Below, piece by piece: positions 1 through 64,000 of a stretch of 64,000 nt of DNA. A program made the position numbers and the translations under genes. The notes under the pieces are model-generated. The model made no database searches. It was given only the letters and a program-made list of their open reading frames with translations, and was not told the DNA's origin. The number at the start of each line of letters is the position of its first letter. Within the stretch, counting starts at the first letter, position 1. Source of the stretch: Octopus sinensis (lineage: Eukaryota); NCBI RefSeq assembly GCF_006345805.1, contig NW_021832232.1, forward strand, positions 248,001 through 312,000, in the 5' to 3' direction.

Positions 1-282
1 AACTGAACATACAAAAAGTAAATAAAAACCACTAAAGACGTATGGTTTAAAGTTGTTTTTCATTCTTTCTGAGAACAACATGAGAATTTCAATTCCTTTT
101 AAAGCGATTTTGTAATTTCCAGACCGAAGCCACCCAATAACTCCGTCAATGAGCATTTTTAAGTTTTCACATGAAAGTGAGCATGTCTCGTTGTTAAGGT
201 GATTTACAAGTCTGGTGCCGACAGCCACACGTGCGTTGATATCAGTGGAACAGACATCCGAGAGGAAGACATCAAGCGACAT
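1..282 (-). CDS. CLASP: CLIP-associating protein (CLASP), 5' end, TOG1 domain; runs off the window
   Basis: ATG at 282 gives MSLDVFLSDVCSTDINARVAVGTRLVNHL...LIDGVIGWLRSGNYKIALKGIEIL...FKPYVFS. This matches the CLASP N-terminus pattern (RLQVGQELIDY...LVDGLATSWVNSSNYKVVLLGMDIL). A 27-nt GT..AG intron lies at 3-29. Confidence 0.8.
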   Translation of the reverse strand, partial: MSLDVFLSDVCSTDINARVAVGTRLVNHLNNETCSLSCENLKMLIDGVIGWLRSGNYKIALKGIEILMLFSERMKNNFKPYVFSGFYLLFVCSV

Positions 283-1176
283 GGTAAACCTTAAAAATAG
301 AATGTGTGATTGTATTTATATGACAATAAACATCACAAACCGACAAGGATAAAAAACAATATTTTATTGAAATATTATTTACATTATTGTTAAATCTATT
401 TAATATATAATAAGTAATTAAGGAGTAAAATAATTTAATTAGAAGACAACAAACCAATATGATAATAAACCGACTAATAAACTATTTCTTCATATTAATA
501 ATTTGAATAAATTTAATATAATTTTTATTTATAAAAGAATGTAATCATTTCATCCGAAACCACAAAAAATATACAAAACAAGTTACATAGATCGGCAAAA
601 AAGAGCATAAAATATACAATATTTAAAGCCAAGTTTATTAGTAGCCCTATATCCACAATTTTCTCTGATTACCCAAAAACAATGCAAAATGCAAACTTCC
701 ACGATGAAAAGGATCATTTTGGACGCATTTGCCCTACAAGTCTGAGATCACTTATTTAATTGTCCTTCTTGTTCTTTCTATTATATGATTAGTATGTTTA
801 GTTTGTGTTATTTGAATAACCGTAATATAATCAAGTAAACTTAATCTTTTTGTTTTCAATAATATACTTACTTCATATACTTCACAGTATGTATAAACAT
901 ATTGCAGTCACAGTTTAAAAACGTAATTCGGATTATTAAGTAGATTCCATAAAATAGATTTAAAATCACTAGTAAGAACCAAACAATCTTCAATGCCGAT
1001 TTCTCCCCCCGACTCAAGAAATTGAAGAAATTTTGTGGTCCACGAAAAACAAACTTTGAGTTAACAAGAAAACATTAAAGAATGACATCACAACCTAATT
1101 TTTATTCACACTCAGTATGAATAACTACCAATAAACTATTCTTGCACAAACTAAGAAATTGTTAACTAAATTATAT

Positions 1177-2944
1177 TCAATCAAAAGGCCTCCAGTCCAA
1201 TTTATCGCGATGTTCAACAAAGTGATAACATTCAAGTTTGTCACCAACTTGGAAATTAAAATCCCCCGCCACCCTCAGACCGCACTCATCTCCCCTTTCA
1301 ACAACACTCACGTCGACTCTTTGCTTTTTCAACGACGAGAACTCGCCGTCATGAACAACTGATCTTTTTCCAGATTCTCCTTCTCTCCAAACTCTCAATT
1401 TTGACTTACGTTCCAAAACTCCGTTGGAAACACGACATCCAGCAATTGGCACTCTTTTCCCCCCAATTCCATACATAAAAACTTGAATTACAACAGCCTC
1501 GCCTGTTTTTTATATATAAATGTAAACCTAAAGTCGTTGCCACCTGTTTTGGAGGCAGACTGTCCTCAATTTGTTTTACAAGTGAATCCACGAGATGATA
1601 AATCACGTGATGTTCTTCAATTGACACGTTCACATTTTCAAGATATCGCCGAGCAGAGGGCTCGACAAGAGAATTGAATACAAAAATACTTCCTGGAAAC
1701 TTGGTTTGATAAAAACCTTTAAAAAATTCGCAGGTTTCAACATCTCGGACAGTTAAACTGCCGACTTGACAACTAATCACTTTCAACTCACATTTCTCGC
1801 TTTTATAACTCGACAAAATTTTTTCGACTGCTTCACAAGACCCCATCGTATCACCTTATGCACAATTTTAACAAATAATTCAACAAACATCGAATCAAAG
1901 CACAGAACTGTGTTTCTGAAGATTGTCCTTCTTTCATAGTTTTTTCAGGTTTTTGAACTTTTCTGGAAGACTGAAAATTCAGTGGAAAATATAAAACTTT
2001 TCTTTTGTCAGTGAAAGTCAATTTGTCGCCTGCTTGTGGGATTTGATCCCGAAATCCAGAAATTTGAACTGGCATGCTGACTGTGGCCATTTTTATTGAA
2101 TTTCCATGTTCGTCAAAAATATTTCTGATCCTTCCATGAGCCCCGGAAGAACTCATTACCTGGTCTCCCAATTTCAAAGAGTCACTCATTACAATCACAG
2201 AGGCCACTTTACTTTCAATTAATCAGTTTAATAACCCATAAATTGGCAAAATTGTCGACTCCAAAACCGCCGCACAAACATCATTTTCAAACTTTTGTTT
2301 GCATGTCATCGAAGTAATTGCTTCTAGTAGTTTGTCGATATTCATATTCTATTTTCGGGGTACTAGAAATACTTTTTTAGCTGAAATTTCTACACATTTT
2401 ACTTTCCCGCCAAAATCCTCGACTATGACATCATTTAAAAACAATTGTTCTTTTGTTTCCGATATATTGGCATTTCGGACATCAATTTTATTCAGTGCAA
2501 CAATCATTGGGACTAAAATAAATCAACTTAAAACCTCCTGCCGATTTTATATGAGTTAATGATTCGAGTGTTTGTGGCATAACTCCGTCATTAACGGCCA
2601 CTACAAGCACAACAAGGTCAGTCAGTGTGGCCCCCCGAGATCTCATCGAAGAGAATGCAGCATGTCCCGGAGTGTCGATAAACGTGATAAACCTACCGTC
2701 CCCTACATCAACTAAAAAATAAAATATTTAAATAAAAACCTCGAAATGCTCCAATTTTTTGTGTGATGCCCCCAAATTCTCCCTCAGCCAGATTGGATTT
2801 CCGTAAAGTGTCTAACAACGTGGTTTTTCCGTGGTCTACATGTCCCATAATGGTGACAATTGGGGGACGTGATGAGGGAGAACTGCTTAGTGATAAAAGA
2901 GCTTTATTCATTAAGAACGTGGGTATTCTGAAGCGAGTCAACAT
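1177..2944 (-). CDS. MTIF2: Mitochondrial translation initiation factor IF-2 (multi-exon)
   Basis: [42 protein letters not shown] and C-terminal IAGCRV...GDECGL motifs are present, with a short N-terminal presequence-like leader. Micro-introns join the ORFs, e.g. 2712-2739 (28 nt). Confidence 0.93.
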
Positions 2945-3061
2945 GAAATAAAGATAATTAATTTAATTTAATGTTAAAAAAGTAGTATTTTATTTATATA
3001 ATTTTATTTAGAATAAAGGAAAAAAAGGAGCGAAATATATTCTAGTTCTTGTTCTGTACAC

Positions 3062-4073
3062 ATGCAAAATTCAACATCTTTACAATATAACGTTCAAGAC
3101 CTGTTTCTTAGCAATCCATTGTACTTATAAGGAAATAAAATTTAAAGAAGAAAGTCTCTACGTAGTGAATACAGCCAACCCACTCAGTCAAGTTCACAAA
3201 TGTTTGAATCCCAGTCTCAGCCAGCCCAAATAGCCCAGCCAAACATGATTCCAAAGTTATGTGAACTTCAGTACACAATCGAACACAAATTTGAGAATAT
3301 CCAGAACCTGCTGGACAGTTTATTCGTTAAGAATTCACAGATAGGCCTAAAAAGAACAAATGAGGAGCTTATTCAGTCAAATCAAGCACTTTCTATGAGA
3401 TTCGACAGTTTTCAGGAAGTAGTACTCGCTCTAAGAGAGAATATTGTGCCAAATAACTCTCCGACTAAGCCCTCTAAGTCCCCTTCTCCTACAGAGTCAC
3501 TAGAAATGGAGGAACTTCGAAATAGAATTGACATACTACAAGAAAAAATGACTCAAATGACTAAAAAACGCGATAAAATTAAGTAGCCTGACCACCTTTC
3601 TTATTTCTAGGAAAAAACGTAAAAATAAAAACAAATTTACAGAATTATCGACTTTGTTTTCCCAAATGAACGATAATTTTACTAATTGTCTAAACATTTT
3701 AATTTCCAAGACAGCGATTCCTCCTAACAACGCAGATCGAGCAAATTCTGTGTCTCAAAATGTACAAAACATATCCGAGAACTCAGCATATAAAAATATG
3801 GAGGTTAAAAAAGAGACTCAAAATACAATTCAAGTCTCAAAGGATCCTTTTGACTATGAAATCGGCAATGAAGGGACTTCTCAGACATATTCCATGACTG
3901 TGGATGTTGAGAGTAGTGTCACTGAGAGGAGAAGTAATTGTCTAATGTGCAAAAAAAGGAGAGGACGGGGTACAGGGTTATTTTATACTTTTTTGATAGA
4001 AATAGTCTATTCGCAAAAAACTTGGGACATGACAAACCGAAAAGAAATATTGAGTTTAGTGACCAAGTTATAA
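3062..4073 (+). CDS. Hypothetical SQ-rich coiled-coil protein (multi-exon), divergent from MTIF2
   Basis: ATG 3062 joins ORF 3200-3586 in frame after a GT..AG intron starting at 3121, then continues into ORF 3654-4073. It has heptad-like segments and no firm family motif. Confidence 0.6.
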
Positions 4074-4400
4074 AGTATCTCCACTCATAATACGTTTTGA
4101 ATAAATTCTGAGTTTTTATGCCAATTTGTAGACAACATTCTGACTGATCTTTATTTTAGAGAATATGCCTATTAGATTAACGATCCCTGATTTATAATAA
4201 TATCTAATTAATAGTTATTTCCAATATTTTAAGTCGATATTATGTCATTGATTATTATTCTATTTAAATAAAAAATAACCGCAAATATAATTCCTCATCA
4301 TAAAAATGATAAATTATAATACATAATTAAAATATTAAATTATATAAAATAAAAATGGATTAACGTTTTAGTGAATTTAGTGTAACATTAGTGACGTGTC

Positions 4401-6658
4401 ATGATGAGAGATGCTGATGAATTTAAACTGTGGATTGTCCAAAGACTGTCTGAAATAGAGTATATATATAAATATATATAACATTAAAGATGCAAAGGAG
4501 ATCCCATAAGTATTGCTATATATACAGTCGCAATCCTCGGGAAATCTAAAGACGACCCAAACATCCGAAACAGCTGCATTTCCTACCTACAAGAATTCCT
4601 CGGATCAAGTGAAAATTCCTTAATTTATACCAATAAAAGACACAGAAAGATTCATAGACGACCTCCTACAAGTCTACAGCACTGCAGAATTCAATTCCAG
4701 CACAGAAGATGACCCTTCCCCTCGAATTCCCTCCTCCATCGAGGCAATCGACCACGTACTCTCCCCACTAACCCCTCTAGTCCTCTCGAAGAAGTCCAGA
4801 AAACACGTAAAACATTAAAAAACCTTTAAATTCAGTAGGAAGGGAAGAAGGTCATTTCACCCACCAAGAAGGGACCGGTCGAGTTCGATGGAATCAGGCA
4901 GTTCAGTGGAGGGTATAAATATGGGTGTTATTTCAGATCGGAGACAGTCTCGGGCACATTATTCGAGGGATGATTACAGAGACAGACAGAATAAGGGATC
5001 GATGCCCATTCAGTCTATCGACAGCTCTCGACATTCCAACCACTTTTACCGCAGAGATCGACACAATTTTAGACATGGAATGAGAAAACATGTCGTTGGG
5101 CCTCAAATTGGAATCGATCCTTCTGTGGTTACTGCTATGAAAAAAACTTTTGAGAGTTTTTTTGATTTTTAATAAATTTAGACAACACAACTGCACAGTC
5201 CTCTTCTGAAAATTTTATAAATTCTCAAAATTCGGGGCCTGTTTTGAGAGATCGGTCATTTGTGCAGAGACAACGTGCACCACAACGTTTCCACGTGTTG
5301 TTCTGTAATTTGTAAGCAGATTTTCCCGCCAATTCGTTATTGATTAATAATATTCCCGCACATATTAACACAATTGGGTTCCTTAACGAACATTATGCTG
5401 ACTTTGGAAAAATAGAAAATATTCAAGTTTTTATTAATTTTGAATTTCAGTTGAATTATGGCGGGAAACCTGACAGTGCTTTGGTTTCGTTTGCAACTGC
5501 CGAGGACGCCCAGAACGCACTGCAGTCGTCCAATTCAGTGTTTAGTGATGGATCAGTCAATGTCTCACTGCTAAAGAATCAGTCCTCTGTTTATATATTT
5601 GTGTTATAACAAAGGGAATAAAACGAAAAAGAACAGTGGTGTCTTTTCCGCCACGGTCAAAGCTGTCATTGAACAACGAGGCTCGCAGAAAAACCGATCT
5701 GGTCAACTCAAGATTGGTTTTTAAATTACGTAATTTAAAGGCTGAAAAAAATACTGAGAAAGGGAGTGACAAGTTGGAACGATTGAATGAACTGTTTGTT
5801 CTCAAGACAAATCTGTTGAATCGGGTAGAGAGTCAGCTTAAGGTATCCCAGTGGCTAATTATGTTAGTCGTTGAATGACATTGAAAGCAGTGGAGTTGCC
5901 ATTCCTGACACAGATCGTGCAGAAATAGAACAAGTCGTTCATTGGGTGCTTATTTGGTAGATGAAAGACACTTTTCTACGCCAGAAGGACAGTCTCAGTC
6001 AAGAACTGCTTACAATCGACAATAAGCGGAAGGAACTTCAAAAAATCCCCAATCCTTCTCAAGACTTGACTCCTGAGAAAGTGGAATGTTTGTTTGTTAG
6101 ATTTGTAGTTGCGTGTGTTACTTTTATCCGTGGAATTGTCGTTGCTTAATCCTAAGTGTCCGTCCCGTGTACATTTAGTGAGGAAACGACAACAAATTCT
6201 TGGAAAGGTTGTGTTTATTTGTAATTTAATGAAGATGGGGACTCCGGATAATTCATTCGAAAGGACAGTTCCCCGATTGGTGACACGAGTCATCCATACG
6301 TCTACAAATGAACGTTACGAGGTCGACAAGAGGTGCAGAATATTGACGATCAGACTCAATATTTCGATCGATCTCAATCAGCTTTGTGATATCTTTAGAG
6401 TTATTGGTTTTGTGCAAGTTGTAGGAGAGACTGTTTGCGGAGAGTGTGCATGTAGTCGACGAGGAGTATATAAATGCGACTTACTCCTCGCATTCGAAGG
6501 CTGATAGGGTTGTCTGGGTGTTTTGATAATTAGGTGCTTTCTATCATTAACAGTTTTACAACCCAACCTTTGGTGGCGGACTGGGCAGATCAATGTAGTT
6601 TGTGTATTTCACTTAATTAGTAGCCAAGTGTGATGTCAACGCTGATGGGGATAATTGA
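4401..6658 (+). CDS. RBM26: RNA-binding protein 26/27-like (PWI, RRM, coiled coil, RRM)
   Basis: The spliced N-terminus MMRDADEFKLWIVQRLSEIECKGDPISIAIYTVAIL...YLQEFLGSNTERFIDDL is the RBM26/27 PWI domain. The RRM reads NTIGFLNEHYADFGKIENIQ...DSALVSFATAEDAQNALQSSNSVF. There are many 21-31 nt introns. Confidence 0.85.
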
Positions 6659-6815
6659 TTCGACTAGTTTTGGTTTATTAGTGTATTTTACTTTCAATCA
6701 CTTTCTTATTTTGGCATATCTTTTTTGTATTTTATATTAATAAAGTTTTAATTTTATGTTTTTTATACAGATTGAATTTTATCGTGATTATAGTTTAGTC
6801 ATTCTCACCGTATAT

Positions 6816-7724
6816 CAGAGGTTTCCAAGCTTTTTTTTACGCGCCTCCCTTAGAGAAAAAGTACAATCTTGCGCCTCCCTTTATATTCCATAATATAATA
6901 CAATTATTATTTTATCAAAAACAATTTTTAAAACAAAAAGTTAATGAGATAATTTTTTTTCCATCTTGGCGCAAAGTTTTTCAAATCTTGGTGTCATCGC
7001 AGAGAGTGCTACTCTTAGCTCATTAGTCACTACTAAACGAGTTCGATATTTAGATTTAATTGCAGCTAGTGCAGAAAATCCAGTTTCGCATAAATATGAA
7101 GTAGCAAATGGCAACAAAACTTTCATTGCTTTATTCGACAAAATTCATATTCCGTCTTACATTCAACCAAAAAGAAATTAGCGGTTCTCTCTCAAATTTT
7201 TGTTTCAATAATGTATCGCATGACAATTCTATCAATTTTTCTTTTTCAAAAGTTGTCAATGCAAATTGATTATCTTCTTCATCAATAAATGGATTCTGTA
7301 TCCATTCGAACATTTTACAGTCGAGATCTTTAAAATAGGGAGCAAAATGCTTCAACAAACAATCCAAATGTTCAGCAAATATGTCTTTGTTTGCTTCAAT
7401 GTTCACTATGGCGCTACGCATTGATTATATTCCAATCATTTTGATTTTTTGAACCATCGTCAAAATCTTTATTATTCGTGAATTTTCTTTTGCAACCACT
7501 CAAGAATTTATTCATGTGTTAAAATTATTTAATTGTCTAATAAATTAAATAAATTTTTGAAAAAATATAATTTTTAAATTAATAACTCTTATTATCGGAA
7601 TATAGTCACGTTTTTTACATAGATATAATTTTCTAAAAAATGTTTCTGAAATACTTTTCGCGCCTCCCTTGACACGAGTCAACGCCTCCCTAGGGAGGCG
7701 CGCCTCCCCATTTGGAAACCTCTG
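6816..7724 (-). mobile_element. Non-autonomous hAT (Buster/ZBED5-like) element, 909 bp
   Basis: TIR CAGAGGTTTCCAA at both ends, 8-bp TSD CCGTATAT, subterminal GCGCCTCCC repeats, and a dimerisation-domain remnant LLPFATSYLCETGFSAL...KSKYRTRL. Confidence 0.92.
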
Positions 7725-9599
7725 CCGTATATGATTTACGTCTTGATAAATTTATGCAAAATGCAGCCCAGTAAAATCCTATAGTACAGACTATTTAGAG
7801 GACTACAATATGCAGATCGTTCTGAATGATATCAACGTATATACGTGCATCTCCAATTCGAATTAAATTATTTTTGATGCTTTATTTTTCAATACGTTCA
7901 TATAATTTGGTTTGATTTTAATTTTTGCCTTAATTATTTCTGGCATCCCACAACCAAAGCATGCGTGCCCTCAAAACATTCGGTTTTCATCAAGAAATTC
8001 AAGCCGCTCAAAAACTCTTCAATTCTTGCCCTGCTTATAATAAGCGGTTGTCAAATTCGTTCCAAAAACGCTTTTAACGCCTCCTGGAGAGACTGAATTA
8101 TTGAGAGCTCCATTCATGAGATAACTGAGATTGCACAATTTTTCTTTTGGTAGAAAGTGTGCTGATCTGACTTGGTCATCGAATAAACATTGCGCTAATC
8201 CCTGTCTCCACAGCTTCTGTTTCACTGCGAATGTCAACAAAACTGAGATCCTAAATGTTAATAAACTTTTAGTTTATCAATTACTAAACTGGCAAAGAAT
8301 TTCTTCAAGTTGTTCTCTCAGCTCCGAAGCAACCCGAAGTAACCTTCAAAGACGCCCACTTTTCTTAACTCACGACAGACCTATTGGACTAAATTCACAA
8401 TTTTGCTGAATAGTTGCCTACACATTCTAAAGTCCTTTATACTTATCGTTTCTTTATTCCGTGATTTTTTATAGTATTAAAGTGGAAAAAAAACTTTTAT
8501 AAATACTGACAAGAAGTTCAATCTAAATATTGGATTTACTTTGATCTAATATTTGTTGACTTCAGTGTTGTAAGAAAGCAAATTTTCATAAGAATGACGG
8601 TTATGTTAGGTGCTAAAATAGAGAATCAAATCCCACTTGAAGAATAATCTTATGAGAAATTTCGCCGGGACCCTTTTTTGGCACAAATGAATTTAATTTC
8701 TTTTTCTATTCTAATGCTATAAATCTTTTTATTCTAAGACACTTTTTCTACTTTAGAAAATAATTATTTCGTTTTGTGATTCCAAATTAAACAATATTTT
8801 TCAAAGTTATTTTTATTAAGCAATTGTTAATCGCTGAATTGTGTTGGCATCTAGACGAATGCATATTTTTAAATTACTTTAAATTCCACCAATTAATTTC
8901 TTAGCATATTAACTGATGGATAACTCCGAATAGTGTGACCATTCAATTGTATGACCCTTTTTTTAAAAATATATTCATTTAATTTATTTTCGTAAATTCG
9001 AACTAATAATTTCTTTTATTTCAATGTTATAATTTTGAAATTTATTAATTCAGCAGGTTTCTCAAAATCAACTGAAAATTTCCACTTTTCTTAGCATGAT
9101 GTATATGAAAGTTTGTCGTGTTATGTCAGTTTTGTTGAGAAAATAAATTGATTTTATTAATTGCCTATGTTTTGATATGATTGTACGACTAAATAGTGTG
9201 ACCAATCATATAATATGTCACAGGCGCTACGGTTACCGAATTCTCGAATTTAATATTTTAAGATTTTTTTATACAAATTCAACCTAAATTTTCTTAGTTA
9301 TTATATTTACAATTAACAAATATATAATTTTGATATTTTTAAGAGGCGCACCATTTGATAATTTTTAAATAGATAATTTAACGCGTCCCGACGAGCTACT
9401 CATCCCATTGTGACTACATATCACCTGTCAATCTATCATAATGCCTCTCATGGTGACTGTCAAAATTAATTGCATTGGTTTTTAATCAATAAAAAATTTA
9501 TTAAAATTAAGCGTCTATTTTTTTCTACTCGATTCATATGAATTTTGTCTTGATCTGATATATATAAAATAAACCACTAGTCGATTGTATGACAAAATT

Positions 9600-9960
9600 T
9601 AAATATTTTCAGCTGGTTCTCCATATGGAGATTCAAATCTGTTTAGTTACGGTGAAGGATTTGTTCCATAATCCTTTAAAACCCGAACCTTTGAATTATT
9701 CACTAAACATACTTCATTCCCAGTTGAAAAATCGTATTTCGAATAATGAACATTCATTTTTTATTCATCCGTTTAAAATAAGATGAATTTAAATTTGGCA
9801 GAGAAAAATTTAATTCAAAATCATTATCATCCAAGTTTTCTAGCATACTTTGTACAAAATTTACCTAAAACATCTAAAATATTTTCTACATTCAAATCCT
9901 CAGAAAATAGGGAATAAAAATCATCCAAACTCTCACTTTCTTAAAATTTAAAAAAATTGA
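9600..9960 (-). pseudogene. Decayed Ginger/KRBA2-like integrase C-terminal remnant
   Basis: Minus-frame YFKRMNKK...VRVLKDYGTNP...RFESPY resembles YLERMERN...VLLKKDFDTN...KLEYFY at 38370-38500. It contains stops. Confidence 0.3.
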
Positions 9961-10069
9961 AAAACTTTTATAATCACGAATGACTATGTTTATGCCAGTA
10001 ACTTCTATAAACTTTTCAAGTAGTGTTTTGTTTATTGAAGAATAAATAATTGTTTCGTAGACTACCAAG

Positions 10070-11680
10070 TTTTTTTAAAACAATAAGGACGTGAAAAGAT
10101 AGCTAAGCTAATTACTGGCGTCACGAGACACCCGGCCAGCCTCGCGAATGGCGAAGCCGTTCCCTCGGATCACAGCAATCGACAGACGTTCCAGGAGCCA
10201 AGAATACTCTCTTGGATCGCGACTAGTCCTTGAAATCCGTCGGCCGAGCGAGCGAAGGAAGCGGAGTGTCTTGGGGCCGAAAATCCCGGAGGACTCCACG
10301 GCAATTGGAGTAAAGAACAGCGAGTTGGAAAGATGGCCGTACTTGAGAATCTTTCGGTCCTCGGCCTGCCTCGAAGCGTGCCCAGGATTGGCGGCGGACT
10401 GAGCGAGATTTCCAAGCGAGAACGTGTCCGAACAGGTAGAATCCCAAATAAGGGATTTCCCATGCTCGTATGGGAAGGTGGACATGCCGTCTGGGCGTTT
10501 GCCATCCCCTCTATCCAATCCAACAGGTTCAAGGATTGACGGGATGCCAGCTGAAGCGAGGGCTCTCTGTATGATCGAGTTGAGTTCACTGTGACGGGGG
10601 GCGCGACCAGCACTTCGCCGGCATGCGAGGGGGTGCAAACCGTACTCGTCAACAGTTCCCCCACAGCGGCATTTGTGCGACTGGCAGATTTTCAGCTCGA
10701 CGCGGAGGGAAATTGCCATTCTCAGGCATTCCTTGTCCACCAGGTTCCCGATGGAAGGGAGAGCCTTCAACCAAACACCGCTGCCTTCGCAGCGACCTGC
10801 ACGGAGGCAAGCGACGCGGTGTTGATTGGAGACAGCGATCAGGTCTTCGTATATTTTCCGACAGGAAATTTCATCCCATTGGCGCTGGATAGATGTGGAA
10901 TCAGGTATACACGGGCCAAACCGAGCTTCCCACCGACCACAGGCAGCAGAGTAATCTTCAGACAATTTGCGTTCGGGAAGGTTTCTGAGAACGATGTCTG
11001 AGAGAATACGTGAAGCAGAGCGAGCGGAAAGGAAGGCTGGGAGGGCAAGATCGGAATAAGATCTCATGCCCAGGCCGCCCCAGCGCACCGGTAGAGATGC
11101 CTGAGACCAACCCGGATCGTCAAAGGCCAGATTACATAGCGAGCTCGTACCGAGCCTGAGGATATTATCCAGATTTGACAGAAGGTCGTCTCTTTTGAAA
11201 CAGGGAGCACACCTTAATGTGTAAAGGACCTTAGGCATGGAAAAGTAATTCCGCAGTAGGAAGAAAGCTACATGAGGCTCGATGTCTTTGAGCTTCTCGA
11301 TCATTTTGGAAATATTAGAGATTTTGCAAGACAACGTGTCTTCAAGGGCAGAAGGACCCATGGGAGCACCGAGAATCATCAAATTGGACTTGTCGGTGAC
11401 TTGGACGTCAGAAAGGATATTTTGGCACGTGGAAGTTGCAACAGTGAATGTATTTGGGTTAAGATTGATGTTCACCACTTCGGATTTGTTGTCGTTTATA
11501 GAAAGGCCAATGGCCGAGAGGGAAGGAATAATGAAACGGAGGTCGTCAAAAACAACATCGGGAGGGCCACAAATGGTCGCATCATCAAGGTACCAAATGT
11601 TAATTGGGGAACGGACAGAGTGGGCAATATTATTAACGCCCAAGGCGAAAAGAACAGGGCCCAGGGGGTCACCCTGGTAA
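10070..11680 (-). mobile_element. 5'-truncated CRE-like non-LTR retrotransposon (RT and restriction-like endonuclease)
   Basis: Uninterrupted ORF: QGDPLGP...WYLDD, GGLG, CRCG..HPLAC zinc motif, RH, RPDG...WD RLE core, RLSIAVIRGN. It has a short 3' UTR ending in A8 and is clearly more GC-rich than its flanks. Confidence 0.9.
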
Positions 11681-11850
11681 ACATTATTTATTAAATAATT
11701 GTTTTATATATGAAAGTGCTTCGCCTAATAAATTGGATCCAGTTGTAGTTGATTCACTCATGAGCTTTGAAAGATTTCATGTCAAAGTTAAAGTCTGTTG
11801 GAATTCGTGTTAAAGTTTGCTTGGAATCTTTCAGTATCGGAAATCTAGGT

Positions 11851-12120
11851 TTAATTTTGTACTTCAAGTGGAATAGAAAACTTACAAATTATGCATTCTT
11901 TTGCAACTCGATCTATAATTTTCCATTTTAATGTAAAATAAGAGTGTAAACATTCATGTTGCAGTTTACGAATTCCAGAATAGCTATTTCGATAAATAGA
12001 ATCTTCTATAGTTTGCATTTCACTTTCATTATCCATGCAGATAACTAGTTTGTGCTTTGAATAGATCGATATTCTGTGATATTTTCTACAAAACGTATTA
12101 TTATATATAAAGAAAAGCAT
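11851..12120 (-). pseudogene. Integrase zinc-binding domain remnant (Ginger/Gypsy-like)
   Basis: SGIRKL...YFTLKWKIIDRVAKECIIC pattern. Confidence 0.5.
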
Positions 12121-12298
12121 TTTATAGAAGGCATGTTGAAAATTCAGAAATAGCGTTAAAAAATATTAAATAGTCCCACACGTGTAACTCATGATAAAAA
12201 CCACATTAATAATGACATCTGACCTTATGATTTGTTGATAAGTGAAATGTAGCCAGCACGGGAGGCGACATAATTGAACATGCGTATTCTATAAAGTT

Positions 12299-12595
12299 TT
12301 GTTGATGCCTCGCTGTTTTGTCAAAATTGTCAAAGAATATGATGATATAGTTAAAATATTGGAAGAGCAGGGGATCACTGGAATATCTAAACAAAAAATA
12401 CAAATTAAGAGATATTTTTTTGTTAAACGCGAAATCATCAGGGAAGTAGTGTCGGAATGTGATATATGTCGATTTGCGACACCACAAAAAATAGTTGATT
12501 CTGAAAACCACATAATAGTTCAGGGATGGCAAAGATTTTCAGCCGATGTGCCAAAATTAGAAATTTACAATTTTAGGTGTACCCAATTACCTTAA
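12299..12595 (+). pseudogene. Integrase zinc-binding domain remnant (Ginger/Gypsy-like)
   Basis: TGISK...YFFVKREIIREVVSECDIC...WQRFSAD pattern. Confidence 0.55.
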
Positions 12596-12699
12596 AAAGC
12601 AAATTAAAAATTTACAAAGGGGACTAAAACGGATTGCATTTAAAGAATCATTGACTAAATAATTTTAATTATTTATCTTCTTCAAAAAAACCATTTATT

Positions 12700-14520
12700 T
12701 AGGTAAAAAGTGTAATCATTAATTTAATTAGTTAATCAATTTCTCAAGCTTCCTTTGACAAAATTCACTTCTGAAAATAGAGATTCACAGGCATACGTCG
12801 ATGAAAAAATTATTATTATCGCGATCGTTAATTTTTTTAAACAGCAAAATTTATCAGGAATGGAATTCCATACTGTCAGTATTTCGTCTTGTGAGGTCTT
12901 TTCATGTGAAACTGATAATTGATCATTTTCAATTATTTCCAAAGTATTTCTCAAATCAACAAATTTTTGTTTCCAAATAGAACTGTAATGTAGATCTATT
13001 AGCTGCATTTCCAGATCTTAAAAATTTATCCATTCTAGAATCTTCAAATTAAGTTTATTAAATCTGAATATATTATAAATTTGGATGTTTGAGAAAATGG
13101 TTTGAATTCAACAAATCTCGAAGAAAATTCATGAATTATTGACTGAATTAACGATGAAAATTCAAAAATTTGTTTAGGTAGATCTATTTTTTATGGAAAG
13201 TTAATATAATTTTAGGAATTTTTTAGTATTTTAAAAATATTTAAAATTGTTGAAAAGTACGTCAAGGTTAAGAACAACGACTTTGGCCTCAAATGCCTGA
13301 ATTGAATCAATCGCGTGATATATTAATTTATTACCACCTTGCAAATCTAGTTCAATTTATTTAAATGGCACGTAAAATCTGCAAAAAATGTTAGTTTAAG
13401 GATCCATCCAAGGTCCATTAATTGTGGATACTTATCACTTACTTTTTCACTATGTAAAAATATTTGCACTTCATCCAAACACTGGACAAATCGTTCAAGA
13501 ACTTTTCCACAGCTCAACATATTTATAAAAAACCCATATGTACAGAATTTACTTCATTTAATAATGTCTGAATTTTTTTTATGTAAGGACCGAGCAGATA
13601 TGAAGTTAATTATTTTTATGACAACGATTGTAATGTGCTCGAATCCAGATTTTGCACATAAAACCTGAAGGTTGTAAGAAAAAACAATGAATGATGTAAT
13701 GAAATCCAAGAACTGGATGCCCGACGTGCCATGTAACTAAGCTGACAAAACCATTATTCTTTCAATCATACTGGGTGGAACCATCTGTGGTTATTGATAC
13801 TATTTTTGAAATATCTATCCTTTTCTCTGTGATCGAATTTACAACTGTGTTAAAAATATCGACTCCTTTATTAGTTGTTGCTAATGCTGGCAAACACAAT
13901 AATTGTTCCATAATAGTATTCACGGCGCAATATCTGACAAAATTGCTAGGCGTGACAATCCAGATATGTCAGTACTTTCGTCAACACAAAGGGAAATGAA
14001 ATCACAAGACTTAATATCTTTACTTTGTTAAATAGAGATATTTTCACTCATCACCAAAATTTTTTCCTTTACCGTGTTTCGTGAGAGGGAAATATTTTTT
14101 ATTTTTTCTATAATTTTTGGATTTTCTTTGAATAAGAATGGTGCACATTTTATTCACGCTTCTTTTATATATTCACCATCAGAAAAAAGCTTCCCATGCT
14201 TCGCAATAACATGAGAAATAACATAACTAGCACTGATTGAATCAGATTGACCGTTAACAAGTGTTCTGAGTGATTCTGATTGTTGAGAGTTCTTTTTAAC
14301 TGAGATGCAAGTGTTTCTTTTTGTTCATCCTTAGTTTTCTCAGATTATGATTTGTGAATATTTTAAAAATGGCGTTTTATTTAAGATGTTCGGCAAGCAA
14401 TTTAGCCGGAGCACAACACACATAAAGCTTTGTCGCCTAAAAATAAAAAATTAATATTAACCTCTGTTCAGCAACCTATATTTTTTAATCCATGAATTTT
14501 GAAATGCTCTATTTGGGAAA
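12700..14520 (-). pseudogene. Decayed hAT transposase (GTF2IRD2-like) with a 25-nt intron
   Basis: BED-like KALCVLC follows the intron at 14437-14461. The C-terminus reads FSSTYACESLFSEVNFVK. It has many stops and frameshifts. Confidence 0.8.
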
Positions 14521-14544
14521 ACCTCTATTTTTGGGGTAGTTTGA

Positions 14545-16463
14545 AAAAGATAATTTTGTTGTCAGACTGCAGAATTTTTGGTGGACCATAGGAAAGAAAT
14601 ATAGTTTTCAATGATTCCGAAACTGTAACTGCTTCTTTATTTTCTATTTATTTGGCAAAGAAAAATTTTGACATTCATAAGATGTTTATAGGAATCATTT
14701 ATATCTGAATAAAACGAAAGATCGACTAAATCAACTTGATAGATAAAAATAAACTATGGAATGAACCGTTATCGAGGTTAGCACACCTATCATTAGATTT
14801 AATATTACCTCCAGAATTTACGAAATTTTTTAAGAAAACGAAATTTTTTTAGTCCTGAAAAATCTTCTGGTATTGTATTATTTATTAAAAAATTAAGAAT
14901 ATTCTTATTCTCCTGATCATCCTTTACAATGTTGGCAAATCTCATTCGGATAATACAGTCGGACCTCGGTTTGAGCCACATGGTGGCTCATAAACCGAGG
15001 TTGTATCATAAACCGAGGTTGTATCATAAACCGAGGTTCGCTAATAATCCTAATTAACAGTACTTTAAGTAAAAAATAGTTCACAAGAAACAGATAGAAA
15101 CAGTTCATAAGTTATACTTTTTTGAAATAATGCGTAATCTTTTCTCCAAAACAATTTTTATCCCGTAAATTAATCATTATTTTTTTCCTTAGGGAGTAGA
15201 AATCATTTAATAATTCTGGAGAAAGTTTTCATATATTTTCCTCCATATTATTAATAAGAGTCAGTGGATCTATGATGTCTGTTGATTCAGGCCCATTATA
15301 AAAATTTATTTCGCTTTCAAGCAATTCTTCGACAGACTTCGTTCACCATCTCTGTCACGTCCGTATGAATCTTCGAATTGATATTTATTGTTTCCTCCCA
15401 TCTACACTCAAAAATTTTTTTCCAACAATTTTGAATTTGATTTGAAGTTACATTGGCCCAGGCTTCAGAAATTAGTTGCATCACATTCCGTAAATTGAGA
15501 CTTTTAATTGCTTCCAAAAAATTGCTTCTATTTTCACAAATGCATCCAAATTCGATAAGTAAATTACTGTAATCTGTCTTCAGTGCTTTAATTATGCCCA
15601 TATCCAATGGCTGAACTAACGATGTAGTGTTTTTAGGTAAATATAAAAATTCATTAAAAACCCAGCTTTTAAAAATTTCAGTTGTCATCCACGAATTTTT
15701 GAAGCCAACCATTAGACGATTTGAAATTATTCAATGATAATTTTGAAGCGACCATCGACCCAATTTTCTTAATGGTCGGTCCAGATAAGGGAACTTTTTC
15801 AAGTCACAATTTGTGAAAAATTTCGAAAACTTTAAGATCGAGATTTTTAAGCTTTTCAGAATCACTAGTTTGCTCGGATAAATCAGAATAAATAGTTCCA
15901 TTATCAAGAAAAGGGAAATCTTTTTTATACGTGAAATTGTAGCCCTGCTAGCGTTGAAAATTTCCGCAATTCTTCGCTCTGAAAGCTGGTTCCGTTTAAT
16001 ATATTGGGCTATTTCGAGTTTTTTTTCGTGATCAATTTTCATTTTAGGCATCTAGAAAACATAGAACAGTGGAAAATACTTCAACAAAGATAACAACGTG
16101 ACAAAGAAAAAATTCTTTAAAATAAACGATAAAATATATAAAATAAAAATAACTATATTACAAAATATTTAGTTTATAGCAACTTTTAGATGGCTCATAA
16201 CGAGGTCTATTTTTAATTGATTTTTACAAACCCCTTAGGAAAAAAGCAGTTTCAAAAAACGTGGCTCAAAAATAGAGTTTGTATCATAAAGCGAGTATGG
16301 ATCATACCCGAGGTCTGGCTCATAACGAGGTCCGACTGTATTATCTTAAAGTGCGAAATCATCTTTAATATTGAGTTGATAATTGTCGAGAGCTTAATTC
16401 AACGTTAAATCCAAGGTCACAGCGTTTCACTTTAGGCACGCGTTTCATTTATGACGCGTGACA
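14545..16463 (-). mobile_element. Ginger2-like element remnant, interrupted by a Tigger
   Basis: The TGTCACGCGTCATAAATGAAACG end at 16463 matches 37540. The integrase piece YGPPKILQSDN at 14550-14680 matches 37800-38035. Confidence 0.7.
14956..16338 (-). mobile_element. pogo/Tigger DNA transposon, internally deleted
   Basis: TIR CAGTCGGACCTCG, TA TSD on both sides, subterminal TCATAAACCGAGG repeats, an HTH ORF and the LPKNTTSLVQPLDMGIIKALK motif. Confidence 0.92.
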
Positions 16464-16475
16464 ATTAATAACTTC

Positions 16476-16630
16476 GGTCGACGGATTTCAAGGACAAGCC
16501 ACAATCCAAGAGAGTATTCTTGGCTCCTGGAACGTCTGTCTATTGCTGTGATCTGAGGGAACAGCTTCGCCATTCGCGAGGCTGGCCGGGTGTCTCGTGA
16601 GGCCATTAATTAGCTTAGCTATCTATTTTC
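16476..16630 (+). mobile_element. CRE-like retroelement 3' tail
   Basis: Near-identical to the reverse complement of 10095-10245, including the TTAGCTTAGCTATC 3' UTR. Confidence 0.85.
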
Positions 16631-16631
16631 T

Positions 16632-17199
16632 TTGATGGTTGATGTTATACCAAAAAAAATTAATAACTATCGGCAACAGATTTCTAGTTCAACTTTTTTA
16701 GTTGACAGTGAGAAAGAAAATTTTGACACGATAATTGCTGACGTAATTGCTGAAAATGAAGAAGAAAATGATGATGAGACAATATATGACCAAACTGAAT
16801 GCAAATGTTCACACTTGCACACGATAACAGGAATGAATAACCTTGAAGAGAATATTCACCGTTAGTTTCCTGATGCGTTAAAAGACTATTACAATTTCAG
16901 AAAAATATTGGGCATATATATGAAGAAATCTGCAACAGGAAACAAAATAACAGATTATTTTCGTGTAATAGAATAAAAAAAATTTTTCTACTTAAAAATA
17001 CTCTAATTATCAATAAAATTAGTGAAAACATGTTTAAATGTTCTTTAAAATACTTTACTTATTTATAAATTAATGAAAATATACTAAAACTATTAAAATG
17101 TTTATAAAAATGAAGAAAATTTCAGACCTCCATTTTTGGGAAAACTTCCATTTTTGGGGCAATTTTTCAAAATTGATGCCCCAAATGGAGGTTATACTG
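16632..17199 (+). mobile_element. Tigger 3' fragment with right TIR
   Basis: NNLEENI...KITDYF C-terminus as in the 26559 element; ends CCCCAAATGGAGGTTATACTG followed by TA. Confidence 0.7.
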
Positions 17200-17239
17200 T
17201 ACCATTTAATAAAACAAAATGTTAAAATTATTAAAAAGA

Positions 17240-19280
17240 ATTAATCCATACTTCATATGGTGTGTGAAGAGATGGTGCGGTTGCTGGCACGGGTACGGCC
17301 ATCTACTATATGAATCGGTTGAAGATCAAAAATTTGAAAATAGAAAACGAAACCACCTGTGAATTTGTGTCTCTCGAGTTATTATGTGGATAAGAGTGGA
17401 TTCTGATCGGGGGAATGTACTCTAAGAAATTAGTTGAAAACAAAAACTCAATTGCTGATTTCTTCAAACGCAATTAATTTGTACTGATTGCTTAAGATCT
17501 AAACTCTAAATGCCTATCTTTTGGCTATCAAAAAAAAATCGAGATGGAAAAATCCTGCAGACTGTATCCGATCAAGTTTGTTTTGACGTTTGGACAACGG
17601 AAAAACCAAATCATTTTTCATGCCATGGAGATGATTTCTTAGCGCTGTTCTTAACTTCACCCTCATTAAAGCTCTTATGTCAACTCCCGAGGATAATCGA
17701 AGACATCGGCAGTGATCATGCCCCCAGATGATGACTATAATGCTGTATCTAACATTAATGGAGGATATCTTTTAGCACTATAGAACCGCAAAAACGGACT
17801 GGGCCTTCTATGAACTATTCATTTCTTCTAAACTTGGAAACTCCTGTTTGGCAGTTGAGGAGAATGAAGATGCAATAGAAAGAACAGATGACTACATTAG
17901 AAGCCTGTTGAGCAGCTTTTTGAAGAAGTACTCTGAAAAAATCTACTCAAAACAGAAAATCCCAAATACTTCCGGGGTCTACGAAAAAATATTGTGCTTA
18001 AAAAATAGACTTATGTCAAAGCTTAAAAGATGCTTGGATCTCCTAGACCAGTGGTTCTCAAACTGGGGTACGTGTACCCCTGGGAGTCAATAGTAGAATA
18101 CGAGATCTATCCGAAAACATAAAAGAACAAGTTATTTTCTGGTTAATTATTATTTCATTACTGAAATAAAAAGTGCTGCCAAAATATCACAAAATCGGAT
18201 TTTATATAATCGATTTTTTGTTTTTGTTTCCGACTAAATATCTCTGTAAACAAGGATTTTTATTGTTGTTTAGTTTAAAATCAGTTCATCTTGCAAGGCT
18301 GAGTGTTGTTCATGATATTCGGGTGTGTCTTTCGTCAAAGGATCCAGAAATCGATTGATTAGTGGTTGATAAACAAAACCATCCATCTCATTAATTAAAT
18401 AAGTTTTTTCCTTAATTTGTTTAAAAATCGATAAGGGGTGCGCGAAAAATTATTTAGCTGGCAAGGGGTACGCAAGGCAAAAAAGTTTGAGAACCACCCA
18501 AAGCCTCCTTGAGTAAAATACACAAGCAGATTGAAACGTTACTTAATTAGTGAGTCTGAGACCCAAGAAGCAATAAGGGCAGCCAAAAATGCGGCCTCAA
18601 AATATGACAAGATTCCAATGGCCTGTTTTAAGCATGCACCGAATTGTCTGATGTCTCTGCTTACAAACCTCTTCAATTCCAGCCTTCAGAGAGGATATGT
18701 TCAAAAGTCATACAAAACCGAAGTTCGAATGGTTCGAAAACTTAAGAAACCTAAAGAAGAAGCCTCGAGCTATAGGCCTATAAGCCTAATTTGGTCTACA
18801 TCAAAGATAATGAAAAATATCATCTATATGGCTAGTACTGCATATATAAAAAAATCGCTGACTCTCTCACGATCAGTGGAATTTTCGCCGGGCCGTTCAT
18901 GTGCTGACTGCATCTATTGACTGAATTCAATAGTATCTAAGGCAAGAGATTCTGGCTTATCGACCAGTATTGTGTGTTTGGATGTGTCGAAGGCTTTTGA
19001 CAGTGTTTGTCATTCCTTCTAACTGGAAAATCTTGAAAATTAATGCAGAAACTCTTGGATGGTTAGCGAGTTTTTTTTGAATGGGAGAATCTCCTTTGTC
19101 AAATATGTTGGTCAAGATTGAAAAGCCATTCTCCGAAAAAGAGGAGTATCTCAAGGCTCAGTTCTCAGCCCATTATTGTTTAACGTGTACATGGCAGACT
19201 TTCCAAAACGTGTGTGCATCTCGACAAATGTGCTTATTTATGCTAGTGACGTTATTATTACGGCGTGAAAATAAGACTAG
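17240..19280 (+). mobile_element. Decayed APE-RT non-LTR retrotransposon (Jockey/I-like)
   Basis: DIGSDHAP endonuclease end, SSYRPISL, LDVSKAFDSV, QGSVLSPLLFNVYMAD; many frameshifts. Confidence 0.8.
18049..18497 (+). mobile_element. hAT MITE inserted in the non-LTR element
   Basis: CAGTGGTTCTCAAAC ... GTTTGAGAACCAC with GGGGTAC subterminal motifs. The left flank is TCCTAGAC; the right terminus is damaged. Confidence 0.8.
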
Positions 19281-19284
19281 TGAG

Positions 19285-19590
19285 GTGACCATAATTCCGG
19301 ATTTTAAGATCTTCAGCGTGATTAGAAGCGAAGCCTGGGTTGACGGTCGACATGGCTAGGTTCCCGTTGGAGAATGTGTCACAGCAGGTAGAATCCCATA
19401 TAAGGCATTTTCCCTGCTCAAAGGGGAATGTAGTTAAGCCGTCAGGGCGTTTGCGTCACCTCTGTCCAAACCGATAGGTTCGAGGACACACGGCACCCCG
19501 GAGGCTTCGAGGAATCTCTTCACAATGTCATTCAGTTCACTATGGCAAGGCGCACGGCCTGCACTACGGAAGCAGGAAAGGGGATGACGA
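19285..19590 (-). mobile_element. CRE-like RLE fragment
   Basis: HPLSCFRSAGRAPCHSELND...LEPIGLDRGD.RPDGLTTFPFEQGKCLIWDSTCCDT. Confidence 0.85.
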
Positions 19591-20040
19591 GAGGATTATA
19601 ATTTTATTTCCTAATTGGATCAACGGGAACTGTAGTTGACGACGACAAAAAAGATTCAAGATTGAATTCTATTTTTGTTAGTCTTTAAAGTCTTCAGAGA
19701 TTTGAAAGATTTGATTTTTCAACCTAAAAAACAAAATTCATTCATTTCCCCGTAATATCGACATCTTAAAATGTCAGGCTTCAATTAGAACATCGGGAAA
19801 TCGATTTTTATTTACAGGGCGATGCTGATTATTTGTAACTAAGATTATAAAAGGTCTTTGGCTTTTTTTCTAAATCCGGGAAATCAGATAAAATCATTGT
19901 TTTCATGTTAAGTGAGTGAAAGTGCAGACTACCTATATAAGCTTAACTCAACAAAATAAAATCTAATGAAAATGAAGACTTTTCTTTTCGTCCGAGCATA
20001 AGAATGTGCCTAAATAATACTATACCATTTCCTATACTAA

Positions 20041-20300
20041 ATGGGATTAACGTCAAACAAAGTGGGATTAACGTCAAACAAAGTGGGATTAAGGTCAAAC
20101 TATGTGGGATTAAGGTCAAACAAAGTGGGATTAACGTCAAACAAAGTGGGATTAAGGTCAAACTATGTGGGATTAAGGTCAAACAAAGTGGGATTAACGT
20201 CAAACAAAGTGGGATTAAGGTCAAACTATGTGGGATTAACGTCAAACTAAATGGGATTAAGGTCAAACTATGTGGGATTAACGTCAAACTAAGTGGATTA
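20041..20300 (+). repeat. 21-bp tandem array, about 12 units (left TIR)
   Basis: Unit GGGATTAA(C/G)GTCAAAC(AAA/TAT)GT. Confidence 0.95.
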
Positions 20301-20745
20301 CGTTTATTATAAATATACCATTTACAACTCTATTTTGCATGTACGAAATTTAATTTGCGGTCAGTAAACTCATTTCTGCAAGTAAGAAATGATTTTTGCG
20401 GTTAAGAAAGTCATTTTGCAATCAAGAAAATTAATTTGCGGTCATGAAAATCGGTTTTGCAAGTGGGAAATTATATTATATTTCGACGCAGCAAATAAAA
20501 ATGCCACGTAAATCATTGGAAGAGAAAAATCAAATGCATAGAAATAAAATACATTTAATTTCAGCTGCAGAATCAGGTGGAGATTGGAAAAAAACAGCAC
20601 TTGAACTCAATATCCCGAGAACAACGAGAACAATATAATTGGATGCATCTCAAATCTAGGACTCATTTACTGTAAAATCCGAAGGGGAGCTTTTAAAAAA
20701 GAGCAGATATGGTTAACATAAAATTTTAAAAAAAGAATTTTTGGT

Positions 20746-20990
20746 GTTAAATCCCACATAGTTTGACCTTAATCCCACTTTGTTTGACGTTAATCCCACA
20801 TAGTTTGACCTTAATCCCACTTTGTTTGACGTTAATCCCACATAGTTTGACCTTAATCCCACTTTGTTTGATGTTAATCCCACATAGTTTGACCTTAATC
20901 CCACTTTGTTTGACCTTAATCCCACTTTGTTTGACGTTAATCCCACATAGTTTGACCTTAATTTCACTTTGTTTGACGTTAATCCCATTT
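20746..20990 (-). repeat. 21-bp tandem array, about 11-12 units (right TIR, inverted)
   Basis: Reverse complement of the same unit. Confidence 0.95.
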
Positions 20991-21818
20991 AGTATAGGAA
21001 ATGGTATAGTCACCTAGTATTTCTTAAAAATTATCTTATTTGTTCCAAATTAAAGGCTACAAAAGACTAATTAAGAATCTATTTCCAATTTCTATAAAAA
21101 AAGTTCTGCAATTGAGATATTATTTCTATACAAGACTCTAATTTCTTGGTTGTTACAAAATGTAATTTAAAACTCAAAGTTAATTTTATTTATAATCATT
21201 CTGGCAGTCTCGACTGGTCTTTTATTATCATTTTATCTACAAGAGTATCACTCAAGTAGAATATATTTCTCGTTAAGTCAGTGAATCTCAGATGTTAAAT
21301 GTGTGATAAAAACATCACTCATTTCGGCGATATAAATATGTCTGAAAAAATTTTTCTATGATTTGTCAATAATTACCTTAAAAGCGTATTCTCAAATGAA
21401 TCAAAAAAATCGAATTATCAGAAAAATTCTGATCAGAAAAAATGTCATTAGAATGTCATTTATACATTGAGTAATGCAGAAAAGATTTTTATTTCCTGTT
21501 GGACAAACCAGCTATCTCCCTTCCATTTAAAAATTAAGTCGAATAAATCCAGATATTAATTAGGTCTTCAAAATATCTATGGGTTTAAGAAAAGTTTTTA
21601 TTATTTCTTGACCACAAAGTGAAATATCGCAGATTAAAAATGTTGGTAAATCTAGATATTAAAAAATCTTTAACAAATCTATGGATTTAGAATTTCTCAC
21701 CAAAGCTTAGTCCTTTTTTATCAAATTTAAAATCTGGAAGAAGAACTTAGTACAGAATTTAGAAAAGCAAATAGAATTAGTCCTGAATTGAAAAAACCAA
21801 AAGTGATTTAAAAACTAA

Positions 21819-23881
21819 TTAATCGACTTCCTGGATAGTTGGTCCGGAATTATCACCAGATGGCGCAGGACCTGAACCATTACCAGAGAATCCACCAGGG
21901 AAACCGCCAGGCATGCCACCAGGCATTCCTCCTGGAGCTCCACCTTGTTGATACATAGCTGTCATAATAGGAGTTGCCACATCTTGCAATTCTTTCATAA
22001 TGCTTTCAAGTTCCTCAATATTAGAATTAGAATGATTGAGAGTGTCCAGTTTGGAGAGAGTGGACGTACATGAACTCTCAAGTTTTTCACGGTCAGAAGA
22101 AGGAATCTTGTCTTTGTTCTTATCATCGGCTATTGTCTGTTTATAGCTGAAACACAATCCTTCAATTTCGTTCTTCTTGGTTACGAAATTTCTAATCCTC
22201 TCGTCATCCTCTTTGAATTTTTCAGATTCGTTGACCATTCTCTCGATTTCTTCTTTACTCAGACGTCCCTGTTCATTTGCAATGGTAACTTTATTTTCTT
22301 TTCCAGTTCCTTTATCCATTGCGGATACGTTGAGAATTCCATTTGCGTCAATATCAAATGTGACTTCAATTTGAGGAACGCCTCGAGGCGCAGGGGGAAT
22401 CCCACTGAGTTCGAATTTTCCAAGAGCATTATTATCCTTGGTCATTGACCGCTCTCCTTCAAACACTTGAATTAACACTCCTGGCTGATTGTCTGCATAG
22501 GTTGTGAATGTCTGAGTCTGCTTCGTTGGGATGGAAACATTTCTTTTTATCAACGGAGTCATTACTCCACCAGCAGTTTCAATTCCAAGAGAAAGTGGTG
22601 CAACATCCAAAAGCAAAAGCTTCTGAACATCTTCGTTCTGTTCGCCCCCCAAAACAGCGCCCTGGACAGCTACAACTATACCACATCTCTATTACCAGCT
22701 CCAAATGCAACAGCTTCATCAGGGTTAATTGATTTGTTCAGTGCCTTATTATTAAAGAACTGAGCAAGCATTGTCTGTATTTTGGGTATTCTGGTCGACC
22801 CTCCAACAAGGATAACTTCGTTGATTTTGGATTTGTCCAATTTGGCATCAGCAAGTGCCGACTCCACTGGCTTGAGAGTCATTTTAAACAAAGAATCGCA
22901 AAGACTTTCAAATCGAGCCTTGGTGATCGTTGTGTTATAATCCTTTCCATCAGCCAATGAATCAATCTCAATCGAGGCCTAAAATATGTATCCACAACAC
23001 ACACCGTCGTGCTATTCGACAATGTTCTCTTTGCTCGTTCACAGGCAGTCCTCAGTCTTCGGAGAGCCCTCTTATTTTTGGAAATATCGACAGATTGCCT
23101 CGTTTGGAACTCATTGACACAATATTCGACCATTTTATTGTCAAAATCTTCGCCACCCAAATGAGTATTTCCATTTGTGGACTTTACTTCGAAAATTCCA
23201 TCTTCAATAGTCAAAATCGAAACATCAAATGTTCCACCGCCAAGGTCAAATATCAGCACATTTTCTTCTCCACTTATCTTCTTATCCAACCCATAGGCAA
23301 TTGCAGCCGCAGTTGGCTCGTTGATAATTCTGAGCACATTCAACCCAGCAATCGATCCAGCATCCTTAGTGGCCGTTCTTTGTGCATCATTGAAGTAAGC
23401 CGGCACAGTAACAACTGCACTGGTCACTTTGTACCCCAGAAAAGACTCAGCGGTTTGTTTCATTAATCCCAAAACTGCGGAAGAAACTTCTTCAGGGGTT
23501 ATAGACTGCTGTTGTCCTTTGTAAACGACATTTATTTTGCATCCTCCGCTGCTGCTGCGGACCACTTTGAAGGGGAAATTTTTTATGTCGGACTGCACGT
23601 AAGAATCATCAAAAGGTCGGCCAATAAGTCTTTTAGCATCATAAATTGTGTTTTCGGGATTTACAGCACACTGGCTTTTGGCTGGGTCACCAATCAGTCG
23701 TTCTGATTCGTTAAAGGCGACATATGAAGGGGTTGTTCTGTTTCCTTGATCATTGGCAATGATTTCCACTTTGCCATTGATAAAGGCACCAACACAGCTG
23801 TAGGTTGTACCGAGGTCAATTCCAATTACTTTTCCAGTAGAAGTCTATTATGGATTAAAATTAAAGAAAGTGACATACCAT
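21819..23881 (-). CDS. HSP70: Cytosolic Hsp70/Hsc70
   Basis: ATG, then intron 23845-23878, then [18 protein letters not shown]. Further introns lie at 22979-23004 and 22670-22695 (26 nt each). Motifs: [30 protein letters not shown] repeats; ends PTIQEVD. Confidence 0.97.
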
Positions 23882-23935
23882 TAACAAGTATTGCGATATT
23901 AAATTGCCGTAACGCTTTTAAAGGAAACGTTGTAG

Positions 23936-23958
23936 AGAATGTGCTGGAAAAATCGAGT
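23936..23958. promoter_or_regulatory. Possible degenerate heat-shock element
   Basis: aGAAtgTGCtgGAAaaATCga about 60 bp upstream of the Hsp70 ATG; only two perfect nGAAn units. Confidence 0.25.
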
Positions 23959-24572
23959 ATGAATTTATTAGTTATCGATTTAAGGTTTTCCATTGTCAAA
24001 CATTAAATATATATTTATAATATTTAATTAATATAAAAAATTTATAATTTTCTAATCTCTGTAAATAATTTAACCTAAAATTAAAAATACTTCCTATAAT
24101 TTAGGCTTTTAAACCAATTTTAAATAAGAACCTAACATGGAGTATACCACTGGTAAAATCCCATGGAAAATTACGGAAAGTAAAAGTGCCTTCTGAATAA
24201 ATTTTTGATATTTGTATCCTTTAGATTTAGTGTTCATAAAAAATTGATAAAGAATGTGGAAATTCTGAGAATTTTCTATGTGAAACGAGTCGAAAATATT
24301 TTATTCTTTGCAACCTTATTCATTCTGTGTATAATAATATAGAATAGACTGGTTACAAAACATAGCTATAGTTATTTAAGATAGCTGGGTGTAAATAATT
24401 CTCTATATACAGTCAACTATTCTTAAAAAGACTAGAAAATATGCTCGCCGTATATCTATTCAACAAGAAACGGCAAATTGCATCTTTTCTGAGTTCAGAG
24501 AATTAGTGTGGAGTGCCACCTCTTGGTTATCCCGAAGATTTAGGACTTAGTTACATAGTTAAATAGTTTAAA

Positions 24573-24735
24573 AGCCCAGATGAAGTTACGTTCTTCCCTT
24601 TCCGAAAGAGTAAATGTCTAGAATGGGACTGTCCATGTACCGACACTTTCTCCTGTCCAATCTTGATAACTTACCTCTCTGTGTGTACTAAAGACCTCAT
24701 GAGATCAAATGGCTGTATCGGCGAGGGAACAGCTA
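24573..24735 (+). mobile_element. Old CRE-like RLE fragment
   Basis: PDEVTFFPFRKSKCLEWDCPCTDTFS...PHEIKWL...RGNS. Confidence 0.65.
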
Positions 24736-25201
24736 AACAATTCTATTTCTTATTATTGATAGAGTTTTGTGAAAATATAAACTCAAATTTCCCTTTGGCT
24801 CGTTCGGATGGAAAGTAGGTCACAGGCGTGATGTGACTTTCTCAAGACAATTTGAGGACAAATATTTTTAAAATTCCTTAAAATTCGCCCATTTTATAGA
24901 TTTAGATTACCATAGTAATTTTATCGGTTTTTTACGAAATTTAATTAACTAATTAAATTACAATGATGACACGTGGATAACCACGTGAGTGGTTTTATTG
25001 TTTATTTCGAGGGACTATTTAATGAATAGTATTCGACTGTTTTGCCAATAAAATTGTATGTCTGTTTTTTAGTTTATTATAATTTTTTTATTATTTAGAA
25101 TTAATTTTTAATTTAAAAATTTCGGTTTGGTGTGTTATTTATACATTTTTTCATAACCTAAGTTTACCTTGATTCATAACATTCTCATTTAGCTCATAGT
25201 A

Positions 25202-25510
25202 ATGTCAGATGAAATAATATATCTGGGAACAGAATATACACCAAAATCTAACGAAACAAAAGTTCAATCATCAATCGACACTCCCACTGTTATTACAAAT
25301 AAGCCTGAAACCATTCCTGAGTCAAATATTGGCCCAATGCAACGACTATATGCGCGTATTGTATCCGCAATTGGGGATATAAACAACGACTTACTGCCAT
25401 CATATGCAGGAAGCAGAACCGCGATGGATCGTTTGAGACGAAATATTGGCCAAGCACGTGCTCTTTGCAAAGAAGGAATTGGAAAAGTGGAAGTTTTAAA
25501 AAGAAAATGA
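25202..25510 (+). CDS. CDK2AP1: CDK2-associated protein (DOC-1/CDK2AP family, NuRD subunit), intronless
   Basis: YARIVSAIGDINNDLLPSYAGSRTAMDRLRRNIGQARALCKE matches the family motif [42 protein letters not shown]. Confidence 0.88.
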   Translation: MSDEIIYLGTEYTPKSNETKVQSSIDTPTVITNKPETIPESNIGPMQRLYARIVSAIGDINNDLLPSYAGSRTAMDRLRRNIGQARALCKEGIGKVEVLKRK

Positions 25511-26558
25511 TTCCATTTTTGTCTATTTCGTAAATCTAAATATCCTTTCTTACTTTTTCATAATTTTCATGAATATTTAATTCATGGAAGATTTAATTAA
25601 ATAAAAAATGAATGTAAATTTTTTTAAATAATTTAATTGTTTACACCAGCGGTTCTCAACCGGGAGTCGCTTCGGGGGTCAAATCAGCCCAGATCGATCG
25701 TAGGGGGTCGAAACCAAATTTTCATAAGAAATCTTTTTCTCATCCAAAAATAATTTGACTATAGTAAAAATAGAAAATCCAGTATTATCAGTTTCCAAAT
25801 ATTTGACGAAAAATAAATCTTCTGTAAGAATAGCATGATCGTCAAAATATCTTAAAAAGTAAGCATTTAACAAGATTAACCTGACATATCTTATTAGAAT
25901 TGATTGGTCTATCTAAATGTTTTCTTCTAAGATGATCCAACAATTTGGACGGTTTCATTGCATCATTTGATAATGATTTATTACACAATAAGCAGTGTGG
26001 TCCATTATCAAAGGAATTTTTTATAAATTTAAATGCCAACGTCTTGTGGTTCACGCTGAGGTTATATTTTCCAATTTTATTTTATAGGTGCGATGGTTAT
26101 CAAAGGGAAATGCATTAGAACGATTTTTAATATTATTTGACACAATGGTGAATTTTCTAACTTCTGAGGGTGACAAAAATTTAGCAGATTTAATTGTATT
26201 GAAAAGAAAGAAATTATTTATTTGACGTGGATTTTTGGAAAATTTAATGAAATTTCATTAGAACTTCAGGGAAAGTATGTGACGTTAATAGATTGTAAAA
26301 GAATTATTCAAATATTTTTCAAAAAATAAAGTTGTATAAATATAACTTGGAAAAAAAATTATTATAATATTCCCTAATTCCAATCAATTTATCAAACATT
26401 TGATGAAGATATTAACAACTTTTTGCAACATTTATTAAGTATAAAAAAGATTTGATTCTTCAATTCCAAGATATTCTTGAATTAGAAATACCATCTTGGA
26501 TGATTAATCCTTTTTTATCGAAGCCAGAAGAAGAAAAAAATATATTAAAGAGGAATTA

Positions 26559-29430
26559 CAGTACGACCCCGGTTTGGGGCAGACCCCATGGGTGGGGCAC
26601 CCTCGGGTTTTGGGGCACCCCCGCTTTTAGGGGCAGTTTTTGAAAACAGTAAATTTTTCATTCTATTATTTATTTTTGATGACCCCGGTTTGGGGCACTT
26701 ATTTAATTTATTTAATTACAAAATGTTAGTTTATTTATTAATTATTAATTAATACTATTATTTCACGTGTTTATTTTGACTTTAGTATGGTTCGTAAAAA
26801 GAATTCAAAGATTAATTATGAAACAAAAATTAAAATCGCTAAAGATATAAAACATGGTCAATTTTCAGAAAGAGATCTTGCTAAAAAGTATAAAACGAGC
26901 AAAGGTATCTTTTTTAACTAATTATTAATTACAGGTACTATTTCTCGCATTAAACAAAATTTTGTTTATTATTTTGACGCGGGATTAACTGAATCCGATA
27001 GAATCAAGGAATCACATGATCCAAATAATGAATTAGATAGATTAGTTTTTGAAACTTTTCTACGTCTGAGAGATGAATTTCTTCCAATTTCTGGAACTAT
27101 CTTAAAACTGATTGCAAAAAAATTATCTAAAAAGATAAATTATGAATCATTTAAGGCAGGCATTCTCAACCTTTTTTTGTTCATCGCCCCCTTAGATATT
27201 TTGTCGCCCCCCTTTGAAATGTTATCGCCCCCTTGTCCACCTACAATTTAAAAATTTTTTGGCATTGTCCCTTAATTGGTTGTTTTTTGTACATAACTCA
27301 AAAATCAAAATATAAAATTATAAATCAAATGTAAAAAATTGAATTTTTATTAAAAATTATTAGTGAGACCCTTGATATTGATGTTTACTCGCTAAATATT
27401 CTATGTCGGGTTTAATTCTGCTCAACTTTAGGCGTATATCGCCTCTATAACACACTTCCAGTCTATTTTTTTCACATTGTGTATTATGATTGACAAAACT
27501 AAATCCACTTTTAACCAAATAAGTGGTAGGGAATGTCAATAGTACATTACTCATTTCCTTCCATAAATTTGGAAATTTCATTTGTAGATCTTTTGATTGC
27601 CAAAATTTAGAGATACCATCCTGTTGAAATCTGTGAATATATTCTTCATTATATTTAAATTCAATTATCTCTTCTTGGATTGTTTCGTTCATATCTTCTG
27701 GCACACATGAAAACGGATCAATCATCCATGCTTCAAATTCCAAATCAAACAAATCTTTGAATCTAAGAGATATATCCGCTTCTAGTTCCGTCAAATGTTG
27801 ACAATATGTCAAAATATTGTTTTGACTAAAATATTTACTTATCTCAGATAGTTGTGAAATGTTTCCAAACTGATTTTAGAAAAATTATGTCGATAAAGCA
27901 ATAATTTTTTTCAAATGTTTTCATTATTCTTTTGCAATCAATCATGTTGACAAAATTTCATTAAATTTTGAGTCTAAATTATTAGGCTTGCCATTAAAAA
28001 TATTCTAATTAAATAATTTTTAATAAATATAAATTTTATTTTTTATTAAATATATTATCGCCCCCTGTACAAAATTATCGCCCCCTTGTACAAAATTTTC
28101 GCCCCTAGGGGGCGATTCGCCCCCGGTTGAGAACACCTGATTTAAGGCATCAAATGGATGGCTAGACCGGTTCAAGAAAAGACACGAGTTGCTATTTAAA
28201 ACTATAAGTGGAGAAAAGAATTCATCTGACCTTTCTACGGTTTCCAATTTTTTTGCTGATTATGACAACTGTTTGGAAACTGTAGGAAGTGAAAATATTT
28301 TTAACTGTGATGAAACAGCTTTATACATAAAGCGAACGCCGTCGAAATCTTTTGTTCAATTTAATGACAAATGCAATGGAATTAAAATGAGCAAAGAGAA
28401 AGTTACCCTTCTCCTTTGTTGTAATGCACTTGGTGAAAAGTTAAAACCTCTATTAATTGGAAAATTCAAATCTCCTAGGTGTTTAAAAAATTTTAACGCT
28501 GAGGATCACGGAGTACTATATGCTGCATCAAAAAATTCGTGGATGACTAGTGATATTTTTGGGAAATGGTTATGGAAAGTAAATCAAGATATGATCAATG
28601 AAAAGAGAAAAATTGTCTTAATACTGGATAATGCGAGCTGTCACAGAAATACAGAATATTCCAATGTTTATTTACTTTTTCTTCCCAAAAATACGACCGC
28701 TTTAATTCAACCCCTAGATATGGGAATAATAAAATCCTTCAAGTCCCTCTATTTCAATAAACTGATTGATTTTACTCTTATATTTGAAAAAGAACAGCTT
28801 TCTGATTTGAATTTGAATAATGTCAATCTTAGACAAGTCATTACAGTTGTCGGGGAGGCATGGAAAATGATGTCAGAGACAACGATAATTAATTGCTGGC
28901 AGAAAATAAATGAAAACAGATCAAAAATTTCGGATAATGTACAGTTGGACGAAGAATTAATAGATGACGTGATTTCAGATGTTATTTCAATGGATTCGAC
29001 AGATATTATTGAGGACAAAATTACTTATGATGGATATGAATCTAAAAAATCATCAATTAAAGAAATCATAAACATCGTGAATTCTCTAGAAGATAATATT
29101 TTCAGTACATGTCCACAATTTTTGAAAATCTACTACGAATTTAGAAAAAAACCTATCAGGAGAACTGAAAAAAAACCAATTCGGTGAGAAAATTACTGAT
29201 TACTTTTAATAGTATTTTTGTTGGATTTATTAAAATTTTTAAATTTTATTAAGAAAGGACTATGTTAGAATTTTTATTAATATTAAATAATTTTAATTTA
29301 TAGTCTAAAATGCAATAAAAATCTATTGAGGAGAAAATAAAAGCAAAAAATCTTTACCCTCGCATTTTGGGGCACCCCCGCTTTTTGGGGCACTATGATA
29401 AAAATGCTGCCCCAAACCGGGGTCGTACTG
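26559..29430 (+). mobile_element. Near full-length pogo/Tigger transposon; its transposase has a 30-nt intron and is split by a hAT element
   Basis: Perfect 24-bp TIR CAGTACGACCCCGGTTTGGGGCAG with TA TSD. ATG 26787, intron 26905-26934. FKASNGWLDRFKKRH is restored after removing 27157-28139. NCDET, LILDNASCH and QPLDMGII motifs are present. Confidence 0.95.
27157..28139 (-). mobile_element. Non-autonomous hAT (Buster) element, 983 bp
   Basis: CAGGCATTCTCAACC / GGTTGAGAACACCTG, 8-bp TSD ATTTAAGG, ATCGCCCCC subterminal repeats, ORF with FPTTYLVKSGFS. Confidence 0.93.
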
Positions 29431-29479
29431 TAATTACTTTAAAATTCAATCCAGAATTAAAACTATTATAAAATTATTC

Positions 29480-31015
29480 CGTCGAATCTACACACCCGCT
29501 GCGCAATGCGTCCTGGAGATTCAAACACTTCTCCTGACATTACCTTATGGTCCCCAAACATTGCACTTGACACCAAATGGACAGTCGTGTACGACCTACC
29601 AACGACCCACAATCCTATTCTAATCAAAATAAATCATCTCCCTGCAAAGAAGAGAATTATAAAGACCTACATTAATTACAAACGTAGGAAATGGGACTCC
29701 TTCAGGAATGACACTGAGCGTATATTTAGTAATTTTTCTTGCTCCTTCTTTCGATCATTTGATGCTGCTGTTGCTTTCTTTACTAATACACTTCATTCTG
29801 CTGACAAAAGATTTATTCCCCGCGGTTTCATCCAAAATCACGGCCTCCCAAATCGACGACATACATAAATGGAAATGCGGAATATCTAGCAGAAATCAAC
29901 AAACAAATCGACGAATTAATCAAAAAACATAAAAATGAAGAATGGAATGATTTTATCACATCTATATCCCCACATACTGGATCCCGTGTTTTCTGGAGAA
30001 CCCTCAGAAAAATTCATAAAAGGCAAGCATGCCCTCTCTCACATGCCACCGGTATTTCGTCTAAAAAATCTGTCCTATTTTTTCGGGATCAAGCCAACAT
30101 CTTAATTTGTCATTATGCAAAAATTAGTCACCTTCCTACCCCAAAGGATCTCCGTTTCATAAGAAAATTTCATTATAATTCCAATGTCGATTCTACACAC
30201 TTTATTAACATCCCAGAATCACTTACCAAGCAGCTTGTTGTTAACTCGCAAAATTCTAACTCCAGAGGTCCGGATGGTCTTGACATCCACTATCTAAAAA
30301 ATCTGGGTCCAAATGGCTTTCTGGCTCTGACTAATTTAATCGAATACTCGATCAACCATGGTTTGGTTCCAATGCTTTGAAAAAAATCTATCATCATCCC
30401 TATTCCAAAACCAAATCGAGATACCTCTGACCCTTCTTCTTTTCGACCTATCTCTTTGATTTCAGTGGTTTCAAAAATAACAGAACGGGTAGTACTGAGC
30501 ATCACAAAACCTTTCCTCCCATTTGCTAAATCTCAACACGGCTTTCGTTCTTTGCATTCCACTTCCACCCATCTTTCAAGACTGACACAATTCATTGCGG
30601 ATGGGTTTAACAATCATAATCCTCCTCAAAGAACAGTTATCGCATTCAGTTATCCCAGAAGAGAATTCACGACTTGGTAGATACGAAGGCAATCAGATGT
30701 CTTGGAATAAACAAGCTTCTGGGATGCATTCCGCCACCAATAAACAACAACGAATCCTCTCTCTCAAGAGAACCCCGAGTGAACTTGGCCCGTCTCCGCT
30801 GTGGCCATCATATTGGGCTACGCAATTATCGTCGAAGAATAGGCCTTGCTGAATCCACGCATTCCCACTCTCTCGATGACCTTTTCTCGTGTCGAGGCCC
30901 ACCTTCTGCTTCCTCAAAACACCGGATCGCGATCGGGGATCTTTGGGAGCGTCCGACATTGACAAGTTCGTTCTTGTTAGCCACCGGTTTCCTTCAATTG
31001 AAGAGGCCGGGGTAA
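29480..31015 (+). mobile_element. Internally deleted APE-RT non-LTR retrotransposon (I/Jockey-like)
   Basis: SPDITL...HNPILI, GPDGL, SSFRPISLISVVSKITER, QHGFR, and C-terminal LARLRCGH...HSLDDLFSC. Confidence 0.8.
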
Positions 31016-31089
31016 ATAAATAAATATTCCGTCGAACAAAAAACCGAAAAAACAAGGAAAGATCGTTAAAATTGAGATTAAACATTTGA

Positions 31090-33125
<2,036 letters not shown>

Positions 33126-33129
33126 GTGC

Positions 33130-34505
33130 TGATCTGATTGGAAAGAGCATGTGCTATGCTCAAAAACAATAAAAACCCAGGACCAGACGGACTAGGACCA
33201 GAGCTACTCAAGTATGGAAGTGAAAACCTAAATGTCTCATTGCGGACCTCTTCAACGGAATGTTTAAAACAAACAACCATTTACCCCATGGGCGAGGGAT
33301 ACTGGTCTCTGTCCAAAAACCGAACAAAGCTAAAGGAAAAGTGGAGAATCTGAGGCCAGTAATTCTTATGAATATCATACGGAAAGTTCTTGTAATCATT
33401 ACGCTAGAAAGAATAAAACCTCGCACCGAACTATTTATATCCGCTTTTAAACAGCGGATTTCGGGAAGGAAGATCGACTTCTGACATCGTGTGGACCCAT
33501 AGATGGTTCAAAAATGCGACATACATTCTTGGCATTGATATGTCAAGAGCTTTTGACTCGATTAATCGTCAGAAATTAATGAAAGTCCTCGCAGGATTCC
33601 TTAATGAATCTTCTATCCGGATGATCAGGGCACTTTTATCAGAAACCTATCTATCGGTCAGGGTACGAGACAAGTGCTCTAAACCATTTGAAACAACATC
33701 TGGAACACCTCAAGGGGACCCGTTATCTCCTATACTGTTTGTCATATATCTGGAAGCTGCATTGAAAGAACTAAAATCATACTATGAAGGAAAGATCAAT
33801 TTGGTGGCATACGCGGATGACGTGGATTTTATTTCTTCCGACAGGGATGCTCTGGAAAACCTACTGGAGGTGATGCCAAATAGACTTGCTGAGTGGTTTC
33901 TTAATGTAAATGTGGAGAAAACAAAATTTACTGAACTAGCAAGACAGAAGTCTAAGCTGAACGAACATTGGAGAAAAGTAAAGAAACTCGGATCTCTATT
34001 GGGAGACGAACAAGACGTGATTATGCAAAAACACATGCAAACAGTGCACTACGCAGCTTAAAGGAAAATTGGTTAAAACGCAAAGAACTCAGCACAAAAA
34101 GACGGATACGACCATAAAATTCACTAGTGAAGCCTATACTCCTATATAACGCCGGAACTTGGGGACTTTCCGCTACAGACAATGACAACCTAGACTCTTT
34201 CCATAGAGATCACCTCCGACGTACTCTAGCCTTCAAGTGGCATTCAAGGCTGAGTAGCAAAACAGTTAATGCCAGAACATCAAGCAAACCAATCACGCTC
34301 GAAATTACCGAATGCAGATGAAGGCTGTTTGGACACATTCTAAAAATGGATTTAATTGCACCGACAAACGCCGCTATGGAGGACTATTTCGAAGCTGAGG
34401 GCCATCGTTTCCGTGGGCGACCAAGAAATACTCTCCCGGGTACGCTGAATAGAGACCTAAAGAGGGCTGGTAAAGAATTGAAGGACGGGGACGATCTCGA
34501 TGCAC
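33130..34505 (+). mobile_element. RTE-like reverse transcriptase region
   Basis: KNPGPDGL, NLRPVIL, IDMSRAFDSINR, TPQGDPLSPILF, YADD, PILLYNAGTW, RGRPR. Confidence 0.88.
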
Positions 34506-35170
34506 TACGGGACGTGCCTGGCGAATCGCCAAACTGTTCCCTGGATAACGGCGATCGAAAACCGCTGAAAAAGCCAGTTCACCTCCCAAGGATCGTGAGT
34601 GCGTATTGAGATTTTGGCCCCGAGCTTGCGAAGGAACTTTTCAGTCTTTGGACCAAGAGCACCCGACGTCTCCACCACTATCGGCATCACGAAAAACTCG
34701 TCCGAAAGGGCAGAATATTTTAATAGCTTTAAATCTTAGCCTTCTTAGCAGCAGATTTAGCCTCCAGACCACACGGAATTAGATGTGAGACAGAAAAAGT
34801 ATCCCACCAGGTTGCATCCCATACGAGGTCTTTTCCGCCCTCAAAAGGGAAAAGGTTCATCCCGTCAGGACGGTTCGAGGACCGAAGGAAATCCCGCCGA
34901 GTCGAGAGCCCTCTGTATGATATCATTCATAGCAGAGTGCCTCGGAAAACGTCCGGCACTCCTCCTGCACGATAAAGGATGCAGACCGAAAGAGTCAACA
35001 GTGCAGCCACAGCGACACACGTTCGGGACGCATTGCCTTAGTCCGAGGCGCAAAGAGATTCCGATCCTTACCGATTCATCGTAGAGGAGAGTGCCAGATT
35101 GGTCGTTCGGGAATGCACAAAGCCAAGCTCCACTAGCCGGGAATGCTGCCGAAAGAAGGCAAGCCCATTC
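34505..35170 (-). mobile_element. CRE-like 3' fragment (second subfamily)
   Basis: CRCGCTVDSFGLHPLSCRRSAGRFPRH, RPDGMNLFPFEGGKDLVWD, QRFSIAVIQG. Confidence 0.88.
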
Positions 35171-35189
35171 AGTCTAATCTACTACCACC

Positions 35190-35530
35190 AACAAAATTGT
35201 GGAAATCCGAGTTGACAAAAACCTTCAATGCTATCCCGAATAATAAGTTTGACAAGGTGAGGATAAGTTCACAGAAGTGTCTCAAAAAGTCGAAATAGAA
35301 AAGTTCCACAAATATGACCTGCGGCAAATAAACTAGAGGCGATTCACCGAGCGAAAGTGAAAATCATAAATGTCGTTATGACCTGAGACGGAATAGTATC
35401 AAAATTTTTCAAAAAAATTGGAGGCGCTCTAAGTGGAAGACAAGGTGAATGCATATATCAAGACACTGTTGTTGCGAAAAATCATAGATAGAATGCAAGA
35501 CAAGGCGAGACACTGGTTATCGATATGCGT
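35190..35530 (+). mobile_element. RLE-type (R4/NeSL-like) non-LTR C-terminal fragment
   Basis: VEIRVD...KVEIEKFHKYDL...KVKIINVVMT*DGIVSK...KVNAYIKTLLLRK; same family as 42780 and 43320. Confidence 0.65.
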
Positions 35531-35814
35531 TGAGAGAATGGTCACTGAATCTAGATAGCGCGTCGACATGGATCTGCCTATCCATGCTATGAATGTAGGA
35601 CCTAAGAGAATGAGGTTAACGTAAAGAAATACATCAAATTACCAAATACCAAATTATTTTTATGTTTATTGTAATCGCATCCGATCGAATTCTTTTTTTT
35701 TTAAAACTATTTTTTCGTTACAAAATTAAATGTAAGATAAAAGTAAAAGAAAATTCCTAACCTCTCAATATTTAAAAAGAGACTTAAGGCGGAAAATAAT
35801 TTTTGAAATAAAAA

Positions 35815-35886
35815 AGGCTCCATTGGGGATCGAACCCAAGACCTTCTGTTTACTAGACAGACGCTCTACCACTGAGCCATGGAGCC
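35815..35886 (-). tRNA. tRNA-Thr (AGT)
   Basis: GGCTCCATGGCTCAGTGGTAGAGCG-TCTGT-CT-AGT-AA-ACAGA-AGGTCTTGGGTTCGATCCCCAATGGAGCCT; 72 nt, folds as a cloverleaf, followed by an oligo-T terminator. Confidence 0.95.
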
Positions 35887-36239
35887 TACAAATGAGGTTA
35901 GTTCTATCGAAACTAATAACTGTGAGAAAAGAAATTATTGATTAAAATCTATTAAATCAACTGATTTAAACATTGAATATTAATGATGAGATGGATGTCA
36001 ACGAATATGTTTCCGTGGACCGTTATGCTAAAACATACTGTCATATTGAAGAAGACCAGATATTGTCTACACTTCGAAGAATTAATGACAGTAATGAAGA
36101 AGACATAAAAGAAGACTTTACTAAAGAAACCTTCTGAAAATGAAATGGCTAATGCGTTCGAAGTTATACTGCGCGGGATCGAGTTTACTTTAGGGAGTTC
36201 AACAGGGCAATCCACTAGGTCCCCTTCTCTTTGCCTTGG

Positions 36240-37470
36240 AATTATAGCTCGGTTGGTTTCTTCCGAAATGAATATTTGGTATCTGGACGATGCCACTATT
36301 GGCGGCTCCCCAGAGACGATTTTCAAAGACGCTTTATCGTTAGCACCTGCGCTTCTGAGGATTGGAATGGAGATTAACCCCACCAAATCCGAATTAGTCA
36401 GTCTCAACCTTCCTGATAAACGCCTTGACGACCTATCATCGTCCCTCCGCACTGGTCTTGGCCAAGTGCGCACGACTGATGTAAATGATCTCCGGATCCT
36501 CGGATCCCCCATCTTGCCGACCGCTATTAAGAGTGATCTTCTTACTAAACATTCGACGCTAACTGGTTTGCTGGACCGCCTCACGTTTTTGGACAACCAC
36601 GTCGGAGAAGGAGAACTCCTCACTTACGGAGAAGTTCCAATTCCTTCTATTCGCGGTTGAGACTTCCGGTTCCTTGGACAGTAAGCAATCAGCTTTGTTC
36701 AGGAGATCGGGTCCCGCATGTCTGCTCTCACAGGCGACGCCCGCGAATCAAGATGGTTTTTCGAGCGGATATCCCTTGCGATAGTACGCTCTAATTCAGC
36801 GGTTCTCAACCGTGGTCCCCGGGGACCACTAGTGGTCCCCAGAAAATTTTTAGTGGTCCCCAGGAATTTTCGAAAAATAAAAATATATTAAAGTTAAAAC
36901 TAATTTTACAATTAAGTATAAATCAAAAACATTGAAATTAATCAAGCGGTTCTCAATCGTGGTCCCCAGAAAATTTTTAGTGGTCCCCAGGAATTTTCGA
37001 AAAATAACAATATAAAGAATTCCCCATTTTTAGTAAAACTGCATTGGAATCAATACTTGTATTCCCCACTACTTATCACTGTGAAATGGCGATGTCGTGT
37101 CTGACTTTTCTAAAAACAAAATATAGAAATAGACTACGGGTACAAGATGATATGCGAGTAGCTTTGTCGAACATAGAGCCTGATATAAGTAAAATTATTC
37201 TGAGCAAACAAGATCAGAAATCTCACTAAATTACTATTAAATTTTCTGTTATTTTCATAATGTTCATGTTATTTTTATAATAAATATTCGAACATGTCTA
37301 AACCTGGCCCTGACGAGGCCAAAAATTGTGCGCTAATACCAAAAAATGTTTATTTTATTTAAGGTGGTCCCCACAAAATTTTATAGTGCAAAAGTGGTCC
37401 CCAGTCTAAAAAAGGTTGAGAACCGCTGCTCTAATTTTTTCTCTATTGCGTCGGCTTCCCGTCCATGAAG
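36240..37470 (+). mobile_element. Deleted CRE-like element (third subfamily) split by a hAT MITE
   Basis: MNIWYLDDATIGG...LRILGSPI, then PIAVETSG...WFFERISLAIVRSN|FFSIASASRP. Confidence 0.85.
36797..37428 (+). mobile_element. Non-autonomous hAT (Buster) element, 632 bp
   Basis: TIR CAGCGGTTCTCAACC, TSD CTCTAATT, GTGGTCCCC repeats, internal duplication of the left end, FPTTYHCEMAMS...KTKYRNRL. Confidence 0.93.
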
Positions 37471-37539
37471 CTTTCGAACACTTGACCGAATTCTTTTTTC
37501 TTAATAAACAAAAAAAACTATTATGGAGTTTTAATAAAA

Positions 37540-38560
37540 TGTCACGCGCCATAAATGAAACGTGAAGTGAAACGTTGTGACCTTGAATTTAATCTCCAAT
37601 TAAGCTCTTGACAATTATCAATCCTCTGGAGACGCGATGGCTCCTCCAGAACGTGTCACAAGCAATAGTGAGGGGAAACAGGACCGCCATCAGTTCTTCT
37701 TCTTTACATACAACTGTACAAAAATCTCTATAATCATTGATGAATGTCATGAATATGAATCATTGATGAATGTCATGATCTTATGAATGTCATAGATATT
37801 TATTCAAAATTTTGCTTTGCTAAAAATAGAAAATAAAGAAACAGTTACAGTTTCGATCAGACTCTTTCAAAGGATCTCATTGGCCATCATGCGCGGGAAT
37901 TGCCAGTCGATCCGCTGCGCATTTTAACCCTTTTCACTTTCTCTATTTAAAAATTGTTCCGGAATCATTGAAAATGAATCATTGAAACTATATTTCTTTC
38001 CTATGGTCCACCAAAAATTTTTCAGTCTGACAACGGAACAGAATTTGTTAATTCAAAAATAACATGATTATGTGAAGAATTAAAAATAATTCATAAAAGG
38101 GGACGTCCAAGACATCCAAAATTACAGGGACAAGTGGAGCGTTGCAATCAAACAATTTGCAGATGGATTCAAAAAGAACTCACCGACAAACAGAAAAAAT
38201 AAGTGGATATTTTAGAAAAAATTGTATATCAGTAAAATATTTCAATTCATTCTTATATAAATATGTCACCGTTTATGGCTTTTTTCCGAACAAGAGGATA
38301 CAACATTTCTTATTTTAATGATGATGAATTAATTGAAGAACATGAAAATCAAAATATCATAAATGACAAATATCTTGAAAGAATGGAAAGAAATTCTTCA
38401 AAAACATTGAAAGAAATTGCAATTGGAAATAATGTTTTGCTGAAAAAAGATTTTGATACAAATCAATGGACGAAGAAGCAAAAATTAGAATATTTTTATC
38501 ATCGACAAATCTTTACTGTTGTTAACTCTTGGTCCAGATTCAGAAAACTTTTTAATATAT
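37540..38560 (+). mobile_element. Ginger2/KRBA2-like integrase transposon remnant
   Basis: TGTCACGCG terminus; GPPKIFQSDNGTEF...GRPRHPKLQGQVERCNQT rve core. Confidence 0.82.
37858..37955 (+). mobile_element. Short CRE-like 3' tail inserted in the Ginger integrase
   Basis: LFQRISLAIMRGNCQSIRCAF*; absent from the paralogous Ginger copy near 14620. Confidence 0.75.
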
Positions 38561-38564
38561 GATA

Positions 38565-40140
38565 GTCATAGAAGAAACGATAGAATTTTAATATTTAGTA
38601 CCAATACTAATTTAACGTTATTGGCAAATTCCAAAACATGGTATATGGATGGAAATTTCTCTTTGACACCATGAATATTCAAGCAAATATATTTTATCAG
38701 AATTGAGTTCAATTCCAGTCCAATTACAGCTATTTATGGAATATTATCTTCTAAATCAAGAAAAATTTACGAAGAATTTTTTGAGACTATTCAAAATGCA
38801 ATTCATAATTTGAATTTGGAATTTTGTCTTAAAACTATTATGGCAGACTTTGAAGATTCGGTATTTCGAGACTTGCAGTATTTGGGAGACGAATACTAGA
38901 GGATGTTATTATGTCGCGAGCGCTGCGAGCGACCCGCAGCGAGCGATCACTCAATTTCTAGATGCGATCAATCAACAAATTCATAAATTGACAAACCGGA
39001 GCTGGTATTTGGGTTTAAATATATTCGATTACAAATTAAAATCGATGCCAAAGCAGAATGTGCTTTAAAACCGATTTCATAAATAAAAATAATATTTAAG
39101 ATTATATTGATATTTTAAATAATGAGAAAAAATCTAAATGCTTCATAATTTATTAAAATGTCAAAACAAGAATCTTCTAAGGAGCAAGCCTGTCTGCACA
39201 GTTCATTTGTGATTAGAAGACTAATTTTAGAGATTGAAACGAGAATAGCAATGAGATCTGTCAAATTATTACCCCCCTCACAACCTAAACCAAATTAGCG
39301 TTCAGTATTCATTGATTTTACTTTTATATTAGGTCTACTAATATATTATTTTATGGGATTCAATGGAAAACTTAAGTTATTTCAATTTTAATTTTAAATC
39401 ATGTTAAAATTTTAAATAATTTAATAAATATATTGTTGATGACAGGCTTGTTAGGCGTCAAAATCGCTCTCAGCGCTCGATCGCTCGCAGCGCTCGCGAC
39501 ATATTATCATCTAAGGCAGTCAACTTGAGAAAAATTCAAGAATTGCATTTAGTAAAAGAATATAAAGAAAATATTAACTTCAACATTTTTTGCGCTATGA
39601 TCGAGGCTCTTGCGTTTTTGCACATTCAAGATATGGAAGAAGGAATAGAATTCCTAATAAATATTATACCAAAAATGTTCCAGATTCAAAATATATAGTA
39701 GATTATTTTGATCGAACATATGTTCGTGGATATTATCGTTGCTTCAATAAACAAGAAAACCCTATAGCTGTTAGAATACAGCACATTTCTCCATTGTTCC
39801 CTCCAATTTTATGAAATGTGTATGAAGCCACGCTCAATAATGACCAAAGAACAAACAACTATTGTGAAGGATGAAACAATAAATTATACAATTTGACGGG
39901 CTATCGTCATCCATCGATATGGAATATTATATCGTCTTTTCAAAAAGAAGAAAAAATGACGAAAAATATTATTGACCAGAATTCCATAAGAAAAAAAATT
40001 ACGAAAAGAAAAAACAAAAGTACTATCAATCGACAAAAAAGCTGTTAAATATATGTCTGGATAGCCAGGACAGAAAAAACAGTAGGAGAAACCTTAAAAG
40101 CAATTGCATGGAATATTAAATATTCTTTTGATTCAAATTA
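38565..40140 (+). pseudogene. MULE/Mutator transposase remnant
   Basis: WYMDGNFS, IMADFE, GCYY|HLRQS, YFDRTYV, RTNNYCEG*NN, HPSIW motifs. Confidence 0.88.
38912..39501. mobile_element. 590-bp MITE with TGT..ACA ends (Ginger-type)
   Basis: Perfect 21-bp TIR TGTCGCGAGCGCTGCGAGCGA and 5-bp TSD TATTA; excision restores the MULE GCYYHL motif. Confidence 0.88.
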
Positions 40141-40784
40141 AATAATCCTTTCATTCACGTTTAATAAAAATCTTTTTTAAATATTTTTGTAAAATTTATG
40201 TGATTTATTTTCAGGAAGAAATGAAACAGAATAGATAAAATATTTGGTTTTTTTTCGCCGCAATATAGAGAGGTTTAAATGTATATTATGATGATTCACA
40301 AGCGTCAGTAATTTTTTGGCAAAATATCAAAGTGAAAGAGACTTATTCAAAATTGTGGAACCAAATAGCACAATTGCTACATAAAATTGTAAATTAAGAA
40401 CGAAACAGATTGGATGTGTCTATTAAAGGAGATATTCGTTTAAAAAAACACAAATAGAGCCAGATATCGAATCTTTGGTCAAAAAACATCAGTCCCATTT
40501 GTATTTAATTGTTATTTATTATAGATTTATGCTAAAATACTAACTTAACATTGAGTTTCGCGTCGGCTTTCTGCCCATGAAGCTTTTATTAATTAACTTG
40601 TAGTTATTTACTTTGTTGTTTGATTAAAAAGTTTAATTTCAAAAAAAAACATTGAGTTTTCTCATTGAGTTTTGTTTGATTTGATTATTAATAATGAATT
40701 CATTTTAGATTGTTAGTTAACTAATTAAAAAATTTTTTAAGGGGGTCGACAAATAAAACAAAATGAGAACCCCTGGTTTACACG

Positions 40785-40905
40785 AAAAACGTATCCGAAA
40801 AACCGAAGTATTTTGTCAGTTTTGTATCTTCAGCCTTCTTTGCGGCGGATTTAGCCTTCTGAGCACACGAAGTTGGGTGTGAGGCGGAAAATGTATCCCA
40901 GTAGA
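40785..40905 (-). mobile_element. CRE-like fragment
   Basis: WDTFSASH..CAQKAKSAAKKAEDTKLTKYFGFSDTFF; similar to 34690-34810. Confidence 0.7.
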
Positions 40906-41321
40906 CTATAGTTCATTCCATTTGTCAAATTTGATAGTCCTCAAATTCCTGTTCATACTCCGAACATTAACTAAACTTTCGAAATATTAAATTTCCACTG
41001 CTTTCAGATTATCTTAGAACTTGATTGGCCGTTAGGAATCCGTAATCCAAAAGATCACGAGTCCTATTTGAGAATTCCAATCTATCGAGACACATTCATT
41101 CCGTGTTATTAGGTCTTCTAATACATCAAAATATCTGCCCCCCGGACATGCAAGTTATCATCATGGCTCATACTTGACTTTAAAACACAAACAAAGAACA
41201 AAATTGTGTCCAAATTAAAAACAACGAGAGTCACTTTTGCTAACCAATCATGTGGATCTGTAATTAACCCACATCAACCTAAGAAAAATAAACAAGAGAA
41301 TAAAAGAAATGAGCAATAAGT

Positions 41322-42431
41322 TCAAGACAGTCTTCTATAATACATCCACATCTTTGTTGTGATTCGATGACTGTGTCTACCAATAAACACACAACTCGAC
41401 CGTTTTCCCGACCTGCCTCCACTCGACGATCGACGCCTTCTACCAATCACAAACAAAATTAACTTTGAATGACTGGGTGAACGTTTCCTATGTTTACTGT
41501 GCTTGTGAATTGGACTGGAATTACTCGGGGAATTGGAATCTACAAATCATCACCACAATTCACGTTCAGAATTTGAATTTGCCAGAGAAAAATCAGACGG
41601 TTTCTTATAAATTGCGATTTTAGAATGAGTGACGCTATTTTGGTGACAAAGACAAGACAAACCTGATCGGGAGACCTTCGAATATTACTTTGTTGTAACT
41701 AAGAGCCAGCGGAACAGAAGATTGGTGGAGATATTCCACAAGAGCACTCACTTGAGGCTTCTCTTGGAATTTAACATAGAAAATGTCTCCAGCCCTTATA
41801 AAAAACTGCAAAAACAAATCCCGATCGACCTTTTCGATAAAAAACGGAATTTACAAACCGGGACTTTAAAATTGGACACACGGACAGTCCTCCGTATTTC
41901 CTCCACCACGGAAGTGTCGGTGAGGGCGGAGAGAGTTGGATATTCAGGGAGTCTAAGTTTGACAAGTTGTGGGTCATGGGTCTTCACCAAGGATATTGAA
42001 TCACCTGTTTTTATCACCTGAAAATCAATGAGGTAAAAATACAGTGTTTTTGACAAAGTTGGGCCAACGGGCGGTTGGATCGACCAAAGTTGCGAGTTTG
42101 AAGGCATCTTGTTCGGTGGGGATCGAATCTTGGTTAGAGGGGGGATATACTGTCAGCCATGAGGTTAATCCGCATAGAGTGGTCGTAAAGAATTGTTTTG
42201 GTCAGTCGGAGAGCCATCACAGCCTCAGATTCGTCCATGAACTTTACATAGGCAACTTTGAAGGCTTGTTTTTTGGTTGGTCTAACAGAATATTTAAAGT
42301 AACAGAAAATACTTTTCTGGATATATTTTTATTCTGGATACTCTTCCTATGTAAGAAAAAAATGATCTTAGTTGGTCTTTATCGACCAGTGGTGATACAT
42401 TTGATACCTGCACAAGCCTTGAGTTCCCCAT
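41322..42431 (-). CDS. SREK1: SREK1/SRSF11-like two-RRM splicing factor
   Basis: RRM1 MGNSRLVQVSNVSPLVDKDQLRSFFSYIGRV; RRM2 EEIRRTVRVSN...ALVEYLHQSSVPLALSYNKVIFEGLPI...VTHSKIAI; short R/S tail. The 3' end is approximate. Confidence 0.85.
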
Positions 42432-42779
42432 AACCTTAATAATTATTCAAATAATTATATTTTTTTAATATTAAAATATTTTATTTTTAAAAACTTCAAA
42501 AATGACTAGAATTTTTGTTTCTAAAAATGAGGAAACTTTAACACTTTTTTAAAGTGTTAAAAGGAACTGATTTTTTATTGCTTTTAAATGCAGTAAAATT
42601 ATTTTTTAAGCAGCTTAAACTGTTTAGTCGACAAAATAATTTAATCCTTGTTATTGGCCATAAACAGCGGACAACTCCGAACTTATTTTATAAAACAAAT
42701 TTACTTTTTGTAGATTTTTAAGTTTTAATTGGTCCCAACATCAAAAATATGATTTATTCGATTCTTATATCAAATGATC

Positions 42780-42985
42780 GTGCCTAGACCGTTTGCAGAC
42801 AGTGGAAGTGGAGAAAAGGAGGAAGTATGACCTCCTTGCAAACGAGCTAGGACTGGTCACTAAATACCACAGGTGGTACTTAAGACAGCTGGGTGTAGAT
42901 AAGTCTCTACATGCTTATATTCAGTCAACTGTTCTTAAGAGGACTCTGGAGAGTGTCTTGTTTGATGCTCGCCGATCCAGCCTTT
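42780..42985 (+). mobile_element. RLE-type non-LTR C-terminal fragment
   Basis: LQTVEVEKRRKYDLLANELGL..VTKYH..YIQSTVLKRTLES. Confidence 0.7.
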
Positions 42986-43319
42986 TCCTGACGTTTAGTC
43001 CGCAAGGGGCTAGACTGCATCTTCTCGAAGGTCTACATTGCCAAAGAGGAGGAGGAAGAAGAGGAGGAAGTGCGTGGAGTGCAATCCTCTGCTCACTTCG
43101 AAGGCTCAGATAATTTATTTATTTGAAAAGTCCAGATAAAATTGATTTTTAACTATTTCGTCTGCTTTCAGTCAATTCTCCTCCTCTTCGAGCCCAAACA
43201 AATGTCTTCGACGGGTACATTTATCCATTTTACAGGGCAGGCCACCTTTGTGGCTGTTTTCGAGTCCGATTTAATTGCATGCTTTCCAATGGAAGGAGTT
43301 TATACTCCGGGCGCATGCT

Positions 43320-43452
43320 TCTCTTGATCACGATCGATTGAATATATATAAGCTCGCGTAGATTCCTGGACTTGTAAGGAGTTCTGGTCGTGTTTGAGGA
43401 TTTGGATGTTATTCTATCCCACGTAATAACCAAAGGTACGACATTCACCTTT
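43320..43452 (-). mobile_element. RLE-type non-LTR C-terminal fragment
   Basis: KVNVVPLVITWDRITSK...YIQSIVIKRS. Confidence 0.55.
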
Positions 43453-44092
43453 GCATAATAAAGGCTAATATCAAATGATAGTAATGATCGAACAATTTCT
43501 TTATTTTTATTTATTTATTAGGACCAAAAACATCTTCATAACCATAATTAACTATTTCAGGTGATCCCAGCCTCTTTTAGAAATAATTTCTTTAATATTA
43601 AAAGATATTAAGGAACTAAATATTTATATTTGTAATATCAATCGTTCAAAAAATAGTAAATAGATTCAAATTTAAATTCTTAAAAAGTTTGATGAAAACG
43701 AACATGAAATTTTTCAAGTCGGTAATTTTTAAATTATCTTTACAAAGGCCGAAAATCATATATAGCGAATATTTCAAAGAATTTATTAGCTAATCATAAA
43801 AATTAATTTTAAAATGTTCATTTTTATAAATTCTGACGCAAATGCGAGCTGGAAAATTGCTTAAAAATAAATATGAAAAATAGTTACCAAAAAAAGATTT
43901 CTTTCTGAATAGGAAGGGTATAGGCTTTTTATATTATTTATTAAAATGAAAATAACGGTTTTTTGTTATTTTTTTCTCAAAAATCTCACCAATTGCTAAG
44001 TCAAAAAATTTCTTAATATAGAATTACATTCATTTCCTAAAATAGAAAATTGTATATAAACAATAAAACAAATGTCCTGCAATTAATTGGCA

Positions 44093-45747
<1,655 letters not shown>

Positions 45748-46322
45748 TGAATATTTTCTTTAATAAATATACAATAATTTCTTTAATCACTATTTTACAC
45801 GACAAAAGACCTATAAACCTACAAATGAGTTTTGTAAATTTCGTTTTTTAAATTTATCGCAAGTTGCAGGTTGGGCAAGTCGCAGTTTTTGAAGCTCAGG
45901 CAACTCCGAGTGGTTCGGATCTGAGAGATTAGTCTAAAAAATAGTGAAAAAGGATTAGCCGATATGTGTTATTAATGACCGAATCAATGGGGACTGGTTC
46001 AGATAAGCAAGCTCGCTAGCAAAAGAAGAGATCCACAACTGAGTGATTTCAGAGCCTATTTTAATGGAGGCCTCAATAATTCTGTCTTTCCTTACGGTAA
46101 TAGAACCGTTTTACGGTCGAGTTTGACAGCGACATATGAAAAAGTATGACAAAAGTTGAAGAATTTTTCAACGGATTGAAGTGATGCCTCCCACCAATAG
46201 CCAAATTCTAAAACTATGTGATGAGAAGTGTGTTTTTCGAGAACACATATGGTTTGAGAACGCTCTGATTTGAAGACACTGGAAATATTTCCCGATAGCA
46301 AAAATTGAAATAAAGAAATAAA

Positions 46323-46394
46323 TGGAGATGCTGGGAATCGAACCCAGGACCTTCAGCATGCAAAGCAGACGTCATACCATTAGACCACATCCCC
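46323..46394 (-). tRNA. tRNA-Ala (TGC)
   Basis: GGGGATG/CATCTCC-A acceptor stem with G3:U70, TGC anticodon, GGTTCGATTCC T arm; one U-U mismatch in the anticodon stem. Confidence 0.88.
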
Positions 46395-46869
46395 GAATTT
46401 TTTAATAAAGGAATATCTGGATGTACAAAACTTTATAATAAAACGTAAATGGTTTAAAGCAGTGTGATTTTTTAAGGTAGCCCAATGTCTAACAATTCAA
46501 TTAATAACACGCACAAATAAATTAACAAGATTTCCACTGTCTCTATCACTACTCTAGCAAAACTACAGACGAAGTAAAATCAACGTGGAAAACTCGGACT
46601 GTTGAGTTTCTATCCTATTGAGCTTAGACTAGGTTGGCATTTTAAAAGGACATTCGTGATATAGTAATAGGCGTTCAGATAGAATAGAAATGTATAATAT
46701 CATGAAAGCCCAAAAACTCGCCATATTTGAAAAAATCAAAATAAAAAGATTTTTCTGTCTTGGCAGCAAAGACCGGGGACCTTTGTTTTGCAGGGGTATT
46801 CTTTAGTAAACTCTATTTAGCACATTTATAGCAGTGCAAAGGTGGTAGGAAATTTCAAGCAACTATACC

Positions 46870-47085
46870 TTTTCAAGTTCAATATGGGAATTTCCAAATT
46901 CAATATGGGATTTCCAAGTTCAAAGTGGAATTTTCCAAATTCAATATGGGATTTCCAAGTTCAAAATGGGATTTTCCAAATTCAATATGGGATTTCCAAG
47001 TTCAAAGTGGGATTTTCCAAATTCAATATGAGATTTCCAAGTTCAAAATGGGATTTTCCAAATTCAATATGGGATTTCCAAGTTA
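46870..47085 (+). repeat. Alternating 20/21-bp tandem array in TIR
   Basis: ATGGGATTTCCAAGTTCAAA alternating with TGGGATTTTCCAAATTCAATA. Confidence 0.93.
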
Positions 47086-47218
47086 ATTTTAAAATATTTG
47101 AAAAAAAATTATGACTCATTTATATCAAACGAAAAAATTAAATTCGATTGGATTTAACATTGGACTGTAAGGTGCAAGTCGAAGTATTTTGTTTTCTGTG
47201 AATTCAGTTTCTTCAAGT

Positions 47219-47396
47219 GGTAATATTTATTTGGAGTAAAAAGATAGAATTATGTTTATGGTGGATATGTAGCCTGGCGGATTGCCAAACTGTTTCCCCG
47301 GATAATAGCGATCGAGAGCCGTTGCATTAGCCAGTTCGCCTCCCGAGGATCATGTGTGCGCATTGAGATTTTGGCTCCGAGCTTGCGAAGGAACTT
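47219..47396 (-). mobile_element. 178-bp CRE-like retroinsertion with 16-bp TSD
   Basis: Flanked by TTCAGTTTCTTCAAGT at 47203-47218 and 47397-47412; near-identical to 34515-34640. Confidence 0.9.
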
Positions 47397-48187
47397 TTCA
47401 GTTTCTTCAAGTATTTTTTCAATGTCTGTATGACATGGAGCATTGTCAATTATTAAAACTACTGAACTTAGATAAACTTCATATGCTTTTTTAAAGCATG
47501 CTTTAATCCAATCATACACAGTTTGTTTATTAAAGGATCCTCTTCGTATTTCAAAGTGTATTACCCCTTTTGTACCGATGCAACCGATAACATGAATGTT
47601 AGCTCCTTTAGATGAAGCTGCACGTGTATTACATCGCTGCCCCTTTTTCGACCTCCCTTGTTTTCTTGATATGTGTAAATTAAAGTTGGATTCGTTCATA
47701 AAAAGAATCGGAATTTCCATTGCTTGATAACCAAGCAGCTTTTCACAAAATCTTTTGCGCTTCTCTTTGTTCTGCATTGAGTTGCTTTTTTCAGGTTCGA
47801 ATCTTGTGTTTTTTATGGTATACATAAGCGAATCAAGATGCAGGCGAACGCACTCACCTGACACTTTTATTCCGTACTTATCTTGGATCTCTGCAGCCAA
47901 TTGTTTGCAAGTAATTTTCGGATTTGACTCGACCATTTCTTGCATATAATCTCGTACGGTATTCCGAGAGAACATGCAACTTGATTCCAATCCCCATCAT
48001 TTTCGTAAACGGTCAACAAATTTTTTCTTTTTTCAGCTAATTCTTTCTTTTTATTAACGTACATTTTGTAATGTAAGGCGATTTTAAATTAATAAATGAA
48101 TTCAATAACCGACTTGAAAATCCTTGAACTTGGAAATCCCATATTGAATTTGGAAAATCCCACTTTGAACTTGGAAAGGTATAGATA

Positions 48188-48900
48188 CAGTGAAGAAAAA
48201 TAAAAACTGAACAAGCATTTTCTCACGAATTTACTATTTATTAAATCAGCAAAACCACGCTAAAAACAGAGCAAACGTCACGTGATCCCGATGCACTATG
48301 AAACAATATCTAAAAATAACTTCTACTGATTTAAAACATTAAATAAAGTATTGTTTATTTTTTTGTTTTTCTAAAAAATATTATATTTATACGGTTTTTC
48401 ATTCATTGATAATTCAGAACCCACAAAAACTGAACAAATTTATTTACTGTCTAGTATGTCCTCCATTAGCTCTAATTACATCTAGTATTCGGCCTGGCAT
48501 GCTATTAATAAGACTTTTTGCGTATTCTATTTTGAGTTCATTCTAAATGGATGATATTTCTGCAAATAAATGTTCCTTTTTCAAAAATTCTCTTCCTTTG
48601 ATTTTTTCTTTAATAAAGACCCAAATATTCTCTATAGGGTTTAAATCTGGGATTTGTGCAGGTCATGGTAGCAATTCGATATTATTTACTTGAAAAAAGT
48701 GCCTTTCTATTGCCGAAATATGTTTCTGATCATTGTCTTTTTGGTAACTAGGATCTTTAAGTTCGATTTTGTTCAGATATGAGATAATATTATTTGTTAA
48801 TATGTTAACATACAAACCTCCACCGATTAGAATAAAATTTACAAATTCAGCATAGTTCAATTATTTAAATTTTCGATCTAATATTCATAAAAATTTTCAT
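48188..48900 (-). mobile_element. Tc1 3' fragment with IR/DR-type end
   Basis: QKDNDQKH, PDLNPIENIW, SMPGRILDVIRANGGHT; TA-CAGTG end with AAAAACTGAACA repeated at about 48198 and 48426. Confidence 0.82.
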
Positions 48901-48944
48901 TAATTCATTTAGAGGCTATTTTCGTGCAGGATGAAATGCAACAG

Positions 48945-49955
48945 TACCCTCTTTTTTCCTAATATTTTTTATTATTCAAAAATAATTTTTTAAATAGATA
49001 ACCGAATGAGGAAAAACGAGGCTGAAGAAAAAACGGTCAGCTTAAGGTAATTAATTAAATCTTTTTTGTGTGTCGCTTTTTTGGCTGCTGCTACTCTGCC
49101 TGCCCCATCTCCGCCTGTCCCATTTCTGCCTGCCCCATTTCCGCCAGTGGTTTGTCTAATCAAGGTCACTAAGCTAAATCTCCGGACTATAAAGGTCTTA
49201 AGCATTATCTTAATTGGCTGTTAAAAAAATTAGACAGGTTGTTGCCGTGGCGGCAGAGATTTTTTTTTTTATACTATTTTACAAATTTTTAAAGTTTTTT
49301 TTGTTTTTTTTATTTTTTGTTTTTAAATTATTTATTTTATTTGTTTTTTTATTTTTTTTGTTATTTCTAAAAATTCAACAGGATTGAATTTTTAAACTCC
49401 TTAGATCTCTCTGGAATGCCGAATCATCTTTTAAGTTAAGATAGGCGTTCCAGTGGTTTTATTACGAAATCTTGCGCCACCTAAATTATGCAGCGGAACG
49501 AGGTTAGTTATCAAAAATTTGATGGCTACGTAATAGAGGCGACGATATTACAGGTAAGTATAGAGGTGAGGATGTTTATATTCCACGAATTCCGATAATT
49601 TCTGATGAATTACCATTTAGATTTAAAAGGCTGCAATTTCCTTTGAGGATGAGTTTTGCAATGACAATAAACAAGGCCCAGGGACAGTCATTAAAGGTAG
49701 TTGGGTTATTTTTAGAGAGTGAGTGCTTTTCACATGGACAGCTGTATGTGGGATGCTCGAGGGTAGGCAGAAGAGAAAATTTATTCATATATGCCAAGGA
49801 AGGACGGACGACAAACATCGTTTATCAACAGGCGATAGAATAGGGTTACATTAAACCAGGTAGTTTTATACATCTACATAAACTTATAGTTGTTTGATGA
49901 AACAGGCCCTCCGCAGGAGCTAGGTCGCGGTGAGCGAAGCGAGCTGCCGAGCTAG
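48945..49955 (+). mobile_element. Helitron 3' portion (PIF1-like helicase remnant)
   Basis: LLRNLAPPKLCSGTRL, FAMTINKAQGQSL, FSHGQLYVGCSRV; GC-rich GCGAAGC hairpin then CTAG|T. The last ~300 bp match 63204-63505. Confidence 0.9.
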
Positions 49956-50140
49956 TTGTGCATAAATGAAGATGTATACTCTTCACTATTTTGGTGTGTC
50001 TTTGCCTACAGGAGATTTGTCGCTTAACGGTTTATCTTATTGTTTGTTGATCTCTGTTTAATGAAGCACCAAAAATCGTTGAGAAAAATTAGATATGACC
50101 ATCAAAACACTCTTTTGGTTTTAAATTATTTTAATAAGAA

Positions 50141-51844
50141 TCAGTTAAAAATGCTGAAATCGTCTGGAATCCATCCTTGTTTGGAATGACCAATCACATC
50201 AATAGCCTCTTTGACTTTATCAAATATTTCCAAATAACAAGATCCACTCACAACAGCTATAAATAATATTACAAAAAATTTAAAACTCGTAAAAAGCCTA
50301 CAAGATTTCTCTTCTATTCCTTTCATTTTTTCATACAATTCAATATGCTTAGATCTTTTGCAATTTGTATATATTGCACTAATTTTGTAGAAATACTTCG
50401 TTATAACCTGGTATTTTCGATTGATGTCAGCTTTACGAAAATAACAATCGGATGAATTCCCAGAGAGATCAAACGATAGACTGAGCTCGGATTCAAATCA
50501 AGTAAACAATACGTTCCCTACAAAAAAATATATTATTTTAGAATAATAAACCGGTTTTGTAGTTCTCAAACTGATTTCATTGAAGGTGGTTCCATAAAGG
50601 TTGTCTTTGTATACTCCGATCTCTACGAATTCTCCTTCTCTAAACATTTCCAAAATTTTCTTTTTTGATAAAAAATAAAATGATTTTCCTTCTATTTCAT
50701 TTGGTCTTGGATTACGACTTGTGGCTAAAGAATTATAAAATAAAAAATATTACATAAAACTGCTGTTGTGTACTTTTCTGGGTTTTCTTTGGTCAAATCA
50801 TTTGTTATTTTTTCATATTCAACTCCCATTATGTAAACAGGTCGTGAGTAATTGACTATAAATATAAAATTGTTTCTTACATGTAGTGAGTACGGTAGCG
50901 TGGTATGAGGGTATGACGTAATCAAGAAAAGTGTCAAATGACGACTCTTTGTTTGTCTTTGATTCTTTTGATCTTAGAGAATAAAACATATTTGTACGAG
51001 TAGCGTTTCCTAAGCTCTAAAAATAAACAATAATAATTAACATTGTATCCTTTTAAAGTATTAAATTGAAAATCAACTTTTCTAAATCGATTTAAATATA
51101 TTTTTTCGACTCTAAAAAGTAATAAAATTTAAAACCTCGATTTACTTGGAATTAATCCGGCATTGGATACTTGTTCCCTTGAAGAATGGGATATTTTTAT
51201 TGCTTGCCACCAGTCGGCGTCACCCACGTTAATCACAAATAAAATATCTCCACAAATAAATGAAAGTCCAGCGCCTGGAATTCTTGGTTCTGATTCAGAG
51301 GAGAATGAAAATTCTGCCTTCATATATGTGGAGGATTTGTCTGTTGTCTTTATAGTTAAACATGGATTCTCATATTTTTTTAGTGTTTGAAAGACTTCAA
51401 ATTCTAAAATTAACTTTAAGAATATACCTTCGGGCTCATGTCTCACATAAAAAATTGTTGGCTCAGACACATTTTTAAGGATTTTTGCGACTTGGGAATG
51501 CATTAAATTGGTAAGATTGTACTCATTGACCTAAAAATACATCTTTTACTATGTTCCATACTTTTACTATTTTATCACCACTCTGAATTTGTCCATTTGT
51601 ATCAGCGGAACCCCCGGGAACAATATAGGAAACAAAAATTCCAGCGTGTTTGTCAGTTCCTCCGATAAAAGAAAAACCAAAAATTCCTGTGCTCGAACGT
51701 TCAAGCACTATTTCTCGTATATGAGATTGTCTAAATAATTTAAAATAATTAAAATTGTTGTCTTTGTTACTCTAAATACTAATTTAACAAATATTTATAA
51801 TAAATTTAGAATTAAGTATACCCCAAATCAGTTATTTCAGTCAT
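50141..51844 (-). CDS. DLG: Discs-large-type MAGUK (PDZ-SH3-GuK)
   Basis: PDZ FGFSFIGG...GIFVSYIVPGGSAD; SH3 GLSFICGDILFVINVGDADWWQA...GLIPSK; GuK YSRPV...TSRNPRPNEIEG...YKDNLYGT...CLLD. The start codon is tentative. Confidence 0.85.
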
Positions 51845-52074
51845 TTGTATATAACTAATAAGAAAGTCTTAAAAAAATATTTTCTCGCCAGTTTAATAAA
51901 TAAAAAAGAATAATACCAAATTTGGATTTTAATCGCCAAGAAAATTTAGGAAATTAAATACAATTTCCAATGTAAGTTTATTTTTCTAAGATTTTATTTT
52001 TCTTTTGATCAAAATAAATAAGAGTGGTAAAAAATAATTTTAATGCAGGTTAAAAAAAGCTGGCAATAGCACTC

Positions 52075-52300
52075 AGCCTGGCAAGACTCTATTCAGTAGG
52101 TATCGAAAGCGGGACTTGTATCTCCCGACCTCTATTTGATTTAAGCGACCCAACAAAAAAGTTGTTAACCAACGTTTCAGAGTTGTTGGAATGTCATTCA
52201 TGGGAATTTTATTACTTAAACATGTCTCATAGTGCGATCAAAGGCGAGAACTGAAAATCGGGCTTTGATACGATCCAGAATCAACTTTGATGGATTTGTG
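52075..52300 (-). pseudogene. Highly decayed non-LTR RT fragment
   Basis: AFDR...LKRWLTTFLLGRLNQIEVGRYKS...VLPG resembles RT subdomains 3-4. Confidence 0.35.
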
Positions 52301-52923
52301 TTTATAGATGAGATACGACTTTCCCAAAAAAATTTGAGATTCAAGTTCAGTTCCATCGACCTTAAGCATGAATGTCGTGTGTGTCTACTGATGTGTTCAT
52401 TTCCACATTTCCGGTTGTAGGCATGACATCGGGACTTTTTTGAACAGTTTTTTGATTTTTGTGCTGAGGATAATTTTTTCTACCAAATAAATACAAAGAA
52501 ATTTAACTTTAAAAGTGTCGTTGATTGACTTTGCTTTTGCAAAAGTGAGTTTTTGCTCGAGTTGGTTGACAAGTCTACGAACCTCCGAGTACATAAAGTG
52601 GAGCAAATAGGTCATGGAACGGTTATCTTTTTTAATTTGACATTTTTTATAATGATTACTATTTTTGATTGCTTTTATAACTTTTATTATGAAATTGTGT
52701 ATTCTTTTAACCTATTTTTATTAATTATTTCATGAATTTCCAATAAATATCATTAAAACTGCACTTTAATTGAAAAATGTCAAATTTTATGTAGAAAAAA
52801 GTGATGGGACCGTAATTTTTTTAATAGTAACATTTTCATAAATCCGTAATTTCAATAAAATTGATTAATAGATTCTGATTTGTATAAATAAACTTTCATT
52901 TTTCGCTCATTATTAAAATTATA

Positions 52924-53932
52924 ATGCCGACAAGAAAAGTGCATTCTTTGGATCTAAAACAACGAGTTTTAACGGCCTACCAAAAAGGTACAGTTATGGA
53001 AAGATTTCCAAATTGCTGATATTACTAAAAGGAACTGTTTCAAAATATTATTATTCAATGGGAACAAAACGGAACTGTCATTAATCGACCAAGATCAGGT
53101 GCTCCGAAGAAAATAACTCGACGTTCTTGCACATTAATGAATAGAATAGTCGATACAAAACCAAGAATTACTTGAAAAGAATTGGCTAATGATTTAAAGA
53201 ATACATGAACATTAATATCCCTTCCTACAATTACTTCTACACTACGCAATGAAAGTATTAATAAACAAAGGCCACGTCGTGTTCCGTTATTAAAGAAAAT
53301 ACACATTTCTGAAGAATTACATATGCCAAATATCTTTTAAATAAAGAAAATGAATTCATAAATAATATTTTATGGTCGAATGAATCAAAAATACAATTCT
53401 TCGGACTAAACCACACGCCTTCAATTTGGCCCAATTAGGCGTATAACCAAAAATGCAGTATACCCACCATTAAGCACAGGGGAAGAATTATCTGTGGGGC
53501 TGTTTTTCATCAACAGGGGTCGATGAATTATTTGTGATAAATGGAATAATGAAATCGCTCAAATATTGTGAAATCCTGGAAGAATGCATGTTTCGTTCGA
53601 TCGCTAAATTAAATTTAACACAACAATGAACATCCAACATGACAACTACCCAAAACATAAGTCAAAAATGACTCTTGAATGGTTACTAAGGAAAAAATAA
53701 ATGTTTTGGAATGGCCAAGTCAATCACCAAACCTCAATCTAATCGAACATTTATGGAAAATTTAAAAAATGAAAGTTGGTTTAAGGAAACCAAAAAAAAT
53801 TCACGAATTGAAAACAATTTGCGATGGAGAATAGGAAAATATTACTCCATTTAAATGTCAGAAGGTTATTCATTCTTACAAAAAAGATTGGAATCAGTAC
53901 TACTAGCAAAAGCGAATACAGCTGAATATTAA
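52924..53932 (+). pseudogene. Tc1 transposase pseudogene
   Basis: MPTRKVHSLDLKQRV, RSGAPKKI, PRRVPLL, ILWSNESK, PTIKH, WGCFS, QHDNYPKH, WPSQSPNLNLIEHLW; inverted motif GTCATGGAACG at about 52611 and 53941. Confidence 0.9.
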
Positions 53933-54118
53933 TTTGATTTCGTTCCATGACTTTTTTATGTTATTTATGTTTCAAAAAGTGAATTTTATTATCATCTTTA
54001 TTGTATAATTAATAAATTATTTTAAACTGAGGCGGCTTTGATTTGTTTTTGTTGTTGTGTGTATATTTCATAGTATATATAAAAAATAGGAAATTGACTC
54101 AACGAAAGGTCAAAATAC

Positions 54119-56793
54119 ATGGAATTTGAACAACTTTGTAAATCCTTATGCAACAAAATTGTCAAAAAACATGATGGTCTCTATTTTAGTTAACAACGCT
54201 TTTAGGATCAGAACAGAGCCTTATAAAATTCAGCCTTGGCCATCTCATGCAGTAAGCATACATTATATCAGTCACAATTCATTAAATTCCTTTATAAAAA
54301 TAGAAATCGCAATTCTGATTTTGAAAGAGTCGACGAAATGAGAATTGTTGACCTTTTAAGGAAACAAAATGGACCAGGACGGCAAATCACTCGACTCTTT
54401 GAACTATTGAGACGAATTCGCCAATCGAGGAATGATTCGGGAAGATTTGTCGCCTTTATTTACCACTTACTCAAAAAATGTGGTTTCCCTTCCCACAAAC
54501 ACACACTTTCCCTCCAAAACTCTCAAAATTCTGTCTCGGGAAACAGGATTCTCCCGGTCGGACGACAGATTGTCCCAAAAACTAGCAGTTGTGTGGAAAT
54601 GATCATTTAGTGGTCGAAAAGTACAGACAGGAACAAGATTTCGTAATCAGCGACGCCTTAAACCTAATCCAGGACATTGATTTGGGGTACAGCCCTGCAG
54701 AGAAGGAATTTGGGTTAAATTAGGTGTAGTTGTCCCAGCCATTGGCAGACCGGGCCTCCAGACTGAGGGAAATTGGCTGGCTGTTCGGCAAAGTGGAGGC
54801 AATGTCGGGCAATCGAGAGGAATCAGGCACTCCATACTTAGTTATGAAGGTTATTTGACTGGCTTAGTTGAGTAGGCATTCCAATACTCCCTCAAACAAG
54901 AGCTTGTGGATTATTATGGACTTGTATCGACAATGGCTTCACATATAAACCAACAAATATCACAAAAGAATGTCACACAAAGTCTGAGTTTGACTCGAAT
55001 TGAGGTGTCCTTCTACGATATGAAAAAGACATTGAAAGCACTGGGAATGATCAGTGAGAGTTGTCTGGGTGGGGAGTGTGTCTGACTCCACTAGACAAGA
55101 AGGGGGGAGAACTGATATCCCACATCTACCAATATTGGTCGTGTAGTGGTGATCCCTTCATTCGGGAGTTGGTGGAGAGATTGCTTAGACTGACTTTGGA
55201 ACCACTGATGCGCTTCATTCTTACTTTCGTGCAATCTGGTGTCATTCACGACCCTTATTTAGAGGTTTGTGCTCTCCTTTTGTTTTTATAGTTTTTTGTG
55301 TCGTTGAATCCCGGAGTCGGGGACCACGAGATTTGGACATACAAATATATAATTCGCAAGTCAATGATTCCGACCTTTCTGAGCATTAAACAAGCAGAAA
55401 TGGTAAAGTGGACTGAACTAGCATAGATTTTGTCGATTGGTCGTTGTGTCGCATTTCTGGGCTATATCGAGGACCCCACGTTGGTCAAGTCCTCACAATT
55501 CATTCAACTCACCTCCAAATTATTCTCAGACGGTACAATCACAATATTATTTCAATCAGGCTATTTTATGTACTCAGACAACGAGGAATTTGAACTAAGA
55601 CTGTTCAAAATACACAAAATGGCGAATAGCCACGTTTTGAAGGCCTTTTCGAGGATTCATCGCTTTGTGGAACACATAAGTGCGATCCGCCGATACCTGC
55701 TGCTCTCACAAGGGGACTTTGTTCGGCATTTGATGGATTTGCTGGAGTTGTTTTGTGATTGGTAGGGTTTAGACCTGAACTGAGCAAGTCTGCCAGTCTC
55801 CAGCAAAGACACACACTCAATTCAATTCTCGACTCAGCAATCAGGAGTACAAGTGCCCAATATGAGTCCGATTGTGTAATCGAGAGACTTTCTGTTCGAC
55901 TTCTTCAGCTGGCCAATGATGAGGTCGGCTGGGATGTCTTTACCCTAAACTATGAGCTCCCTCTGGCTCTGAACACTGTTGATTGATGTGTGCTGAGGTG
56001 TAGGTGATAGGACATGACGCAATGCTGATGTATTTGCGTGCTTTTAACTTTCTGTGGAGGTCCAAACGACTGGAGTATACTCTGTCTGCAGCCTGGCTCA
56101 GTCTAATCCACAATTCCCGTCGTTTGAGGAAACTTGTGGGTTGATTTAGTGATGAGGGATGGGTTAGAGTTGAGACCTGTTCTGCACGTGTGTTTCACTC
56201 TCCTTTCCAGTATGATTCAATTTGTGGCACAGATTCAGTATTATCTTAACTTTGAGGTGGGTTGGATTCACTAATTCGCAGGTCTTGGAATGTGCTTGGG
56301 ATGCCTTTCTTCAGAGTTTGGAGACTGTTGTTGACTTGAATGACTTGGCAGCTGCTCATAATGTGTTTCTGAAGACCATCCTGGTTGGATCCTTCATTGA
56401 CGATTCTTCCCTGGTGTGCCTGGTTGTCCCGATTGTAGGAGTTGTTGGGAGAACTGAGAAGTATATTCGACATTGTAGTACAGTTTGAGCACCATTTAAA
56501 CTTGCTTATTTCCGAGGCCTTTGGTGAGTATTCCCGATGTGAAAAGGTTGGGGATTTTATTATTCGGGCAGACGGGCGAATGTGGTTTTGACGCGAGAAG
56601 GTTTAGCATTCACGTGGCGGATTATAAGTCCAGATTTGACGTGTATTCCCTTACATTCAAGGTTGCGTTGCCTTCTGGTCATTGGTAGGAGAAAGTCAAG
56701 TTTTTTTTGTGCTCGCTTTTGACGAATGATACTGATGACCTCAAATTCCTTGGTTTTCGACTCGATTTTAACAATTTTTATTTCACAAAATGA
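54119..56793 (+). CDS. TUBGCP3: Gamma-tubulin complex component 3
   Basis: IWTYKYIIRKSMIPTFL, AIRRYLLLSQGDFVRHLMDLL, GWDVFTLNY, FNFLWRSKRLEY, FEVLECAW, LKFLGFRLDFN; many micro-introns. Confidence 0.92.
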
Positions 56794-56970
56794 CATTTTT
56801 GTCTATCATACGCGCATTCCATCTACCTTTTACCTTACTTGCTTTTTAATAGAAAGCCTACTGACTGAATGTTCAAATAAGAGCCTCGCAATAAATATAC
56901 TAATTTGATGTAATTTAACCAGACTCTTAACATGACATAATTAGACATTGAGTGTAGCAATTGAAAACAA

Positions 56971-57773
56971 TCAAATAAGTTCAACACGGTTGGATAGGAC
57001 AAGATCTCTGATGAGGTCATAACGAATAATGAACTGGTCGTCCTTACTAAGATTGACGATATTATTCCTGATAATAAGAGCACACACCACACCTCCCAGT
57101 TGTCTGATCTCCCAACACCACCTGCCCCATATTCTCCAAACACCGAATATACACAAATCTGTGCAAATACGGCTTAGGGAAATTGGACTCTGCACAGTCA
57201 GGACTACTCACCACCCTTCTCGCATTCCTTAAAGTGCCGCATGTTTATCGGCAAGTGGGCCAGTCCATGATACCGAATATACCCCTTTATCAAGTCGTTG
57301 AAACTGCCCTCCACACAAACACTACCCTTTTAGAAAGTCCAATTCGTAGGAAGACAGCACATGATAGTTGCCCAGTTGTTGGTAGTGTTCCATGCAGTCC
57401 TCGATCTGCACTCTCAGCCATATTAATACTTTTTTGAGGCGACAACGCAGATATGACGACACCAAATACTTGAGGCGCTCATTCTACGATATTATTGAGT
57501 GGGGATTGCCTCCAGTTGGTGAAGACTCACTCGTAGGTCACGTGTTCTTACAGATTTTATATTCTGGTCAATAAGGGTTATTTGGGAGATCAGGGCTGCG
57601 ACAAGTTCCTCGTTGTGTGGCAACAATTCAGGCGCTAACTTCTCATTCTGGAAAGCCTTTTTACTTGTTGCTTATTGGTTATATAGTTTTACGATGTAAA
57701 GTCGTCTGACGAGTTCTTCTACGCTTATTTCAACTTCTTCACTGTTTTGTGTCACGTCGCAATCACCAGGCAT
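56971..57773 (-). CDS. GINS4: GINS complex subunit 4 (SLD5)
   Basis: Spliced product AFQNEKLAPELLP...LHQLENERLKYLVSSYLRCRLKKIE...QFIIRYDLIRDLVLSNRVELI; six introns of 22-36 nt. Confidence 0.92.
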
Positions 57774-58173
57774 CACGAAACAGGGATTGTTTATTATTTT
57801 ATTACTAAATTGTAATATTGCTCATAAAAACTTTGAACTTTTTATAAAATTAAATAACTTATTGATTTTAAAATATGTTTCAGATTTTTGAATGTAAAGC
57901 TTCAAAACATTTAAAAATTATGCCAGTTGCCTTAAAGGTCGTCGTTAAAAATTTTTACTTTAAGTAATTCAAGATAAACCACATTTAGTAAATTTAAAAT
58001 AATTTATTTTTCAATATTTGTTTGATTATTTTTAAAAATAAAACATAATATAAACCTTTTTGATGTTGGGTTTCGTTGTTGTGTGTCACCATTAATCACT
58101 GTTTATTCTTGGTTAGAATTTCTCTGGATATTATTTCACATAACAAAACTAAATATTTTCCTAGAATTACCAA

Positions 58174-61100
58174 ATGTCATTTCCTACCCATAAAAAACCC
58201 ATTTCCTTCCCCAAAAGACGTTCATCGAGTGCCACAGTGCAGTCCCTGGATCATTATCCCTCCAAGAATGCCACCTCCTGTCTACGTGAGTCAGAATCTG
58301 CCCCTTTAATAACACTGGCTAATCAAACAGCCCTTCCAGCAAAGGAATGTCCTCACGAAGAGACTTTTCTGAGCCTGAAAAGTTATATAACCCAAAATAA
58401 AACGAGGAAACGTCGTTCAAGGTAATAAAACCAAATAAATTCAGAACAAGGCAGAGGAAGACGGTCAACAAAGACATTCGACTGTTAAAAAAACTCTACA
58501 AGTCAAGTTATCCTCAAGTTGTCGTTTTTTGGCCATTTTTAGGCTTTATCTGAAATGAAGACAAATTTGGAATCATTTTTAGAAAATTCGAATTCCAATT
58601 CTCGCCAAGTCAATGTTCTGCACAATCAAATTGTTTCATTGGCCAGAGATTTGTTGAACAGAATAAAGAAGGGTGATTCCTTCAATTCCAACGACTTTTA
58701 TGTCTTTGAAAGCAACATTCAAGTCCTCATCTCCCACGTAGACAACACGTAGTCCTAATTCCCAGATTGAGACCAAAATGACAGTCGACGTGTCACATTT
58801 GCTCGAGTCTTGTCATTCTTTGCGAGGGATTGTTCGTAGACCTACCAGGCTAATGGAATGCATAGTTGGCCTGTTTTTTAATTTTCAGGAAATTTTGTCT
58901 TCGGAAAAAACGCATTTAGTTGACTTTGAGTATAAATTTGAAACAAACACGGGAAAATATGTGAAGGAACATGTCTTGGGGATGGGACCTGTCCGGCAGT
59001 GTGGTCCCTCTGAGGAAACAGACTTGTCCTGTCAGAATCCACGTGAAAGTGACTTTGAGGAAATAAAGACGATAAGCAGAGGGGCTTACGGGTTTGTCTG
59101 AATAATATTTGTAAGGATTGTTATACTCGTGAAACACGTCAAAACTGGGCTTAACTTTGCGATGAAAAAGATTAGGAAAAGTCTGTTGATGTTACGTAAT
59201 CAAGTCGACCAAGTCTACACTGAGAGAGACATTCTCACATTCAACGACAATCCGTTTGTGGTCAATTTGTTCTGCAGTTTTGAAACTGCGGTTAGTGAGT
59301 GGTGATATTGGTAGAGACATTTATGTATGGTAATGCAGTATGTGGAGGGTGGTGACTGTGCTGCACTCCTCCAAAAGGTTGGCTCGTTTCCCTTCGATTT
59401 GAGTCGGTTGGTCGTCTTTGTGACTGTTTTAGAATATATGTGGCGGAGACTACTCTCGCATTGGAATACCTCCACTCCTATGGAATCGTCCACAGAGATT
59501 TGAAGCCGGACAAGTTGTTGTTTGAGATTACCGTAGTCTGCTGATTACTGCAAAGGGACATATAAAACTGACTGATTTTGGACTGTCCAAGATTGGGCTG
59601 ATTAACAGTGCCATTTGACGTTGCTATTGTAGTGGTGACGGGGTATTGCGAAAAGTCGATCGTCCAGAACTGTCAGGAGTTTAAGGACATGCAAGTGTTT
59701 GGGACACCGGAATATATTGCCCCCGAAGTGATACTTCAGACAGGATATGGTTGAGGACTTGCTGTCTGACCAATTTAGGAAAGCCGGTCGATTTGTGGTC
59801 ACTGGGGATTATTCTTTTTGAATTTCTTGTGGGGACTGTTCCCTACTTTGGAGAAACTCCCGAAGAACTGTTTTCCCATGTCGTCAATGGTTGTTTATTC
59901 ACGTGATGAATAGAAACATTTGAGTGGCCCTCCGAGGCTAATCTGCCCGTGGAAGCAGTGGATATTGTCAACAGACTGCTTCAGCATGACCCAGTAAAGA
60001 GGTTGGGCACTGCCGGACTCGACGAGATCAAAGAACACTGTTTCTTTGATTCGTTGGATTGGAGTGCACTTTTGTGTCAGAAGGTGAGTTATATTCCCAG
60101 TATCAGTGAGGACGATGACGTCAGTTGCTTTGATGGTGCCGACTATTACGTAATCCATAGATCGATCCGACCGTTTCTCCAACCACGGATCGAATGAGAG
60201 TGATGAAGTAACGTCAGACATGTTCAGTTCATTCTCATCTCTATCGCCACTGTATGTAAGTTTGAACACAAACAGAGACGACATAAACTCAAACGTGGAT
60301 GATTTGTGTCATGTTTAGGAGTCGGGTTCGTTCTACAGATATTCCAGCAATCGAGTCCCCCGACGAGTATCTCTTGACCAGTCAAGTCACCCAGTTGACT
60401 CTCCTCTCAGTTTTTGCAATTCCTTCGACACCTCCGTCAGTTCTTGCTGTTAATAATAGTTGGGAGATGAGGACTCCGAGTGCCACAAGATCTCTGTCGA
60501 CAATATATTGGGACACCGGAAAAAGTCACGTGTTTCCCCCATTCCATCTTTCAAAATATCGTCAATCATCAACCCAGAGAGGGAATGTAAAAACTGTACT
60601 TTGATTATTTTTATATTTTAGCATTGAGTCAGGTCTTCAGTTTCCGTAAAACAAGTCCTTCCACTGCCTCCAACACCTCAAGGACGAAAAACGTTTCCAG
60701 ACTGCGTAGGAATGTGGTCATTCACCGTGGACTGTGGGGGTTTGGCTTTCGTGTTTTGGCCCTCCCTAAACGCTCGTCTGAATACCTTAAGCACGTGATT
60801 GATGTTGACTAATATGTATAATATGAGTAGTCTGTGAGTGGACCGGCTGTCGATGTTGGTCTTAAAGTTGGGACTGTCATAACGCATATCAACGGGACGG
60901 ACATTACTCGGATGTCCCATGTTGATGTTGTACGCATTTTGATGAAGAGTGGTCCTGTGGTTGGTCTATATTGTGACTCTCAGTTGAGTCTGTCTATAAT
61001 CGAGAAGCATAATTCGAGGAGGAATCATTTATATCTTTCCAACAGGTTTATCAGTTCATTTCGGAGATGTGAAATCAAGTCGTCGAATGTTTCTGCTCTT

Positions 61101-61281
61101 CGGAGGAGGGTTGGAACTATTGGGGTCACTCCTGTGGTATTCTGCTTTATGGAACTGACAGTTTGATTTCAAAGTTGGATCATCCGTCTCAGATTTGTCA
61201 TATTCTGAACCAAAACTTACTGCTGAACCTAAGATTGATGAAACGTCGTACTGCTGTGATGATTCCAAGCACTCTTGCTAA
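58174..61281 (+). CDS. MAST: Microtubule-associated Ser/Thr kinase (DUF1908-AGC kinase-PDZ)
   Basis: [69 protein letters not shown], and PDZ GFGFRV...GPAVDVGL...ITHING. Confidence 0.93.
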
Positions 61282-61476
61282 TAGTATTGTATATATGCTT
61301 GCTTCTACTTATTTCTCTGTGTGCTAGAGTTAGTTCTTATTACCAACCTCCACCAACTGCTTTTATTAATTTTAGAAAGAATGCTGTCTTAGGCATTGTT
61401 TATTTTAGTTCTCTATTGTTGGCATGAAATTAATTCCTGCAACGAAATATCTCTAATAATAAAATGGTATGGTGTT

Positions 61477-61525
61477 GTCTGTCTGTCTGTCTGTCTGTGT
61501 GTCTGTCTGTCTGTCTGTCTGTGTG
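61477..61525 (+). repeat. (CTGT)n microsatellite
   Basis: Visible directly. Confidence 0.9.
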
Positions 61526-61545
61526 TGCACACCAACTTCAAATTG

Positions 61546-62430
61546 GCAATACGATGTCCTCGACTTACATGATGAGGTCCTTAAAACCTTCCCCCCCAAA
61601 AAATTAAAAAAAAATTTTCTGCATTTTGTTAAAATGAACAACTACAATGTCCTCGACTTACATGATGAAGTCCTTAAAACCTTCCCCCCCAAAAAAATTA
61701 AAAAAAAATTTTCTGCATTTTGGTTAAAATGAACAACTACAATGTCCTCGACTTACATGATGAAGTCCTTAAACCTTCCCCCCAAAAAAATTAAAAAAAA
61801 TTTTCTGCATTTTGGTTAGAATGAACAACTACAATGTCCTCGACTTACATGATGAAGTCCTTAAAACCTTCCCCCCAAAAAAATTAAAAAAAAATTTTCT
61901 GCATTTTGGTTAAAATGAACAACTACAATGTCCTCGACTTACATGATGAAGTCCTTAAAACCTTCCCCCCAAAAAAAAATAAAAAAAAATTTTCTGCATT
62001 TTGGTTAAAATGAACAACTACAATGTCCTCGACTTACATGATGAAGTCCTTAAAACCTTCCCCCCCAAAAAAATTAAAAAAAATTTTCTGCATTTTGGTT
62101 AAAATGAACAACTACAATGTCCTCGACTTACATGATGAAGTCCTTAAAACCTTCCCCCCAAAAAAAATTAAAAAAAAATTTTCTGCATTTTGGTTAAAAT
62201 GAACAACTACAATGTCCTCACTTACATGATGAAGTCCTTAAAACCTTCCCCCCAAAAAAATTAAAAAAAAATTTTCTGCATTTTGGTTAAAATGAACAAC
62301 TACAATGTCCTCGACTTACATGATGAAGTCCTTAAAACCTTTCCCCCAAAAATCAAAAAATTATTTTCTGCATTTTGATTAAAATGAACAACGCGAATGT
62401 CCTCGACATTCATGATGAGGTCCATTAAAA
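61546..62430 (+). repeat. About 94-bp tandem repeat, about 9.5 copies, inside the Helitron
   Basis: Unit AACTACAATGTCCTCGACTTACATGATGAAGTCCTTAAAACCTTC(n)A(n)TTA(n)TTTTCTGCATTTTGGTTAAAATGAAC. Confidence 0.95.
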
Positions 62431-62645
62431 CCTTCAAGGCAAAAATCTCACGTATTAAGAATATCCTTGATGAAAACGACAGCGAGAATATTAACAATGA
62501 TGAACTCCCAATTATTCGCGATAAAGAAATTCAATTCATCCTATGTTTTTCTCTTTAAAATTAAATGCATATATCATTATCGACCATGAATCAAAATTAA
62601 AGCTATTATCATATTTGACTTTGACAGAATGTGCAATCACAGATT

Positions 62646-62850
62646 GCACGACTTTGAATAGAGTGTGCAAGTAACAGATTTAGAAAAACCACTTTGATAG
62701 TTGAAACCACATTAGCACAATCATTAACACAATTTACCACCAATTGACGCACGACCTTGAATAGAGTGTGCAATTAACAGATTTTGAAAAACACTTTGAT
62801 AGTTGAAACCACATTAGCACAACCATTAACACAATTTACCACCAATTGAC
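62646..62850 (+). repeat. About 101-bp tandem duplication inside the Helitron
   Basis: GCACGAC.TTGAATAGAGTGTGCAA...ACCACCAATTGAC occurs twice. Confidence 0.9.
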
Positions 62851-63731
62851 AGCGCAATCAGAAGAATTTGCGTAAAAATATTAACTATTTACTTGAGTTT
62901 TTCGTAAAGATAGAATTTATTTTCGGTATGCCTCTTTTCCTAAACTTTTTTATTATTCAAAAATAATTTTTTAAATAGATAACCGAAGGAGGAAAAACGA
63001 AGCTGAAGAAAAAACGGTCAGCTTATAAGGTAATTAATTAAATCTTTTTTGTGTGTCGCTTTCTTGCCTGCCGCATTTCCGCCTGCCGTATCTCCCCCTG
63101 CCCCATTTCCGCCAGTAAAAATAAAAAAAGAAAAAAAGGAAATTACAAAGGAAAAATGAAAAAATTAAATATAAAAAAAAAAACCACAAAAAATGAAAAA
63201 AAAGTTTGCAATGACAATAAACAAGGCCCAGGGACAGTCATTAAAGGTAGTTGGGTTATTTTTAGAGAGTGAGTGCTTTTCACATGGACAGCTGTATGTG
63301 GGATGCTCGAGGGTAGGCAGAAGAGAAAATTTATTCATATATGCCAAGGAAGGACGGACGACAAACATCGTTTATCAACAGGCGATAGAATAGGGTTACA
63401 TTAAACCAGGTAGTTTTATACATCTACATAAACTTATAGTTGTTTGATGAAACAGGCCCTCCGCAGGAGCTAGGTCGCGGTGAGCGAAGCGAGCTGCCGA
63501 GCTAGTAAACTATAATTCCATTAGTGCCTCACATCTATCATTATCTTGAGGTCTTCGACATCTTTTAGTTTAGTCATTGTTTGAACTCCAGTGAGGGCAG
63601 TACGTGGGCGAACTATTTTCAACGTGTTTCGTAGAATTCTTTTATGGTAATATTTGCAGCCGTGTTCTGCTCTGTTCTTAAACTTTGATATTCGCATTTT
63701 AGAAGTGTTTATTGCTAAGGATCGTTTAGAC

Positions 63732-63890
63732 CAGGGGTTCTCAGCCTTTTTAGTCGTCGACCCCTTAATTTTTTTCGACCCCCCTTTAGTATTTAATCGA
63801 ACCCCTTAAAACTTTTATTTAAATAGAAAGACAATTCTAAGTAAAATTGGTTAACTAAGTATCTAAAATGAATTCATTGTTAATATTCAA
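63732..63890 (-). mobile_element. hAT terminus related to the right end at 40680-40775
   Basis: CAGGGGTTCTCA, GTCGACCCC motifs, shared CTAAAATGAATTCATT; flank GTTTAGAC. Confidence 0.75.
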
Positions 63891-64000
63891 ATTAAGCGGC
63901 CTGCCGCCCGGTGCGATCTTGTGTGGGCTCGTGGAAAGATCACCGAGCGAAGATGAGGTCACTGGTCGAGTGCATCGGGATCACGTGACTTTTGTTTTGA

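Follow-up and report, generated by a model that had tools for sequence, protein, structure and literature searches.

Multicopy Tigger and hAT DNA transposons of a likely dicyemid carry one spliced and 25 predicted micro-introns, apparently ordinary spliceosomal introns that these long-resident lineages have probably gained singly, after entering the genome intron-free. Within the 64,000-nucleotide stretch of DNA analyzed here (the window), an earlier note had described three GT-AG segments of 30, 27, and 25 nt that interrupt transposase motifs, and we could verify their coordinates and lengths, the products of their removal, and their AG|G contexts (AAAG|GT, GAG|GT, and AGAG|GC). The data show that the segments exist, that the intron in Tigger family T1 is spliced, that the introns are fixed among the copies examined, and that relatives lack them at the corresponding positions.

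A spliced micro-intron in a Tigger element

The T1 element (26559..29430, plus strand, 1.88 kb uninterrupted) was assigned to the Tigger/pogo DNA transposons by its HTH_Tnp_Tc5 and DDE_1 transposase (Pfam), its terminal inverted repeats, and its TA target duplication. Transposase exon 1 (26787..26904, plus strand; 39 codons and one base) is followed by a phase 1 GT..AG intron of 30 nt at what we call site A (26905..26934, plus strand). Removal of this intron restores SKGTISRIK, whereas its retention gives a stop; in the T1 copy L001, the spliced product has 474 amino acids and the unspliced one has 44. T1 copies are near-identical (18/19 long alignments with ≤0.26% mismatches) and depend on splicing for any product longer than 44 amino acids. 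A further GT-AG segment of 98 nt in the 5' leader (26688..26785, plus strand), which ends just 5' of the ATG, is likely an intron as well; its joint was seen in one X5 contig. Because a deleted hAT element (27157..28139, minus strand) has inserted in exon 2, with an 8-bp target duplication, the window copy of T1 is dead.

Contigs from X2 and X5, which are runs of separate studies, lack exactly the 30 letters of the T1 intron, and the X2 contig shows no other difference in 321. X2 appears to be RNA, judging from its spliced host introns, and the same is suggested for X5 by two GT-AG joints and a very uneven depth. As a positive control, we used the host HSP70 gene (21819..23881, minus strand), whose introns of 34 nt (23845-23878), 26 nt (22979-23004), and 26 nt (22670-22695) are removed in X2-X4 contigs.

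Micro-introns in hAT elements

The hAT families H1 and H2 were identified by transposase homology, the RW motif, and the C-terminal dimerization domain, and their relatives carry PF05699; 8-bp target duplications were checked for the nested hAT at 27157..28139 only. The H1 copy (25647..26556, plus strand) is internally deleted and decayed, and its right limit is the T1 insertion point. Its predicted phase 0 intron of 27 nt (26061..26087, plus strand; GAG|GT) lies between HxE and VRWLS; the reading frame continues as HAEVRWLSKG when the segment is removed and meets a stop when it is retained, and the intron measures 20-27 nt in other copies. Of the contigs compared, none spans this segment. The first predicted intron of H2 (14437..14461, minus strand; phase 1, AGAG|GC) yields LNRGDKALCVLC upon removal and a frame shift upon retention. 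Its 25 nt represent one variant, since six of nine spanning copies have 19 nt. Two relics were also recognized in H2 (minus strand), namely, predicted intron 2 with its donor deleted (approximately 13665..13686; 26-27 nt in other copies) and predicted intron 3 with its acceptor deleted (approximately 13520..13533; 22-32 nt in other copies).

Two elements in the window had been cited as paralogous copies lacking the intron. The Tigger at 15731..16051 (minus strand), a decayed 5' part, is indeed intron-free and reads SRATISRIK. The hAT at 32350..32370 (minus strand) is decayed in the window, where HTEIR is followed by a stop, but better copies of its family, H3, read LFHTE-IRWLSRG and are intron-free at the HTE-IR site. 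However, neither element is a copy of the intron-bearing family: the former belongs to family T2, with 49% amino acid identity to T1, and H3 and H1 fall into different clades. Every true copy examined retains its intron.

The genome-wide set

A spliced aligner predicted 26 coding introns at about 21 sites in at least 13 Tigger and hAT families; one of these 26 (T1 site A) is confirmed by reads, the other 25 being aligner predictions. Their lengths of 19-33 nt, with a median of 27 compared to 26 for host introns, were obtained with an aligner that allows only 17-42 nt, and GT...AG ends were imposed on the wider set of 26. Close to insertions, some of the aligner's calls were false (L186, L222, L238, L249, and L176); it called no intron in 22/22 metagenome hAT loci and 10/10 in-genome control loci. 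First calls for H8 and H10 were altered by a closer query, H8 being given two better calls instead, and site 95 of H1 was called in a single copy. Once spliced, H7, H8, and H9 contain no frameshift or stop. We discarded as unreliable the calls at the T7 C terminus, H10, H14, H16, L186, and L238/L249, together with single calls at L062, L074, L075, L077, L081, L181, and L221.

The AG|G context, which the earlier note had pointed out for all three of its introns, is enriched in this set but not general (8/26 introns), and exon flanks lean toward A G | G T (17, 19, 18, and 16 of 26, respectively). Host context counts are rough, because an ab initio parse misplaced all three HSP70 introns relative to the reads.

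There is next to no chance that the segments reflect indels from decay, or errors of assembly, with fortuitous GT/AG ends. The window copies of H1 and H2 are decayed and the assembly is rich in single-base indels, as such a reading would have it, but exact removal in the reads already refutes it for T1, the same segment is present in all copies, and the 32 control loci gave no call. The introns might instead be regulated switches, of the kind that the earlier note had proposed, which when retained would keep the transposase silent in some cells, much as the P element has an intron that is germline-only. We regard this as very improbable. If retained, 21/26 introns would break the frame, and dependence on host splicing has been discussed for intron-bearing elements (10.1101/656579). 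On the other hand, the spliced form accounts for the whole contig depth at the T1 intron in both X2 and X5, although rare forms are lost from contigs; T3, a family without introns, is likewise intact and multicopy; and intron positions are scattered, with no tie to one domain.

Intron-bearing families are nested among intron-free relatives

In the Tigger tree, eight in-genome families and P0123 form a clade (100/97), within which T1 and T4 are sisters (94/89) and have site A in common. These two families show 59% amino acid identity, and their site A intron sequences cannot be aligned. T5 and T9 hold three other sites, T9 lacking site A, whereas T2, T3, T7, and T8 are intron-free, as is T6, which of all the families has the nearest relative outside the genome. 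In the relatives without an intron at site A, the site already reads AAA|G or AAG|G (T3, T6, T7, T8, and T9). Branching order inside this clade is unsettled, and monophyly of the four intron-bearing families could not be rejected (p-AU 0.161). In the hAT tree, built by FastTree only, intron-bearing families fall into four separate clades among outside proteins, plus H2 and H9. Each intron-bearing family is thereby nested among intron-free relatives.

Homologous sites are intron-free in outgroups and sister lineages, as assessed on DNA for the in-genome families and the H2 relatives and at the protein level for the rest, and no outside relative had an intron at any of these sites. For H2, 22/22 related loci in metagenome DNA were intron-free, and the closest relatives (L250-L252) continue without interruption across the three H2 sites. 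The outside relatives are for the most part represented by protein sequences, some of which may be spliced models, and at only 43-55% identity, closer intron-bearing kin may be unsampled. The proposal that new introns arise in these transposons is supported by the observed T1 splicing, by the lack of an intron at these sites in any homologue from elsewhere, and by many more sites than the initial three.

It is unlikely that the introns were inherited from intron-bearing ancestral transposons, perhaps from one early burst or from before intron shrinkage, and were later shortened and lost in many families. Several observations fit such a history: some sites are common to several families (T1 and T4; H6 and H7, at two sites; H4, H5, and H11), one site is found in two hAT clades that are only distantly related, as an old intron would be, the trees have long branches (0.37-1.1 changes per column), and the introns of H1 and H2 have become shorter in some copies (19-27 nt). 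Yet Tiggers would require four stem gains followed by well over ten losses, outside relatives contribute no intron, and precise loss was seen at none of the 127 copy-sites described below. Gain by individual lineages therefore seems the better account.

Introns are fixed within families

Gain had further been proposed to be ongoing and datable. The breadth of the set, in which 16-17 of the about 21 sites in 13 families occur in one family only, could be taken to favor gain continuing now, with presence/absence variants among copies or populations, and each family was sampled only in part (T1: 40/45 and 40/50 candidates). We nevertheless consider it improbable, and somewhat less probable than inheritance. 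Within this partial sampling, no intron-lacking copy was found among 127 spanning copy-sites, whereas recent or ongoing gain of the Daphnia type (PMC3488318) would show presence/absence polymorphism among close copies or alleles. All 34 paired T1 matches have a 28-30 nt spacer at the intron, with no such polymorphism. T6, for all its proximity to an outside relative, is intron-free, and the introns resemble neither their flanks nor each other beyond chance. Nor do the data support datable gains of the kind envisaged: the T1 intron predates a split to 59% amino acid identity. Diverged T1-like copies (L272-L275 and L278) were rejected as intron-free copies, their junction having been lost by imprecise deletions.

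Source of the introns and the host genome

No introner-like similarity among introns was detected beyond chance (best z of 2.96 in 276 pairs), in a test that used a preliminary set of 24 with two calls later revised. Nor did intron ends match flanks as expected from tandem duplication of AG|GT (P of 0.37 and 0.88 versus permuted pairs). Old introns could have lost the trace of such a duplication. As a guess, the inserted DNA might be filler from end-joining repair.

The window contig is gene-dense, has host introns of about 26 nt, and lies within a 2.7-Gb octopus-labelled assembly. Its source is likely a co-assembled dicyemid, a tiny parasite of the octopus kidney, as suggested indirectly by the octopus source label, the unplaced contigs, the animal-type genes, the intron size, and a share of 0.00 in eight other runs bearing the same species label. 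A homology search with the host HSP70 was uninformative on this point (best match 75%, the remaining matches 59-68%). Window GC is 35%, next to 36.7% for Dicyema japonicum (PMC6736024). The parasite contigs are currently annotated as octopus genes, and the source gene models P0121 and P0124 break at the micro-intron.

Discussion

That these introns are old, arose by insertion, and represent gains, not losses, is our inference. A short AT-rich stretch that inserts into a transposase gene, mostly at or near AG|GT, would be removed by a host spliceosome tuned to introns of about 26 nt with minimal signals, and would likely be harmless once spliced. A cut-and-paste element copies DNA, with no RNA step that could strip the intron; a master copy would therefore hand it to all descendants, making it a fixed family trait.

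More tentatively, and with considerable doubt on our part, the dicyemid genome may be an intron-gain hotspot, in which a gained micro-intron would lock a transposon into micro-intron hosts. Insertions at AG|GT would then recur as introns, even twice at one hAT codon, because a 19-33-nt AT-rich insertion would suffice for splicing. If the lock is real, T1 could move from one dicyemid species to another, whereas in animals unable to splice so short an intron it would be dead.

The origin of new spliceosomal introns without introners is an open question, with few cases in which the ancestral state is known. Our set would be a rare collection of new introns with a known intron-free starting state, and because the genome itself supplies intron-free sister families for about 21 sites, direct tests of site choice, phase, length, and parallel gain are feasible. 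It suggests that incoming genes have acquired introns in a parasite genome noted for intron shrinkage. Transposase genes are already known to gain introns; for so many independent micro-intron gains in multicopy families, we found no precedent in the literature searched. Nor did the main texts searched, mostly of open-access papers, mention introns in transposons of dicyemids.

The ultra-short introns described for dicyemids and myxobolids are similarly GT-AG, with medians of 26-27 nt and minimal signals (PMC13644364, PMC6543705, PMC2222250). That work deals with host genes and emphasizes introns that shrank at conserved ancestral positions, whereas the introns here lie in multicopy transposons, at positions where relatives have none. 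Introners also represent lineage-specific creation of many new introns, but they are repeats that make introns (PMC9860276, PMC12130899), while here transposons receive dissimilar ones. The CACTA transposases are likewise a single DNA-transposon group whose families differ in intron number; they descend from an intron-bearing ancestor, and losses are reported to outweigh gains (PMC4158355), which might speak for inheritance, but the outgroups here are intron-free, making gain more parsimonious. Mammalian domesticated transposon genes share with our set an intron-free ancestor, which makes each intron a gain, and include introns in 5' leaders; they are single-copy and immobile (PMC3257199), whereas the families here still multiply. 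Also comparable are the bivalve Tc1-like TLEWI elements (10.1101/656579), whose transposases acquired GT-AG introns within one host lineage and whose transcripts are spliced. TLEWI elements form a single group of low copy number, most of them lack inverted repeats, and they are read as domesticated; here, in contrast, introns of 19-33 nt occur in 13 families of two superfamilies, and T1, with its repeats intact and with target duplications, has undergone a recent burst.

Results

Micro-introns in transposases. The three transposase segments that the earlier note took for micro-introns (Tigger, 26905-26934, forward strand, 30 nt; hAT, 26061-26087, forward strand, 27 nt; hAT, 14437-14461, reverse strand, 25 nt) were all present on sequence inspection, each with a GT start and an AG end, and their excision recreates conserved transposase motifs. 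We refer to the respective families as T1, H1 and H2, the names T1 to T9 (Tigger) and H1 to H17 (hAT) being coined in this analysis. Overall, 26 introns of 19 to 33 nt (median, 27 nt) were found at ∼21 sites in 13 families, all but that of T1 being predicted with a spliced aligner whose range of 17 to 42 nt could miss longer introns. Their phases were distributed 10/9/7 (n = 26), and no similarity to each other or to their flanks was found in a preliminary set of 24. The AG|G context attributed to the three segments was enriched (8/26 transposon introns versus 3/53 predicted host introns, the latter counted by hand from an imprecise ab initio parse; Fisher P = 0.005), although it holds in those 8 of 26 only. 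Lengths were divisible by three in 14/26 transposon and 14/53 host introns (P = 0.02), an excess that is a lead only, since the sites are not independent.

Contigs from four sequencing runs (X2 to X5) were compared with positions 21800-29450, a stretch outside which H2 lies. Two 26-nt introns of the host HSP70 gene (21819..23881, reverse strand) were absent from X2, X3 and X4 contigs and its 34-nt intron from X2 and X3 contigs; we thus conclude that X2, X3 and X4 are RNA derived. The T1 intron, covered by X2 and X5 contigs but not by those of X3 and X4, was skipped in both (depth, 5.07 of 5.07 and 12.7 of 12.7, respectively), together with a 98-nt GT-AG segment of the T1 leader in the same X5 contig. 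The H1 intron was covered by no contig. Splicing was observed for T1, and the hAT introns stay predicted. Retention would break the frame for 21/26 introns, and unspliced T1 frames end at ≤44 amino acids (aa). That the introns serve as regulated splicing switches is, in our view, very improbable.

In X3 and X4, a 31-nt GT-AG intron at 25162-25192 was also spliced; directly after it lies a 105-aa frame (25193-25510) of no apparent known family. X5 matched T1 over 26785-29177 with 0 to 1 differences per 180 to 465 bases, whereas this HSP70 was almost absent and a different HSP70 tail appeared at loose ends. This contrast hints at recent transfer of the intron-bearing Tigger between parasite species, but it could also stem from a read filter or mixed infection.

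Age of the probable gains. T1 is 1.88 kb long and has TA duplications; 1/17 scorable copies has the complete 474-aa spliced frame. Its burst was recent, since 18/19 long alignments mismatch at ≤0.26%. The spacer between exon-1 and exon-2 matches was 28 to 30 nt in 34/34 pairs (the exon searches scored 40/45 and 40/50 candidates, and unpaired matches and one pair with a truncated exon-1 match were left out). Seven odd loci were rejected as intron-free copies: five are imprecise deletions and two retain the intron. Among fetched loci, 127 copy-sites span 23 of the 26 introns, and none (0/127) lacks its intron. The intron-free sites on which ongoing gain had been proposed (Tigger, 15731-16051; hAT, 32350-32370) do exist, but trees and alignments place them in other families (T2 and H3) rather than among copies of the same elements. 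Since family-specific gains fall on branches of ∼0.45 or more changes per column, intron gain is probably recurrent but old, and ongoing gain is improbable.

The region 25647-29430 shows three-level nesting (hAT within T1 within H1), and Tigger insertions also occur in H2 (near 14507 and at genomic loci L081/L083). In dead copies (L062-L075, L032-L038), H2 and H1 introns shrink by short-repeat deletion (25 to 19 nt and 27 to 20-22 nt, respectively), still retaining GT and AG.

Relatives of the elements. Nine Tigger families were found. T4 carries a 25-nt intron of different sequence at a position identical to that of T1, T5 has one intron at another site, and T9 has two further sites, its T1 site being intron-free. 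No intron was called in T2, T3, T6, T7 or T8, and T3 has an intact 465-aa frame with the SKGTISRIK motif of T1. In a careful 26-row tree, eight families and protein P0123 form one clade (100/97), with T1 and T4 as sisters (94/89; 59% identical), T5 sister to intron-free T8 (82/91) and T6 clustering with an outside protein. A single clade of the four intron-bearing families was not rejected (p-AU, 0.161), and the remaining order is unsettled. Outside proteins spanning the T1 site, microsporidian ones included, showed no interruption there; the four sites are missing from outgroups, implying at least four gains within the radiation. Among the outside relatives of these Tiggers that carry a name, the closest come from microsporidia (Dictyocoela, Cucumispora; P0129, P0130, P0135, P0136 and P0146).

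Nine hAT families (H1, H2, H4 to H9 and H11) have predicted introns and five (H3, H12, H13, H15 and H17) have none; H10, H14 and H16 were assigned to neither class. The H1 site was uninterrupted in other motif-found hAT loci from more than ten families. No intron was seen at the three predicted H2 sites in 13 listed outside proteins where the motif was found, intron calls numbered 0/22 in metagenome hAT loci, and metagenome loci L250-L252 span all three sites at the DNA level without one. No outside relative examined showed an intron at the T1 or H2 sites, which supports the earlier note's reading of gain. In an 82-row FastTree (H2 and H9 left out), H6+H7, H4+H5, H1+H8 and H11 are separate intron-bearing groups, each amid outside proteins. 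H11 and H4+H5 have one site in common, for which the starred branches require two changes: either parallel gain or an old intron with many losses. Inheritance with loss as the general explanation is unlikely. The shared phase-0 site, SY-x|V, seen in L193, L189 and L220 across two distant hAT clades, is a candidate parallel gain.

Source of the window. The window (G000:C8703:248001-312000) belongs to a 2.72-Gb assembly that includes chromosome-sized scaffolds, yet every one of the 41 matches from the T1 search falls on a small unplaced contig. Octopus sinensis is the source label of a protein with 100% identity to T1. The window is gene dense (35% GC), with animal-type genes (an SH3-SH2 tyrosine kinase, a PDZ/SH3 protein and HSP70) and, outside HSP70, 53 host introns with a median of 26 nt by ab initio parse. 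Eight further runs carrying this species label shared 0.00 of the words of 21800-29450, HSP70 included. Dicyemids inhabit cephalopod kidneys and are described as having introns of 26 to 27 nt (PMC2222250, PMC6543705, PMC13644364, PMC6736024). From labels, contigs, genes, intron size and word share, we infer that the window likely derives from a dicyemid coassembled with the octopus.

A likely parasite genome sits on unplaced contigs of the host assembly G000 (e.g., C8703, C8702, C9002 and C12459-C12471), and its proteins bear the host label (P0121, P0122, P0124). Predicted introns of gamma-tubulin-complex and MAST-kinase genes (54600-61300) seem more GC rich than those of neighboring genes or transposons. 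Two 21-nt tandem arrays at 19994-21035 form a 261-nt inverted repeat flanking a 470-nt core, resembling a foldback element, and a ∼94-nt unit recurs in about ten tandem copies at 61550-62455.

Discussion

Most likely, rare short insertions would strike at or near proto-splice sites, a concept treated in PMC3488318; the inserted segments would be removed by a spliceosome needing little signal, and an intron fixed in a master copy would then be propagated as DNA. Inheritance with loss, ongoing gain and a splicing switch are all less likely than this insertion mechanism.

Our literature search turned up no description of dicyemid transposons that have gained micro-introns repeatedly, and the accessible portion of PMC8855578 holds nothing on transposon introns. 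Introns in transposase genes as such are already known in TLEWI (10.1101/656579) and CACTA (PMC4158355) elements, as are introns in domesticated transposon genes (PMC3257199).

Follow-up and report, generated by a model that had tools for sequence, protein, structure and literature searches.

The window analysed here, a 64,000-nucleotide stretch of an Octopus sinensis assembly contig, contains two transposon copies, A and B, which begin with TACC, end with GGTA and are both flanked as C-TA...TA-G; an earlier interpretation made without database searches (the sequence-only reading) had placed both elements and their ends correctly. Element A (20023..21006, plus strand) is a 984 bp non-autonomous deletion derivative of a family we call family A, with TA duplicates at 20021-20022 and 21007-21008, the occupied site being CTAG. 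Its left terminal inverted repeat (TIR; 20023..20300, plus) consists of a single-copy terminal 5 bp followed by about 12-13 head-to-tail units of 21 bp, and its right TIR (20750..21006, minus) of about 12 units of the same length; the inverted arms (261 nt) are 93% complementary, and the 21-bp period is repeated 12.4 and 11.3 times, respectively. Between the TIRs lie transposase remnants (20501..20706, plus), comprising a first helix-turn-helix (HTH; 20501-20625) with the motif GGDW and a small piece of the catalytic domain, with deletions between and after them. The full family A frame encodes 351 residues and is found at locus L012 (1294-2346). Copies of the deletion derivative occur at 4 other insertion sites with the internal part 97.5-99.6% identical, from which we infer that it was mobilised in trans after the deletion, a dead element apparently still able to move. 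An empty site for window element A was looked for and none was found. The 5' end of a further, related family, C (DD33E, with a degenerate 20/21-bp array), lies at 20317..20472 (plus) within A and had escaped the sequence-only reading; it entered a TA in the leader of A, the site being AATATT and not CTAG, and is called nested because other A copies show an uninterrupted junction at this position.

Element B (46866..48181, minus strand) is a defective copy of the full-length type of family B, 1316 bp long, with TA duplicates at 46864-46865 and 48182-48183 and an occupied site that is likewise CTAG. The TIR 3' of the gene (46866..47084, plus) holds about 10 units and the TIR 5' of it (48120..48181, minus) 2-3 units; units of 21 and 20 bp alternate, giving a higher period of 41 bp, with 10.4 and 2.6 copies. 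The broken transposase gene (47143..48064, minus, start at 48064) has lost about 80 bp from the HTH region near 47960 and about 230 bp of its 3' end immediately past the catalytic E. A GDW-containing HTH is present in both A and B, as had been proposed. The first catalytic D is mutated to N (AAC at 47696-47694), also as proposed, and is kept as D in 7 of 7 other B copies in which the motif was found (9 copies looked at). From the second D (47447-47445) to the E (47145-47143) there are 35 residues, the spacing already reconstructed from the window, once an insertion of 179 bp is discounted. This insertion (47218..47396, minus), which the sequence-only reading had missed, is a 5'-truncated fragment of a CRE-like non-LTR retrotransposon within the D-E spacer, bounded by a 15-bp duplication (47203-47217 and 47397-47411) and lacking from other B copies. 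Both window copies are dead.

Empty sites had been predicted to read CTAG. A paralogous empty site for window element B was found at L082 on the same contig (n = 1) and has a single CTAG with one TA; for an A copy inside a LINE, all 9 paralogs examined have a single TA (8 CTAG, 1 CTAT), and a second B site and one family C site have empty counterparts that likewise carry a single TA. The empty-site search for L007 recovered only a duplicate that still carries the element. One CTAG in the empty sites means that TA is duplicated upon insertion and that the flanking C and G belong to the target rather than to the TIR. The converse, that CTA and TAG are part of the TIR and that there is either no duplication or a different one, would explain why CTA sits before nearly all ends, but the C, the G and a single TA are present in the empty sites and some ends lack the C; the empty sites rule this arrangement out, and we give it next to no credence.

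In the genome-wide end search that the sequence-only reading had suggested, exact end patterns that excluded the flanks matched 53 ends of family A and 43 of family B in the assembly, with 0 matches in reversed controls; a looser pattern, with 1674 matches versus 1230 in its reversed control, was dropped. From the exact matches, 30 end loci were taken for A and 30 for B; distinct flanks number 28 and 27, respectively, and each end of an insertion counts on its own. C is found at position -3 in 52 of these 55 distinct ends (14.5% of window TAs as background) and A or T at position -4 in all 55 (window background 69%), so that WCTA is read in 50 of 55. A Gambol-like family of the same genome served as control (48 ends, 30 taken, 25 distinct) and has C at -3 in 0/25 ends (Fisher p = 9e-18 versus the A/B ends), indicating that the CTAG preference is a family-specific one. 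By family, WCTA flanks number 32/37 in A, 26/30 in B and 18/22 in C, and 3/4, 4/5 and 2/4 in families D, E and F. Exceptions to CTAG comprise the 3 of 55 A/B ends without C, 3 of 22 in family C, and the C piece nested in A. The A and B families thus insert almost only at CTAG, more fully WCTAGW, and duplicate the TA; on the empty sites and the in-genome control, this part of the sequence-only reading holds. CTAG is the target motif given for bacterial IS630 (PMC2577343 Table 1; PMC11544213).

The element ends had been described as arrays with a period of about two helical turns, and for each of the 4 window ends 0 of 200 shuffles were as periodic as the observed sequence. Of 20 ends tested, drawn from families A-F and from metagenomic elements, 16 show a significant period of 21/42 or 41 bp (4 of 5 metagenomic elements among them); it is not significant in L108, in L151 (an interrupted family D end) and in two old octopus-chromosome copies. 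The repeated part corresponds to TIR positions ~6-30, with the terminal 5 bp single, in most of the 11 element types compared. The number of units is specific to the copy, ranging freely between 2 and 14 at either end; the proposed counts of about 12+12 and 11+3 accordingly describe the window copies well and fail as a family trait, and counts in other copies rule out a fixed 11+3 asymmetry for B. Unit sequences follow transposase kinship (A with L093). The GGGATT core is common to A and B, as noted earlier, and is shared with only one further relative, a metagenomic one. The Gambol-like family of the same genome has 21-bp TIR arrays as well, without the CTAG target, and the arrays therefore mark a broader group than the CTAG lineage.

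Positions ~6-30 are the stretch that a two-HTH transposase from the superfamily IS630-Tc1-mariner (ITm) would cover, the footprint of the ISY100 transposase, which has two HTHs, being ~24 bp (PMC2170065); for this reason we read the units as likely transposase binding sites without the cleavage motif. The direct repeats of Bari are bound by transposase (PMC4120734). We are rather less confident, and lean slightly towards doubt, that the two-turn period is a functional phasing; it may simply reflect footprint length. A substantial minority of the probability goes to the arrays being neutral minisatellites, in which one site per end works, the inner copies arose by slippage and the 21-bp period mirrors the footprint. 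The unconstrained copy number at either end, together with runaway arrays of >1 kb in L015 and L027 (the latter >1.2 kb), suggests that length is not tightly selected and may represent neutral minisatellite growth. Against neutrality, the period holds at 20.5-21 bp despite fully diverged unit sequences, from these families through the Gambol-like group; units are homogenised at both ends; and the recently spread A deletion derivative has long arrays (7-14 units at counted ends, though from few independent insertions).

The transposase matches the Pfam domain DDE_3, and its predicted model (pLDDT 78) combines a pair of three-helix bundles with an RGG linker and a core of the RNase H type, with Mos1 and Sleeping Beauty as best fold matches. 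A D-E spacer could be assigned in 106 of 172 pattern-scanned proteins (50 DD35E, 15 DD33E, others between 27 and 43). B and the majority of close relatives have 35; within the close clade a spacer of 34 occurs only at L012 and L094; families C and D have 33, and other wider relatives are DD32-34E or DD42E. This variation (DD32-35E and DD42E in the wider clade) rules out DD35E as the family signature that the sequence-only reading had made of it.

A phylogenetic tree was built under LG+G4 from 44 rows chosen out of 92, among them 4-6 bacterial IS630 rows and a single Tc1-like row on a long branch; Hiker, Dici and HvSm are not represented. A and B fall with unnamed eukaryotic transposases in a 10-row clade (support 100/99), within a wider 23-row clade (93/97) that additionally takes in families C, D and F together with proteins of oomycete type; family E has a weak placement outside this wider clade. 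The Anopheles proteins P0189 and P0190, which we take to be Gambol by host, DD34E and the motif W[ILV]DEDC rather than via reference accessions, form a separate clade with the in-genome Gambol-like family (100/99), and an AU test rejects the union of Gambol with the A/B clade (p = 0.0003). A quick tree of 69 rows recovered the same groups. The A/B clade lies outside the 4-6 IS630 rows used, with weak deep branches (58/87 at the root), and the meeting point of Gambol-like, DD30E and A/B clades at the base of the tree is poorly supported. Over the catalytic domain A and B are 55% identical to each other; the figures are 24-33% against Gambol-type proteins, 22-24% against a Tc1-like protein, and 21-33% against four bacterial IS630. 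These results support the proposal of the sequence-only reading that A and B represent a eukaryotic IS630-like lineage, which would lie outside Tc1, Traveler and Gambol and far from the bacterial IS630 rows.

At least 6 such families (A-F) are present in the assembly; their ends read TACC or CACC and in most cases follow CTA. At the 60 A/B end loci there is no frame of at least 280 aa with a catalytic motif; intact frames were found only at L012 (family A, with worn ends), L152 (family C) and L142 (family E), and a check for extra open reading frames, as had been suggested, saw none in the full-length copies examined. Protein searches returned unnamed relatives of 350 aa at 42-49% identity, while the named ones come from Strongyloides (a nematode), Aphanomyces (an oomycete), a microsporidian and octopus records; 775 representative proteins score E < 1e-30. 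Among the 19 of 46 metagenomic loci inspected, 5 have a YACC end after CTA (L093, L095, L097, L103, L108), 4 of them with 21-bp arrays, and the remainder are mostly too short or without recognisable ends. No relative was found in the viral contigs searched. A search of sequencing runs listed no RNA run, and the best DNA run is probably the assembly's own data.

Both TA duplication, seen in the empty sites, and a DDE/D transposase with bipartite HTH between TIRs (Pfam DDE_3, predicted fold) place the A and B families in the ITm superfamily. They share with bacterial IS630 (Shigella) the CTAG target with TA duplication, DD35E (family B), one similar-sized transposase and DDE_3, and differ from it in being eukaryotic, in their arrayed TIRs of 60-280 bp as opposed to ~20-bp inverted repeats in a prokaryote, in sequence, and in the added A/T preference of WCTAGW. 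The CTAG target (PMC2577343 Table 1) and the score of P0001 over the NCBIfam IS630 cut-off (NF033545; 111.9 vs 100) might suggest that a bacterial IS630 was recently imported by horizontal transfer, or that the sequence is bacterial contamination, but the Gambol-like protein also exceeds this cut-off, the low catalytic-domain identity to bacterial IS630 argues otherwise, 185,579 prokaryote genomes gave 2 weak partial matches, and the best plasmid places are all <60% (the listed ones 21-31%). Moreover, the neighbours are intron-bearing animal genes and the closest relatives are eukaryotic, so we regard a bacterial origin of this kind as very improbable.

Gambol resembles A/B as an IS630-like eukaryotic ITm group with TA duplication and proteins of ~350 aa, and its in-genome counterpart has the 21-bp arrays; it differs from A/B in its separate clade, its motif (DEVGF versus DE[ST]NF), its fixed DD34E, its TAGGG ends and its AT-rich targets without C. 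The Hiker group of Shi et al. (2023) reportedly has short TIRs and mainly fish hosts, whereas A/B TIRs are arrayed and 60-280 bp long and the relatives are nematode, oomycete, microsporidian and octopus; it shares with A/B DD35E (family B), kinship to Gambol and TA duplication, the comparison being by description only. That A and B are invertebrate members of a named group (either Hiker, which is DD35E and sister to Gambol, or one of the TcMar classes of Repbase/Dfam) whose target and arrays were merely unrecorded seems unlikely to us: DD35E in B and most close relatives and the weak tree base favour it, as does the account of Hiker as DD35E and close to Gambol (PMC13469147), but the listed Hiker references are 372-aa fish proteins (PMC13469147, supplement file 1) and no named fish protein appears among 25 listed protein matches or 30 looked-up proteins, most of them nameless. 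The short TIRs and fish-dominated range ascribed to Hiker also count against membership, which is unlikely, although A/B are set apart from Hiker by description only. For Gambol (DD34E) we follow Coy and Tu 2005, cited through PMC7386202 and PMC8533490.

Traveler is a vertebrate DD35E derivative of Tc1 with TA duplication and TIRs of 13-68 bp ending CAGTC/CAGCC (PMC7093834); A/B share the spacer and the duplication and differ in their TACC ends and in their low identity to the Tc1-like protein. IR-DR Tc1 elements (Sleeping Beauty, Minos, S, Paris, Bari) have TIRs of ~250 bp with extra transposase binding sites (PMC4120734), but these are 2-3 spaced repeats in the Tc1 lineage, compared with 2-14 or more contiguous units in A/B. 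The fungal Dici (DD34E; 432-478 aa, mostly CACTA/CAGT ends, TA duplication, outside Tc1/mariner; PMC13469147) differs by description from the 351-aa, animal-hosted family A, and HvSm (DD34E; an ITm group outside Tc1/mariner with TA duplication, TIRs of 15-56 bp and four Hydra/Schmidtea elements; PMC7325037) differs, again by description, in TIR length and spacer. No eukaryotic ITm family targeting CTAG and no such arrays are described in the literature searched; Repbase, Dfam, subscription journals and closed supplements lay outside that search and may hold one. The A/B lineage appears to be widespread among eukaryotes and is probably an unnamed family-level variant of the ITm superfamily, with the reservation that Hiker was compared by description only.

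Three introns in the window measure 26, 26 and 25 nt, its GC content is 35%, and all 96 exact end matches lie on small contigs, none being seen on chromosome-scale contigs. Dicyema japonicum has a mean intron length of 38 bp and a GC content of 36.7% (PMC6736024). The very short introns, GC content and confinement to small contigs point to a dicyemid cobiont as the likely source, and the host is probably a dicyemid parasite sequenced along with the octopus rather than the octopus itself. L012 encodes a protein identical to one recorded under the name Octopus sinensis, and protein records entered as octopus genes probably represent transposases of the parasite.

We consider it probable that two related ITm families, each present here as a defective copy (A and B), target WCTAGW, duplicate TA and carry arrayed ends as likely transposase sites, in a probable dicyemid genome. 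Under the mechanism we propose, a single transposase of ~350 aa with two HTH bundles would bind TIR positions ~6-30 and cleave only at the outermost unit, sole bearer of the unique YACCW terminus, while the inner units would offer additional places for transposase to load, in the manner of the 2-3 direct repeats that IR-DR Tc1 elements carry. The two-helical-turn period (21, or 20+21) would likely set successive monomers on one face of the DNA, and slippage or unequal exchange would multiply the units head to tail. The element would leave and enter DNA by ordinary cut-and-paste transposition, with cuts staggered by 2 bp at TA, and the catalytic domain of the transposase would read the neighbouring C/G and A/T. 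A broader claim is possible but doubtful: that this is a widespread, unnamed eukaryotic family with WCTAGW targets and YACCWTTT ends, whose transposase loads cooperatively on phased arrays, in a design shared with Gambol-type elements and overlooked. Its range appears to include animals, oomycetes, microsporidia and environmental eukaryotes, and, if real, it would be a naturally sequence-restricted integrase of the Tc1/mariner type.

Eukaryotic Tc1/mariner elements in Table 1 of PMC2577343 prefer AT-rich palindromes around TA, and that list gives no CTAG target for Sleeping Beauty, Tc1 or Minos. A eukaryotic lineage with the CTAG preference of IS630 would have either kept this specificity or re-evolved it, and comparison of A/B with the Gambol-like family of the same genome could help locate the residues that read the target flanks. 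A fixed two-turn period with freely changing units likewise permits a direct test of whether extra sites or their phasing aid transpososome assembly. WCTAGW accounts for <1% of the TA sites in the window, a restriction of interest for vector design.

The clade that holds the transposases of A and B is present in both the host, octopus, and its probable parasite. Degenerate, old B-like copies lie on octopus chromosome-scale contigs (locus L148 on contig G000:C9 and loci L160/L011 on G000:C20), sharing about 47-51% identity with B and having similar ends. An octopus chromosome also carries a single gene (locus L141, G000:C3:141868700-141869870; proteins P0048, P0319 and P0320) in which a THAP domain, a transposase of the A/B clade and a BTB domain are fused. 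The transposase portion has lost its first catalytic D, near-identical protein records exist under the names O. bimaculoides and O. vulgaris, and the gene looks like a domesticated transposase. Several relatives (loci L101 and L102; proteins P0050, P0061 and P0146) share an N-terminal Cys/His pattern that, judged by eye from the sequences, resembles a RING-H2 finger, putatively fused to the transposase.

Family A arrays have overgrown to more than 1 kb at two loci (L015:1830-2892 and L027:2116-3384), which is minisatellite-like behaviour. Family B transposases are broken by CRE-like non-LTR fragments at L002, at L003 and in the window copy (47218-47396), the insertion positions differing among these independent copies. 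The window B insertion point lies a few bases outside a separate, multi-copy Tc1-like repeat with CAGTG ends (48186-48600), and a segmental duplicate of the region, without B, is found at G000:C8703:134684-138106.

A Gambol-like DD34E family in the same genome, represented by a copy with an intact 350 aa frame (L144, G000:C12603:131822-133292), has 48 exact ends with TAGGG termini; its TIRs consist of a 21-bp array of 2-9 units, and its targets are TA in AT-rich sequence.

Within the window, the HSP70 and tyrosine kinase genes contain introns of 25-26 nt (22670-22695, 22979-23004 and 44883-44907), suggesting a compact genome of dicyemid type. The window also contains a tandem array of a 94-bp unit at 61550-62435 (9.4 copies, 95% match).
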